This document shows positions 1 to 64,000 of a DNA stretch of 64,000 bases, piece by piece. The notes under the pieces are model-generated. The model saw nothing but the letters and a program-made list of their open reading frames with translations, had not been told where the DNA came from and ran no database searches. Every line of letters starts with the position of its first letter. Position 1 is the first letter of the stretch. The stretch comes from Caecitellus pseudoparvulus. Taxonomy: Eukaryota; Protista; Bigyra: Bicosoecida. The position numbers were made by a program, and so were the translations under genes. The DNA is taken from positions 186,001 to 250,000 of the forward strand of contig CBFFRQ010000020.1 in the NCBI GenBank assembly GCA_965644315.1, in the 5' to 3' direction.

Positions 1-1
1 C

Positions 2-3000
2 ATCAACGTCCATGAAGGCCCCTGGAAAGAAACTGGTTCTACTTGATATTCGGCACAAAGTGCGCGCCGAGTACTGAACGGGTTGCTCGCTAACATCAAG
101 GCTGCCAGGGGCAAGGTGGATAGAGCCAATCTGCAAAGGGTCTGAGGAACTGCTTGTCGCGACCACACTGACACTGCCAGCAGTCAGCCCCCCAGTTGAC
201 GCAGGCCCGGCGGCCGCGCGGATGTTCGACCATGCCTCACCGGCGCCGCTGCTCACTGTGTGCGCTGATGCTGACACGAGAACTGGGGTGGCGCTTCCTC
301 CATACCCACCTGTGCTTGTTATTGCGACGTTGAATCCCAGAACGGAAAACTGGCCGAGACCCGAAAGAGTAGCGTCATCACTCACAGAGAGGGTCACGTC
401 GTCATCGAGGGTCAGGCTTGCTGCTGCAGTTTCCATGATTATTTTCCCTCGTGCACCCGCGCCTGCGCCTTCTCCTGCATACAATGTGACTATTCCTCCA
501 CCCCCGCTGACGCCATCACCGCCAAACAACGACACCTTGCCTCCGGCACCAGTTGACGAACCTGTGCCTCCAAGCAGACTCAAACTACCCCCTGCGGCAG
601 TTTGGCTGTCTCCAGCTTCCAGCAACACATGCCCGCCAACGCCTAGTCCTGAAGCTTGACCTCCCGTGATTTCACTCAGACTTGGTGTGCTGCCGCTTCC
701 ACCGGAGAACAGAATACTGCCTCGTGCAGCCCCACTCGCTGCAGAACTGCTGGTTCCCAGCGCAACATTGCCACTGGCGCCAGAGACGCTGGAGCCCCCA
801 GAAAACAAGATGGAGCCAGTTGAACCTGCAACCCCACCAGTCGATGCCACGCTGATGGTTCCCGAGCCTGTACCCCCACTTCCGCTCTCAACCACTACAA
901 GCCCACCGTTCCCGGAGTCTGAATCGCCAGCAGTAATGGCTACTGCACCTGCATGATTTGCCGGGCCTGCTCCTGCCCCGCAGCTACCAGATGCTACCTC
1001 AACGGGCCCACCTTGGAAGCTGCCTGCGGCGTCTCCTCCACGTGCAGCTATGCTGCTGCTCGTTGACACACTTGAACCAGTGCGTACGCTCAGTGAGCCT
1101 GCTTGGTGCCCATTGGCAGAGGAGAATTCCAGGAGTCCAGAGGGTCCTGCACTCGCTGGTGCGGTGCGAAGAAGAATATCTCCACTTGCAGCAGCCACAG
1201 TGTTGTTTGCTGAAGTGAACAAAACTGCTCCACTGGCGTCGGATGAGGATAGACCAGACCGCACTTCGACGTTTCCTCCTTGTGAAGCACCTGCACTGCC
1301 AGCAAGTAGCATTGCGTTCCCCCCTGCTCCTGCACCTGTACCCGCGGCCGCCGACAAGCCACCGGCAGTTCCAGATGCCGCCCCACCTGCTTGTAGCCGA
1401 ATATGGCCAGCAGTAGGGGTGCCTGTTGCGGCACCGACTGAAGCGATTAAGCTTCCTGCTTCACTGGAGGTGCCTGCTTCTCCTACAATGACAGAAACGG
1501 ATCCGCTGCTACCGCTAGTTGCAGCAGCTGTTGAGAGCAAAATACTGCCACTGCCATCGTCAGAGGAGCCGGAAACTATAGACACCGAGCCGGATGCTCC
1601 GGTGGAAGCTCCGGACTCGAACAGAACATGCCCGCCAGTTCCTCCAGCTGCACCGGCCAGAACACTCACATGGCCTGCAGTAGGCAGCTCTGGCGGGCGA
1701 ATGAGCAAGTCTCCGGCGGCAGGACGACTACCAGTCCTGAGTACGACGTCACCCGCACCCCCCGCCGTTGATGAGCCTGTACTAAGGATAAGGTGGCCAC
1801 TGCTGCGAGCATCCTGAGAACCAGTTATGAGCGAAAGGGCTCCAGATGGGCCGCTATTCCCCACGCCAGATGCTTCAGCCGTGGACAACAGCAGTTTCGC
1901 ACCAGTGTAAGGGGCGCCAGGGGAACTGACAGATCTGCCCGTGACAATCTGCACACCACCCCCGTCACCAGTGCCTTCTCCAGCAAACAGCTCAAGATCC
2001 CCCCCTGCAAACCACGGTGCAGCGTCTGTTTCTGCACTTCCAGCACGAAGCACGACTGAACCTCCACCTGCATCAAGCCCAGAAGTACCAGCAAGCACGC
2101 TGATCGATCCAGCTCGCCCAACGTCATGCAAAGCAACGGACGCAGCCCCTGTTGACAAAAGGATGTGCCCACTGCTGTGGCTCGACGTCCCAGTTGCATG
2201 TCCTGTCGCGGCACCATCCCCTGTTTGTAGGTAAATGGCACCTGTAGCACCACCAAGAGCCCCCGAGGTTGCTGCAGTAGACAGGAAAATGCTCCCAGAC
2301 TTTAAATTGCTTGCCCTGTCATCGGTGGCGCCACTTGACACAGTGATACCTCCTCCACTGCCACCAGCAAGCGTTGAAGACCCTGCTGACACATGAACGC
2401 TTCCTCCTGTCGAAGCAGCACTGGACCCTGCCAAGAACCGCACATCTCCTGCTTCACCTCCGTCCCCTGAAAAGATTTGCAGGAGCCCACTTGAGGTGTC
2501 TGCATCAGAAGTTCCCAGAAGTGATTCTCCGCTTACGTCAGACCCACCCCCAGATTGTGCGGCAACGCTTCCACCTGCTCCGCTTTCAATGACCAGAGCG
2601 GCACCGGTGCCGGAGGCAGAAAGGGACCCCCCAAGCACAGAAATGGAGCCACCTCCTGCAGCTGTGGCAACCCCAACAGATAAAAGAACTGATCCAGAAG
2701 ATGAGCCGGCGCCTGAACTTGCAGAGCCTGTGACCACATCAACCACGCCACTGTTGCTTGATGCATGAGCTCCAGAAGAAAGGAGAATTGACCCAGACCC
2801 ATTGGGATCACTTGAAGAAAGCAGTGAAACGGAGCCACCCCCCAGGGAAGAACCAGTTCCACTTCCAGATTGTAGTAAGAGCGAGCCCCCCAGCTCACTG
2901 CCTGCTGTGCCGCTTGCACTGCCAGAAATAACTGAGACGTGACCCCCCAATCCAGATGAAAGCGGGGCCACTACGTTTGGTCCACCAGTCCCCGCGGACA

Positions 3001-6000
3001 GGGAAATATGCCCACCGACAGAGTCGGTGCCCCCTTGACCACCTGAAATGACCACTTTCCCTGTGACGCCCTCTGCAGCGGCTCCAGCCGTCAAATCCAC
3101 TGATCCACCAGGCGCGCCGGCCATTGCCATGAGTACCAAAGACCCAGAACTTGCCGATGTCACACTTCCAGACGAAAATTTGACACCACCTGTAACGGGG
3201 GCGTCTGGGGATGACATCAAAATGCTTCCGGAGCTCCCAGTTGGAGCCAAACCAGAAGCAATACGGACGTCCCCGGATACAGAGGCGCTATCTCCGGAGC
3301 GAGCACTTGCATGCCCTGCCAAAACGCCTGAGCCCGCACCAAACTCCACACTACCAGTTGAAGCACCAGAGCCGGACACAAAAGCAACGTTGCCTCCATT
3401 GGATCCAGCACCATCTGACGATCCGACCAAGACAGACATCGACCCACTTTCGCCCGATGTCGACCCGCCCGACGCCAGTGTCACGGCCCCGCTGCTGCCC
3501 GACTGTGTCGTGCCAGTGCTCAGCACCAGCGACCCCGACACGCCCGTGCCCACAGCGTTGGCACTGCGCACCACCACTGCACCAGTGCTGGACACCGCAC
3601 CACTCCCGCTCACCACACTCACCACACCGCCCACACTGCCACCAGCAGTGCTGGCGCCAGCTGACACGTACAGGTGCCCGCCGTCGCCCTGGTCAGTGGC
3701 GCCCACAGTCATGGACATGCTGCCGGCGACCCCCGATGTGGCGGCCCCCGTGGCCATGTGCAGGTACCCGGCGTCGCCCGTGAGCGCGGTGCCAGTGCTC
3801 AGCACCATGGCGCCGCTGTCGCCCGATGTCGACCCGCCCGACGCCAGTGTGACGGCCCCGCTGCTGCCCGACTGTGTCGTGCCAGTGCTCAGCACCAGCG
3901 ACCCCGACACACCCGTGCCCACAGCGTTGGCACTGCGCACCACCACTGCACCAGTGCTGGACACCGCACCACTCCCGCTCACCACACTCACCACACCGCC
4001 CACACTGCCACCAGCAGTGCTGGCGCCAGCTGACACGTACACGTGCCCGCCGTCGCCCTGGTCAGTGGCGCCCACAGTCATGGACATGCTGCCGGCGACC
4101 CCCGATGTGGCGGCCCCCGTGGCCATGTGCAGGTACCCGGCGTCGCCCGTGAGCGCGGTGCCAGTGGTCAGCACCATGGCGCCGCTGTCGCCCGTTGTCG
4201 ACCCGCCCGACGCCAGTGTCACGGCCCCGCTGCTGCCCGACTGTGTCGTGCCAGTGCTCAGCACCAGCGACCCCGACACGCCCGTGCCCACAGCGTTGGC
4301 ACTGCGCACCACCACTGCACCAGTGCTGGACACCGCACCACTCCCGCTCACCACACTCACCACACCCCCCACACTGCCACCAGCAGTGCTGGCGCCAGCT
4401 GACACGTACACGTGCCCGCCGTCGCCCTGGTCAGTGGCGCCCACAGTCATGGACATGCTGCCGGCGGCCCCCGATGTGGCGTCCCCTGTTGCCAAAATGA
4501 GGCCACCAGCTGGCCCATCAGTTGAAAGTCCAGACGAAACCACAACACTTCCAGACGACTCTTCAGATGCACCAGAGCCAATGTACAGAGTCCCAGAGCC
4601 GCTTCCACCCCTTGCGACTCCGGAGAACACCCGCAACGCACCCGTTGAGCTTAACGAATCTCCGGATCCGATACTCAGCAAGCCAGACCCTAAGGTTGCG
4701 GATGCACCCGACGCCAGTGTCACGGCCCCGCTGCTGCCCGACTGTGTCGTGCCAGTGCTCAGCACCAGCGACCCCGACACACCCGTGCCCACAGCGTTGG
4801 CACTGCGCACCACCACTGCACCAGTGCTGGACACCGCACCACTCCCGCTCACCACACTCACCACACCCCCCACACTGCCACCAGCAGTGCTGGCGCCAGC
4901 TGACACGTACAGGTGCCCGCCGTCGCCCTGGTCAGTGCCGCCCACAGTCATGGACATGCTGCCGGCGACCCCCGATGTGGCGGCCCCCGTGGCCATGTGC
5001 AGGTACCCGGCGTCGCCCGTGAGCGCGGTGCCAGTGCTCAGCACCATGGCGCCGCTGTCGCCCGATGTCGACCCGCCCGACGCCAGTGTGACGGCCCCGC
5101 TGCTGCCCGACTGTGTCGTGCCAGTGCTCAGCACCATGGCGCCTGACGCCAGCAATGGAGTGTGGCCCGACGCCAGTGTCACGGCCCCGCTGCTGCCCGA
5201 CTGTGTCGTGCCAGTGCTCAGCACCAGCGACCCCGACACACCCGTGCCCACAGCGTTGGCACTGCGCACCACCACTGCACCAGTGCTGGACACCGCACCA
5301 CTCCCGCTCACCACACTCACCACACCCCCCACACTGCCACCAGCAGTGCTGGCGCCAGCTGACACGTACAGGTGCCCGCCGTCGCCCTGGTCAGTGGCGC
5401 CCACAGTCATGGACATGCTGCCGGCGACCCCCGATGTGGCGGCCCCCGTGGCCATGTGCAGGTACCCGGCGTCGCCCGTGAGCGCGGTGCCAGTGCTCAG
5501 CACCATGGCGCCGCTGTCGCCCGATGTCGACCCGCCCGACGCCAGTGTCACGGCCCCGCTGCTGCCCGACTGTGTCGTGCCAGTGCTCAGCACCAGCGAC
5601 CCCGACACACCCGTGCCCACAGCGTTGGCACTGCGCACCACCACTGCACCAGTGCTGGACACCGCACCACTCCCGCTCACCACACTCACCACACCCCCCA
5701 CACTGCCACCAGCAGTGCTGGCGCCAGCTGACACGTACAGGTGCCCGCCGTCGCCCTGGTCAGTGCCGCCCACAGTCATGGACATGCTGCCGGCGGCCCC
5801 CGATGTGGCGGCCCCCGTGGCCATGTGCAGGTACCCGGCGTCGCCCGTGAGCGCGGTGCCAGTGCTCAGCACCATGGCGCCGCTGTCGCCCGATGTCGAC
5901 CCGCCCGACGCCAGTGTCACGGCCCCGCTGCTGCCCGACTGTGTCGTGCCAGTGCTCAGCACCATGGCGCCTGACGCCAGCAATGGAGTGTGGCCCGACG

Positions 6001-9000
6001 CCAGTGTCACGGCCCCGCTGCTGCCCGACTGTGTCGTGCCAGTGCTCAGCACCAGCGACCCCGACACACCCGTGCCCACAGCGTTGGCACTGCGCACCAC
6101 CACTGCACCAGTGCTGGACACCGCACCACTCCCGCTCACCACACTCACCACACCGCCCACACTGCCACCAGCAGTGCTGGCGCCAGCTGACACGTACAGG
6201 TGCCCGCCGTCGCCCTGGTCAGTGCCGCCCACAGTCATGGACATGCTGCCGGCGACCCCCGATGTGGCGGCCCCCGTGGCCATGTGCAGGTACCCGGCGT
6301 CGCCCGTGAGCGCGGTGCCAGTGCTCAGCACCATGGCGCCGCTGTCGCCCGATGTCGACCCGCCCGACGCCAGTGTGACGGCCCCGCTGCTGCCCGACTG
6401 TGTCGTGCCAGTGCTCAGCACCATGGCGCCTGACGCCAGCAATGGAGTGTGGCCCGACGCCAGTGTGACGGCCCCGCTGCTGCCCGACTGTGTCGTGCCA
6501 GTGCTCAGCACCAGCGACCCCGACACGCCCGTGCCCACAGCGTTGGCACTGCGCACCACCACTGCACCAGTGCTGGACACCGCACCACTCCCGCTCACCA
6601 CACTCACCACACCGCCCACACTGCCACCAGCAGTGCTGGCGCCAGCTGACACGTACACGTGCCCGCCGTCGCCCTGGTCAGTGCCGCCCACAGTCATGGA
6701 CATGCTGCCGGCGACCCCCGATGTGGCGGCCCCCGTGGCCATGTGCAGGTACCCGGCGTCGCCCGTGAGCGCGGTGCCAGTGCTCAGCACCATGGCGCCG
6801 CTGTCGCCCGATGTCGACCCGCCCGACGCCAGTGTCACGGCCCCGCTGCTGCCCGACTGTGTCGTGCCAGTGCTCAGCACCATGGCGCCGCTGTCGCCCG
6901 TTGTCGACCCGCCCGACGCCAGTGTCACGGCCCCGCTGCTGCCCGACTGTGTCGTGCCAGTGCTCAGCACCAGCGACCCCGACACACCCGTGCCCACAGC
7001 GTTGGCACTGCGCACCACCACTGCACCAGTGCTGGACACCGCACCACTCCCGCTCACCACACTCACCACACCCCCCACACTGCCACCAGCAGTGCTGGCG
7101 CCAGCTGACACGTACACGTGCCCGCCGTCGCCCTGGTCAGTGCCGCCCACAGTCATGGACATGCTGCCGGCGACCCCCGATGTGGCGGCCCCCGTGGCCA
7201 TGTGCAGGTACCCGGCGTCGCCCGTGAGCGCGGTGCCAGTGCTCAGCACCATGGCGCCGCTGTCGCCCGATGTCGACCCGCCCGACGCCAGTGTCACGGC
7301 CCCGCTGCTGCCCGACTGTGTCGTGCCAGTGCTCAGCACCAGCGACCCCGACACACCCGTGCCCACAGCGTTGGCACTGCGCACCACCACTGCACCAGTG
7401 CTGGACACCGCACCACTCCCGCTCACCACACTCACCACACCGCCCACACTGCCACCAGCAGTGCTGGCGCCAGCTGACACGTACACGTGCCCGCCGTCGC
7501 CCTGGTCAGTGCCGCCCACAGTCATGGACATGCTGCCGGCGGCCCCCGATGTGGCGGCCCCCGTGGCCATGTGCAGGTACCCGGCGTCGCCCGTGAGCGC
7601 GGTGCCAGTGGTCAGCACCATGGCGCCACTGTCGCCCGATGTCGACCCGCCCGACGCCAGTGTCACGGCCCCGCTGCTGCCCGACTGTGTCGTGCCAGTG
7701 CTCAGCACCATGGCGCCGCTGTCGCCCGATGTCGACCCGCCCGACGCCAGTGTCACGGCCCCGCTGCTGCCCGACTGTGTCGTGCCAGTGCTCAGCACCA
7801 GCGACCCCGACACGCCCGTGCCCACAGCGTTGGCACTGCGCACCACCACTGCACCAGTGCTGGACACCGCACCACTCCCGCTCACCACACTCACCACACC
7901 CCCCACACTGCCACCAGCAGTGCTGGCGCCAGCTGACACGTACAGGTGCCCGCCGTCGCCCTGGTCAGTGCCGCCCACAGTCATGGACATGCTGCCGGCG
8001 ACCCCCGATGTGGCGGCCCCCGTGGCCATGTGCAGGTACCCGGCGTCGCCCGTGAGCGCGGTGCCAGTGCTCAGCACCATGGCGCCGCTGTCGCCCGATG
8101 TCGACCCGCCCGACGCCAGTGTCACGGCCCCGCTGCTGCCCGACTGTGTCGTGCCAGTGCTCAGCACCATGGCGCCGCTGTCGCCCGATGTCGACCCGCC
8201 CGACGCCAGTGTCACGGCCCCGCTGCTGCCCGACTGTGTCGTGCCAGTGCTCAGCACCAGCGACCCCGACACGCCCGTGCCCACAGCGTTGGCACTGCGC
8301 ACCACCACTGCACCAGTGCTGGACACCGCACCACTCCCGCTCACCACACTCACCACACCCCCCACACTGCCACCAGCAGTGCTGGCGCCAGCTGACACGT
8401 ACACGTGCCCGCCGTCGCCCTGGTCAGTGCCGCCCACAGTCATGGACATGCTGCCGGCGACCCCCGATGTGGCGGCCCCCGTGGCCATGTGCAGGTACCC
8501 GGCGTCGCCCGTGAGCGCGGTGCCAGTGCTCAGCACCATGGCGCCGCTGTCGCCCGATGTCGACCCGCCCGACGCCAGTGTCACGGCCCCGCTGCTGCCC
8601 GACTGTGTCGTGCCAGTGCTCAGCACCAGCGACCCCGACACACCCGTGCCCACAGCGTTGGCACTGCGCACCACCACTGCACCAGTGCTGGACACCGCAC
8701 CACTCCCGCTCACCACACTCACCACACCCCCGACACTGCCACCAGCAGTGCTGGCGCCAGCTGACACGTACACGTGCCCGCCGTCGCCCTGGTCAGTGCC
8801 GCCCACAGTCATGGACATGCTGCCGGCGACCCCCGATGTGGCGGCCCCCGTGGCCATGTGCAGGTACCCGGCGTCGCCCGTGAGCGCGGTGCCAGTGCTC
8901 AGCACCATGGCGCCACTGTCGCCCGATGTCGACCCGCCCGACGCCAGTGTCACGGCCCCGCTGCTGCCCGACTGTGTCGTGCCAGTGCTCAGCACCATGG

Positions 9001-12000
9001 CGCCGCTGTCGCCCGATGTCGACCCGCCCGACGCCAGTGTCACGGCCCCGCTGCTGCCCGACTGTGTCGTGCCAGTGCTCAGCACCAGCGACCCCGACAC
9101 ACCCGTGCCCACAGCGTTGGCACTGCGCACCACCACTGCACCAGTGCTGGACACCGCACCACTCCCGCTCACCACACTCACCACACCGCCCACACTGCCA
9201 CCAGCAGTGCTGGCGCCAGCTGACACGTACACGTGCCCGCCGTCGCCCTGGTCAGTGCCGCCCACAGTCATGGACATGCTGCCGGCGACCCCCGATGTGG
9301 CGGCCCCCGTGGCCATGTGCAGGTACCCGGCGTCGCCCGTGAGCGCGGTGCCAGTGCTCAGCACCATGGCGCCGCTGTCGCCCGATGTCGACCCGCCCGA
9401 CGCCAGTGTCACGGCCCCGCTGCTGCCCGACTGTGTCGTGCCAGTGCTCAGCACCATGGCGCCGCTGTCGCCCGATGTCGACCCGCCCGACGCCAGTGTC
9501 ACGGCCCCGCTGCTGCCCGACTGTGTCGTGCCAGTGCTCAGCACCAGCGACCCCGACACACCCGTGCCCACAGCGTTGGCACTGCGCACCACCACTGCAC
9601 CAGTGCTGGACACCGCACCACTCCCGCTCACCACACTCACCACACCCCCCACACTGCCACCAGCAGTGCTGGCGCCAGCTGACACGTACAGGTGCCCGCC
9701 GTCGCCCTGGTCAGTGCCGCCCACAGTCATGGACATGCTGCCGGCGGCCCCCGATGTGGCGGCCCCCGTGGCCATGTGCAGGTACCCGGCGTCGCCCGTG
9801 AGCGCGGTGCCAGTGCTCAGCACCATGGCGCCGCTGTCGCCCGATGTCGACCCGCCCGACGCCAGTGTGACGGCCCCGCTGCTGCCCGACTGTGTCGTGC
9901 CAGTGCTCAGCACCATGGCGCCTGACGCCAGCAATGGAGTGTGGCCCGACGCCAGTGTGACGGCCCCGCTGCTGCCCGACTGTGTCGTGCCAGTGCTCAG
10001 CACCAGCGACCCCGACACGCCCGTGCCCACAGCGTTGGCACTGCGCACCACCACTGCACCAGTGCTGGACACCGCACCACTCCCGCTCACCACACTCACC
10101 ACACCCCCCACACTGCCACCAGCAGTGCTGGCGCCAGCTGACACGTACAGGTGCCCGCCGTCGCCCTGGTCAGTGCCGCCCACAGTCATGGACATGCTGC
10201 CGGCGGCCCCCGATGTGGCGGCCCCCGTGGCCATGTGCAGGTACCCGGCGTCGCCCGTGAGCGCGGTGCCAGTGCTCAGCACCATGGCGCCGCTGTCGCC
10301 CGATGTCGACCCGCCCGACGCCAGTGTGACGGCCCCGCTGCTGCCCGACTGTGTCGTGCCAGTGCTCAGCACCATGGCGCCGCTGTCGCCCGATGTCGAC
10401 CCGCCCGACGCCAGTGTCACGGCCCCGCTGCTGCCCGACTGTGTCGTGCCAGTGCTCAGCACCAGCGACCCCGACACGCCCGTGCCCACAGCGTTGGCAC
10501 TGCGCACCACCACTGCACCAGTGCTGGACACCGCACCACTCCCGCTCACCACACTCACCACACCCCCCACACTGCCACCAGCAGTGCTGGCGCCAGCTGA
10601 CACGTACAGGTGCCCGCCGTCGCCCTGGTCAGTGCCGCCCACAGTCATGGACATGCTGCCGGCGGCCCCCGATGTGGCGGCCCCCGTGGCCATGTGCAGG
10701 TACCCGGCGTCGCCCGTGAGCGCGGTGCCAGTGCTCAGCACCATGGCGCCGCTGTCGCCCGATGTCGACCCGCCCGACGCCAGTGTGACGGCCCCGCTGC
10801 TGCCCGACTGTGTCGTGCCAGTGCTCAGCACCATGGCGCCGCTGTCGCCCGATGTCGACCCGCCCGACGCCAGTGTCACGGCCCCGCTGCTGCCCGACTG
10901 TGTCGTGCCAGTGCTCAGCACCAGCGACCCCGATACACCCGTGCCCACAGCGTTGGCACTGCGCACCACCACTGCACCAGTGCTGGACACCGCACCACTC
11001 CCGCTCACCACACTCACCACACCGCCCACACTGCCACCAGCAGTGCTGGCGCCAGCTGACACGTACAGGTGCCCGCCGTCGCCCTGGTCAGTGCCGCCCA
11101 CAGTCATGGACATGCTGCCGGCGACCCCCGATGTGGCGGCCCCCGTGGCCATGTGCAGGTACCCGGCGTCGCCCGTGAGCGCGGTGCCAGTGCTCAGCAC
11201 CATGGCGCCGCTGTCGCCCGATGTCGACCCGCCCGACGCCAGTGTGACGGCCCCGCTGCTGCCCGACTGTGTCGTGCCAGTGCTCAGCACCAGCGACCCC
11301 GACACACCCGTGCCCACAGCGTTGGCACTGCGCACCACCACTGCACCAGTGCTGGACACCGCACCACTCCCGCTCACCACACTCACCACACCCCCCACAC
11401 TGCCACCAGCAGTGCTGGCGCCAGCTGACACGTACAGGTGCCCGCCGTCGCCCTGGTCAGTGCCGCCCACAGTCATGGACATGCTGCCGGCGGCCCCCGA
11501 TGTGGCGGCCCCCGTGGCCATGTGCAGGTACCCGGCGTCGCCCGTGAGCGCGGTGCCAGTGGTCAGCACCATGGCGCCGCTGTCGCCCGATGTCGACCCG
11601 CCCGACGCCAGTGTGACGGCCCCGCTGCTGCCCGACTGTGTCGTGCCAGTGCTCAGCACCATGGCGCCGCTGTCGCCCGATGTCGACCCGCCCGACGCCA
11701 GTGTGACGGCCCCGCTGCTGCCCGACTGTGTCGTGCCAGTGCTCAGCATCAGCGACCCCGACACGCCCGTGCCCACAGCGTTGGCACTGCGCACCACCAC
11801 TGCACCAGTGCTGGACACCGCACCACTCCCGCTCACCACACTCACCACACCCCCCACACTGCCACCAGCAGTGCTGGCGCCAGCTGACACGTACAGGTGC
11901 CCGCCGTCGCCCTGGTCAGTGCCGCCCACAGTCATGGACATGCTGCCGGCGACCCCCGATGTGGCGGCCCCCGTGGCCATGTGCAGGTACCCGGCGTCGC

Positions 12001-12583
12001 CCGTGAGCGCGGTGCCAGTGCTCAGCACCATGGCGCCGCTGTCGCCCGATGTCGACCCGCCCGACGCCAGTGTCACGGCCCCGCTGCTGCCCGACTGTGT
12101 CGTGCCAGTGCTCAGCACCATGGCGCCGCTGTCGCCCGATGTCGACCCGCCCGACGCCAGTGTGACGGCCCCGCTGCTGCCCGACTGTGTCGTGCCAGTG
12201 CTCAGCACCAGCGACCCCGACACGCCCGTGCCCACAGCGTTGGCACTGCGCACCACCACTGCACCAGTGCTGGACACCGCACCACTCCCGCTCACCACAC
12301 TCACCACACCCCCCACACTGCCACCAGCAGTGCTGGCGCCAGCTGACACGTACACGTGCCCGCCGTCGCCCTGGTCAGTGCCGCCCACAGTCATGGACAT
12401 GCTGCCGGCGGCCCCCGATGTGGCGGCCCCCGTGGCCATGTGCAGGTACCCGGCGTCGCCCGTGAGCGCGGTGCCAGTGCTCAGCACCATGGCGCCGCTG
12501 TCGCCCGATGTCGACCCGCCCGACGCCAGTGTGACGGCCCCGCTGCTGCCCGACTGTGTCGTGCCAGTGCTCAGCACCATGGC
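2..12583 (-). CDS. C-proximal segment of the giant protein (~4190 aa, runs off the left edge)
   Basis: In-frame ATGs exist (e.g. 12580-12578) but the track lists no ORF here, which implies no stop before the window edge. Manual translation of the last ~170 codons confirms an open frame. The repeat grammar continues to ~440. Confidence 0.85.
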
Positions 12584-15500
12584 GCGCTGACGCCAGCAAT
12601 GCGAGTGTGGCCCGACGCCAGTGTGACGGCCCCGCTGCTGCCCGACTGTGTCGTGCCAGTGCTCAGCACCAGCGACCCCGACACGCCCGTGCCCACAGCG
12701 TTGGCACTGCGCACCACCACTGCACCAGTGCTGGACACCGCACCACTCCCGCTCACCACACTCACCACACCGCCCACACTGCCACCAGCAGTGCTGGCGC
12801 CAGCTGACACGTACAGGTGCCCGCCGTCGCCCTGGTCAGTGCCGCCCACAGTCATGGACATGCTGCCGGCGACCCCCGATGTGGCGGCCCCCGTGGCCAT
12901 GTGCAGGTACCCGGCGTCGCCCGTGAGCGCGGTGCCAGTGCTCAGCACCATGGCGCCGCTGTCGCCCGATGTCGACCCGCCCGACGCCAGTGTGACGGCC
13001 CCGCTGCTGCCCGACTGTGTCGTGCCAGTGCTCAGCACCATGGCGCCGCTGTCGCCCGATGTCGACCCGCCCGACGCCAGTGTCACGGCCCCGCTGCTGC
13101 CCGACTGTGTCGTGCCAGTGCTCAGCACCAGCGACCCCGACACACCCGTGCCCACAGCGTTGGCACTGCGCACCACCACTGCACCAGTGCTGGACACCGC
13201 ACCACTCCCGCTCACCACACTCACCACACCGCCCACACTGCCACCAGCAGTGCTGGCGCCAGCTGACACGTACACGTGCCCGCCGTCGCCCTGGTCAGTG
13301 CCGCCCACAGTCATGGACATGCTGCCGGCGGCCCCCGATGTGGCGGCCCCCGTGGCCATGTGCAGGTACCCGGCGTCGCCCGTGAGCGCGGTGCCAGTGC
13401 TCAGCACCATGGCGCCGCTGTCGCCCGATGTCGACCCGCCCGACGCCAGTGTGACGGCCCCGCTGCTGCCCGACTGTGTCGTGCCAGTGCTCAGCACCAT
13501 GGCGCCGCTGTCGCCCGATGTCGACCCGCCCGACGCCAGTGTGACGGCCCCGCTGCTGCCCGACTGTGTCGTGCCAGTGCTCAGCACCAGCGACCCCGAC
13601 ACGCCCGTGCCCACAGCGTTGGCACTGCGCACCACCACTGCACCAGTGCTGGACACCGCACCACTCCCGCTCACCACACTCACCACACCCCCCACACTGC
13701 CACCAGCAGTGCTGGCGCCAGCTGACACGTACAGGTGCCCGCCGTCGCCCTGGTCAGTGCCGCCCACAGTCATGGACATGCTGCCGGCGGCCCCCGATGT
13801 GGCGGCCCCCGTGGCCATGTGCAGGTACCCGGCGTCGCCCGTGAGCGCGGTGCCAGTGCTCAGCACCATGGCGCCGCTGTCGCCCGATGTCGACCCGCCC
13901 GACGCCAGTGTGACGGCCCCGCTGCTGCCCGACTGTGTCGTGCCAGTGCTCAGCACCATGGCGCCGCTGTCGCCCGATGTCGACCCGCCCGACGCCAGTG
14001 TCACGGCCCCGCTGCTGCCCGACTGTGTCGTGCCAGTGCTCAGCACCAGCGACCCCGACACGCCCGTGCCCACAGCGTTGGCACTGCGCACCACCACTGC
14101 ACCAGTGCTGGACACCGCACCACTCCCGCTCACCACACTCACCACACCCCCCACACTGCCACCAGCAGTGCTGGCGCCAGCTGACACGTACACGTGCCCG
14201 CCGTCGCCCTGGTCAGTGCCGCCCACAGTCATGGACATGCTGCCGGCGACCCCCGATGTGGCGGCCCCCGTGGCCATGTGTAGGTACCCGGCGTCGCCCG
14301 TGAGCGCGGTGCCAGTGCTCAGCACCATGGCGCCGCTGTCGCCCGATGTCGACCCGCCCGACGCCAGTGTCACGGCCCCGCTGCTGCCCGACTGTGTCGT
14401 GCCAGTGCTCAGCACCAGCGACCCCGACACACCCGTGCCCACAGCGTTGGCACTGCGCACCACCACTGCACCAGTGCTGGACACCGCACCACTCCCGCTC
14501 ACCACACTCACCACACCGCCCACACTGCCACCAGCAGTGCTGGCGCCAGCTGACACGTACAGGTGCCCGCCGTCGCCCTGGTCAGTGCCGCCCACAGTCA
14601 TGGACATGCTGCCGGCGGCCCCCGATGTGGCGGCCCCCGTGGCCATGTGCAGGTACCCGGCGTCGCCCGTGAGCGCGGTGCCAGTGCTCAGCACCATGGC
14701 GCCACTGTCGCCCGATGTCGACCCGCCCGACGCCAGTGTGACGGCCCCGCTGCTGCCCGACTGTGTCGTGCCAGTGCTCAGCACCATGGCGCCGCTGTCG
14801 CCCGATGTCGACCCGCCCGACGCCAGTGTCACGGCCCCGCTGCTGCCCGACTGTGTCGTGCCAGTGCTCAGCACCAGCGACCCCGACACACCCGTGCCCA
14901 CAGCGTTGGCACTGCGCACCACCACTGCACCAGTGCTGGACACCGCACCACTCCCGCTCACCACACTCACCACACCGCCCACACTGCCACCAGCAGTGCT
15001 GGCGCCAGCTGACACGTACAGGTGCCCGCCGTCGCCCTGGTCAGTGCCGCCCACAGTCATGGACATGCTGCCGGCGGCCCCCGATGTGGCGGCCCCCGTG
15101 GCTATGTGCAGGTACCCGGCGTCGCCCGTGAGCGCGGTGCCAGTGCTCAGCACCATGGCGCCGCTGTCGCCCGATGTCGACCCGCCCGACGCCAGTGTGA
15201 CGGCCCCGCTGCTGCCCGACTGTGTCGTGCCAGTGCTCAGCACCATGGCGCCTGACGCCAGCAATGGAGTGTGGCCCGACGCCAGTGTGACGGCCCCGCT
15301 GCTGCCCGACTGTGTCGTGCCAGTGCTCAGCACCAGCGACCCCGACACACCCGTGCCCACAGCGTTGGCACTGCGCACCACCACTGCACCAGTGCTGGAC
15401 ACCGCACCACTCCCGCTCACCACACTCACCACACCCCCCACACTGCCACCAGCAGTGCTGGCGCCAGCTGACACGTACACGTGCCCGCCGTCGCCCTGGT

Positions 15501-18500
15501 CAGTGCCGCCCACAGTCATGGACATGCTGCCGGCGGCCCCCGATGTGGCGGCCCCCGTGGCCATGTGCAGGTACCCGGCGTCGCCCGTGAGCGCGGTGCC
15601 AGTGCTCAGCACCATGGCGCCGCTGTCGCCCGATGTCGACCCGCCCGACGCCAGTGTGACGGCCCCGCTGCTGCCCGACTGTGTCGTGCCAGTGCTCAGC
15701 ACCATGGCGCCGCTGTCGCCCGATGTCGACCCGCCCGACGCCAGTGTCACGGCCCCGCTGCTGCCCGACTGTGTCGTGCCAGTGCTCAGCACCAGCGACC
15801 CCGACACACCCGTGCCCACAGCGTTGGCACTGCGCACCACCACTGCACCAGTGCTGGACACCGCACCACTCCCGCTCACCACACTCACCACACCGCCCAC
15901 ACTGCCACCAGCAGTGCTGGCGCCAGCTGACACGTACACGTGCCCGCCGTCGCCCTGGTCAGTGCCGCCCACAGTCATGGACATGCTGCCGGCGGCCCCC
16001 GATGTGGCGGCCCCCGTGGCCATGTGCAGGTACCCGGCGTCGCCCGTGAGCGCGGTGCCAGTGCTCAGCACCATGGCGCCGCTGTCGCCCGATGTCGACC
16101 CGCCCGACGCCAGTGTGACGGCCCCGCTGCTGCCCGACTGTGTCGTGCCAGTGCTCAGCACCATGGCGCCGCTGTCGCCCGATGTCGACCCGCCCGACGC
16201 CAGTGTCACGGCCCCGCTGCTGCCCGACTGTGTCGTGCCAGTGCTCAGCACCAGCGACCCCGACACGCCCGTGCCCACAGCGTTGGCACTGCGCACCACC
16301 ACTGCACCAGTGCTGGACACCGCACCACTCCCGCTCACCACACTCACCACACCCCCCACACTGCCACCAGCAGTGCTGGCGCCAGCTGACACGTACACGT
16401 GCCCGCCGTCGCCCTGGTCAGTGCCGCCCACAGTCATGGACATGCTGCCGGCGACCCCCGATGTGGCGGCCCCCGTGGCCATGTGCAGGTACCCGGCGTC
16501 GCCCGTGAGCGCGGTGCCAGTGCTCAGCACCATGGCGCCGCTGTCGCCCGATGTCGACCCGCCCGACGCCAGTGTGACGGCCCCGCTGCTACCCGACTGT
16601 GTCGTGCCAGTGCTCAGCACCATGGCGCCTGACGCCAGCAATGGAGTGTGGCCCGACGCCAGTGTCACGGCCCCGCTGCTGCCCGACTGTGTCGTGCCAG
16701 TGCTCAGCACCAGCGACCCCGACACGCCCGTGCCCACAGCGTTGGCACTGCGCACCACCACTGCACCAGTGCTGGACACCGCACCACTCCCGCTCACCAC
16801 ACTCACCACACCCCCCACACTGCCACCAGCAGTGCTGGCGCCAGCTGACACGTACAGGTGCCCGCCGTCGCCCTGGTCAGTGCCGCCCACAGTCATGGAC
16901 ATGCTGCCGGCGGCCCCCGATGTGGCGGCCCCCGTGGCCATGTGCAGGTACCCGGCGTCGCCCGTGAGCGCGGTGCCAGTGCTCAGCACCATGGCGCCGC
17001 TGTCGCCCGATGTCGACCCGCCCGACGCCAGTGTGACGGCCCCGCTGCTGCCCGACTGTGTCGTGCCAGTGCTCAGCACCATAGCGCCTGACGCCAGCAA
17101 TGGAGTGTGGCCCGACGCCAGTGTCACGGCCCCGCTGCTGCCCGACTGTGTCGTGCCAGTGCTCAGCACCAGCGACCCCGACACGCCCGTGCCCACAGCG
17201 TTGGCACTGCGCACCACCACTGCACCAGTGCTGGACACCGCACCACTCCCGCTCACCACACTCACCACACCCCCCACACTGCCACCAGCAGTGCTGGCGC
17301 CAGCTGACACGTACACGTGCCCGCCGTCGCCCTGGTCAGTGCCGCCCACAGTCATGGACATGCTGCCGGCGACCCCCGATGTGGCGGCCCCCGTGGCCAT
17401 GTGCAGGTACCCGGCGTCGCCCGTGAGCGCGGTGCCAGTGCTCAGCACCATGGCGCCGCTGTCGCCCGATGTCGACCCGCCCGACGCCAGTGTCACGGCC
17501 CCGCTGCTGCCCGACTGTGTCGTGCCAGTGCTCAGCACCAGCGACCCCGACACACCCGTGCCCACAGCGTTGGCACTGCGCACCACCACTGCACCAGTGC
17601 TGGACACCGCACCACTCCCGCTCACCACACTCACCACACCGCCCACACTGCCACCAGCAGTGCTGGCGCCAGCTGACACGTACAGGTGCCCGCCGTCGCC
17701 CTGGTCAGTGCCGCCCACAGTCATGGACATGCTGCCGGCGGCCCCCGATGTGGCGGCCCCCGTGGCCATGTGCAGGTACCCGGCGTCGCCCGTGAGCGCG
17801 GTGCCAGTGCTCAGCACCATGGCGCCGCTGTCGCCCGATGTCGACCCGCCCGACGCCAGTGTCACGGCCCCGCTGCTGCCCGACTGTGTCGTGCCAGTGC
17901 TCAGCACCATGGCGCCGCTGTCGCCCGATGTCGACCCGCCCGACGCCAGTGTCACGGCCCCGCTGCTGCCCGACTGTGTCGTGCCAGTGCTCAGCACCAG
18001 CGACCCCGACACACCCGTGCCCACAGCGTTGGCACTGCGCACCACCACTGCACCAGTGCTGGACACCGCACCACTCCCGCTCACCACACTCACCACACCG
18101 CCCACACTGCCACCAGCAGTGCTGGCGCCAGCTGACACGTACAGGTGCCCGCCGTCGCCCTGGTCAGTGCCGCCCACAGTCATGGACATGCTGCCGGCGG
18201 CCCCCGATGTGGCGGCCCCCGTGGCCATGTGCAGGTACCCGGCGTCGCCCGTGAGCGCGGTGCCAGTGCTCAGCACCATGGCGCCGCTGTCGCCCGATGT
18301 CGACCCGCCCGACGCCAGTGTGACGGCCCCGCTGCTGCCCGACTGTGTCGTGCCAGTGCTCAGCACCATGGCGCCGCTGTCGCCCGATGTCGACCCGCCC
18401 GACGCCAGTGTGACAGCCCCGCTGCTGCCCGACTGTGTCGTGCCAGTGCTCAGCACCAGCGACCCCGACACGCCCGTGCCCACAGCGTTGGCACTGCGCA

Positions 18501-21500
18501 CCACCACTGCACCAGTGCTGGACACCGCACCACTCCCGCTCACCACACTCACCACACCGCCCACACTGCCACCAGCAGTGCTGGCGCCAGCTGACACGTA
18601 CAGGTGCCCGCCGTCGCCCTGGTCAGTGCCGCCCACAGTCATGGACATGCTGCCGGCGACCCCCGATGTGGCGGCCCCCGTGGCCATGTGCAGGTACCCG
18701 GCGTCGCCCGTGAGCGCGGTGCCAGTGCTCAGCACCATGGCGCCGCTGTCGCCCGATGTCGACCCGCCCGACGCCAGTGTCACGGCCCCGCTGCTGCCCG
18801 ACTGTGTCGTGCCAGTGCTCAGCACCATGGCGCCGCTGTCGCCCGATGTCGACCCGCCCGACGCCAGTGTCACGGCCCCGCTGCTGCCCGACTGTGTCGT
18901 GCCAGTGCTCAGCACCAGCGACCCCGACACGCCCGTGCCCACAGCGTTGGCACTGCGCACCACCACTGCACCAGTGCTGGACACCGCACCACTCCCGCTC
19001 ACCACACTCACCACACCCCCCACACTGCCACCAGCAGTGCTGGCGCCAGCTGACACGTACACGTGCCCGCCGTCGCCCTGGTCAGTGCCGCCCACAGTCA
19101 TGGACATGCTGCCGGCGGCCCCCGATGTGGCGGCCCCCGTGGCCATGTGCAGGTACCCGGCGTCGCCCGTGAGCGCGGTGCCAGTGCTCAGCACCATGGC
19201 GCCGCTGTCGCCCGATGTCGACCCGCCCGACGCCAGTGTCACGGCCCCGCTGCTGCCCGACTGTGTCGTGCCAGTGCTCAGCACCATGGCGCCGCTGTCG
19301 CCCGATGTCGACCCGCCCGACGCCAGTGTGACGGCCCCGCTGCTGCCCGACTGTGTCGTGCCAGTGCTCAGCACCAGCGACCCCGACACGCCCGTGCCCA
19401 CAGCGTTGGCACTGCGCACCACCACTGCACCAGTGCTGGACACCGCACCACTCCCGCTCACCACACTCACCACACCGCCCACACTGCCACCAGCAGTGCT
19501 GGCGCCAGCTGACACGTACAGGTGCCCGCCGTCGCCCTGGTCAGTGCCGCCCACAGTCATGGACATGCTGCCGGCGGCCCCCGATGTGGCGGCCCCCGTG
19601 GCCATGTGCAGGTACCCGGCGTCGCCCGTGAGCGCGGTGCCAGTGCTCAGCACCATGGCGCCGCTGTCGCCCGTTGTCGACCCGCCCGACGCCAGTGTCA
19701 CGGCCCCGCTGCTGCCCGACTGTGTCGTGCCAGTGCTCAGCACCATGGCGCCTGACGCCAGCAATGGAGTGTGGCCCGACGCCAGTGTCACGGCCCCGCT
19801 GCTGCCCGACTGTGTCGTGCCAGTGCTCAGCACCAGCGACCCCGACACGCCCGTGCCCACAGCGTTGGCACTGCGCACCACCACTGCACCAGTGCTGGAC
19901 ACCGCACCACTCCCGCTCACCACACTCACCACACCCCCCACACTGCCACCAGCAGTGCTGGCGCCAGCTGACACGTACACGTGCCCGCCGTCGCCCTGGT
20001 CAGTGCCGCCCACAGTCATGGACATGCTGCCGGCGGCCCCCGATGTGGCGGCCCCCGTGGCCATGTGCAGGTACCCGGCGTCGCCCGTGAGCGCGGTGCC
20101 AGTGGTCAGCACCATGGCGCCGCTGTCGCCCGATGTCGACCCGCCCGACGCCAGTGTCACGGCCCCGCTGCTGCCCGACTGTGTCGTGCCAGTGCTCAGC
20201 ACCAGCGACCCCGACACACCCGTGCCCACAGCGTTGGCACTGCGCACCACCACTGCACCAGTGCTGGACACCGCACCACTCCCGCTCACCACACTCACCA
20301 CACCCCCCACACTGCCACCAGCAGTGCTGGCGCCAGCTGACACGTACACGTGCCCGCCGTCGCCCTGGTCAGTGCCGCCCACAGTCATGGACATGCTGCC
20401 GGCGGCCCCCGATGTGGCGGCCCCCGTGGCCATGTGCAGGTACCCGGCGTCGCCCGTGAGCGCGGTGCCAGTGCTCAGCACCATGGCGCCGCTGTCGCCC
20501 GATGTCGACCCGCCCGACGCCAGTGTCACGGCCCCGCTGCTGCCCGACTGTGTCGTGCCAGTGCTCAGCACCAGCGACCCCGACACGCCCGTGCCCACAG
20601 CGTTGGCACTGCGCACCACCACTGCACCAGTGCTGGACACCGCACCACTCCCGCTCACCACACTCACCACACCGCCCACACTGCCACCAGCAGTGCTGGC
20701 GCCAGCTGACACGTACAGGTGCCCGCCGTCGCCCTGGTCAGTGGCGCCCACAGTCATGGACATGCTGCCGGCGGCCCCCGATGTGGCGGCCCCCGTGGCC
20801 ATGTGCAGGTACCCGGCGTCGCCCGTGAGCGCGGTGCCAGTGCTCAGCACCATGGCGCCGCTGTCGCCCGATGTCGACCCGCCCGACGCCAGTGTGACGG
20901 CCCCGCTGCTGCCCGACTGTGTCGTGCCAGTGCTCAGCACCATGGCGCCGCTGTCGCCCGATGTCGACCCGCCCGACGCCAGTGTCACGGCCCCGCTGCT
21001 ACCCGACTGTGTCGTGCCAGTGCTCAGCACCAGCGACCCCGACACGCCCGTGCCCACAGCGTTGGCACTGCGCACCACCACTGCACCAGTGCTGGACACC
21101 GCACCACTCCCGCTCACCACACTCACCACACCGCCCACACTGCCACCAGCAGTGCTGGCGCCAGCTGACACGTACACGTGCCCGCCGTCGCCCTGGTCAG
21201 TGCCGCCCACAGTCATGGACATGCTGCCGGCGGCCCCCGATGTGGCGGCCCCCGTGGCCATGTGCAGGTACCCGGCGTCGCCCGTGAGCGCGGTGCCAGT
21301 GCTCAGCACCATGGCGCCGCTGTCGCCCGATGTCGACCCGCCCGACGCCAGTGTGACGGCCCCGCTGCTGCCCGACTGTGTCGTGCCAGTGCTCAGCACC
21401 ATGGCGCCGCTGTCGCCCGATGTCGACCCGCCCGACGCCAGTGTCACGGCCCCGCTGCTGCCCGACTGTGTCGTGCCAGTGCTCAGCACCAGCGACCCCG

Positions 21501-24500
21501 ACACGCCCGTGCCCACAGCGTTGGCACTGCGCACCACCACTGCACCAGTGCTGGACACCGCACCACTCCCGCTCACCACACTCACCACACCGCCCACACT
21601 GCCACCAGCAGTGCTGGCGCCAGCTGACACGTACACGTGCCCGCCGTCGCCCTGGTCAGTGCCGCCCACAGTCATGGACATGCTGCCGGCGACCCCCGAT
21701 GTGGCGGCCCCCGTGGCCATGTGCAGGTACCCGGCGTCGCCCGTGAGCGCGGTGCCAGTGCTCAGCACCATGGCGCCGCTGTCGCCCGATGTCGACCCGC
21801 CCGACGCCAGTGTCACGGCCCCGCTGCTGCCCGACTGTGTCGTGCCAGTGCTCAGCACCATGGCGCCGCTGTCGCCCGATGTCGACCCGCCCGACGCCAG
21901 TGTCACGGCCCCGCTGCTGCCCGACTGTGTCGTGCCAGTGCTCAGCACCAGCGACCCCGACACGCCCGTGCCCACAGCGTTGGCACTGCGCACCACCACT
22001 GCACCAGTGCTGGACACCGCACCACTCCCGCTCACCACACTCACCACACCGCCCACACTGCCACCAGCAGTGCTGGCGCCAGCTGACACGTACACGTGCC
22101 CGCCGTCGCCCTGGTCAGTGCCGCCCACAGTCATGGACATGCTGCCGGCGGCCCCCGATGTGGCGGCCCCCGTGGCCATGTGCAGGTACCCGGCGTCGCC
22201 CGTGAGCGCGGTGCCAGTGCTCAGCACCATGGCGCCGCTGTCGCCCGATGTCGACCCGCCCGACGCCAGTGTCACGGCCCCGCTGCTGCCCGACTGTGTC
22301 GTGCCAGTGCTCAGCACCAGCGACCCCGACACACCCGTGCCCACAGCGTTGGCACTGCGCACCACCACTGCACCAGTGCTGGACACCGCACCACTCCCGC
22401 TCACCACACTCACCACACCCCCCACACTGCCACCAGCAGTGCTGGCGCCAGCTGACACGTACAGGTGCCCGCCGTCGCCCTGGTCAGTGCCGCCCACAGT
22501 CATGGACATGCTGCCGGCGGCCCCCGATGTGGCGGCCCCCGTGGCCATGTGCAGGTACCCGGCGTCGCCCGTGAGCGCGGTGCCAGTGCTCAGCACCATG
22601 GCGCCGCTGTCGCCCGATGTCGACCCGCCCGACGCCAGTGTCACGGCCCCGCTGCTGCCCGACTGTGTCGTGCCAGTGCTCAGCACCATGGCGCCTGACG
22701 CCAGCAATGGAGTGTGGCCCGACGCCAGTGTGACGGCCCCGCTGCTGCCCGACTGTGTCGTGCCAGTGCTCAGCACCAGCGACCCCGACACGCCCGTGCC
22801 CACAGCGTTGGCACTGCGCACCACCACTGCACCAGTGCTGGACACCGCACCACTCCCGCTCACCACACTCACCACACCGCCCACACTGCCACCAGCAGTG
22901 CTGGCGCCAGCTGACACGTACACGTGCCCGCCGTCGCCCTGGTCAGTGCCGCCCACAGTCATGGACATGCTGCCGGCGGCCCCCGATGTGGCGGCCCCCG
23001 TGGCCATGTGCAGGTACCCGGCGTCGCCCGTGAGCGCGGTGCCAGTGCTCAGCACCATGGCGCCGCTGTCGCCCGATGTCGACCCGCCCGACGCCAGTGT
23101 CACGGCCCCGCTGCTGCCCGACTGTGTCGTGCCAGTGCTCAGCACCATGGCGCCGCTGTCGCCCGATGTCGACCCGCCCGACGCCAGTGTCACGGCCCCG
23201 CTGCTGCCCGACTGTGTCGTGCCAGTGCTCAGCACCAGCGACCCCGACACGCCCGTGCCCACAGCGTTGGCACTGCGCACCACCACTGCACCAGTGCTGG
23301 ACACCGCACCACTCCCGCTCACCACACTCACCACACCGCCCACACTGCCACCAGCAGTGCTGGCGCCAGCTGACACGTACACGTGCCCGCCGTCGCCCTG
23401 GTCAGTGCCGCCCACAGTCATGGACATGCTGCCGGCGGCCCCCGATGTGGCGGCCCCCGTGGCCATGTGCAGGTACCCGGCGTCGCCCGTGAGCGCGGTG
23501 CCAGTGCTCAGCACCATGGCGCCGCTGTCGCCCGATGTCGACCCGCCCGACGCCAGTGTCACGGCCCCGCTGCTGCCCGACTGTGTCGTGCCAGTGCTCA
23601 GCACCAGCGACCCCGACACGCCCGTGCCCACAGCGTTGGCACTGCGCACCACCACTGCACCAGTGCTGGACACCGCACCACTCCCGCTCACCACACTCAC
23701 CACACCGCCCACACTGCCACCAGCAGTGCTGGCGCCAGCTGACACGTACACGTGCCCGCCGTCGCCCTGGTCAGTGCCGCCCACAGTCATGGACATGCTG
23801 CCGGCGGCCCCCGATGTGGCGGCCCCCGTGGCCATGTGCAGGTACCCGGCGTCGCCCGTGAGCGCGGTGCCAGTGCTCAGCACCATGGCGCCGCTGTCGC
23901 CCGATGTCGACCCGCCCGACGCCAGTGTCACGGCCCCGCTGCTGCCCGACTGTGTCGTGCCAGTGCTCAGCACCATGGCGCCTGACGCCAGCAATGGAGT
24001 GGGGCCCGACGCCAGTGTCACGGCCCCGCTGCTGCCCGACTGTGTCGTGCCAGTGCTCAGCACCAGCGACCCCGACACGCCCGTGCCCACAGCGTTGGCA
24101 CTGCGCACCACCACTGCACCAGTGCTGGACACCGCACCACTCCCGCTCACCACACTCACCACACCGCCCACACTGCCACCAGCAGTGCTGGCGCCAGCTG
24201 ACACGTACACGTGCCCGCCGTCGCCCTGGTCAGTGCCGCCCACAGTCATGGACATGCTGCCGGCGACCCCCGATGTGGCGGCCCCCGTGGCCATGTGCAG
24301 GTACCCGGCGTCGCCCGTGAGCGCGGTGCCAGTGCTCAGCACCATGGCGCCGCTGTCGCCCGATGTCGACCCGCCCGACGCCAGTGTGACGGCCCCGCTG
24401 CTGCCCGACTGTGTCGTGCCAGTGCTCAGCACCATGGCGCCGCTGTCGCCCGATGTCGACCCGCCCGACGCCAGTGTCACGGCCCCGCTGCTGCCCGACT

Positions 24501-27500
24501 GTGTCGTGCCAGTGCTCAGCACCAGCGACCCTGACACGCCCGTGCCCACAGCGTTGGCACTGCGCACCACCACTGCACCAGTGCTGGACACCGCACCACT
24601 CCCGCTCACCACACTCACCACACCCCCCACACTGCCACCAGCAGTGCTGGCGCCAGCTGACACGTACACGTGCCCGCCGTCGCCCTGGTCAGTGCCGCCC
24701 ACAGTCATGGACATGCTGCCGGCGGCCCCCGATGTGGCGGCCCCCGTGGCCATGTGCAGGTACCCGGCGTCGCCCGTGAGCGCGGTGCCAGTGCTCAGCA
24801 CCATGGCGCCGCTGTCGCCCGATGTCGACCCGCCCGACGCCAGTGTCACGGCCCCGCTGCTGCCCGACTGTGTCGTGCCAGTGCTCAGCACCATGGCGCC
24901 GCTGTCGCCCGATGTCGACCCGCCCGACGCCAGTGTCACGGCCCCGCTGCTGCCCGACTGTGTCGTGCCAGTGCTCAGCACCAGCGACCCCGACACGCCC
25001 GTGCCCACAGCGTTGGCACTGCGCACCACCACTGCACCAGTGCTGGACACCGCACCACTCCCGCTCACCACACTCACCACACCGCCCACACTGCCACCAG
25101 CAGTGCTGGCGCCAGCTGACACGTACACGTGCCCGCCGTCGCCCTGGTCAGTGCCGCCCACAGTCATGGACATGCTGCCGGCGGCCCCCGATGTGGCGGC
25201 CCCCGTGGCCATGTGCAGGTACCCGGCGTCGCCCGTGAGCGCGGTGCCAGTGCTCAGCACCATGGCGCCGCTGTCGCCCGATGTCGACCCGCCCGACGCC
25301 AGTGTCACGGCCCCGCTGCTGCCCGACTGTGTCGTGCCAGTGCTCAGCACCAGCGACCCCGACACGCCCGTGCCCACAGCGTTGGCACTGCGCACCACCA
25401 CTGCACCAGTGCTGGACACCGCACCACTCCCGCTCACCACACTCACCACACCCCCCACACTGCCACCAGCAGTGCTGGCGCCAGCTGACACGTACACGTG
25501 CCCGCCGTCGCCCTGGTCAGTGCCGCCCACAGTCATGGACATGCTGCCGGCGGCCCCCGATGTGGCGGCCCCCGTGGCCATGTGCAGGTACCCGGCGTCG
25601 CCCGTGAGCGCGGTGCCAGTGCTCAGCACCATGGCGCCGCTGTCGCCCGATGTCGACCCGCCCGACGCCAGTGTGACGGCCCCGCTGCTGCCCGACTGTG
25701 TCGTGCCAGTGCTCAGCACCATGGCGCCGCTGTCGCCCGATGTCGACCCGCCCGACGCCAGTGTCACGGCCCCGCTGCTGCCCGACTGTGTCGTGCCAGT
25801 GCTCAGCACCAGCGACCCCGACACGCCCGTGCCCACAGCGTTGGCACTGCGCACCACCACTGCACCAGTGCTGGACACCGCACCACTCCCGCTCACCACA
25901 CTCACCACACCCCCCACACTGCCACCAGCAGTGCTGGCGCCAGATGACACGTACACGTGCCCGCCGTCGCCCTGGTCAGTGCCGCCCACAGTCATGGACA
26001 TGCTGCCGGCGGCCCCCGATGTGGCGGCCCCCGTGGCCATGTGCAGGTACCCGGCGTCGCCCGTGAGCGCGGTGCCAGTGCTCAGCACCATGGCGCCGCT
26101 GTCGCCCGATGTCGACCCGCCCGACGCCAGTGTGACGGCCCCGCTGCTGCCCGACTGTGTCGTGCCAGTGCTCAGCACCATGGCGCCGCTGTCGCCCGAT
26201 GTCGACCCGCCCGACGCCAGTGTGACGGCCCCGCTGCTGCCCGACTGTGTCGTGCCAGTGCTCAGCACCAGCGACCCCGACACGCCCGTGCCCACAGCGT
26301 TGGCACTGCGCACCACCACTGCACCAGTGCTGGACACCGCACCACTCCCGCTCACCACACTCACCACACCGCCCACACTGCCACCAGCAGTGCTGGCGCC
26401 AGCTGACACGTACACGTGCCCGCCGTCGCCCTGGTCAGTGCCGCCCACAGTCATGGACATGCTGCCGGCGACCCCCGATGTGGCGGCCCCCGTGGCCATG
26501 TGCAGGTACCCGGCGTCGCCCGTGAGCGCGGTGCCAGTGCTCAGCACCATGGCGCCGCTGTCGCCCGATGTCGACCCGCCCGACGCCAGTGTGACGGCCC
26601 CGCTGCTGCCCGACTGTGTCGTGCCAGTGCTCAGCACCATGGCGCCGCTGTCGCCCGATGTCGACCCGCCCGACGCCAGTGTCACGGCCCCGCTGCTGCC
26701 CGACTGTGTCGTGCCAGTGCTCAGCACCAGCGACCCCGACACACCCGTGCCCACAGCGTTGGCACTGCGCACCACCACTGCACCAGTGCTGGACACCGCA
26801 CCACTCCCGCTCACCACACTCACCACACCGCCCACACTGCCACCAGCAGTGCTGGCGCCAGCTGACACGTACACGTGCCCGCCGTCGCCCTGGTCAGTGC
26901 CGCCCACAGTCATGGACATGCTGCCGGCGACCCCCGATGTGGCGGCCCCCGTGGCCATGTGCAGGTACCCGGCGTCGCCCGTGAGCGCGGTGCCAGTGCT
27001 CAGCACCATGGCGCCGCTGTCGCCCGATGTCGACCCGCCCGACGCCAGTGTCACGGCCCCGCTGCTGCCCGACTGTGTCGTGCCAGTGCTCAGCACCAGC
27101 GACCCCGACACACCCGTGCCCACAGCGTTGGCACTGCGCACCGCCACTGCACCAGTGCTGGACACCGCACCACTCCCGCTCACCACACTCACCACACCGC
27201 CCACACTGCCACCAGCAGTGCTGGCGCCAGCTGACACGTACAGGTGCCCGCCGTCGCCCTGGTCAGTGCCGCCCACAGTCATGGACATGCTGCCGGCGGC
27301 CCCCGATGTGGCGGCCCCCGTGGCCATGTGCAGGTACCCGGCGTCGCCCGTGAGCGCGGTGCCAGTGCTCAGCACCATGGCGCCGCTGTCGCCCGATGTC
27401 GACCCGCCCGACGCCAGTGTGACGGCCCCGCTGCTGCCCGACTGTGTCGTGCCAGTGCTCAGCACCATGGCGCCGCTGTCGCCCGATGTCGACCCGCCCG

Positions 27501-30500
27501 ACGCCAGTGTCACGGCCCCGCTGCTGCCCGACTGTGTCGTGCCAGTGCTCAGCACCAGCGACCCCGACACGCCCGTGCCCACAGCGTTGGCACTGCGCAC
27601 CACCACTGCACCAGTGCTGGACACCGCACCACTCCCGCTCACCACACTCACCACACCCCCCACACTGCCACCAGCAGTGCTGGCGCCAGCTGACACGTAC
27701 ACGTGCCCGCCGTCGCCCTGGTCAGTGCCGCCCACAGTCATGGACATGCTGCCGGCGGCCCCCGATGTGGCGGCCCCCGTGGCCATGTGCAGGTACCCGG
27801 CGTCGCCCGTGAGCGCGGTGCCAGTGCTCAGCACCATGGCGCCGCTGTCGCCCGATGTCGACCCGCCCGACGCCAGTGTGACGGCCCCGCTGCTGCCCGA
27901 CTGTGTCGTGCCAGTGCTCAGCACCATGGCGCCGCTGTCGCCCGATGTCGACCCGCCCGACGCCAGTGTCACGGCCCCGCTGCTGCCCGACTGTGTCGTG
28001 CCAGTGCTCAGCACCAGCGACCCCGACACGCCCGTGCCCACAGCGTTGGCACTGCGCACCACCACTGCACCAGTGCTGGACACCGCACCACTCCCGCTCA
28101 CCACACTCACCACACCGCCCACACTGCCACCAGCAGTGCTGGCGCCAGCTGACACGTACACGTGCCCGCCGTCGCCCTGGTCAGTGCCGCCCACAGTCAT
28201 GGACATGCTGCCGGCGGCCCCCGATGTGGCGGCCCCCGTGGCCATGTGCAGGTACCCGGCGTCGCCCGTGAGCGCGGTGCCAGTGCTCAGCACCATGGCG
28301 CCGCTGTCGCCCGATGTCGACCCGCCCGACGCCAGTGTGACGGCCCCGCTGCTGCCCGACTGTGTCGTGCCAGTGCTCAGCACCAGCGACCCCGACACAC
28401 CCGTGCCCACAGCGTTGGCACTGCGCACCACCACTGCACCAGTGCTGGACACCGCACCACTCCCGCTCACCACACTCACCACACCCCCCACACTGCCACC
28501 AGCAGTGCTGGCGCCAGCTGACACGTACACGTGCCCGCCGTCGCCCTGGTCAGTGCCGCCCACAGTCATGGACATGCTGCCGGCGACCCCCGATGTGGCG
28601 GCCCCCGTGGCCATGTGCAGGTACCCGGCGTCGCCCGTGAGCGCGGTGCCAGTGCTCAGCACCATGGCGCCGCTGTCGCCCGATGTCGACCCGCCCGACG
28701 CCAGTGTGACGGCCCCGCTGCTGCCCGACTGTGTCGTGCCAGTGCTCAGCACCATGGCGCCGCTGTCGCCCGATGTCGACCCGCCCGACGCCAGTGTGAC
28801 GGCCCCGCTGCTGCCCGACTGTGTCGTGCCAGTGCTCAGCACCAGCGACCCCGACACGCCCGTGCCCACAGCGTTGGCACTGCGCACCACCACTGCACCA
28901 GTGCTGGACACCGCACCACTCCCGCTCACCACACTCACCACACCCCCCACACTGCCACCAGCAGTGCTGGCGCCAGCTGACACGTACAGGTGCCCGCCGT
29001 CGCCCTGGTCAGTGCCGCCCACAGTCATGGACATGCTGCCGGCGGCCCCCGATGTGGCGGCCCCCGTGGCCATGTGCAGGTACCCGGCGTCGCCCGTGAG
29101 CGCGGTGCCAGTGCTCAGCACCATGGCGCCGCTGTCGCCCGATGTCGACCCGCCCGACGCCAGTGTCACGGCCCCGCTGCTGCCCGACTGTGTCGTGCCA
29201 GTGCTCAGCACCAGCGACCCCGACACGCCCGTGCCCACAGCGTTGGCACTGCGCACCACCACTGCACCAGTGCTGGACACCGCACCACTCCCGCTCACCA
29301 CACTCACCACACCCCCCACACTGCCACCAGCAGTGCTGGCGCCAGCTGACACGTACAGGTGCCCGCCGTCGCCCTGGTCAGTGCCGCCCACAGTCATGGA
29401 CATGCTGCCGGCGGCCCCCGATGTGGCGGCCCCCGTGGCCATGTGCAGGTACCCGGCGTCGCCCGTGAGCGCGGTGCCAGTGCTCAGCACCATGGCGCCG
29501 CTGTCGCCCGATGTCGACCCGCCCGACGCCAGTGTGACGGCCCCGCTGCTGCCCGACTGTGTCGTGCCAGTGCTCAGCACCATGGCGCCGCTGTCGCCCG
29601 ATGTCGACCCGCCCGACGCCAGTGTCACGGCCCCGCTGCTGCCCGACTGTGTCGTGCCAGTGCTCAGCACCAGCGACCCCGACACACCCGTGCCCACAGC
29701 GTTGGCACTGCGCACCACCACTGCACCAGTGCTGGACACCGCACCACTCCCGCTCACCACACTCACCACACCGCCCACACTGCCACCAGCAGTGCTGGCG
29801 CCAGCTGACACGTACACGTGCCCGCCGTCGCCCTGGTCAGTGCCGCCCACAGTCATGGACATGCTGCCGGCGGCCCCCGATGTGGCGGCCCCCGTGGCCA
29901 TGTGCAGGTACCCGGCGTCGCCCGTGAGCGCGGTGCCAGTGCTCAGCACCATGGCGCCGCTGTCGCCCGATGTCGACCCGCCCGACGCCAGTGTGACGGC
30001 CCCGCTGCTGCCCGACTGTGTCGTGCCAGTGCTCAGCACCATGGCGCCGCTGTCGCCCGATGTCGACCCGCCCGACGCCAGTGTCACGGCCCCGCTGCTG
30101 CCCGACTGTGTCGTGCCAGTGCTCAGCACCAGCGACCCCGACACGCCCGTGCCCACAGCGTTGGCACTGCGCACCACCACTGCACCAGTGCTGGACACCG
30201 CACCACTCCCGCTCACCACACTCACCACACCGCCCACACTGCCACCAGCAGTGCTGGCGCCAGCTGACACGTACACGTGCCCGCCGTCGCCCTGGTCAGT
30301 GCCGCCCACAGTCATGGACATGCTGCCGGCGGCCCCCGATGTGGCGGCCCCCGTGGCCATGTGCAGGTACCCGGCGTCGCCCGTGAGCGCGGTGCCAGTG
30401 CTCAGCACCATGGCGCCGCTGTCGCCCGATGTCGACCCGCCCGACGCCAGTGTCACGGCCCCGCTGCTGCCCGACTGTGTCGTGCCAGTGCTCAGCACCA

Positions 30501-33500
30501 GCGACCCCGACACGCCCGTGCCCACAGCGTTGGCACTGCGCACCACCACTGCACCAGTGCTGGACACCGCACCACTCCCGCTCACCACACTCACCACACC
30601 GCCCACACTGCCACCAGCAGTGCTGGCGCCAGCTGACACGTACACGTGCCCGCCGTCGCCCTGGTCAGTGCCGCCCACAGTCATGGACATGCTGCCGGCG
30701 ACCCCCGATGTGGCGGCCCCCGTGGCCATGTGCAGGTACCCGGCGTCGCCCGTGAGCGCGGTGCCAGTGCTCAGCACCATGGCGCCGCTGTCGCCCGATG
30801 TCGACCCGCCCGACGCCAGTGTCACGGCCCCGCTGCTGCCCGACTGTGTCGTGCCAGTGCTCAGCACCATGGCGCCGCTGTCGCCCGATGTCGACCCGCC
30901 CGACGCCAGTGTCACGGCCCCGCTGCTGCCCGACTGTGTCGTGCCAGTGCTCAGCACCAGCGACCCCGACACGCCCGTGCCCACAGCGTTGGCACTGCGC
31001 ACCACCACTGCACCAGTGCTGGACACCGCACCACTCCCGCTCACCACACTCACCACACCCCCCACACTGCCACCAGCAGTGCTGGCGCCAGCTGACACGT
31101 ACACGTGCCCGCCGTCGCCCTGGTCAGTGCCGCCCACAGTCATGGACATGCTGCCGGCGACCCCCGATGTGGCGGCCCCCGTGGCCATGTGCAGGTACCC
31201 GGCGTCGCCCGTGAGCGCGGTGCCAGTGCTCAGCACCATGGCGCCGCTGTCGCCCGATGTCGACCCGCCCGACGCCAGTGTGACGGCCCCGCTGCTGCCC
31301 GACTGTGTCGTGCCAGTGCTCAGCACCATGGCGCCGCTGTCGCCCGATGTCGACCCGCCCGACGCCAGTGTCACGGCCCCGCTGCTGCCCGACTGTGTCG
31401 TGCCAGTGCTCAGCACCAGCGACCCCGACACGCCCGTGCCCACAGCGTTGGCACTGCGCACCACCACTGCACCAGTGCTGGACACCGCACCACTCCCGCT
31501 CACCACACTCACCACACCGCCCACACTGCCACCAGCAGTGCTGGCGCCAGCTGACACGTACACGTGCCCGCCGTCGCCCTGGTCAGTGCCGCCCACAGTC
31601 ATGGACATGCTGCCGGCGGCCCCCGATGTGGCGGCCCCCGTGGCCATGTGCAGGTACCCGGCGTCGCCCGTGAGCGCGGTGCCAGTGCTCAGCACCATGG
31701 CGCCGCTGTCGCCCGATGTCGACCCGCCCGACGCCAGTGTGACGGCCCCGCTGCTGCCCGACTGTGTCGTGCCAGTGCTCAGCACCATGGCGCCGCTGTC
31801 GCCCGATGTCGACCCGCCCGACGCCAGTGTCACGGCCCCGCTGCTGCCCGACTGTGTCGTGCCAGTGCTCAGCACCAGCGACCCCGACACACCCGTGCCC
31901 ACAGCGTTGGCACTGCGCACCACCACTGCACCAGTGCTGGACACCGCACCACTCCCGCTCACCACACTCACCACACCGCCCACACTGCCACCAGCAGTGC
32001 TGGCGCCAGCTGACACGTACACGTGCCCGCCGTCGCCCTGGTCAGTGCCGCCCACAGTCATGGACATGCTGCCGGCGACCCCCGATGTGGCGGCCCCCGT
32101 GGCCATGTGCAGGTACCCGGCGTCGCCCGTGAGCGCGGTGCCAGTGCTCAGCACCATGGCGCCGCTGTCGCCCGATGTCGACCCGCCCGACGCCAGTGTG
32201 ACGGCCCCGCTGCTGCCCGACTGTGTCGTGCCAGTGCTCAGCACCAGCGACCCCGACACGACCCGCTGCCCACAGCGTTGGCACTGCGCACCACCACTGC
32301 ACCAGTGCTGGACACCGCACCACTCCCGCTCACCACACTCACCACACCCCCCACACTGCCACCAGCAGTGCTGGCGCCAGCTGACACGTACACGTGCCCG
32401 CCGTCGCCCTGGTCAGTGCCGCCCACAGTCATGGACATGCTGCCGGCGGCCCCCGATGTGGCGGCCCCCGTGGCCATGTGCAGGTACCCGGCGTCGCCCG
32501 TGAGCGCGGTGCCAGTGCTCAGCACCATGGCGCCGCTGTCGCCCGATGTCGACCCGCCCGACGCCAGTGTGACGGCCCCGCTGCTGCCCGACTGTGTCGT
32601 GCCAGTGCTCAGCACCATGGCGCCGCTGTCGCCCGATGTCGACCCGCCCGACGCCAGTGTCACGGCCCCGCTGCTGCCCGACTGTGTCGTGCCAGTGCTC
32701 AGCACCAGCGACCCCGACACGCCCGTGCCCACAGCGTTGGCACTGCGCACCACCACTGCACCAGTGCTGGACACCGCACCACTCCCGCTCACCACACTCA
32801 CCACACCCCCCACACTGCCACCAGCAGTGCTGGCGCCAGCTGACACGTACACGTGCCCGCCGTCGCCCTGGTCAGTGCCGCCCACAGTCATGGACATGCT
32901 GCCGGCGACCCCCGATGTGGCGGCCCCCGTGGCCATGTGCAGGTACCCGGCGTCGCCCGTGAGCGCGGTGCCAGTGCTCAGCACCATGGCGCCGCTGTCG
33001 CCCGATGTCGACCCGCCCGACGCCAGTGTGACGGCCCCGCTGCTGCCCGACTGTGTCGTGCCAGTGCTCAGCACCATGGCGCCGCTGTCGCTCGATGTCG
33101 ACCCGCCCGACGCCAGTGTGACGGCCCCGCTGCTGCCCGACTGTGTCGTGCCAGTGCTCAGCACCAGCGACCCCGACACGCCCGTGCCCACAGCGTTGGC
33201 ACTGCGCACCACCACTGCACCAGTGCTGGACACCGCACCACTCCCGCTCACCACACTCACCACACCCCCCACACTGCCACCAGCAGTGCTGGCGCCAGCT
33301 GACACGTACACGTGCCCGCCGTCGCCCTGGTCAGTGCCGCCCACAGTCATGGACATGCTGCCGGCGGCCCCCGATGTGGCGGCCCCCGTGGCCATGTGCA
33401 GGTACCCGGCGTCGCCCGTGAGCGCGGTGCCAGTGCTCAGCACCATGGCGCCGCTGTCGCCCGATGTCGACCCGCCCGACGCCAGTGTGACGGCCCCGCT

Positions 33501-36500
33501 GCTGCCCGACTGTGTCGTGCCAGTGCTCAGCACCATGGCGCCGCTGTCGCCCGATGTCGACCCGCCCGACGCCAGTGTGACGGCCCCGCTGCTGCCCGAC
33601 TGTGTCGTGCCAGTGCTCAGCACCAGCGACCCCGACACGCCCGTGCCCACAGCGTTGGCACTGCGCACCACCACTGCACCAGTGCTGGACACCGCACCAC
33701 TCCCGCTCACCACACTCACCACACCGCCCACACTGCCACCAGCAGTGCTGGCGCCAGCTGACACGTACACGTGCCCGCCGTCGCCCTGGTCAGTGCCGCC
33801 CACAGTCATGGACATGCTGCCGGCGGCCCCCGATGTGGCGGCCCCCGTGGCCATGTGCAGGTACCCGGCGTCGCCCGTGAGCGCGGTGCCAGTGCTCAGC
33901 ACCATGGCGCCGCTGTCGCCCGATGTCGACCCGCCCGACGCCAGTGTGACGGCCCCGCTGCTGCCCGACTGTGTCGTGCCAGTGCTCAGCACCATGGCGC
34001 CGCTGTCGCCCGATGTCGACCCGCCCGACGCCAGTGTCACGGCCCCGCTGCTGCCCGACTGTGTCGTGCCAGTGCTCAGCACCAGCGACCCCGACACGCC
34101 CGTGCCCACAGCGTTGGCACTGCGCACCACCACTGCACCAGTGCTGGACACCGCACCACTCCCGCTCACCACACTCACCACACCCCCCACACTGCCACCA
34201 GCAGTGCTGGCGCCAGCTGACACGTACACGTGCCCGCCGTCGCCCTGGTCAGTGCCGCCCACAGTCATGGACATGCTGCCGGCGGCCCCCGATGTGGCGG
34301 CCCCCGTGGCCATGTGCAGGTACCCGGCGTCGCCCGTGAGCGCGGTGCCAGTGCTCAGCACCATGGCGCCGCTGTCGCCCGATGTCGACCCGCCCGACGC
34401 CAGTGTGACGGCCCCGCTGCTGCCCGACTGTGTCGTGCCAGTGCTCAGCACCAGCGACCCCGACACACCCGTGCCCACAGCGTTGGCACTGCGCACCACC
34501 ACTGCACCAGTGCTGGACACCGCACCACTCCCGCTCACCACACTCACCACACCCCCCACACTGCCACCAGCAGTGCTGGCGCCAGCTGACACGTACACGT
34601 GCCCGCCGTCGCCCTGGTCAGTGCCGCCCACAGTCATGGACATGCTGCCGGCGGCCCCCGATGTGGCGGCCCCCGTGGCCATGTGCAGGTACCCGGCGTC
34701 GCCCGTGAGCGCGGTGCCAGTGCTCAGCACCATGGCGCCGCTGTCGCCCGATGTCGACCCGCCCGACGCCAGTGTGACGGCCCCGCTGCTGCCCGACTGT
34801 GTCGTGCCAGTGCTCAGCACCATGGCGCCGCTGTCGCCCGATGTCGACCCGCCCGACGCCAGTGTCACGGCCCCGCTGCTGCCCGACTGTGTCGTGCCAG
34901 TGCTCAGCACCAGCGACCCCGACACACCCGTGCCCACAGCGTTGGCACTGCGCACCACCACTGCACCAGTGCTGGACACCGCACCACTCCCGCTCACCAC
35001 ACTCACCACACCCCCCACACTGCCACCAGCAGTGCTGGCGCCAGCTGACACGTACACGTGCCCGCCGTCGCCCTGGTCAGTGCCGCCCACAGTCATGGAC
35101 ATGCTGCCGGCGGCCCCCGATGTGGCGGCCCCCGTGGCCATGTGCAGGTACCCGGCGTCGCCCGTGAGCGCGGTGCCAGTGCTCAGCACCATGGCGCCGC
35201 TGTCGCCCGATGTCGACCCGCCCGACGCCAGTGTGACGGCCCCGCTGCTGCCCGACTGTGTCGTGCCAGTGCTCAGCACCATGGCGCCGCTGTCGCCCGA
35301 TGTCGACCCGCCCGACGCCAGTGTGACGGCCCCGCTGCTGCCCGACTGTGTCGTGCCAGTGCTCAGCACCAGCGACCCCGACACGCCCGTGCCCACAGCG
35401 TTGGCACTGCGCACCACCACTGCACCAGTGCTGGACACCGCACCACTCCCGCTCACCACACTCACCACACCCCCCACACTGCCACCAGCAGTGCTGGCGC
35501 CAGCTGACACGTACACGTGCCCGCCGTCGCCCTGGTCAGTGCCGCCCACAGTCATGGACATGCTGCCGGCGGCCCCCGATGTGGCGGCCCCCGTGGCCAT
35601 GTGCAGGTACCCGGCGTCGCCCGTGAGCGCGGTGCCAGTGCTCAGCACCATGGCGCCGCTGTCGCCCGATGTCGACCCGCCCGACGCCAGTGTCACGGCC
35701 CCGCTGCTGCCCGACTGTGTCGTGCCAGTGCTCAGCACCAGCGACCCCGACACGCCCGTGCCCACAGCGTTGGCACTGCGCACCACCACTGCACCAGTGC
35801 TGGACACCGCACCACTCCCGCTCACCACACTCACCACACCGCCCACACTGCCACCAGCAGTGCTGGCGCCAGCTGACACGTACACGTGCCCGCCGTCGCC
35901 CTGGTCAGTGCCGCCCACAGTCATGGACATGCTGCCGGCGGCCCCCGATGTGGCGGCCCCCGTGGCCATGTGCAGGTACCCGGCGTCGCCCGTGAGCGCG
36001 GTGCCAGTGCTCAGCACCATGGCGCCGCTGTCGCCCGATGTCGACCCGCCCGACGCCAGTGTCACGGCCCCGCTGCTGCCCGACTGTGTCGTGCCAGTGC
36101 TCAGCACCATGGCGCCGCTGTCGCCCGATGTCGACCCGCCCGACGCCAGTGTGACGGCCCCGCTGCTGCCCGACTGTGTCGTGCCAGTGCTCAGCACCAG
36201 CGACCCCGACACGCCCGTGCCCACAGCGTTGGCACTGCGCACCACCACTGCACCAGTGCTGGACACCGCACCACTCCCGCTCACCACACTCACCACACCG
36301 CCCACACTGCCACCAGCAGTGCTGGCGCCAGCTGACACGTACAGGTGCCCGCCGTCGCCCTGGTCAGTGCCGCCCACAGTCATGGACATGCTGCCGGCGG
36401 CCCCCGATGTGGCGGCCCCCGTGGCCATGTGCAGGTACCCGGCGTCGCCCGTGAGCGCGGTGCCAGTGCTCAGCACCATGGCGCCGCTGTCGCCCGATGT

Positions 36501-39500
36501 CGACCCGCCCGACGCCAGTGTCACGGCCCCGCTGCTGCCCGACTGTGTCGTGCCAGTGCTCAGCACCATGGCGCCGCTGTCGCCCGATGTCGACCCGCCC
36601 GACGCCAGTGTCACGGCCCCGCTGCTGCCCGACTGTGTCGTGCCAGTGCTCAGCACCAGCGACCCCGACACGCCCGTGCCCACAGCGTTGGCACTGCGCA
36701 CCACCACTGCACCAGTGCTGGACACCGCACCACTCCCGCTCACCACACTCACCACACCGCCCACACTGCCACCAGCAGTGCTGGCGCCAGCTGACACGTA
36801 CACGTGCCCGCCGTCGCCCTGGTCAGTGCCGCCCACAGTCATGGACATGCTGCCGGCGGCCCCCGATGTGGCGGCCCCCGTGGCCATGTGCAGGTACCCG
36901 GCGTCGCCCGTGAGCGCGGTGCCAGTGCTCAGTACCATGGCGCCGCTGTCGCCCGATGTCGACCCGCCCGACGCCAGTGTCACGGCCCCGCTGCTGCCCG
37001 ACTGTGTCGTGCCAGTGCTCAGCACCAGCGACCCCGACACGCCCGTGCCCACAGCGTTGGCACTGCGCACCACCACTGCACCAGTGCTGGACACCGCACC
37101 ACTCCCGCTCACCACACTCACCACACCCCCCACACTGCCACCAGCAGTGCTGGCGCCAGCTGACACGTACACGTGCCCGCCGTCGCCCTGGTCAGTGCCG
37201 CCCACAGTCATGGACATGCTGCCGGCGGCCCCCGATGTGGCGGCCCCCGTGGCCATGTGCAGGTACCCGGCGTCGCCCGTGAGCGCGGTGCCAGTGCTCA
37301 GCACCATGGCGCCGCTGTCGCCCGATGTCGACCCGCCCGACGCCAGTGTGACGGCTCCGCTGCTGCCCGACTGTGTCGTGCCAGTGCTCAGCACCATGGC
37401 GCCGCTGTCGCCCGATGTCGACCCGCCCGACGCCAGTGTGACGGCCCCGCTGCTGCCCGACTGTGTCGTGCCAGTGCTCAGCACCAGCGACCCCGACACG
37501 CCCGTGCCCACAGCGTTGGCACTGCGCACCACCACTGCACCAGTGCTGGACACCGCACCACTCCCGCTCACCACACTCACCACACCCCCCACACTGCCAC
37601 CAGCAGTGCTGGCGCCAGCTGACACGTACACGTGCCCGCCGTCGCCCTGGTCAGTGCCGCCCACAGTCATGGACATGCTGCCGGCGGCCCCCGATGTGGC
37701 GGCCCCCGTGGCCATGTGCAGGTACCCGGCGTCGCCCGTGAGCGCGGTGCCAGTGCTCAGCACCATGGCGCCGCTGTCGCCCGATGTCGACCCGCCCGAC
37801 GCCAGTGTCACGGCCCCGCTGCTGCCCGACTGTGTCGTGCCAGTGCTCAGCACCATGGCGCCGCTGTCGCCCGATGTCGACCCGCCCGACGCCAGTGTGA
37901 CGGCCCCGCTGCTGCCCGACTGTGTCGTGCCAGTGCTCAGCACCAGCGACCCCGACACGCCCGTGCCCACAGCGTTGGCACTGCGCACCACCACTGCACC
38001 AGTGCTGGACACCGCACCACTCCCGCTCACCACACTCACCACACCGCCCACACTGCCACCAGCAGTGCTGGCGCCAGCTGACACGTACACGTGCCCGCCG
38101 TCGCCCTGGTCAGTGCCGCCCACAGTCATGGACATGCTGCCGGCGGCCCCCGATGTGGCGGCCCCCGTGGCCATGTGCAGGTACCCGGCGTCGCCCGTGA
38201 GCGCGGTGCCAGTGCTCAGTACCATGGCGCCGCTGTCGCCCGATGTCGACCCGCCCGACGCCAGTGTGACGGCCCCGCTGCTGCCCGACTGTGTCGTGCC
38301 AGTGCTCAGCACCAGCGACCCCGACACACCCGTGCCCACAGCGTTGGCACTGCGCACCACCACTGCACCAGTGCTGGACACCGCACCACTCCCGCTCACC
38401 ACACTCACCACACCCCCCACACTGCCACCAGCAGTGCTGGCGCCAGCTGACACGTACACGTGCCCGCCGTCGCCCTGGTCAGTGCCGCCCACAGTCATGG
38501 ACATGCTGCCGGCGACCCCCGATGTGGCGGCCCCCGTGGCCATGTGCAGGTACCCGGCGTCGCCCGTGAGCGCGGTGCCAGTGCTCAGCACCATGGCGCC
38601 GCTGTCGCCCGATGTCGACCCGCCCGACGCCAGTGTGACGGCCCCGCTGCTGCCCGACTGTGTCGTGCCAGTGCTCAGCACCATGGCGCCGCTGTCGCCC
38701 GATGTCGACCCGCCCGACGCCAGTGTCACGGCCCCACTGCTGCCCGACTGTGTCGTGCCAGTGCTCAGCACCAGCGACCCCGACACGCCCGTGCCCACAG
38801 CGTTGGCACTGCGCACCACCACTGCACCAGTGCTGGACACCGCACCACTCCCGCTCACCACACTCACCACACCGCCCACACTGCCACCAGCAGTGCTGGC
38901 GCCAGCTGACACGTACACGTGCCCGCCGTCGCCCTGGTCAGTGCCGCCCACAGTCATGGACATGCTGCCGGCGGCCCCCGATGTGGCGGCCCCCGTGGCC
39001 ATGTGCAGGTACCCGTTAGCACCAAAGGTAGACCCTCCTGTCCTTATAGAGACGTACCCTGAGCTACTTTGAAGTCCACCACCAGAAAATATACCTATCC
39101 CTCCGCTTGACCCTTGGTTAGATGAACCGGAATGAAGTGATACAGATCCCGACCTATCATTCATACTTCGTCCAGATTCGAGATGAAGGTTTCCACTCCC
39201 TCCATATGATGCCGCACCAGAACGTATTACCAAAAAGCCAGAACTAGCTATAAACGAAGACCCGACAGCGTTGGCACTGCGCACCACCACTGCACCAGTG
39301 CTGGACACCGCACCACTCCCGCTCACCACACTCACCACACCCCCCACACTGCCACCAGCAGTGCTGGCGCCAGCTGACACGTACACGTGCCCGCCGTCGC
39401 CCTGGTCAGTGCCGCCCACAGTCATGGACATGCTGCCGGCGGCCCCCGATGTGGCGGCCCCCGTGGCCATGTGCAGGTACCCGGCGTCGCCCGTGAGCGC

Positions 39501-42500
39501 GGTGCCAGTGCTCAGCACCATGGCGCCGCTGTCGCCCGATGTCGACCCGCCCGACGCCAGTGTCACGGCCCCGCTGCTGCCCGACTGTGTCGTGCCAGTG
39601 CTCAGCACCAGCGACCCCGACACGCCCGTGCCCACAGCGTTGGCACTGCGCACCACCACTGCACCAGTGCTGGACACCGCACCACTCCCGCTCACCACAC
39701 TCACCACACCCCCCACACTGCCACCAGCAGTGCTGGCGCCAGCTGACACGTACACGTGCCCGCCGTCGCCCTGGTCAGTGCCGCCCACAGTCATGGACAT
39801 GCTGCCGGCGGCCCCCGATGTGGCGGCCCCCGTGGCCATGTGCAGGTACCCGGCGTCGCCCGTGAGCGCGGTGCCAGTGCTCAGCACCATGGCGCCGCTG
39901 TCGCCCGTTGTCGACCCGCCCGACGCCAGTGTCACGGCCCCGCTGCTGCCCGACTGTGTCGTGCCAGTGCTCAGCACCATGGCGCCGCTGTCGCCCGATG
40001 TCGACCCGCCCGACGCCAGTGTCACGGCCCCGCTGCTGCCCGACTGTGTCGTGCCAGTGCTCAGCACCAGCGACCCCGACACGCCCGTGCCCACAGCGTT
40101 GGCACTGCGCACCACCACTGCACCAGTGCTGGACACCGCACCACTCCCGCTCACCACACTCACCACACCGCCCACACTGCCACCAGCAGTGCTGGCGCCA
40201 GCTGACACGTACACGTGCCCGCCGTCGCCCTGGTCAGTGCCGCCCACAGTCATGGACATGCTGCCGGCGGCCCCCGATGTGGCGGCCCCCGTGGCCATGT
40301 GCAGGTACCCGGCGTCGCCCGTGAGCGCGGTGCCAGTGCTCAGCACCATGGCGCCGCTGTCGCCCGATGTCGACCCGCCCGACGCCAGTGTGACGGCCCC
40401 GCTGCTGCCCGACTGTGTCGTGCCAGTGCTCAGCACCATGGCGCCGCTGTCGCCCGATGTCGACCCGCCCGACGCCAGTGTCACGGCCCCGCTGCTGCCC
40501 GACTGTGTCGTGCCAGTGCTCAGCACCAGCGACCCCGACACACCCGTGCCCACAGCGTTGGCACTGCGCACCACCACTGCACCTGTGCTGGACACCGCAC
40601 CACTCCCGCTCACCACACTCACCACACCCCCCACACTGCCACCAGCAGTGCTGGCGCCAGCTGACACGTACACGTGCCCGCCGTCGCCCTGGTCAGTGCC
40701 GCCCACAGTCATGGACATGCTGCCGGCGACCCCCGATGTGGCGGCCCCCGTGGCCATGTGCAGGTACCCGGCGTCGCCCGTGAGCGCGGTGCCAGTGCTC
40801 AGCACCATGGCGCCGCTGTCGCCCGATGTCGACCCGCCCGACGCCAGTGTGACGGCCCCGCTGCTGCCCGACTGTGTCGTGCCAGTGCTCAGCACCATGG
40901 CGCCGCTGTCGCCCGATGTCGACCCGCCCGACGCCAGTGTCACGGCCCCGCTGCTGCCCGACTGTGTCGTGCCAGTGCTCAGCACCAGCGACCCCGACAC
41001 GCCCGTGCCCACAGCGTTGGCACTGCGCACCACCACTGCACCAGTGCTGGACACCGCACCACTCCCGCTCACCACACTCACCACACCGCCCACACTGCCA
41101 CCAGCAGTGCTGGCGCCAGCTGACACGTACACGTGCCCGCCGTCGCCCTGGTCAGTGCCGCCCACAGTCATGGACATGCTGCCGGCGACCCCCGATGTGG
41201 CGGCCCCCGTGGCCATGTGCAGGTACCCGGCGTCGCCCGTGAGCGCGGTGCCAGTGCTCAGCACCATGGCGCCGCTGTCGCCCGATGTCGACCCGCCCGA
41301 CGCCAGTGTCACGGCTCCGCTGCTGCCCGACTGTGTCGTGCCAGTGCTCAGCACCATGGCGCCGCTGTCGCCCGATGTCGACCCGCCCGACGCCAGTGTG
41401 ACGGCCCCGCTGCTGCCCGACTGTGTCGTGCCAGTGCTCAGCACCAGCGACCCCGACACGCCCGTGCCCACAGCGTTGGCACTGCGCACCACCACTGCAC
41501 CAGTGCTGGACACCGCACCACTCCCGCTCACCACACTCACCACACCCCCCACACTGCCACCAGCAGTGCTGGCGCCAGCTGACACGTACACGTGCCCGCC
41601 GTCGCCCTGGTCAGTGCCGCCCACAGTCATGGACATGCTGCCGGCGGCCCCCGATGTGGCGGCCCCCGTGGCCATGTGCAGGTACCCGGCGTCGCCCGTG
41701 AGCGCGGTGCCAGTGCTCAGCACCATGGCGCCGCTGTCGCCCGATGTCGACCCGCCCGACGCCAGTGTCACGGCCCCGCTGCTGCCCGACTGTGTCGTGC
41801 CAGTGCTCAGCACCATGGCGCCGCTGTCGCCCGATGTCGACCCGCCCGACGCCAGTGTCACGGCCCCGCTGCTGCCCGACTGTGTCGTGCCAGTGCTCAG
41901 CACCAGCGACCCCGACACGCCCGTGCCCACAGCGTTGGCACTGCGCACCACCACTGCACCAGTGCTGGACACCGCACCACTCCCGCTCACCACACTCACC
42001 ACACCGCCCACACTGCCACCAGCAGTGCTGGCGCCAGCTGACACGTACACGTGCCCGCCGTCGCCCTGGTCAGTGCCGCCCACAGTCATGGACATGCTGC
42101 CGGCGGCCCCCGATGTGGCGGCCCCCGTGGCCATGTGCAGGTACCCGGCGTCGCCCGTGAGCGCGGTGCCAGTGCTCAGCACCATGGCGCCGCTGTCGCC
42201 CGATGTCGACCCGCCCGACGCCAGTGTGACGGCCCCGCTGCTGCCCGACTGTGTCGTGCCAGTGCTCAGCACCATGGCGCCGCTGTCGCCCGATGTCGAC
42301 CCGCCCGACGCCAGTGTCACGGCCCCGCTGCTGCCCGACTGTGTCGTGCCAGTGCTCAGCACCAGCGACCCCGACACACCCGTGCCCACAGCGTTGGCAC
42401 TGCGCACCACCACTGCACCAGTGCTGGACACCGCACCACTCCCGCTCACCACACTCACCACACCGCCCACACTGCCACCAGCAGTGCTGGCGCCAGCTGA

Positions 42501-45500
42501 CACGTACACGTGCCCGCCGTCGCCCTGGTCAGTGCCGCCCACAGTCATGGACATGCTGCCGGCGACCCCCGATGTGGCGGCCCCCGTGGCCATGTGCAGG
42601 TACCCGGCGTCGCCCGTGAGCGCGGTGCCAGTGCTCAGCACCATGGCGCCGCTGTCGCCCGATGTCGACCCGCCCGACGCCAGTGTCACGGCCCCGCTGC
42701 TGCCCGACTGTGTCGTGCCAGTGCTCAGCACCATGGCGCCGCTGTCGCCCGATGTCGACCCGCCCGACGCCAGTGTGACGGCCCCGCTGCTGCCCGACTG
42801 TGTCGTGCCAGTGCTCAGCACCAGCGACCCCGACACGCCCGTGCCCACAGCGTTGGCACTGCGCACCACCACTGCACCAGTGCTGGACACCGCACCACTC
42901 CCGCTCACCACACTCACCACACCCCCCACACTGCCACCAGCAGTGCTGGCGCCAGCTGACACGTACACGTGCCCGCCGTCGCCCTGGTCAGTGCCGCCCA
43001 CAGTCATGGACATGCTGCCGGCGGCCCCCGATGTGGCGGCCCCCGTGGCCATGTGCAGGTACCCGGCGTCGCCCGTGAGCGCGGTGCCAGTGCTCAGCAC
43101 CATGGCGCCGCTGTCGCCCGATGTCGACCCGCCCGACGCCAGTGTGACGGCCCCGCTGCTGCCCGGCTGTGTCGTGCCAGTGCTCAGCACCATGGCGCCG
43201 CTGTCGCCCGATGTCGACCCGCCCGACGCCAGTGTCACGGCCCCGCTGCTGCCCGACTGTGTCGTGCCAGTGCTCAGCACCAGCGACCCCGACACGCCCG
43301 TGCCCACAGCGTTGGCACTGCGCACCACCACTGCACCAGTGCTGGACACCGCACCACTCCCGCTCACCACACTCACCACACCGCCCACACTGCCACCAGC
43401 AGTGCTGGCGCCAGCTGACACGTACACGTGCCCGCCGTCGCCCTGGTCAGTGCCGCCCACAGTCATGGACATGCTGCCGGCGACCCCCGATGTGGCGGCC
43501 CCCGTGGCCATGTGCAGGTACCCGGCGTCGCCCGTGAGCGCGGTGCCAGTGCTCAGCACCATGGCGCCGCTGTCGCCCGATGTCGACCCGCCCGACGCCA
43601 GTGTCACGGCCCCGCTGCTGCCCGACTGTGTCGTGCCAGTGCTCAGCACCATGGCGCCGCTGTCGCCCGATGTCGACCCGCCCGACGCCAGTGTGACGGC
43701 CCCGCTGCTGCCCGACTGTGTCGTGCCAGTGCTCAGCACCAGCGACCCCGACACACCCGTGCCCACAGCGTTGGCACTGCGCACCACCACTGCACCAGTG
43801 CTGGACACCGCACCACTCCCGCTCACCACACTCACCACACCGCCCACACTGCCACCAGCAGTGCTGGCGCCAGCTGACACGTACACGTGCCCGCCGTCGC
43901 CCTGGTCAGTGCCGCCCACAGTCATGGACATGCTGCCGGCGGCCCCCGATGTGGCGGCCCCCGTGGCCATGTGCAGGTACCCGGCGTCGCCCGTGAGCGC
44001 GGTGCCAGTGCTCAGCACCATGGCGCCGCTGTCGCCCGATGTCGACCCGCCCGACGCCAGTGTGACGGCCCCGCTGCTGCCCGACTGTGTCGTGCCAGTG
44101 CTCAGCACCATGGCGCCGCTGTCGCCCGATGTCGACCCGCCCGACGCCAGTGTGACGGCCCCGCTGCTGCCCGACTGTGTCGTGCCAGTGCTCAGCACCA
44201 GCGACCCCGACACGCCCGTGCCCACAGCGTTGGCACTGCGCACCACCACTGCTCCACTTTGTGATACAAGGCCTGCACCGCTGATTACTTGAACAGTTCC
44301 TCCTGCCATTGATCCGTCTTCTGTGAGCCCTGCTGTGAAAGTCACATCACCTGCTTGATCCGCATTGCCAGTTCTGATGAATAGTGAGCCAGACTGTCCC
44401 CCAAGAGCTTTACCTGTTTGCATGTTTAACGGTCCGCTGTATCCGAGCAGCGATCGCCCAGTTTGTGCCAGGATCCGTCCGGACGTACTCGTCCTCTTTG
44501 AATCGGGTGTTGCCACTTTGCTGTCTCCGCTGCTACCATATTCAGACGTGCCACTGGACACAAGCACCTTCCCACTTGTCCCTGTTTTGGCTGAGCCAGA
44601 TTTAAGAGAAGCTTCTCTGCCAGCTTTGTGATCGACTCGTGAACCTGAAGTTGTTCCCGCTTTCAGAAGGATTGGCTGAGCTGGACTGGACTGTTGGGAT
44701 GCTGCGCCACGGATAGACACGTGACCTCCATGCGAACCGTCCCCTCCCTCAAGAATTACCGAGCCAGCATGGCCAAATCTAGAGCTGCCAGCAACGAGCT
44801 TGACCGCTCCGGCTTTGCCAGTGCTCGTTGATCCGGATTCAAGGTGCAACGAACCTGATTGTGACATGTCTGATGTAGCCCTTCCGGTCATGAGGCGAAT
44901 GTCTCCACCTCGCTGAGAAGGAGCAGTCACAAGTAAAACAGAACCAGTTTCTTTCCCTCTTCCGGTAGCTACGTACACATTGCCACTCGCATTGGATTGC
45001 GAAGACTCAAGTGAGATGCCTCCGCCAGATTGCCCCCCACTGAAGCCAGCGGCCAAGACCAGCTTACCTGAACCATGGGTCCCCGCACTTCTCACTGAAA
45101 CCGAGCCTCCCAAACTGGAGCCTTGCCCGCCCTTCAGGCGCAGATCACCACCGGATGCCACGCCGTTCGCAGCTTTCAAGGAAATCGTGCCTGCTGCTGA
45201 TAGCAGTGGTTTTGTCTGTCTTGACATTCCTGAAAAGACTTCTATATCCCCCGATAGTGCAGCGTTTCCGGTTCTTAGGTCGGCAGGGGGAGAAGTGCTT
45301 GAAGAGCTGCCGAAGAGAAGCTGAACTGACCCAGAGGAAACACCACGCCCTGAAACCACCGCCATATCGCCTGTTCGCGGACTGTCTCCACTTGAGAGTG
45401 CCACATCGCTTGTTTTGTTTTCAATACTATGAGCGGTCATGATACTTATCATGGCAGGCACTCCACTTGCATGTTGCACAGCCCCAGAAACACTTCGCAC

Positions 45501-48500
45501 ATGCCCTCCTGGATTCATAGACAATCCTCCGAGGAGCTCTACATGGCCGGCCGAAAGTGAACTGGAGGCAGATCGCATCAGTAATGAACCTGAAGAGCGC
45601 TCCGCTGGTGCTGTTGATGCAATCATCTTGCCACTTGTACTTGCTGTGCCAGTGATGACGTGCACAGCACGTTCTCGCATGTCAGAACTGTGAGTGGTGC
45701 TTGAAGCTGCCGAAGCCCTGAATGAGCCACTGTACTCTGATTGGCCTGTAGCTATCGATACGTTGGCAGCTGCTATGTGAATCGGACTTCCACTTTCGGA
45801 TCGGTTTGCAGTAAATGCGATCCTTCCCGAGTTTTCCCCGAATCCTCCTTCAATTCTAGCAGCACATTTGCCAAGCAAGCACTCAGCGACAACCACGACA
45901 CTTCCACCCTGAAGGTCGCCCAACCCAGCTGCCAAAGACAAAGAGCCTCCAACTTGCCCGTCGCCGGCGCTAAACTGGACACTCGCAGCTTGGCCTGATG
46001 TTCCGTGGGCTGAAAGTGTGAATGCTGCAGAGTTTCCACGTGTCTGGGAAACAGAGCCAACAAACAAATCAACGTTGCCGCTTGACGGCCCCCTTCCTGT
46101 GCTTACTGAAATAGAATCAGAAAGAAGGTTGGCTTCACTGTGTGCCGCATGTGAGACAGCATCCATTTCAATGTCCGCTGACTCATCATGCTCTGTCTTT
46201 GCTGAGTGCCAGACAATTTGCTTTGCGTGTTGCTGGATAGTCGAAGCGTTAAGCGAAATGCTCCCACTCACACCCATGCTTTGATGCGCAAGCAGCTCTA
46301 CATCGCCTCCTTCCAGTAACACGTCACCGCTTCTATGCAGCCCGTCTCCAGTTTCAATGCCGATGCCGCCTGACCCTGCAGATTCGATAGCCACACTTCG
46401 AGACTGAAGAGCCACGTTCCTTCCTGAGTGAAGTTGAATGCTCGCAATTCCGCCGTCCGCTGCGGCACTAAGTGTTGCTCCTTGTAGAAGTACCTGCCCT
46501 GCTTGGTCTCCACTCCCTGCTTCAATGATTGAGGAACGACCGCTGCTTACTTGCACGTTGCCAGCCTTCAGTTCTGATCGTCCAGAAGAAATTGACACAG
46601 AGCCACCAAAGCGACCAGTCCCGGTTGTAGCGGAGATCTTTTGTGCACGAGCTTCAGCGCTTCCGCCATTTTGGATGGAGTTGCCTGCCGCATTCTGAAT
46701 ACTGCCCCCGCTAGGTGCAGTTCCGGCTCGTACTTCTACGGTTGGGCCTGACCGCAGTGCTGGTGCCGCTTCAGCCTGGAAATCGCCGCTTCTCAAATCC
46801 GAGTCTCCAGACACAAGCTGGATGAGACTCTTTTCATGCTCTGACTCGAGACGGAGAAACACTCGTTGTGCCGCACGGTGGTGCTGTCCTCCAACAATCA
46901 CTTGAGCAGATGCTGCTGCTGCGGCAAGAGACAGATCTGCCTGCCCAAGGGAGGTTGATTCGAGGTGTGTCTTTGCAACTCCAAGGCGTGCTCGGCTTGT
47001 GGTGCTGACGACCATCTTAGCCCTTTTCGTACCAGGATTGCCCGATAGCGCCTTGACAGCCGCCGCCGACCCAGCCACTGCACTCGTGCCAAAGGCAGAC
47101 TGTGCCGAAAGCACAGCAGTGGACTGAGAACTTGCTTGAGCAAGCGACTGGATCTGTTTTCTGGATTCCATTTTCACTTTCTGATGACCTGGAATGGCAG
47201 TCTGGGTGCTGCGTGCCGAAATGTGCACCGAGCCCTGTTTGGAGAGTATGCCGATGGTGCCGACTTCGCGGCTGTTGCCTGCCATAACCATCGACTTGCC
47301 TTCGGACAACAACGCAAGAGACCCGCTGGACGAAGTCCCTTCCCCGCTTTCTACATGGATACCACTACTGATTGCCGCACCACCAGAGCGGAAGGATAGT
47401 GAGCCTGATTTCACCTGCGCAGGGGAAGACCTTATCAATGCTGTGCCTCGAGACGAAACACTGATTGAGTTATCAAATTGCCCAACCGACATCCCAGAAG
47501 TAATAGCCACTCTACCAGAGGTGCCTTTTGAATCGCCAGAGTGCAAATGCAAGTTTGCCAAGGCTTGGGCTGCATCACTCCTGTCGAGATTGATTGAGCC
47601 AGACGAAACTGCTGCACCGGATTGCATGTAGATCCGCCCTGATGCGTGTCCTTGACCCGAAGAAAACCGAACTGCACCTGAAGCTTGAGTTGAAGACCCG
47701 CTGCGTGTAAGAACATTGCCAGACGAGCGGCCTCTTCCTGAACCAGTTCGGAAAATTCCTGTCACTTCACCTGCTCCCCCAATCATCAGCATGCTGCCTG
47801 ACACTTGTGAAGCTCCTGACCGCAAGGATGCATGCCCAGATGCATGCACACTTGCACCTGAACCAACAGATATTTGACCGCTGTTGGATCGTCCACTACC
47901 AGACTGTAGTCGGAGAGAGTGTGCCCAGAGGGTTGCATGACCAGAATGCGCATTGCCATGTGAAAACATCTGAAGGGCCCCAGTTCTCGAATACAAGGAT
48001 GCGTCTTGGCTTGAAGTCAATTCAACCCGCGATCCAGCAGTGATGCTTTTTCCGCTGGACACCATGAGCCCTGAACCCCCTTGCGCTGAAGACTCAGAGG
48101 AAACGTCCACGGCAGTGGCATTCACGACAAGAGCAGCAGAGCCTAACCTTGAGAATGCTGAAAACCTGGCACTTGCCTGCAGGCCTGTGCCAGTTAAGAT
48201 AGTAGCAGACCCACTGGCAGCCGATGATGCTTCAAAGCGGGCCTGATGTGTCGATTGGATGCTCACTCCTGAGGCTTTGGCACGAAAATCGGAAGTGGCT
48301 TCCAGCCTTTGCAGAGACCCAGCACCGTCTGTCACAAGATCAACTAAGCCTAAGCCACGTGGCTGGGCCAGGCTTCGAACAGACAGTGAGTCCTGAGAAA
48401 CAATCTGGGTTGTTCTTGCTGAGAAAAGAATGTGGCTTGTACGGGAGGTTTCAAGTGAACAGCCAATACATACACCCGTTCCCCTTACAGCTGCAGCCGA

Positions 48501-51500
48501 AGTCCCCTGCTTTGCAGGCGCCGACCCCAACACGACGGATCCTGAAGATTCTAAGGCATCTCCACTTTTAAGAATCATGTGCCCAGATGAGTATGCTTCG
48601 CCGGAAGCTAAGCGAACACTTCCTGAAGCTGCCGCTGCGTTTGAAGTGCGAGCATTCAAGTCGCCTTCTGAACGGAATGAAACCTCACCACCGACATTGC
48701 TTCCACCACTGAGAACAGTCAATCGTCCCTGTTCCTTCCCTTTCCCAGCCATCACATGTATTTCCCCTGCGCCGTGCTGCAAAGAAGTGCCTGTTTGCAG
48801 GAGTATACCTCCAGGCAAACGAGCTCTGCCCGTGTGCAGAGACACTGCCCCAGAAGTTGCTGCAGAGCCACTCAGAATAGCAGATTGTAGAGTTTCGGTG
48901 CCAGAAAGGGCAAAAATGCCCATTGGGGGACTTTCCATTCGGCCTTCCGACCGAAGAATTACCGCTCCACCCAGCCCCGTGAACCCGTCGCCCCCGCAAG
49001 CTTGGATACTCGACGCTCCAAGCGTGAGGCCTGAGTCAGACTGAAGGTGGAGAAGTCCGCCTTGCTTTCCGGACGACCCTGAGCGCACATCCATCCTTCC
49101 ATGGGAGACTACTTCTGCGTGGCTTTTGTTCAAAAGCACGCCCGCCCTGATCACAATTGACCCGCTGACCTCGTTTGCCGATCCAGTTCGTGCGCCAAGA
49201 GTTGCACCATCCACAGAAATAGTTCCACCCAAGACATTTATTCCACCGCTGTGTGAAGATCCTGAACCTGACACAACTTCCATGTCGGTTGATGCTGTGG
49301 CACCTTCTGATGAGGACATCAGCATGCTTCCACTGTCAAGCCTTCCCTTGGAGGCCAGCTCAATGAGCCCGCTGCTGGATTTGCCGATACCACTTCTGAC
49401 AAGCAGTTTACCCCCACTGCTTAGTTCTACCAGACCACCAGCTGCTGTTCCCGCTCCCGCTGAAAGGGATAGAGACCCAGCACTCGCAAGCCCTGAACCT
49501 GAAGAAACAATCGTCTTGGAACTGCTAAACATGTCAAGGACTGATTCAGCCCCCAGTGAATCTCCGGATGAAATGCAAACACTACCTGCCTGCCTCTTTT
49601 GTGCTGCCCCATTGATGAGCACCTCTGTTCGTCCGTTCCCCGCTGATTTCGAGACCACAGAGACTCCGCCTGAGCTACTTGTAATGCTCTGAGAAGTGGC
49701 TTTGGCTGTAAAATTGTTTGACAACACCGAAACGGAACTCGCTTCGTGTCCTTGCGCACTGACGGACACGGTAGAGAGTTGCTCGGAATGTGCTTCAGAG
49801 AGAAGCGATTCGGTTTCCGCAACCAAACTGTCAGCAGATGCCTCTGTGGCTGCAGGACCCTGCAGGCTGTCTGAATGAATCAGAACATTGCTCATACCGT
49901 CTAGTGCTCCTTCAGATCTAAGGCTCACCATCGATTCTTCCGATAGTGAAGTTGAACGAAGGGCAAGAGGTTCGTGACCCGCATTGTGGGATGTCACTCG
50001 AATGGTGCGGGCTGTGGCAAGTATGTTGGATGACATGGCGCGGATGGAGGCATCGCCGGCTCCTCCACTGACGGAGTGAAAGCGCAAATATGCACCATCC
50101 AATCGTACATGCCCTGCGTGCACCCCTGTCCCGGTACTAAGGCCCATGTGATCAGCCTGAAGATTAAGGACCCCTGATGAACCGTGCGATGCGCCTGACT
50201 CGACCCTGATACCACCACTCTCACGTTCAAGAGTCGATGCCGAGGAAAGAGAAGCTGAATCTGCATCCATAAGAATGTTTCCTCCAGTATGGCTTCCTAC
50301 ACCAGCCTCAAACTGGACAGAGCTGCTAGATAGGCCGGCTCCGGATTGGACGGAAAGCTCACCAGCAGAGGAAAACGAAACATCTCCAGAATCCTCTTGA
50401 GAGAGACCTGAAAAGAAGGTCAAGAGGCCAGATGAAGGCCCAGCACCTGTTCCAAGCTTTACTTGTCCAGAGGATTTCAGGCTTGCTCCAGAAGACATAG
50501 AAGCACCCCCGCTTGACATGCCACCTGAGCTGGCCATGGTCACTTGGCCAGCTCCAGAGACGACATGCAGCGCTCCAGTGGAATTTAATCCGCTACCTGA
50601 AGTCAAAGACACTAAGGCCGAGGTAGCGCTTACTGATGAGAACACCTTGACGCTTCCAGAATCTTGAGAGCCGCCAGTCTCCACACGAATGGGACCATCT
50701 GCTTCCAAAATTGCGTTTCCGCTTGATCCTCCATCCCCTGACCCAAGAAGAACCAGACTTTTCGCAAAAGGCGATTGGTGCGCTGTCAGGCGTACACCTT
50801 CACCACTCTTGACTGTGAAGTTGCCTGATTCTCTGGAAGAACCGGTCCTGATTGCGAGATGCTGTCCTTGCACAATAACGTCCTCTCTTGCGAGCGCGGT
50901 CAGGTGACCTAGCTCACTGCCAGAGCCGCTCTCAAGCTCAACTGCACTCTGCTTGCCAAATGCAGATACAGAGATAGCAGCACCTTCGGCACGCACCCTT
51001 GCATGCCCATGTTCAAGGGAATCAGCCAAAACGTTCGTTGCAGCCGTACCACCAACGGAGGAAACTTCCAATTCCCCTGCCGTAAGGCTTGTCACAGCGC
51101 TGCTAAGCCCAGCGCGAGATTCAAGAGCAAACGTTGCCGTTCTTCCGTCGGATACTGATTCAACGCTGCTTGCAAAAACGTGCACGCCTCCTGCCGATCC
51201 ATCCTCAAGCGACCCACTCGAGGCGTGCAAGGTGGAGGCGGCAACTCGCAGGCTGCCAGACTGACGAGCAGCACCCGTAGTCAGCCAAATGCGACCTGAA
51301 GAAAGTGTGGCACGCTCCGATTGCATCTTCACATTCCCAGATTGGTGATCAGAAGTTCCTGATCTGAAAATCAAACTGTCTTGCACTTCCCCCAAGACGG
51401 AAGCATTGACGCTCGAAGATGCAAGAAGGAGCGCTGAGCCTGAGTTGTTCGCATTCGCACTTGCCAAAAACACGTCGCCACCACTACTGATTTCTACAGA

Positions 51501-54500
51501 CCCACTCTTCTGAGATCCATCCTCTGACCCAGCTGAAATAGAGCCAGACTCAGATGAGGAGCCTGTCGTGGCACGAACCTGCCCTGTGATACTACCGGCG
51601 CCTGTCGCAAGCACAACCGCAGAAGGATCTGCTTCACCGTCGGCGGACATGATCAAATCCCCACTACTTACGTCGCCTACCCCAGACGCAAGGGTGGCAG
51701 ATCCACCTGCAACAATGCCGAGGCTCGACCCTTCTATGTCAATGGAGCCACCACCCACCGCACCACTGCCGACCGCCACCTGCACCGCACCGGACTCACT
51801 GCCCTCCCCACTCGTCATCATCACACCCCCTGACGAGCCACCAGAGCCGCCACTCTGCACACCCACGGCGCCCCCACTCGCCACACCCACACCACCTGCC
51901 CCGATCACCGTGACAGAGCCGCTGCTGCCCTCCAGAGCGCTGCCTGTGACCACCGCTAGAGCCCCCCCTGACCCACTCCCAGCAGCACCACTGCCAAACA
52001 CCACGCTGCCACTTGCTTCACCGCCTCCACTTAGCACCGTCACACCACCGCTGCCCGCTGCAGTACTGGACCCACTCCTGGTGCTGACAAGCCCGCTCGT
52101 GCCGTTCACACTTGACCCGCTGGACACCTCAACTGCAGAGCTTGCATCATCGCCCCCACCTCCACGCACCACGGCTCCCCCACCCACATCACCCCCACCA
52201 CCAGCCGCCAAAGCGTGACCACCGGCATGACTCTTGCTGGGTGCCACCATCATGTGCACGCTGGACCCAGCGCCAGTGATGGCGTTACCTGCAGCAAGTG
52301 TGATTGCACTGCCCTGCATGGCGACAACCCTTCCCTCCAATGCTGCACCATTGCTGCCATCCACCGACACCGCACTTCCGCTCACTACAGCATGCCCGCC
52401 ACTAATCTTCACTCGGCCAGTGTGTCCCATCGCATCGCCAGTTGCAATGAGCATGCCTCCAGCACCTGTGCCGCCTGTGCCTGTGTCGCCTGTCCTCACC
52501 TGCACTTTGCCAGATTGACGTGGCGCTGAGCCACTCTGCAAGCGTACAACACCAGACCTGTTTCCGGGCCCAGAAGATGCATATATCGTCCCTGCCTCAG
52601 TACTTGCAGATCCCACAACTAGATTCAACCCGCTTGATGTTGATGAGGCTGATCCAGACACGATGGAGAGCTCACCGCTTGAACCTGCTCCTGATGTACG
52701 CAAGCTAATGCCGCCAGAACGGCGCTCCCCGGTTCCCGATGCAACTTGCACGTGGCCTGATTTTCCTGTTCTTGCGGTGTTTTTCAGCGACCTCACAGCG
52801 ACCGCCCCTGAAGAAGTGTTGCCAGACAAATCAAGAGGAAACACAGCATTCTCTGCCTGCAACGCTGCAACCATGTCAATCGCCACTTTCGTTTGATCGA
52901 CTTCGTGAAAGTCTGGAAGAGAGAAGTTCTTGTCAGCAAACGACATATCATTGGCTTTGCGAACATACTCCGGGAGCACAGAGCTCACTTCCTGGGCGAT
53001 GAGCCCTCGAGTGGATTCGTCGCCGATCCCACGGACGCGACGCCACTCGGCCGTGAAGCGATACTGCTTGACCTTAAGTTTCAGGAGCTTCTGGCGTATG
53101 GCAAAAGGATCAACAGGCTCAATGTCTCTTTTGATGCGGCGATCTGAGAACGAGAATACCTGTGGAATATTGACGGGGATGTGTGACAAAAACTTGGACG
53201 GGAGAACACGTGCAACGGTCGAGCGATTAACAGCAAAGGATAGTGAGCTGGCACTGAGACTAGCCCGAGACAAACGTGCCTCCAAAACTTCACTTGAGAT
53301 GTTTGTCGATGATGACATTGACAAGGCTGCCATTCCACTGCCAAGTGTGATCAAACCAGCTCTGACTTCGACACTGCTTGTATGATTCGAGACAGCATGC
53401 ACATTCGTTTGCGAGGAAACCAATCCAGTTGACTGTAGCATGGCAGCTTTTGAAGCAAACCTAGCTGTCCCTGAGGTCATTCTCATAAAGCCGCCTCGGG
53501 CAAGCATGAGAGATGAGACAGCCTCAACACCGCCCCCTGACATTTCGAGCGTCCCAACAGCATTCACACCTTTCCCTGGCAAAAGTGAAACACGACGGGC
53601 GAAGGCCCCGAGTGTCGATGAAGAAGGCGATCGAATTGAAAGCAGACCAGCCGAAGCGGCGGAATCACCCACAATCAACGACACGCCCCCGCTGCCATGA
53701 CTCCCACTGCCGCTCCCCACATCCACGCCACCGGCCCCCACGACGCTCACCGCGCCACCCGCCACACTGATGCCGCCTGACTCAACACGCCCCGACCCAC
53801 TCTCATGTGCAACATCACCACCTGCCCCTGCCTTGCTGCCTCCACCTGCCACTTCGATCGCCGTGCCCCTCACATGCACACCTCTGCCGGACACTGCCAC
53901 ACCGCCCGGTCCATGAACGGCAGTACTGCCCCCCACAGCACCCCCACCACCTGCCACACTCACCAGACCACCCACAGCAGTCCCCGACCCACCCAACAGC
54001 CCCACATCACCCGATGCCGTCGACACTGACACATCGCCCGCTGCACTCGTGCCGCCCCCTGACAGCACTGACACGCCACCCTGGCCCTGCACTTGCATCT
54101 CCGTCTGCACTTGCACTTGCACGCTGCCGCTTGCGTGGGAGTCCGCTGAAGCAAGCGTGGACACTGCCACTGAGCCGGCTGGGCCTGCTGTGGAGCTGCC
54201 ACCAGCAACGTTGACACTTGCACCCGACAGCCCAACACCTTGCCCTGCCACGGTCATCGGCCCGCTGTGTGCGCCCTTGCTTGATCCAGACAGCTCTACT
54301 ATGCTCCCAGACTCTCGCAGTGCGTCCATCGTTGCGAAGTACACTTCTCCACTTTGTGGATGCCCCTTCCCCGAAGTGAGAACCAAAGACCCGCCGCTGA
54401 TGTCCGAACGCCCAGCGGCTACCTTGATGGCACCTGCGCTTTGTTGTGCTTGGCCAGTTTGAGCGGTGAGCCCCCCTGATCCAATCTCTGAGGCCTGTGT

Positions 54501-57500
54501 TTGGATGGACACTGCCCCACCTTCATCTGCAACGCCAACTCTAACGTGAATGGGGCCTGATTCAAGGTGCCCTTCACCACTCGCGAGCGTCATGTTCCCA
54601 CTTTGGTCCGCAGGGCCAGAACTGACCAGCATACCACCGGTTGCCGATGTACCGTCACCACTTCCAAGGAGAAGCACACCAGAATCCAACTTCCCAGTCC
54701 CGCTCTCTACCTCAACGTGTCCGGATGATGCAGCTGCACCTGAGGAGAGGCCCACATGGCCTGACTCTCCGGAGGCTGTGCTACCGCTTTCAGCAAACAG
54801 CACTCCACTTGACACCGTCGCCCCACCAGTCTGCACAGTGACAATCCCTGTTGCATCTGCATCCCTTGTGTACATGGCCACCGCGCCTGAAACATGCTGA
54901 GCTGACCCACCTGAGCGCGCCGACACAAGCCCAGATCCACGTGATGAGCTTGCCCCCGACGAAATCGTGGCCTCGGCCCCATGCGACTTGGAATCCTGGC
55001 CCTTGACTTCAACACTCCCAGTTGCTCCACTGGGGATTTCAGTGTGGCCACTCGACATGTGGACACCCCCACTTGCCCTTGTGCCAGTACCAGACTCCAG
55101 ACTGAGAATCCCTGAGCTTGAGACCGCCACATCACCGCCCCCGGAGCTAGAGTGAATAACAACCGAACCTGACGCAAACCTGGCATCCAGACTCTGCAAA
55201 GTCACATTACCATTCTTTGCTCTCACGCGAGCAATGCCACCAGAATTGCCTGCTTCTGCCTTCATAACAGTATCTGCACCCACCAGGGTCACTGCAGATC
55301 GGGAGCTGCCACTGCCAGCTTGCAACAGCACGTCGCCCGCCCCCCCCACACTGCTTCGAGCCTGCAAGGATGCGTGCCCACTCGCCCCTGAGCTACTAAC
55401 TGTCTCAATGCTCACGGGTGCTGCGCTACCAATGAGTGCAGACCCACCCACTCCCTCCGCTGACTCACCAGCACCAGCCACCACGCGCTCACCAGTGCCA
55501 GCCTCAAGCCCCACATCACCCCCCACCAAACCACTACCACCCGACACCTGCACAGTTGACCCCATACCAGCAAGCACGCTCACTGAGCCGCCCACAAGCC
55601 CATCGCCACCCTGCACACCGACAGCCCCTGCAACACCACCCCCACCTGCGCCCGACACCATGGCTACTGACCCGGCCTGTCCTCCCACGCTTCTCCCCCC
55701 CGCCACCGACACAGCACCATGGCCTCGACCAACCCTCGTGCTCACATCACCAGCACCCAGCACTCCCCCGCCACTGCCAATCGCCACAGCGCCAGACCTG
55801 CCCACAGCGCTGTCCCCGCTGCGCACATCCAAGGCCCCTGACGCCACACCACCACCTGACATGCCGGTGCCCAATGCCACACTGTCCCCGCCCTCAATGC
55901 TGACTGACCCACTCTGTTCGCTCAAGCTTGAGCCGCTCACAGTCAACACACTGCCTCCACGCACAGCTCGGCCACCACCACCAAGGACTCTGACCTCCGA
56001 CCCCGCCACACCAATGCTGCCGCCCTCCACACCCCCGCCAGCGGACACAGTCACATGGCCGGCTGTCGCCCCTTCCCCGCTCACAATGCGGGACTCCCCC
56101 CCATCATCACTGCCATCGCCTCCACCGACCCTGACACCTGCCGCACCAGCCAACTCCACACCACCCCCCTGACCCTGCCCACGCCCCGCCCCAACACCAA
56201 CACTCGACCCAGACAACACAACTGACCCCGACGCCAGGCTGCTTTGCCCAGCACCCACCATGATCGACCCTGCCGTGCTGCTTCCCTCGCCCACCCGCAT
56301 GGTCACATCCCCACTTGCACCTTGCCCGGCACCGCTCCCCAGCACAACACTGCCGGACAGCCCCCCATCACTTGCACTGCCGCTCCGCACCTGCACACGG
56401 CCACCTCCCCCATGCACAGACGCCCCTGCATGTACACTCACGGCGCCCCCAGCACTCCCCACCACACCGGCATCGCCACCCGCCCACCTCACACTGCCAC
56501 CAACGCCCCTCGCCGCCACGCCTCCCCTCATCGCTAGCCTGCCACCAACTCCTCCATCGCTGACACCGCTGGACACTGTGACACCCCCCCTTCCCACGAC
56601 ACGCACGTTGCCGCCGCTCCCTGCAGCGCCACCAGCAACGACACTGGAGCCACCACCAACACCTGCATCTGATGCTCCACCTGACACACCCACACTGCCT
56701 CCCACGATGCCCACCGCCCCTGCCCCTGTACCGCCATGGCCTGCTTGCACTGACAAGCCACCACTAGTGCCGTTCACACCCCTCCCGCTCACGACGCGCA
56801 CAGCCCCACTACCACCTGCACTGCTGCCGCTCCCCAGACTCGCTGCACCGCTGGACCCTCCTGAGCTGGAACCGCTGCCCAGTGTGACGCCCCCACTGGC
56901 CCCACTGCCGCTGCTACTCACCGTCACATTGCCTGACGCTCCATGCTCAGACCCACCAGCTACTGCACTCACACTGCCACCAATCACACTGCCATCACCA
57001 CCGACCAAGTGCAAGGCGCCACCACCCACCGCACCACTGCCGACCGCCACCTGCACCGCACCGGACTCACTGCCCTCCCCACTCGTCATCATCACACCCC
57101 CTGACGAGCCACCAGAGCCGCCACTCTGCACACCCACGGCGCCCCCACTCGCCACACCCACACCATCTGCCCCGATCACCGTGACAGAGCCGCTGCTGCC
57201 CTCCAGAGCGCTGCCTGTGACCACCGCTAGAGCCCCCCCTGACCCACTCCCAGCAGCACCACTGCCAAACACCACGCTGCCACTTGCTTCACCGCCTCCA
57301 CTTAGCACCGTCACACCACCGCTGCCCGCTGCAGTACTGGACCCACTCCTGGTGCTGACAAGCCCGCTCGTGCCGTTCACACTTGACCCGCTGGACACCT
57401 CAACTGCAGAGCTTGCATCATCGCCTCCACCTCCACGCACCACGGCTCCCCCACCCACATCACCCCCACCACCAGCCGCCAAAGCGTGACCACCGGCATG

Positions 57501-60500
57501 ATTCTTGCTGGGTGCCACCATCATGTGCACGTTGGACCCAGCGCCACTGATGGCGTTACCTGCAGCAAGTGTGATTGCACTGCCCTGCATGGCGACAACC
57601 CTTCCCTCCAATGCTGCACCATTGCTGCCATCCACCGACACCGCACTTCCGCTCACTACAGCATGCCCGCCACTAATCGTCACTCGACCAGTGTGTCCCA
57701 TCGCATCGCCAGTTGCAATGAGCATGCCTCCAGCACCTGTGCCGCCTGTGCCTGTGTCGCCTGTCCTCACCTGCACATTGCCAGATTGACGTGGCGCTGA
57801 GCCACTCTGCAAGCGTACAACACCAGACCTGTTCCCGGGCCCAGAAGATGCATATATCGTCCCTGCCTCAGTACGTGCAGATCCCACAACTAGATTCAAC
57901 CCGCTTGATGTTGATGAGGCTGATCCAGACACGATGGAGAGCTCACCGCTTGAACCTGCTCCTGATGTATGCAAGCTAATGCCGCCAGAACGGCGCTCCC
58001 CGGTTCCCGATGCAACTTGCACGTGGCCTGATTTTCCTGTTCTTGCGGTGTTTTTCAGCGACCTCACAGCGACCGCCCCTGAAGAAGTGTTGCCAGACAA
58101 ACCAAGAGGAAACACAGCATTCTCTGCCTGCAACGCTGCAACCATGTCGATCGCCACTTTCGTTTGATCGACTTCGTGAAAGTCTGGAAGAGAGAAGTTC
58201 TTGTCAGCAAACGACATATCATTGGCTTTGCGAACATACTCCGGGAGCACAGAGCTCACTTCCTGGGCGATGAGCCCTCGAGTGGATTCGTCGCCGATCC
58301 CACGGACGCGACGCCACTCGGCCGTGAAGCGATACTGCTTGACCTTAAGTTTCAGGAGCTTCTGGCGTATGGCAAAAGGATCAACAGGCTCAATGTCTCT
58401 TTTGATGCGGCGATCTGAGAACGAGAATACCTGTGGAATATTGACGGGGATGTGTGACAAAAACTTGGACGGGAGAACACGTGCAACAGTAGATCCTGCT
58501 GCAGCGAAATGAACCGATTCAGCTGCTGAAAGGTTCATCCTAAATGCTGCTACATGGAGTGGTTTATCTTGTGCGTAAACGCTTACTCCAGATGGCTGCA
58601 CACTAACAAAGGTGCTAGACGATGATACGTTTAGTGTGTTCGAACGAAATATAGCTCTGTCTCCAACAACATCAACATTTGAAGCTGAAAAAAGTCGAAC
58701 AAGTCCACCTACTTTGCCACCTCCCCCAGCCACACCAACCACGCTCCCACCACCAGCTACACGTGATGCCCCCGACTCAACCCCCACCACGCCACCGCCG
58801 CCAACCCGCACACCGCTTCCACCGGCCAACCGCAAGCCACCATCAGCATGTGTGCCTACGTCCACATTGCCTGCACCAACCACGCCTACTGACTGCCCAG
58901 CGAAAGACACCTCACCCCCAGCACCGCTGCCACTGGCCCCCCCGTGCACACGCACGGCACCACCCAAACCGCCCTCGGCGCGGCCCCCCCGCACGACTGC
59001 ATCGCCTGCGTGCACTGCAGCTGCACCGCTCTCAATGGACACGCCCCCGCTGCCATGACTCCCACTGCCGCTCCCCACATCCACGCCACCGGCCCCCACG
59101 ACGCTCACCGCGCCACCCGCCACACTGATGCCGCCTGACTCAACACGCCCCGACCCACTCTCATGTGCAACATCACCACCTGCCCCTGCCTTGCTGCCTC
59201 CACCTGCCACTTCGATCGCCGTGCCCCTCACATGCACACCTCTGCCGGACACTGCCACACCGCCCGGTCCATGAACGGCAGTACTGCCCCCCACAGCACC
59301 CCCACCACCTGCCACACTCACCAGACCACCCACAGCAGTCCCCGACCCACCCAACAGCCCCACATCACCCGATGCCGTCGACACTGACACATCGCCCGCT
59401 GCACTCGTGCCGCCCCCTGACAGCACTGACACGCCACCCTGGCCATGCACTTGCATCTCCGTCTGCACCTGCACTTGCACGCTGCCGCTTGCGTGGGAGT
59501 CCGCTGAAGCAAGCGTGGACACTGCCACTGAGCCGGCTGGGCCTGCTGTGGAGCTGCCACCAGCAACGTTGACACTTGCACCCGACATCCCAACACCTTG
59601 CCCTGCCACGGTCATAGGCCCGCTGTGTGCGCCCTTGCTTGATCCAGACAGCTCTACTATGCTCCCAGACTCTCGCAGTGCGTCCATCGTTGCGAGGTAC
59701 ACTTCTCCACTTTGTGGATGCCCCTTCCCCGAAGTGAGAACCAAAGACCCGCCGCTGATGTCCGAACGCCCAGCGGCTACCTTGATGGCACCTGCGCTTT
59801 GTTGTGCTTGGCCAGTTTGAGCGGTCAGCCCCCCTGATCCAATCTCTGAGGCCTGTGTTTGGATGGACACTGCCCCACCTTCATCTGCAACGCCAACTCT
59901 AATATGAATGGGGCCTGATTCAAGGTGCCCTTCACCACTCGCGAGCGTCATGTTCCCACTTTGGTCCGCAGGGCCAGAACTGACCAGCATACCACCGGTT
60001 GCCGATGTACCGTCACCACTTCCAAGGAGAAGCACACCAGAATCCAACTTCCCAGTCCCGCTCTCTACCTCAACGTGTCCGGATGATGCAGCTGCACCTG
60101 AGGAGAGGCCCACATGGCCTGACTCTCCGGAGGCTGTGCTACCGCTTTCAGCAAACAGCACTCCACTTGACACCGTCGCCCCACCAGTCTGCACAGTGAC
60201 AATCCCTGTTGCATCTGCATCCCTTGTGTACATGGCCACCGCGCCTGAAACATGCTGAGCTGACCCACCTGAGCGCGCCGACACAAGCCCAGATCCACGT
60301 GATGAGCTTGCCCCCGACGAAATCGTGGCCTCGGCCCCATGCGACTTGGAATCCTGGCCCTTGACTTCAACACTCCCAGTTGCTCCACTGGGGATTTCAG
60401 TGTGGCCACTCGACATGTGGACACCCCCACTTGCCCTTGTGCCAGTACCAGACTCCAGACTGAGAATCCCTGAGCTTGAGATCGCCACATCACCGCCCCC

Positions 60501-63500
60501 GGAGCTAGAGTGAATAGCAACCGAACCTGACGCAAACCTGGCATCCAGACTCTGCAAAGTCACATTACCATTCTTTGCTCTCACGCGAGCAATGCCACCA
60601 GAATTGCCTGCTTCTGCCTTCAGAACAGCATCTGCACCCACCAGGGTCACTGCAGATCGGGAGCTGCCACTGCCAGCTTGCAACAGCACGTCGCCCGCCC
60701 CCCCCACACTGCTTCGAGCCTGCAAGGATGCGTGCCCACTCGCCCCTGAGCTACTAACTGTCTCAATGCTCACGGGTGCTGCGCTACCAATGAGTGCAGA
60801 CCCACCCACTCCCTCCGCTGACTCACCAGCACCAGCCACCACGCGCTCACCAGTGCCAGCCTCAAGCCCCACATCACCCCCCACCAAACCACTACCACCC
60901 GACACCTGCACAGTTGACCCCATACCAGCAAGCACGCTCACTGAGCCGCCCACAAGCCCATCGCCACCCTGCACACCGACAGCCCCTGCAACACCACCCC
61001 CACCTGCGCCCGACACCATGGCTACTGACCCGGCCTGTCCTCCCACGCTTCTCCCCCCCGCCACCGACACAGCACCATGGCCTCGACCAACCCTCGTGCT
61101 CACATCACCAGCACCCAGCACTCCCCCGCCACTGCCAATCGCCACAGCGCCAGACCTGCCCACAGCGCTGTCCCCGCTGCGCACATCCAAGGCCCCTGAC
61201 GCCACACCACCACCTGACATGCCGGTGCCCAATGCCACACTGTCCCCGCCCTCAATGCTGACTGACCCACTCTGTTCGCTCGAGCTTGAGCCGCTCACAG
61301 CCAACACAGTACCTCCACGCACAGCTCGGCCACCACCACCAAGGACTCTGACCTCCGACCCCGCAACAGCAATGCTGCCGCCCTCCACACCCCCGCCAGC
61401 GGACACAGTCACATGGCCGGCTGTCGCCCCTTCCCCGCTCACAATGCGGGACTCCCCCCCATCATCACTGCCATCGCCTCCACCGACCCTGACACCTGCC
61501 GCACCAGCCAACTCCACACCACCCCCCTGACCCTGCCCACGCCCCGCCCCAACACCAACACTCGACCCAGACAACACAACTGACCCCGACGCCAGGCTGC
61601 TTTGCCCAGCACCCACCATGATCGACCCTGCCGTGCTGCTTCCCTCGCCCACCCGCATGGTCACATCCCCACTTGCACCTTGCCCGGCACCGCTCCCCAG
61701 CACAACACTGCCGGACAGCCCCCCATCACTTGCACTGCCGCTCCGCACCTGCACACGGCCACCTCCCCCATGCACAGATGCCCCTGCATGTACACTCACG
61801 GCGCCCCCAGCACTCCCCACCACACCGGCATCGCCACCCGCCCACCTCACACTGCCACCAACGCCCCTCGCCGCCACGCCTCCCCTCATCGCTAGCCTGC
61901 CACCAACTCCTCCATCGCTGACACCGCTGGACACTGTGACACCCCCCCTTCCCACGACACGCACGTTGCCGCCGCTCCCTGCAGCGCCACCAGCAACGAC
62001 ACTGGAGCCACCACCAACACCTGCATCTGATGCTCCACCTGACACACCCACACTGCCTCCCACGATGCCCACCGCCCCTGCCCCTGTACCGCCATGGCCT
62101 GCTTGCACTGACAAGCCACCACTAGTGCCGTTCACACCCCTCCCGCTCACGACGCGCACAGCCCCACTACCACCTGCACTGCTGCCGCTCCCCAGACTCG
62201 CTGCACCGCTGGACCCTCCTGAGCTGGAACCGCTGCCCAGTGTGACGCCCCCACTGGCCCCACTGCCGCTGCTACTCACCGTCACATTGCCTGACGCTCC
62301 ATGCTCAGACCCACCAGCTACTGCACTCACACTGCCACCAATCACACTGCCATCACCACCGACCAAGTGCAAGGCGCCACCACCCACCGCACCACTGCCG
62401 ACCGCCACCTGCACCGCACCGGACTCACTGCCCTCCCCACTCGTCATCATCACACCCCCTGACGAGCCACCAGAGCCGCCACTCTGCACACCCACGGCGC
62501 CCCCACTCGCCACACCCACACCATCTGCCCCGATCACCGTGACAGAGCCGCTGCTGCCCTCCAGAGCGCTGCCTGTGACCACCGCTAGAGCCCCCCCTGA
62601 CCCACTCCCAGCAGCACCACTGCCAAACACCACGCTGCCACTTGCTTCACCGCCTCCACTTAGCACCGTCACACCACCGCTGCCCGCTGCAGTACTGGAC
62701 CCACTCCTGGTGCTGACAAGCCCGCTCGTGCCGTTCACACTTGACCCGCTGGACACCTCAACTGCAGAGCTTGCATCATCGCCCCCACCTCCACGCACCA
62801 CGGCTCCCCCACCCACATCACCCCCACCACCAGCCGCCAAAGCGTGACCACCGCCCTGACTCCCGGCACCCGCCTCGACAGTCAAAGACTCTGCTTGCAT
62901 CTGCAAGGCACCGCCCGCGCCCTGGCTGGAGCCCACCATGAGCTTCGCGCCCCCCCCAGCAGACCCAAGCGACACGTCGCCCACTTGCCCACTTGCCAGC
63001 AGGACTGCCTCGCCAGCCACCAATGCCGACCCTGATGCCTGGACGCCGATGTCTCCGCTGCCTGCCACCCCTGTGCCGGTGTGCATGGCCAGTCCTCCGC
63101 TGCGCCCCGATGTGGCCACTCCGCTTGCCAACACAAGCGAGCTCCCACCTGCTTGGCTGCTGCCTGCCTGCGCTGCAACACGCCCACTCCTGCCCCCCGC
63201 CCCGCTGATGACAGCGACGCCGCCCCCCTTTGACATGCTCAATGCAAGGCTATCGCCCCCTTGCACCTCCACAGTGCCTGATGTAGTCTTGCCAGGGCCT
63301 GTGCCAATGCGCACCTGCCCACCCTGCCCGCTGGCCCCCGCTGAGCCAACTCCCACCTCCACGCGGCCACTTGAGCCACCAACTGAACCACCGTGCCCGC
63401 TCTCCAGTGTCAAGGCACCTGACCCTCTCGCGCCCTCGGCACTCGTCACTGATACCTCGCCTGTCGTCGCTTCCCGCCCTGACAAGGCTTCAGAGAACCT

Positions 63501-63998: not shown

Positions 63999-64000
63999 AC

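What the first reader, a model, noticed from the sequence alone, without database searches (positions are those of the whole stretch)
2..63998. Titin-scale (>21,000 aa) self-processing fibre protein: phage-tailspike-type chaperone domains inside a giant beta-repeat
Seen: one minus-strand reading frame covers the entire window, is open at both edges, shows no intron or intergenic gap, and consists of over a thousand ~15-aa strand/turn repeats with embedded S74/ICA domains. Established: S74/ICA domains trimerise, template folding of the triple beta-helix N-terminal to them (endosialidase K1F and related phage tailspikes/fibres) and then auto-cleave through a Ser-Lys dyad; MYRF uses the same module. 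Inference: this is a homotrimeric beta-helical filament built by the same mechanism at far larger scale. At ~0.48 nm rise per repeat the visible part alone would be several hundred nm to ~0.7 um long, compatible with a surface hair, tether, adhesin, extrusome fibre or molecular ruler. I know of no characterised protein with this architecture.
Basis: partly seen in the sequence, partly recalled or inferred. Interest (0 to 1): 0.93.

Follow-up and report, generated by a model that had tools for sequence, protein, structure and literature searches.

The report
Giant secreted self-cleaving trimeric fibre gene
The whole window is one exon of a gene of about 30,400 codons in a marine protist, which most likely makes a micrometre-long, three-chain beta-helical surface or extracellular fibre that folds and cuts itself with two built-in phage-type chaperone domains, a kind of protist fibre that has only just been recognised.

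Summary
The observation largely holds. The minus strand is open across all 64 kb, but as three frame segments joined at two small indel clusters, not one frame. Two Peptidase_S74/ICA domains are present (Pfam E 4e-25) with the Ser-Lys dyad intact. A 13-15-residue strand/turn repeat runs throughout.

With flanks, the gene spans window 90932 to -661 and has about 30,400 codons (about 2.8 MDa). It has three short 5' exons (signal peptide, two PSI-like modules) and one 90.7-kb exon. There is no transmembrane segment.

Four further frameshifts outside the window are C6/C5 homopolymer differences between 99.5%-identical repeat copies, so they are probably assembly errors.

Differences from a related strain are mostly synonymous in this frame (17 of 28, p 6e-4).

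A 325-residue repeat+ICA fragment is predicted to form an intertwined trimer (score 0.82, best control 0.00). The closest solved relative is the MYRF ICA domain.

A second gene of over 25,000 codons with the same plan lies in the same genome. Smaller relatives occur in oomycetes and metagenomes.

A 2025 cryo-EM preprint describes a trimeric glycofibril (TLP-12) that it links to ~20,000-residue Amoebophrya repeat proteins with an ICA domain.

Verdict: a real gene and a new variant of a known kind. Transcription, cleavage, array length and function are not shown.

The parts
2..63998 (-). Part of the single giant exon (exon 4) of the fibre gene. The whole exon runs from window 90015 to -661, that is contig C20 276015-185339.
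   Evidence: ORF chain; 5' exon model; stop and 3' end.
32241..63998 (-). Frame segment A. With its upstream flank it is 11,619 codons open.
12574..32412 (-). Frame segment B, 6,613 codons, entirely within the 369/459-bp array.
2..12835 (-). Frame segment C. It runs on to the stop codon 661 bases beyond the window's left edge (4,499 codons in all).
32260..32266 (-). Frame break 2: two single-base insertions within 6 nt, relative to sister repeat copies.
12585..12609 (-). Frame break 1: a cluster of small indels and mismatches (net +2) in one array copy.
   Evidence: TRF periods of 92 and 371 instead of 90 and 369.
58107..58454 (-). ICA / Peptidase_S74 domain 1. The predicted nucleophile Ser codon is at 58416-58418, in the motif FSF-SDRRIK.
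   Evidence: Pfam; sequence; family HMM E 4e-45.
52836..53183 (-). ICA / Peptidase_S74 domain 2, 99% identical to domain 1. The Ser codon is at 53145-53147.
58044..59018 (-). 325-residue repeat stalk plus ICA fragment that was modelled as a homotrimer.
   Evidence: score 0.82, best of 3 controls 0.00, pLDDT at least 83, runs agree in at least 94% of contacts.
51740..64000 (-). Super-repeat of ~5.26-5.37 kb at 99%+ identity. It continues to window 81295, about 5.6 copies in all. Only the two 3'-most copies carry the ICA cassette.
63447..63770 (-). Non-repeat, helix-rich ~108-residue cassette that takes the place of the ICA cassette in the upstream super-repeat copies.
   Evidence: Only its last ~36 residues resemble the ICA C-terminal helix, and that match is not significant (hhalign probability 2%).
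44257..51739 (-). Unique stretch of ~2,500 diverged 13-15-residue repeats between ICA 2 and the array.
   Evidence: It is held by DNA runs of several studies and by marine metagenomes.
3450..44256 (-). Homogenised tandem array. About 90 units of 459 bp (153 aa, ten short repeats) or 369 bp (123 aa), 97-99% identical, G+C at third codon positions 0.81.
1..3449 (-). Start of the C-terminal ~1,370 residues of diverged repeats. These end, outside the window, in a ~200-residue Cys-containing domain and a Pro/Ser/Thr tail.

Best explanation
The window is the middle two thirds of a real nuclear gene of a marine heterotrophic protist. The gene encodes a secreted polypeptide of about 30,400 residues (~2.8 MDa).

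Architecture, from the N-terminus:
- a signal peptide;
- two PSI-like cysteine modules;
- about 10,200 residues of 13-15-residue S-G-x-V-x-L-x-S-G strand/turn repeats;
- an ICA (Peptidase_S74) domain;
- 1,640 more repeat residues;
- a second ICA domain;
- about 17,800 residues of repeats, including a homogenised 153-residue array;
- a small C-terminal domain.

Inferred mechanism: three chains associate in the secretory pathway at the ICA modules. Each ICA trimer templates the intertwined triple beta-helix on its N-terminal side. It then cuts the chain in front of its own Ser (Ser-Lys dyad), as in phage endosialidase and MYRF. One precursor would thus yield up to three trimeric rods of about 10,700, 1,760 and 17,900 residues per chain. 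Together they would be roughly 1-2 micrometres long. With 27% Ser+Thr they are probably heavily O-glycosylated, like the TLP-12 glycofibril.

Shown here: the gene structure, the domain identities, the intact catalytic motif, the repeat periodicity, the family and the paralogue.

Inferred only: trimer formation, cleavage, glycosylation, and any role such as surface hair, adhesive or tether fibre.

The six frame breaks are most likely consensus errors of a long-read assembly in near-identical repeats.
For: - Domains: PF13884 E 4.1e-25. SDRRIK is present in both copies. Across 39 family members Ser is kept in 29 and Lys in 34, while D and R are invariant.
- Solved relatives: the family profile hits MYRF ICA 7dc3 at E 1.5e-15 and T4 gp37 6f45 at 0.0077. 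Its repeat part hits a gp5/VgrG beta-helix (9gtr) at 0.008. The dyad equivalence is taken from PMC8326128.
- Trimer model: score 0.82, best of 3 controls 0.00. That mark was reached by 21 of 30 proteins solved as pairs of one chain and by 0 of 23 solved as single chains. Contacts cover residues 6-212 of the stalk as well as the ICA.
- Coding evidence: 28 listed differences to a ~1%-diverged strain give 17 synonymous and 11 non-synonymous in this frame (expected 30% synonymous, binomial p 6e-4). There were no indels in 4.4 kb.
- Gene ends: the 5' exons have GTGAGT/GTGCGT donors and CAG acceptors in phase, and encode a signal peptide. One PSI module has Pfam E 1.7e-6, the other only 0.033. There is a TGA stop followed by a drop in G+C, and no hydrophobic segment anywhere.
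- Frameshifts: the four upstream ones are C6 versus C5 runs. The in-frame C6 state is the majority and is also found on unplaced contig C156.
- Family: 244 library hits. About half of those with enough flanking sequence have G/S/A/T/V-rich repeat flanks. Some carry 2-3 ICA domains. Named members are from Aphanomyces.
- Paralogue: it has the same plan, and its ICA domains are 52% identical to these.
- Precedent: TLP-12 is a trimeric beta-helix fibril of GSxxSx7 repeats. Its authors link it to a 19,853-residue Amoebophrya protein with an ICA domain.
Against: - No experimental or read-level proof of transcription. The one reads call gave no splice joints. The only contigs from runs guessed to be RNA were two of ~170 nt at depth ~3. 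RNA-labelled runs hold only 7-38% of the sampled words of a unique stretch, and most of those labels are guesses.
- Six frame breaks stand in the assembly. None could be checked against reads, because they lie in 99%-identical repeats.
- Contigs end inside the array (C20 right end, C214 left end) and one repeat copy is unplaced (C156). Array length is therefore uncertain.
- The monomer AlphaFold model of two array units was poor (pLDDT 43), so there is no independent fold support for the array.
- The trimer pass may reflect memory of solved ICA trimers.
- The 17,900 residues after ICA 2 have no ICA at their C-terminal side. The phage-type folding mechanism does not obviously cover them.
- G+C at third codon positions outside the array (0.45-0.60) is low next to this region's overall G+C.
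Confidence: 0.62

Rival explanations
1. The gene is real and secreted, but the repeats form a single-chain beta-solenoid or an extended mucin-like glycoprotein rather than an intertwined trimer. The ICA domains then act only as self-cleaving or oligomerising joints, or are relics.
For: The monomer model shows regular strands every ~15 residues, though at low confidence. Several relatives have Ala, Asp or Gly in place of the nucleophile Ser (10 of 39), so cleavage is dispensable in parts of the family. Most of the protein lies C-terminal to the last ICA.
Against: The trimer model places the whole 200-residue stalk in inter-chain contact, with controls at 0.00. In every solved case the ICA domain is an obligate trimer next to a trimeric beta-helix (PMC8326128). 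TLP-12 shows that short G/S repeats of this kind can form a trimer.
Confidence: 0.15
2. The locus is a decaying pseudogene. The six frame breaks are real, and no full-length product is made.
For: Six frame breaks in 91 kb. Third-position G+C is unusually low outside the array. There is no direct RNA evidence.
Against: - Four breaks are single-base C-run length differences between otherwise identical copies, and the in-frame state is the commoner one.
- The other two are local noisy patches, typical of unpolished long-read consensus.
- There are no in-frame stops anywhere else in 30,000 codons.
- There is an excess of synonymous change and no indels against another strain.
- The catalytic motifs are intact, and the paralogue has the same design with only three breaks.
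Confidence: 0.1
3. The size is largely an assembly artefact. The gene is real, but the array and the super-repeat are over-expanded or mis-joined, and the true product is much shorter. Separately, the open frame in the array could be a by-product of a G+C-rich satellite.
For: Two contig ends lie in the array and one super-repeat copy sits on an unplaced 5.4-kb contig. The plus strand also shows open stretches of thousands of codons.
Against: Two distinct entries into the array and two distinct exits from it are assembled, so at least two arrays exist. Array units carry a structured pattern of shared variants and a 369/459 alternation, rather than being identical copies. The array is in frame with unique coding sequence on both sides. 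Related proteins of ~20,000 residues are reported elsewhere.
Confidence: 0.1

Closest known systems
TLP-12 glycofibril and its candidate source proteins (Amoebophrya sp. A120 A0A8J1ZHD7, 19,853 residues); bioRxiv 10.1101/2025.09.30.679562
   Same: A giant protist protein made of more than a thousand short Gly/Ser-rich repeats together with an ICA domain. The fibril itself was solved by cryo-EM as an intertwined homotrimeric beta-helix with a dense O-glycan coat. It is the best functional analogue.
   Different: Its repeat is a 12-residue GSxxSx7 unit, not a 13-15-residue S-G-x-V-x-L-x-S-G unit. Its single ICA is C-terminal, whereas here two ICA domains lie about one third of the way along the chain and another domain closes it. 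It is linked to alveolates, whereas the nearest kin of this gene are oomycete proteins. Sequence homology to A0A8J1ZHD7 could not be tested here.
Uncharacterised 'Peptidase S74 domain-containing proteins' of oomycetes (Aphanomyces astaci A0A9X8DIJ6, A. euteiches CAK4417441.1) and unnamed metagenome or EukProt fragments
   Same: The closest sequence relatives: 35-50% identity over a ~150-residue extended ICA module, including the conserved SHVP...PSDxRIK lead-in. They have the same S/G-rich ~15-residue repeats on both sides.
   Different: As deposited they are fragments of 300-1,800 residues. None is described functionally. Some carry three ICA modules ~400 residues apart, of which only one keeps the Ser.
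MYRF / MrfA membrane-bound transcription factors (ICA structure 7dc3)
   Same: The closest solved ICA domain (profile E 1.5e-15). It has the same P/x-S-D-x-R-x-K cleavage motif, it is eukaryotic, its ICA is internal, and after cleavage the ICA stays on the C-terminal fragment.
   Different: This gene has no NDT80 DNA-binding domain and no transmembrane segment. It has a signal peptide and tens of thousands of repeat residues.
Phage tailspike and tail-fibre C-terminal intramolecular chaperone domains (endosialidase endoNF, T5 pb1, T4 gp37 6f45), and triple beta-helix spikes (T4 gp5/VgrG)
   Same: The same domain family and the same Ser-Lys dyad. The chaperone sits C-terminal to a trimeric beta-helix. 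The repeat region has a marginal profile match to a gp5/VgrG beta-helix.
   Different: Those are virion proteins of hundreds to about 1,300 residues, with one terminal ICA that is discarded. Here the gene is a cellular eukaryotic one with introns, the ICA domains are internal, and the scale is 30-fold larger.
Other giant proteins (titin at ~35,000 residues; PKZILLA-1 at ~45,000; giant bacterial adhesins). From my own knowledge, not tested here.
   Same: Comparable length, and a single very long exon built from homogenised repeats.
   Different: The folds and functions are unrelated. None of them uses ICA-assisted trimerisation.

Membership tests
[quoted passage not shown] | Match to the family model above the curated threshold | tested here: met
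   88.3 bits against a cut-off of 22, E 4.1e-25, two stretches. In a six-frame search of the whole genome each copy scores 52.2 bits.
[quoted passage not shown] | Catalytic Ser, with Lys five residues downstream (S911/K916 in endoNF, S587/K592 in MyRF) | tested here: met
   SDRRIK is present in both copies. Column conservation is given. The equivalence is taken from PMC8326128.
[quoted passage not shown] | Forms a homotrimer together with an upstream beta-helical stalk | tested here: met
   Prediction only. Score 0.82 against a best control of 0.00. The mark was reached by 21 of 30 solved one-chain pairs and 0 of 23 single chains. pLDDT is at least 83 and the runs agree in at least 94% of contacts. 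Stalk residues 6-212 are in inter-chain contact. The pass may be from memory of solved ICA trimers.
[quoted passage not shown] | Autoproteolytic cleavage in front of the Ser | not testable with these tools
   This needs protein chemistry: mass spectrometry of termini, and a Ser-to-Ala mutant.
TLP-12-type protist glycofibril proteins | A giant chain of more than 1,000 short Gly/Ser-rich repeats plus an ICA domain | tested here: met
   About 30,400 codons and about 2,000 units of 13-15 residues. G is 23% and S 18% of residues. ICA domains.
TLP-12-type protist glycofibril proteins | Dodecapeptide GSxxSx7 repeat | tested here: not met
   The commonest spacings are 13-15 residues, with consensus S-G-x-V-x-L-x-S-G.
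TLP-12-type protist glycofibril proteins | ICA at the C-terminus of the repeat region | tested here: not met
   The two ICA domains lie about 10,700 and 12,500 residues from the N-terminus, with 17,900 residues following them. The C-terminus is a different ~200-residue domain.
TLP-12-type protist glycofibril proteins | Dense O-glycan shell; recoverable as an extracellular fibril | not testable with these tools
   Only the composition (27% Ser+Thr) and the signal peptide are suggestive.
MYRF-type membrane-bound transcription factors | NDT80/PhoG DNA-binding domain N-terminal to the ICA, and a transmembrane helix C-terminal to it | tested here: not met
   No Pfam family other than S74 and PSI is found anywhere in the chain. 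No 19-residue window has mean hydropathy above 2.4.
Phage tailspike / tail-fibre proteins | Virion gene in a viral genome, with one terminal ICA released after folding | tested here: not met
   The gene has spliceosomal-type introns and a signal peptide. Ordinary eukaryotic genes (MCM10, kinesin) lie on the same contig. The ICA domains are internal.

The most novel reading that the evidence does not exclude
The gene is a multi-ICA 'polyfibre' precursor. One 2.8-MDa chain is registered into a trimer at internal ICA nodes and is cut into three different micrometre-scale, glycan-coated rods. These rods would build a visible cell structure of a marine bacterivorous flagellate, such as a flagellar or surface hair, an attachment thread or a prey-capture fibre. 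The family, which is widespread in stramenopiles and closer to MYRF than to phage ICA domains, would be the eukaryotic pool from which the MYRF self-cleavage module was recruited.
Probability: 0.2. Interest if true: 0.88.

Novelty: new variant of a known kind. Interest (0 to 1): 0.7.

Why it matters
- **Size.** If the assembled length is right, this is one of the longest protein-coding genes known (about 30,400 codons, mostly in one exon), and a second gene of similar size lies in the same genome.
- **Range of ICA-assisted fibres.** ICA-assisted triple beta-helix assembly is known from phage fibres and from one animal transcription factor. This gene extends it to secreted cellular fibres of protists, and to a new layout with internal ICA nodes. 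That layout raises the question of how tens of thousands of residues are kept in register.
- **Source of environmental fibrils.** It gives a sequence-defined, culturable candidate source for the trimeric glycofibrils now being seen in environmental cryo-EM.
- **Origin of the MYRF module.** It offers a eukaryotic family against which the origin of the MYRF cleavage module can be tested.
- **Annotation practice.** Long-read homopolymer errors in homogenised repeats can break such genes into many 'hypothetical proteins'. This is probably why the family is invisible in current annotations.

Tried and rejected
- **Monomer AlphaFold models.** Two array units (306 aa) gave mean pLDDT 42.7. The C-terminal 258 residues gave pLDDT 35.9. 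Both are unusable, so no fold search was run.
- **The search for homologous proteins, three searches, all blank.** The queries were the C-terminal domain, a 5,000-residue query restricted to the ICA region and the family alignment A1. Given the word and length limits of that tool, the blanks say little.
- **ESM Atlas, C-terminal domain.** It gave only weak leads: score 0.81 to phage hypothetical proteins, H_lectin and Gp53-like_C. These are not used.
- **Read laying (one call, 6,000 letters as instructed, on the 5' end).** It showed contiguous DNA contigs of two strains. It showed no splice joints and almost no RNA, so the intron model and the transcription strand remain unconfirmed.
- **Pfam on other ORFs.** The longest ORFs upstream of the gene gave only unrelated genes: CCD97-like, MCM10 and kinesin.
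- **Degenerate ICA in the upstream cassette.** I tested whether the helix-rich cassette in the upstream super-repeat copies is a degenerate ICA. hhalign gave probability 2%, so this is rejected as unsupported.
- **Phytophthora large-peripheral-vesicle (Lpv) giant glycoproteins.** The paper I read gives no sequence features to compare, so the idea is dropped.
- **Identity of the organism.** The genome has no chlorophyll a/b-binding protein genes. Its size and contig number do not match the published Cafeteria assemblies. The organism is left unnamed.
- **Spliced model.** The 5' model was searched exon by exon, by reference. The joined coding sequence was translated only inside a script to check the phases and was not sent to any search or fold tool.
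Full report
**1. What is in the window**

The window has 66.5% G+C and a strong C-over-G skew on the plus strand. On the minus strand three frames are open in turn. They cover window 63998-32241 (10,586 codons), 32412-12574 (6,613 codons) and 12835-2 (4,278 codons).

I compared each break with sister copies of the repeat it lies in.
- At 32260-32266 there are two single-base insertions 5 nt apart.
- At 12585-12609 there is a ~25-nt patch of mismatches and small indels.
- Both sit inside units that are otherwise about 99% identical to their neighbours.

The translated product is 23% Gly, 18% Ser, 13% Ala, 12% Val and 8% Thr.

**2. Repeat structure**

Three levels of repetition are present.
- **Short unit.** A 13-15-residue unit is found everywhere. 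Hydrophobic autocorrelation peaks at lags 13-15 and at their multiples, and there is a lag-2 strand signal. The consensus is S-G-x-V/L-x-L/V-x-S-G followed by 5-7 G/S/A-rich residues.
- **Tandem array.** Window 3450-44256 is an array of about 90 units of 459 bp (65 spacings) or 369 bp (21 spacings), 97-99% identical. One unit encodes ten short repeats.
- **Super-repeat.** A unit of about 5.26-5.37 kb at 99%+ identity runs from window 51740 to 81295, beyond the window.

**3. The ICA domains**

Pfam finds Peptidase_S74 twice, and nothing else, in the 10,000 window codons scanned. A further 4,278 scanned gave nothing. About 7,000 codons of the array were not scanned.

The two ICA copies are 99% identical. 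They lie at window 58107-58454 and 52836-53183. Both read FSF-SDRRIK at the start.

According to the MyRF ICA crystal-structure paper, MyRF is cut between P586 and S587. In that paper S587 and K592 are equivalent to S911 and K916 of endoNF, and both are indispensable for cleavage (PMC8326128). The window's Ser and Lys sit at exactly this spacing.

Only the two 3'-most super-repeat copies carry the ICA cassette. The upstream copies carry a different, helix-rich cassette of about 108 residues. Its likeness to the ICA C-terminal helix is not significant.

**4. The whole gene**

The window is contig C20:186001-250000 of a 30.6-Mb assembly in 215 contigs. With flanks, the open chain runs from window 90127 down to a TGA stop at -664..-662.

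*5' end.* I infer three short exons.
- Exon 1 (90932-90847) encodes a Met followed by a typical signal peptide.
- Exon 2 (90701-90526) and exon 3 (90359-90090) each encode a Cys-rich PSI-like module.
- The donors are GTGAGT or GTGCGT and the acceptors are CAG. The introns are 145, 166 and 74 nt, and the phases fit.
- Searched exon by exon by reference, exon 3 matches Pfam PSI at E 1.7e-6. Exon 2 matches only weakly (E 0.033).
- The joined sequence was not sent to any search tool.

*Size.* The model has 91,209 coding bases, about 30,400 codons and about 2.8 MDa.

*3' end.* The C-terminus holds about 1,370 residues of diverged repeats, then a ~200-residue Cys-containing domain with no detectable relatives, then a Pro/Ser/Thr tail. 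No segment anywhere is hydrophobic enough to be a membrane anchor. G+C drops right after the stop.

**5. Are the frame breaks real?**

Four further breaks lie upstream of the window. Each is a C6 versus C5 run at one of two sites of the super-repeat.
- C5 is found at window 66895, 72156, 73856 and 79117.
- C6 is found in the other copies and on the unplaced contig C156.
- The super-repeat period of 5,261 bp is one base short of a multiple of three.

This is the usual signature of homopolymer under-calling where polishing cannot tell near-identical copies apart. I could not test it with reads, because short contigs cannot be placed in 99%-identical repeats. My judgement that all six breaks are artefacts is therefore an inference (about 80%).

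**6. Is it coding?**

Openness alone is weak evidence here, because the plus strand also has open runs of up to 6,718 codons. Four other lines are stronger.
- The domain matches described above.
- A protein family (section 8).
- The substitution pattern against another strain. An independent assembly of a roughly 1%-diverged strain (run X7) covers 4.4 kb of the 5' part without a single indel. Of its 28 listed differences inside the giant exon, 17 fall on third codon positions and 17 are synonymous in the minus-strand frame. The other five frames give 3-13 synonymous changes, and 30% would be expected by chance (binomial p 6e-4).
- Shared variants among array units. Outside one block variant they are mostly synonymous or conservative, but there are only ten of them.

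Direct evidence of transcription is thin.
- Four runs guessed to be RNA hold 17-38% of the sampled words of the unique stretch 44300-51700.
- One marine metatranscriptome holds 7%.
- On the 5' end only two ~170-nt low-depth contigs from such a run were laid, and no splice joint was seen.

**7. Trimer test**

Three copies of window 58044-59018 (325 residues) gave a score of 0.82 in all three runs, against 0.00 for the best of three controls. pLDDT was at least 83 and the runs agreed in at least 94% of contacts.

In the tool's calibration the mark was reached by 21 of 30 proteins solved as pairs of one chain and by 0 of 23 solved as single chains. The tool warns that a pass may reflect memory of solved relatives, and that its calibration used two copies rather than three.

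The confident inter-chain contacts are not confined to the ICA. They run through residues 6-212 of the stalk, which is what an intertwined beta-helix would give.

A profile of the family matches the MYRF ICA structure 7dc3 (E 1.5e-15) and T4 gp37 6f45 (E 0.0077). Through the repeat part it matches a gp5/VgrG beta-helix spike, 9gtr (E 0.008, marginal).

A monomer AlphaFold model of two array units shows a strand every ~15 residues but at pLDDT 43, so it decides nothing.

**8. Relatives**

An exhaustive HMMER search with a 230-residue ICA fragment found 244 proteins at E up to 0.001 and 86 at E up to 1e-10.
- The best hits share 35-50% identity over about 150 residues, including a conserved lead-in (SHVP ... 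PSDxRIK). They have the same S/G-rich ~15-residue repeats on both sides.
- Of 129 hits with enough flanking sequence, 63 have G/S/A/T/V-rich flanks.
- One 1,767-residue fragment has three ICA modules about 400 residues apart, and only the first keeps the Ser.
- Named members come from the oomycetes Aphanomyces astaci and A. euteiches. Weaker hits are MYRF and MrfA proteins.
- Across the 39 aligned modules Ser is kept in 29 and Lys in 34.

**9. A second gene**

The genome holds two more S74 domains, on contig C214.
- C214 (76 kb) is almost entirely one minus-strand chain of about 25,400 codons with three frame breaks. It runs off the contig at its 5' end.
- Its unique part is only about 30% identical to gene 1 at the protein level. 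Its two ICA domains are 52% identical to those of gene 1 and 99% identical to each other.
- Its 3' 34 kb is the same 459-bp array, at about 99% DNA identity.
- The right end of C20 also ends in that array. From there it continues into about 1,250 diverged repeat residues and a small C-terminal domain that looks related by eye to gene 1's.
- So C214 most likely joins the end of C20. That would give two giant paralogues on one strand, with ordinary genes (MCM10, kinesin) among those in the roughly 40 kb between them.

**10. Comparison with what is known**

The module of a trimeric beta-helix followed by an ICA that cuts itself off is established for phage endosialidases and fibres, and for MYRF (PMC3742443, PMC8326128).

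A preprint of October 2025 (bioRxiv 10.1101/2025.09.30.679562) reports the cryo-EM structure of an environmental glycofibril, TLP-12.
- Its core is a trimer of GSxxSx7 dodecapeptide repeats woven into a triple beta-helix, with a rise of 9.6 Å per repeat, under a thick O-glycan shell.
- The authors link it to about 150 alveolate proteins. One is an Amoebophrya protein of 19,853 residues with 1,263 repeats and a C-terminal ICA domain.

What differs here:
- the repeat unit (13-15 residues, with a clear V-x-L strand);
- two internal ICA domains and a non-ICA C-terminal domain;
- the PSI head;
- the even larger size;
- the nearest kin being oomycete proteins, and a heterotrophic host (no chlorophyll a/b-binding protein genes).

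I therefore class it as a new variant of a known kind.

**11. Mechanism and its open points**

Cleavage at both Ser residues would give fragments of about 10,710, 1,757 and 17,936 residues. Each ICA would remain on the N-terminus of the following fragment, as it does in MYRF.

Length depends on the rise per unit.
- At 0.48 nm per unit the whole chain would be about 1 micrometre long.
- At the TLP-12 value of 0.96 nm it would be about 2 micrometres.
- The window's share is 0.7-1.4 micrometres.

The main gap in the model is how the tail of 17,900 residues behind the last ICA would fold in register. The small C-terminal domain may be its nucleus, but this is untested.

Function is not shown. A secreted, unanchored, probably glycosylated rod suggests a surface hair, an adhesive or tether fibre, or a shed glycofibril.

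Noticed in passing
Contig C214 (loci L014-L021, whole 76,165 bases) and contig C20:316422-320533 (L025, L026): A second giant gene of the same design. It has about 25,400 codons on C214 with three frame breaks. Its two ICA domains (C214 43868-44218 and 49746-50096) carry a canonical PSDRRIK motif. It has the same 459-bp array. Its likely 3' end lies on the right end of C20, so C214 probably joins C20 there.
   Followed up: partly
window 3450-44256 against 44257-64000: G+C at third codon positions is 0.81 in the homogenised array but only 0.45-0.60 in the rest of the same exon. This could reflect GC-biased gene conversion in the recombining array, or a different age of the parts.
   Followed up: no
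window 3450-44256, unit positions 318-338 of the 459-bp unit: Ten of the 65 459-bp units share an alternative 21-nt block that changes seven consecutive codons in frame. It marks sub-families of units within the array.
   Followed up: no
window 63447-63770 and the equivalent places at about window 68,800, 74,100 and 79,400: The upstream super-repeat copies carry a helix-rich non-repeat cassette where the two downstream copies carry the ICA domain. Its end (…LALQGEGLRF…) recalls the ICA C-terminal helix, but the profile comparison is not significant.
   Followed up: partly
Contig C156:997-5373 (L002): An unplaced 5.4-kb contig is a further copy of the super-repeat, essentially 100% identical to window 62001-64000. 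It has the in-frame C6 state at both homopolymer sites. This shows that the assembler could not place all copies.
   Followed up: partly
window 1-64000, plus strand: There are mirror open frames of up to 6,718 codons on the plus strand. They are by-products of the stop-poor G+C-rich repeat, and any gene caller could mistake them for genes.
   Followed up: partly
Contig C20:277,500-295,000 (L010, L011, L023): This stretch has 74-79% G+C and long open frames in all six frames. The only Pfam match is a CCD97-like C-terminal domain. MCM10 and kinesin genes follow at about 303-311 kb.
   Followed up: partly
L012 (GCA_024449685.1) 5215-18413 and L013 (GCA_024449875.1) 5680-17452: In two large, highly fragmented eukaryotic assemblies the relatives lie in runs of adjacent same-strand ORFs of more than 13 kb in L012 and about 12 kb in L013. 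They are probably also single giant genes that were split by gene calling. Of the three ICA modules in P0001, only one keeps the nucleophile Ser.
   Followed up: no

Follow-up and report, generated by a model that had tools for sequence, protein, structure and literature searches.

Two internal MYRF-type ICA domains in a giant Gly/Ser repeat gene from a Caecitellus pseudoparvulus assembly, possible cut sites of a predicted trimeric fibre

Triple beta-helices normally fold from a single C-terminal chaperone. Phage chaperones used here as references are T5 pb1 (4uw8), K1F endosialidase, which we take 3gw6 to be, and GA-1 gp12, presumably 3gud. For MYRF, it is already known that the ICA is internal and stays on the C-terminal fragment (PMC3742443). 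According to the accessible part of PMC8326128, K1F has a long tentacle gripping the stalk and the MYRF-type ICA has almost no contact with the upstream stalk; the same text reports that a Y615/Y617 double mutation abolishes normal MYRF cleavage and that the second half of the coiled-coil is needed for it, L692A or R695A blocking cleavage. Going by the accessible part of the preprint (bioRxiv 10.1101/2025.09.30.679562), the closest precedent for the gene described here is the TLP-12 glycofibril candidates, among them a 19,853-aa Amoebophrya protein (A0A8J1ZHD7).

Two ICA domains inside a giant repeat gene

The window, meaning the whole 64,000-nucleotide stretch analysed, contains two MYRF-type ICA (S74) modules that lie internally in a giant Gly/Ser repeat gene. 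We propose, at a probability of roughly 60% and on the basis of structure models and sequence features, that such modules bring three chains together into a beta fibre, which is likely cut before each Ser. The main features are as follows.

32238..63998, minus strand: open frame of 10,586 aa, 5' end open; the part of the giant Gly/Ser repeat gene that comes first in the window
58494..59037, minus strand: linker U1, before ICA copy 1, unlike U2; junction found in Logan contigs
58419..58601, minus strand: beta-rich neck upstream of ICA copy 1, with inter-chain intertwining predicted by structure models
58113..58418, minus strand: ICA copy 1; PF13884 E 1.3e-12; its predicted model matches 7dc3
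53148..58418, minus strand: predicted middle piece of 1,757 aa (ICA copy 1, repeats and neck) that would arise if both sites were cut; the spacing is observed
53223..53679, minus strand: linker U2, before ICA copy 2; junction found in Logan contigs
52842..53147, minus strand: ICA copy 2; PF13884 E 1.4e-12
44300..51743, minus strand: diverged single-copy GxhxhxxG repeats of 13-15 residues, at ~1x depth
3450..44256, minus strand: near-identical array encoding 15-mer repeats, with units of 459 bp (65/91) and 369 bp (21/91)
32260..32266, minus strand: frame break 1, a 371-bp unit in place of 369
12586..12602, minus strand: frame break 2, a 461-bp unit in place of 459
2..12580, minus strand: last in-window segment, running open to the window end without a stop and without a further ICA

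The first-pass annotation had made its reading depend on a PF13884 (Peptidase_S74) match, and the match is significant for both copies, over profile positions 1-57/58 and with 48 bits (cut-off 22). Its other sequence observations are confirmed as well: the S-D-R-R-I-K motif with Lys at +5 is present in both copies, the Ser codons starting at 58418 and 53147 on the minus strand in the same frame and spaced by 5,271 bp, i.e. the 1,757 aa it had calculated, and its GLIAQEV is seen twice as RGLIAQEV, with the Gly/Ser repeats resuming both times. Copy 1 also has Tyr at +28, Phe at +30 and an 18-residue terminal helix (residues 186-203 of the model, ending at a Pro), and the core of copy 2 is the same at the protein level, with a single synonymous difference.

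By sequence and by fold, the closest PDB match is the MYRF ICA 7dc3. The AF2 monomer model has a mean pLDDT of 76, rising to about 94-97 in the ICA core, and matches 7dc3 with an E of 1.6e-8 and an rmsd of 2.1 A over 113 columns, and the fold matches to the phage chaperones 3gw6, 3gud and 4uw8 are weaker (E 4e-3 to 2e-2). MYRF-like flanks, namely an Ndt80-type DNA-binding domain and a membrane anchor, gave no Pfam match, the ICAs being flanked by Gly/Ser repeats. Across eight window segments (~10,200 of 21,300 aa, including a minor part of the array) Pfam returned only the two S74 matches above cut-off and reported no PF13887-type family at E<=1, and 500 aa of the repeats searched against PDB sequences returned 0 matches at E<=1. 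As to the further copies that the first-pass annotation wanted sought, a family HMM run on all six frames of the window found just these two; the gene start and the C-terminus lie outside the window, which shows no signal peptide either.

The repeat period is 13-17 residues (mode 14-15), and only one tandem 12-mer motif match occurs in 10,586 aa. Ser and Thr together account for 20-33% of residues, depending on the region, a content that makes dense O-glycosylation possible. Long plus-strand ORFs were considered as genes and rejected as antisense shadows of the repeat. Two of the 91 array units are 2 bp too long, each by two single-base insertions (32260/32266 and 12586/12602), and these frame breaks are likely sequencing errors. 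If so, the last piece, earlier put at >17,700 aa, would reach 17,715 aa; as assembled it is broken twice, the frame that starts at ICA copy 2 ending at the stop at 32238 after 6,969 aa.

Duplication and origin of the locus

Both ICAs lie within a large duplication, the 1,479-bp ICA block adjoining a second block of 3,825 bp.

57015..58493: duplicated block with ICA copy 1, 98.9% identical to 51744-53222; 2x depth in three DNA runs
51744..53222: duplicated block with ICA copy 2, the partner in the 1,479-bp pair
59038..62862: repeat block A, 3,825 bp, 99.4% identical to 53680-57504; parts are recopied outside the window

Because the two ICAs sit inside one 98.9% identical duplication, they amount to one data point: the dyad they share is a single observation, and the copies are not independent. 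We asked whether the second ICA might even be an artefact, two alleles or reads having been joined in tandem by the assembler. The 99% identity between the copies would fit, as would the lack of any one contig spanning both and the two frame breaks of the window, which are of a kind typical for long-read errors. However, the ICA contig has about double the single-copy depth in the runs X1, X3 and X5 (158.8, 28.1 and 80.4 against ~76, 16 and 45.7), and the linkers are not at half depth (71.2, 15.6 and 48.1 for U2; 54.4, 12.8 and 32.8 for U1). A doubled depth in three DNA runs shows that the duplication is real, and on these grounds we reject an artefact as highly improbable.

Since the second site is a recent segmental duplicate, the length of 1,757 aa need not be a tuned value. 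It may even be that one internal ICA suffices, the second being a by-product of segmental amplification in the 5' part of the gene and the 1,757-aa piece having no role. Several observations fit this: the blocks are 98.9-99.4% identical, a 490-bp head occurs in three copies, more copies exist upstream at about 2.5-5.7x depth, nonsynonymous and synonymous differences between the duplicated blocks stand at a near-neutral 10:6 and 15:8, not indicating strong constraint, and an identical ICA pair is also found in the related chain L005. Nevertheless, U1 and U2 are unalike, which fits an older duplication homogenised by gene conversion or modules put together as a mosaic. The junctions of both linkers turn up in runs from three studies, and relatives with divergent intact ICA pairs exist. 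We regard a roleless duplicate as a serious but somewhat doubtful explanation. An accidental duplicate would be compatible with cutting.

The first-pass annotation had framed the domains by phage fibres, and the phage chaperones named above (3gw6, 3gud, 4uw8) do share the PF13884 fold and the dyad. They are, however, single, C-terminal and released, whereas the window ICAs are two and internal; the nearest phage match is at 31%, and the eukaryotic family described below is the right comparison. S74 domains being typical of phage fibres, the gene could in principle come from a giant virus, phage or bacterium and encode a fibre of the virion or cell surface. An S74 protein of a giant virus is on record (PMC13659346, in its accessible part). 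No intron joint was seen in the contigs of runs X14 and X16 (presumed RNA), which cover gene parts including the junction of U1 and the ICA (a coverage that does not by itself prove transcription), and one relative, P0087, on a 3.5-kb contig, is labelled as an archaeal MAG (1 of 30 relatives looked up). Against this, the remaining named close relatives are all oomycetes, and variants in X1 have roughly half the depth, the picture expected of a diploid. Scans with a narrow pattern, whose blanks are therefore weak, confirmed 0 of 17 matches in GTDB, gave two distant loci in IMG/VR (30-34%) and, among 50,697 phage records, the one phage at 31%. No close phage relative having been found in these scans, a phage origin is rejected, and a viral or bacterial one is in general very unlikely. 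The gene likely belongs to a marine stramenopile.

A family of Ser-bearing and Ser-less internal ICAs

The window ICA belongs to a family of 244 proteins (E<=0.001), of which 119 domains reach at least 90 bits and 105 enter the counts of Ser and Lys. Named members come from Aphanomyces euteiches, A. astaci, Achlya hypogyna and Phytophthora infestans (4 of 30 relatives looked up). The ICAs are surrounded by Gly/Ser units of 14-15 residues, and the repeats resume after the ICA in 58 of the 62 domains, among those 119, with sufficient downstream sequence. On a quick tree (145 columns; 37 of 87 inner branches open) the internal-ICA family forms a clade separate from MYRF/MrfA with a support of 100, and the window ICA falls inside the family, at the end of a long branch (0.85). 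It scores 149 bits on the family HMM, with a short helix at its end that leads directly into GxhxhxxG repeats, four of them within the next 100 aa, and has lost the HRRF motif that follows the helix in the family.

Chains of relatives carry 2-4 ICAs (P0004, P0007, P0172, P0173/P0174 and L005). The earlier suggestion of a polyprotein finds support in the divergent intact ICA pairs of P0172 and of P0173/P0174 (1,912-1,914 aa apart, the ORF end cutting off the second copy). In the window itself the second copy is a recent duplicate and the last piece is broken as assembled. The companion suggestion, that a retained ICA could act as a joint, is supported by the family too, as intact and Ser-less ICAs are mixed in the chains of P0004, P0007, P0172 and L005.

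All ICAs might be uncut joints, i.e. nodes that only bring the trimer into register, or the cut pieces might stay locked, so that one continuous fibre results. Ser is lost in 27 of the 105 domains, in 20 of them to Ala and with the fold motifs kept, and with a quarter of the domains lacking it, cutting would be dispensable in many chains. The intact and Ser-less states change 12 times on the quick tree, at least three of these changes being forced by starred branches, and in the close relatives P0172 and P0004 the second ICA has TSDNRIK and TADERIK, respectively. In addition, equivalents of MYRF L685/L692/R695/L699 are missing from the window ICA, where the coiled-coil needed by MYRF is cut short, and this makes the case against cutting. 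The behaviour of the Lys points the other way: both residues are kept in 78 of the 105 domains, and Lys is lost in none of these 78 Ser-bearing domains but in 15 of the 27 Ser-less ones (Fisher p 3e-11, uncorrected for kinship), as expected of a working dyad where Ser is present. The aromatics of the cut site are also kept, and with almost no contact between ICA and stalk in the MYRF type (PMC8326128, accessible part), cut pieces would probably part. We therefore consider an entirely uncut or locked fibre unlikely, if far from negligible. With losses of Lys confined to domains that also lack Ser, intact copies are probably cut, and judging from these sequence patterns the Ser-less copies probably persist as joints.

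Fibre model and comparison with known systems

The prediction for the window chain is a homotrimer in which strands between chains form both before and after the ICA. The trimer model scored 0.80 against 0.00 for the best of three controls, a difference that may reflect memory of 7dc3/MYRF. In calibration, 21 of 30 solved homo-pairs passed the threshold, against 0 of 23 single chains, but only one of seven eukaryotic tests without a solved relative did so, and the trimer job differed from the calibration in using three copies, with the alignment unused. Contacts agree to at least 95% between runs, pLDDT is at least 78, inter-chain contacts fall at 215-224, 230-239, 245-252, 261-263 and 276-277, and Lys107 touches residues 130/132/133 of the adjacent chain. 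The downstream repeats modelled as a monomer reach a pLDDT of 51-63, with almost no secondary structure.

In the fibre we propose, each ICA would bring three chains into register, and the repeats that precede it would zip into a shaft of the triple beta-helix type. The Ser-Lys dyad would then cut, and the ICA would remain on the following piece and cap its N-terminus, as happens in MYRF, while the downstream repeats would stand in for the shortened coiled-coil and anchor the trimer. Cutting at both sites would yield an N-terminal piece of >1,860 aa, a middle one of 1,757 aa and a very long one at the end. The second cut site would have arisen by the recent segmental duplication, and in relatives without the Ser the module would be retained uncut, as a joint. 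By analogy, the fibre may be extracellular and glycosylated.

With >20,000 residues and several chaperones inside it, such a chain suggests how fibres of this kind might fold section by section while still being translated, and how pieces of defined length might be released. We know of no proteins identified for the stramenopile surface filaments considered here. The repeat link to proteins with tubular mastigoneme domains offers a candidate for these filaments, which have been known from microscopy since 1971 (PMC2108286, accessible part). Tentatively, and we would not stake much on it, such filaments, possibly the fine terminal or lateral ones of flagellar hairs, could come from one giant precursor in which the ICAs act as a switchable code: copies with Ser would be cutters and determine how long each of several trimeric fibres becomes, those without it would be permanent joints, and a duplication or a single Ser-to-Ala change would re-partition the fibre. 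The natural mix of Ser-bearing and Ser-less domains is a ready test of cutter versus joint. On a practical matter, PITG_01491 of Phytophthora infestans is a family member annotated merely as uncharacterised or S74-containing, and neither it nor ACHHYP_10472 is named in the full-text literature searched, which covers subscription journals only in small part. Within the same literature and without bioRxiv supplements, where Fig. S5 on TLP-12 could show internal ICAs, no description was found of ICAs that are internal to, or repeated in, the repeat proteins of stramenopiles, and S74 terms are absent from two preprints (main text) and from seven supplementary files belonging to two proteomics papers.

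Compared with MYRF, the window ICAs share the internal position, the fold and the Ser-Lys dyad (S587/K592; SDRRIK in the window), and their Tyr and Phe at Ser+28 and Ser+30 occupy the places of Y615/Y617 relative to S587. MYRF differs in having one ICA, a DNA-binding domain, a membrane anchor and a four-heptad coiled-coil, whereas the window has two ICAs, neither of the other domains in the eight segments scanned, and an 18-residue helix after which the fibre repeats resume.

The 15-mer repeat (~400 aa) also occurs, together with EGF-like domains, in P0164, P0170 and P0171; P0164 and P0170 (the two checked) have a C-terminal S74, and P0170, over its first 190 aa, matches tubular mastigoneme chains of 9ufe with E down to 5e-38. 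P0170 has the Cys-rich, EGF-like mastigoneme domain and the signal peptide that mark the N-terminus of tubular mastigoneme proteins (OCM/Mas). These mastigoneme-domain proteins, grouped here with the OCM chains of 9ufe, have the 15-mer repeat and S74 in common with the window, but are secreted and ~2,200 aa long, with a terminal ICA that has a long coiled-coil. No mastigoneme domain was seen in the window, the N-terminus lying outside it. The link between the window and these proteins rests on low-complexity repeats.

With the TLP-12 candidates, as far as the accessible part of the preprint describes them, the gene shares a protist host, a length of about 20,000 aa, short Gly/Ser-rich repeats, an ICA as proposed folding aid and, if the trimer model holds, a trimeric beta shaft. 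TLP-12 differs in its 12-mer GSxxSx7 repeat, its C-terminal ICA and its occurrence in alveolates, whereas the repeats in the window are 13-17-mers and the ICAs internal and repeated. The S74/ICA domain itself and an internal ICA in MYRF were already known; new here, to judge from the literature searched, are internal and repeated ICAs in Gly/Ser repeat chains.

Internal ICA domains and their duplication

The entire window is the interior of a single minus-strand gene, whose features are as follows:

63998 to 32238, minus strand: open frame of 10,586 aa, with no start codon within the window
58418, minus strand: Ser codon of the first ICA
53147, minus strand: Ser codon of the second ICA
3450 to 44256, minus strand: array of near-identical 459-bp and 369-bp units
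about 32400 to 12573, minus strand: second open frame
about 12800 to the window end, minus strand: third open frame

The encoded protein consists of GxhxhxxG units with a period of 13-17 residues, mostly 14-15, and contains, by region, 15-27% Gly and 17-20% Ser. The motif matches 71 times against 17 in shuffles over the first 1,780 aa, and 232 times against 29 in the array. Two of the 91 array units are 2 bp over length, each through two single-base insertions, and both excesses look like candidate long-read errors in an unpolishable repeat. Very long plus-strand open frames also run across the array (12356-32503, 32023-39072, 39271-44292 and 3048-12590) and are probably antisense shadows of the repeat.

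The observation of internal ICAs in this giant repeat gene is real. As the first-pass annotation had read it, SDRRIK occurs twice, with RGLIAQEV after each copy, the Ser sites lie 1,757 codons apart, and more repeats resume after each domain; both domains match the PF13884 profile (E about 1e-12). The piece of more than 17,700 aa that it drew from the second ICA does not hold as assembled, the frame from there stopping after 6,969 aa, and the family HMM found no third copy in the window's six frames. Its two intact dyads are both present but count as one observation because they sit in a near-identical duplicated block of 1,479 bp (98.9% identity), with an adjoining duplicated block of 3,825 bp (99.4%). 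The ICA cores differ by a single synonymous change, and the linkers immediately upstream are unlike each other.

The duplication of the ICA block is itself real. Logan contigs of three DNA runs, each from a different study, put the depth of the block at 158.8, 28.1 and 80.4, where single-copy DNA lies at about 76, 16 and 45.7, and both junctions upstream of the ICAs are found at 0.7-1.05x; that the second copy is an assembly artefact is very improbable. The window itself may derive from one of the three runs. No single Logan contig covers both copies, so their tandem order is only consistent with the data. The contigs also loop from 64000 to 58718 (period about 5.3 kb, about 2.5-3.7x depth, variant cores) and flanking blocks reach about 2.5-5.7x, which shows extra flanking-block copies outside the window, without this ICA, probably upstream within the same gene. 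Variants at about half depth in one run (X1) suggest a diploid, and the named habitats among holders of the window's sequence are marine.

A family of internal ICAs

Searching 1.84 billion representatives with phmmer turned up 244 proteins at E<=0.001, and a family HMM built from 57 domains of these relatives was scored on the best 150 of the 244, two relatives' DNA records (L003 and L005) and the window. At a bar of 90 bits, 119 domains were found in 112 sequences; lower-scoring domains were excluded from the counts, and those of them with downstream sequence were mostly MYRF-like or terminal types. Among these 119 domains, repeats resume after the helix in 58 of the 62 with at least 72 downstream residues. 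A quick tree (92 rows) sets the family apart from seven MYRF-like rows with support 100.

Several ICAs per chain are recurrent among relatives:

P0004: one intact and two Ser-less ICAs
P0007: one intact and one Ser-less ICA
P0172: two intact and one Ser-less ICA
P0173/P0174: two motifs, both intact, at a spacing of about 1,910 aa, with the later copy truncated by the ORF end
L005, 2-15145, plus strand: 5,048-aa open frame carrying two identical intact and two Ser-less ICAs, the last three at 590-aa spacing in the order intact, Ser-less, intact

Beside this recurrence stands the near-identity of the window's own pair, and it is quite possible, if not our preferred view, that the second copy is incidental, a question separate from cutting.

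Oomycete names were carried by 4 of 30 looked-up proteins (Aphanomyces euteiches, A. astaci, Achlya hypogyna and Phytophthora infestans), and one came from EukProt. Another, P0087 (RYE85057.1), is a typical family member that sits on a 3.5-kb contig and bears the label of a Methanosarcinales MAG tail-fibre protein; it is possibly mis-binned eukaryotic DNA. None of 17 pattern matches in prokaryote genomes was confirmed, IMG/VR yielded two loci, both distant, and phage records one phage match at 31%. These sparse matches and the oomycete-named relatives make a stramenopile host likely, and a viral or bacterial origin improbable.

Frame 1 of L003 (1-11334, plus strand; 3,778 codons) has 25 in-frame TAG, no TAA and no TGA, all three being present in the other two frames; TAG probably encodes an amino acid there, and a test of sequence context leaned towards a polar residue without pinpointing which. 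A 12.5-kb metagenome contig (L012) carries three more distant S74 domains across two frames.

A 500-aa repeat query returned ten proteins, four of them with S74. P0164, P0170 and P0171 (about 2,200 aa each) combine EGF-like domains, long beta repeats and an S74; in the first two, EGF-like N-terminal domains precede about 400 aa of identical-type 15-mer repeats and a C-terminal S74. P0170 opens with a hydrophobic stretch that by eye resembles a signal peptide, and residues 1-190 are matched by six tubular mastigoneme chains in PDB 9ufe. All three are candidate filament subunits of flagellar hairs. P0165 (Lagenidium giganteum) joins about 520 aa of these repeats to a region weakly like importin-13/transportin-3, below cut-off, and is probably a fused gene model.

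Predicted trimer formation, probable cutting and known systems

AlphaFold2, given a 301-aa segment and 86 aligned sequences, modelled the ICA core confidently and placed beta strands ahead of it, and the repeats that follow came out weak and without structure. Foldseek matched the model to the MYRF ICA 7dc3 (E 1.6e-8, rmsd 2.1 A); its matches to phage chaperones were weaker. The ICA region is predicted to form a trimer: the three-copy fold scored 0.80 against 0.00 for the best control, its contacts agreed to at least 95%, and pLDDT was no lower than 78. This pass may reflect a memorised structure, because 7dc3 is solved, only 1 of 7 eukaryotic pairs without a solved relative reached the mark, and the mark was calibrated on two-copy jobs (21/30 solved homo-pairs, 0/23 single chains). 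In the trimer model, chains touch through the neck and about one strand per downstream repeat, and Lys107 contacts the neighbour's Tyr130/Phe132, the positions of MYRF Y615/Y617 (PMC8326128).

Where both motif positions are present, 78 of 105 of the domains that reach 90 bits carry Ser and Lys and 27 are Ser-less (20 Ala); Lys is lost in 0 of the 78 against 15 of the 27, counts that take in near-copies and a few, possibly misaligned, fragment starts. Switches between the two states number 12 on the quick tree, against a shuffled mean of about 21, at least three being forced by starred branches. We put at roughly 60% the reading in which each ICA would set three chains in register, the upstream shaft would then zip up, the Ser-Lys dyad would cut just before Ser, and the ICA would stay with the next piece as its cap, as happens in MYRF (PMC3742443). 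That the ICAs are instead joints, either uncut or cut yet still locked together, seems unlikely.

The terminal ICA helix has only 18 residues with a Pro at its end, whereas the MYRF coiled-coil has four heptads, in which L692 and R695 are required for cutting (PMC8326128). This shortening is family-wide among the domains scored, so the trimer would need another part to hold it, the downstream shaft being the simplest candidate. TLP-12, by cryo-EM, is a glycosylated trimer of 12-mers with a triple beta core and a 9.6 A rise per repeat, and the candidates assigned to it are Amoebophrya proteins some 20,000 aa long that carry an ICA at the C-terminus (10.1101/2025.09.30.679562). Assuming 4.8-9.6 A per repeat, the putative middle piece between both Ser sites would very roughly measure 50-140 nm and the putative last piece 0.6-1.4 micrometres. 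Repeated internal ICAs that combine a short coiled-coil with both Ser-bearing and Ser-less copies in one chain were not found in the full-text literature searched; the ICA itself, its internal use in MYRF and giant protist ICA fibres, as in the TLP-12 candidates, are already known.
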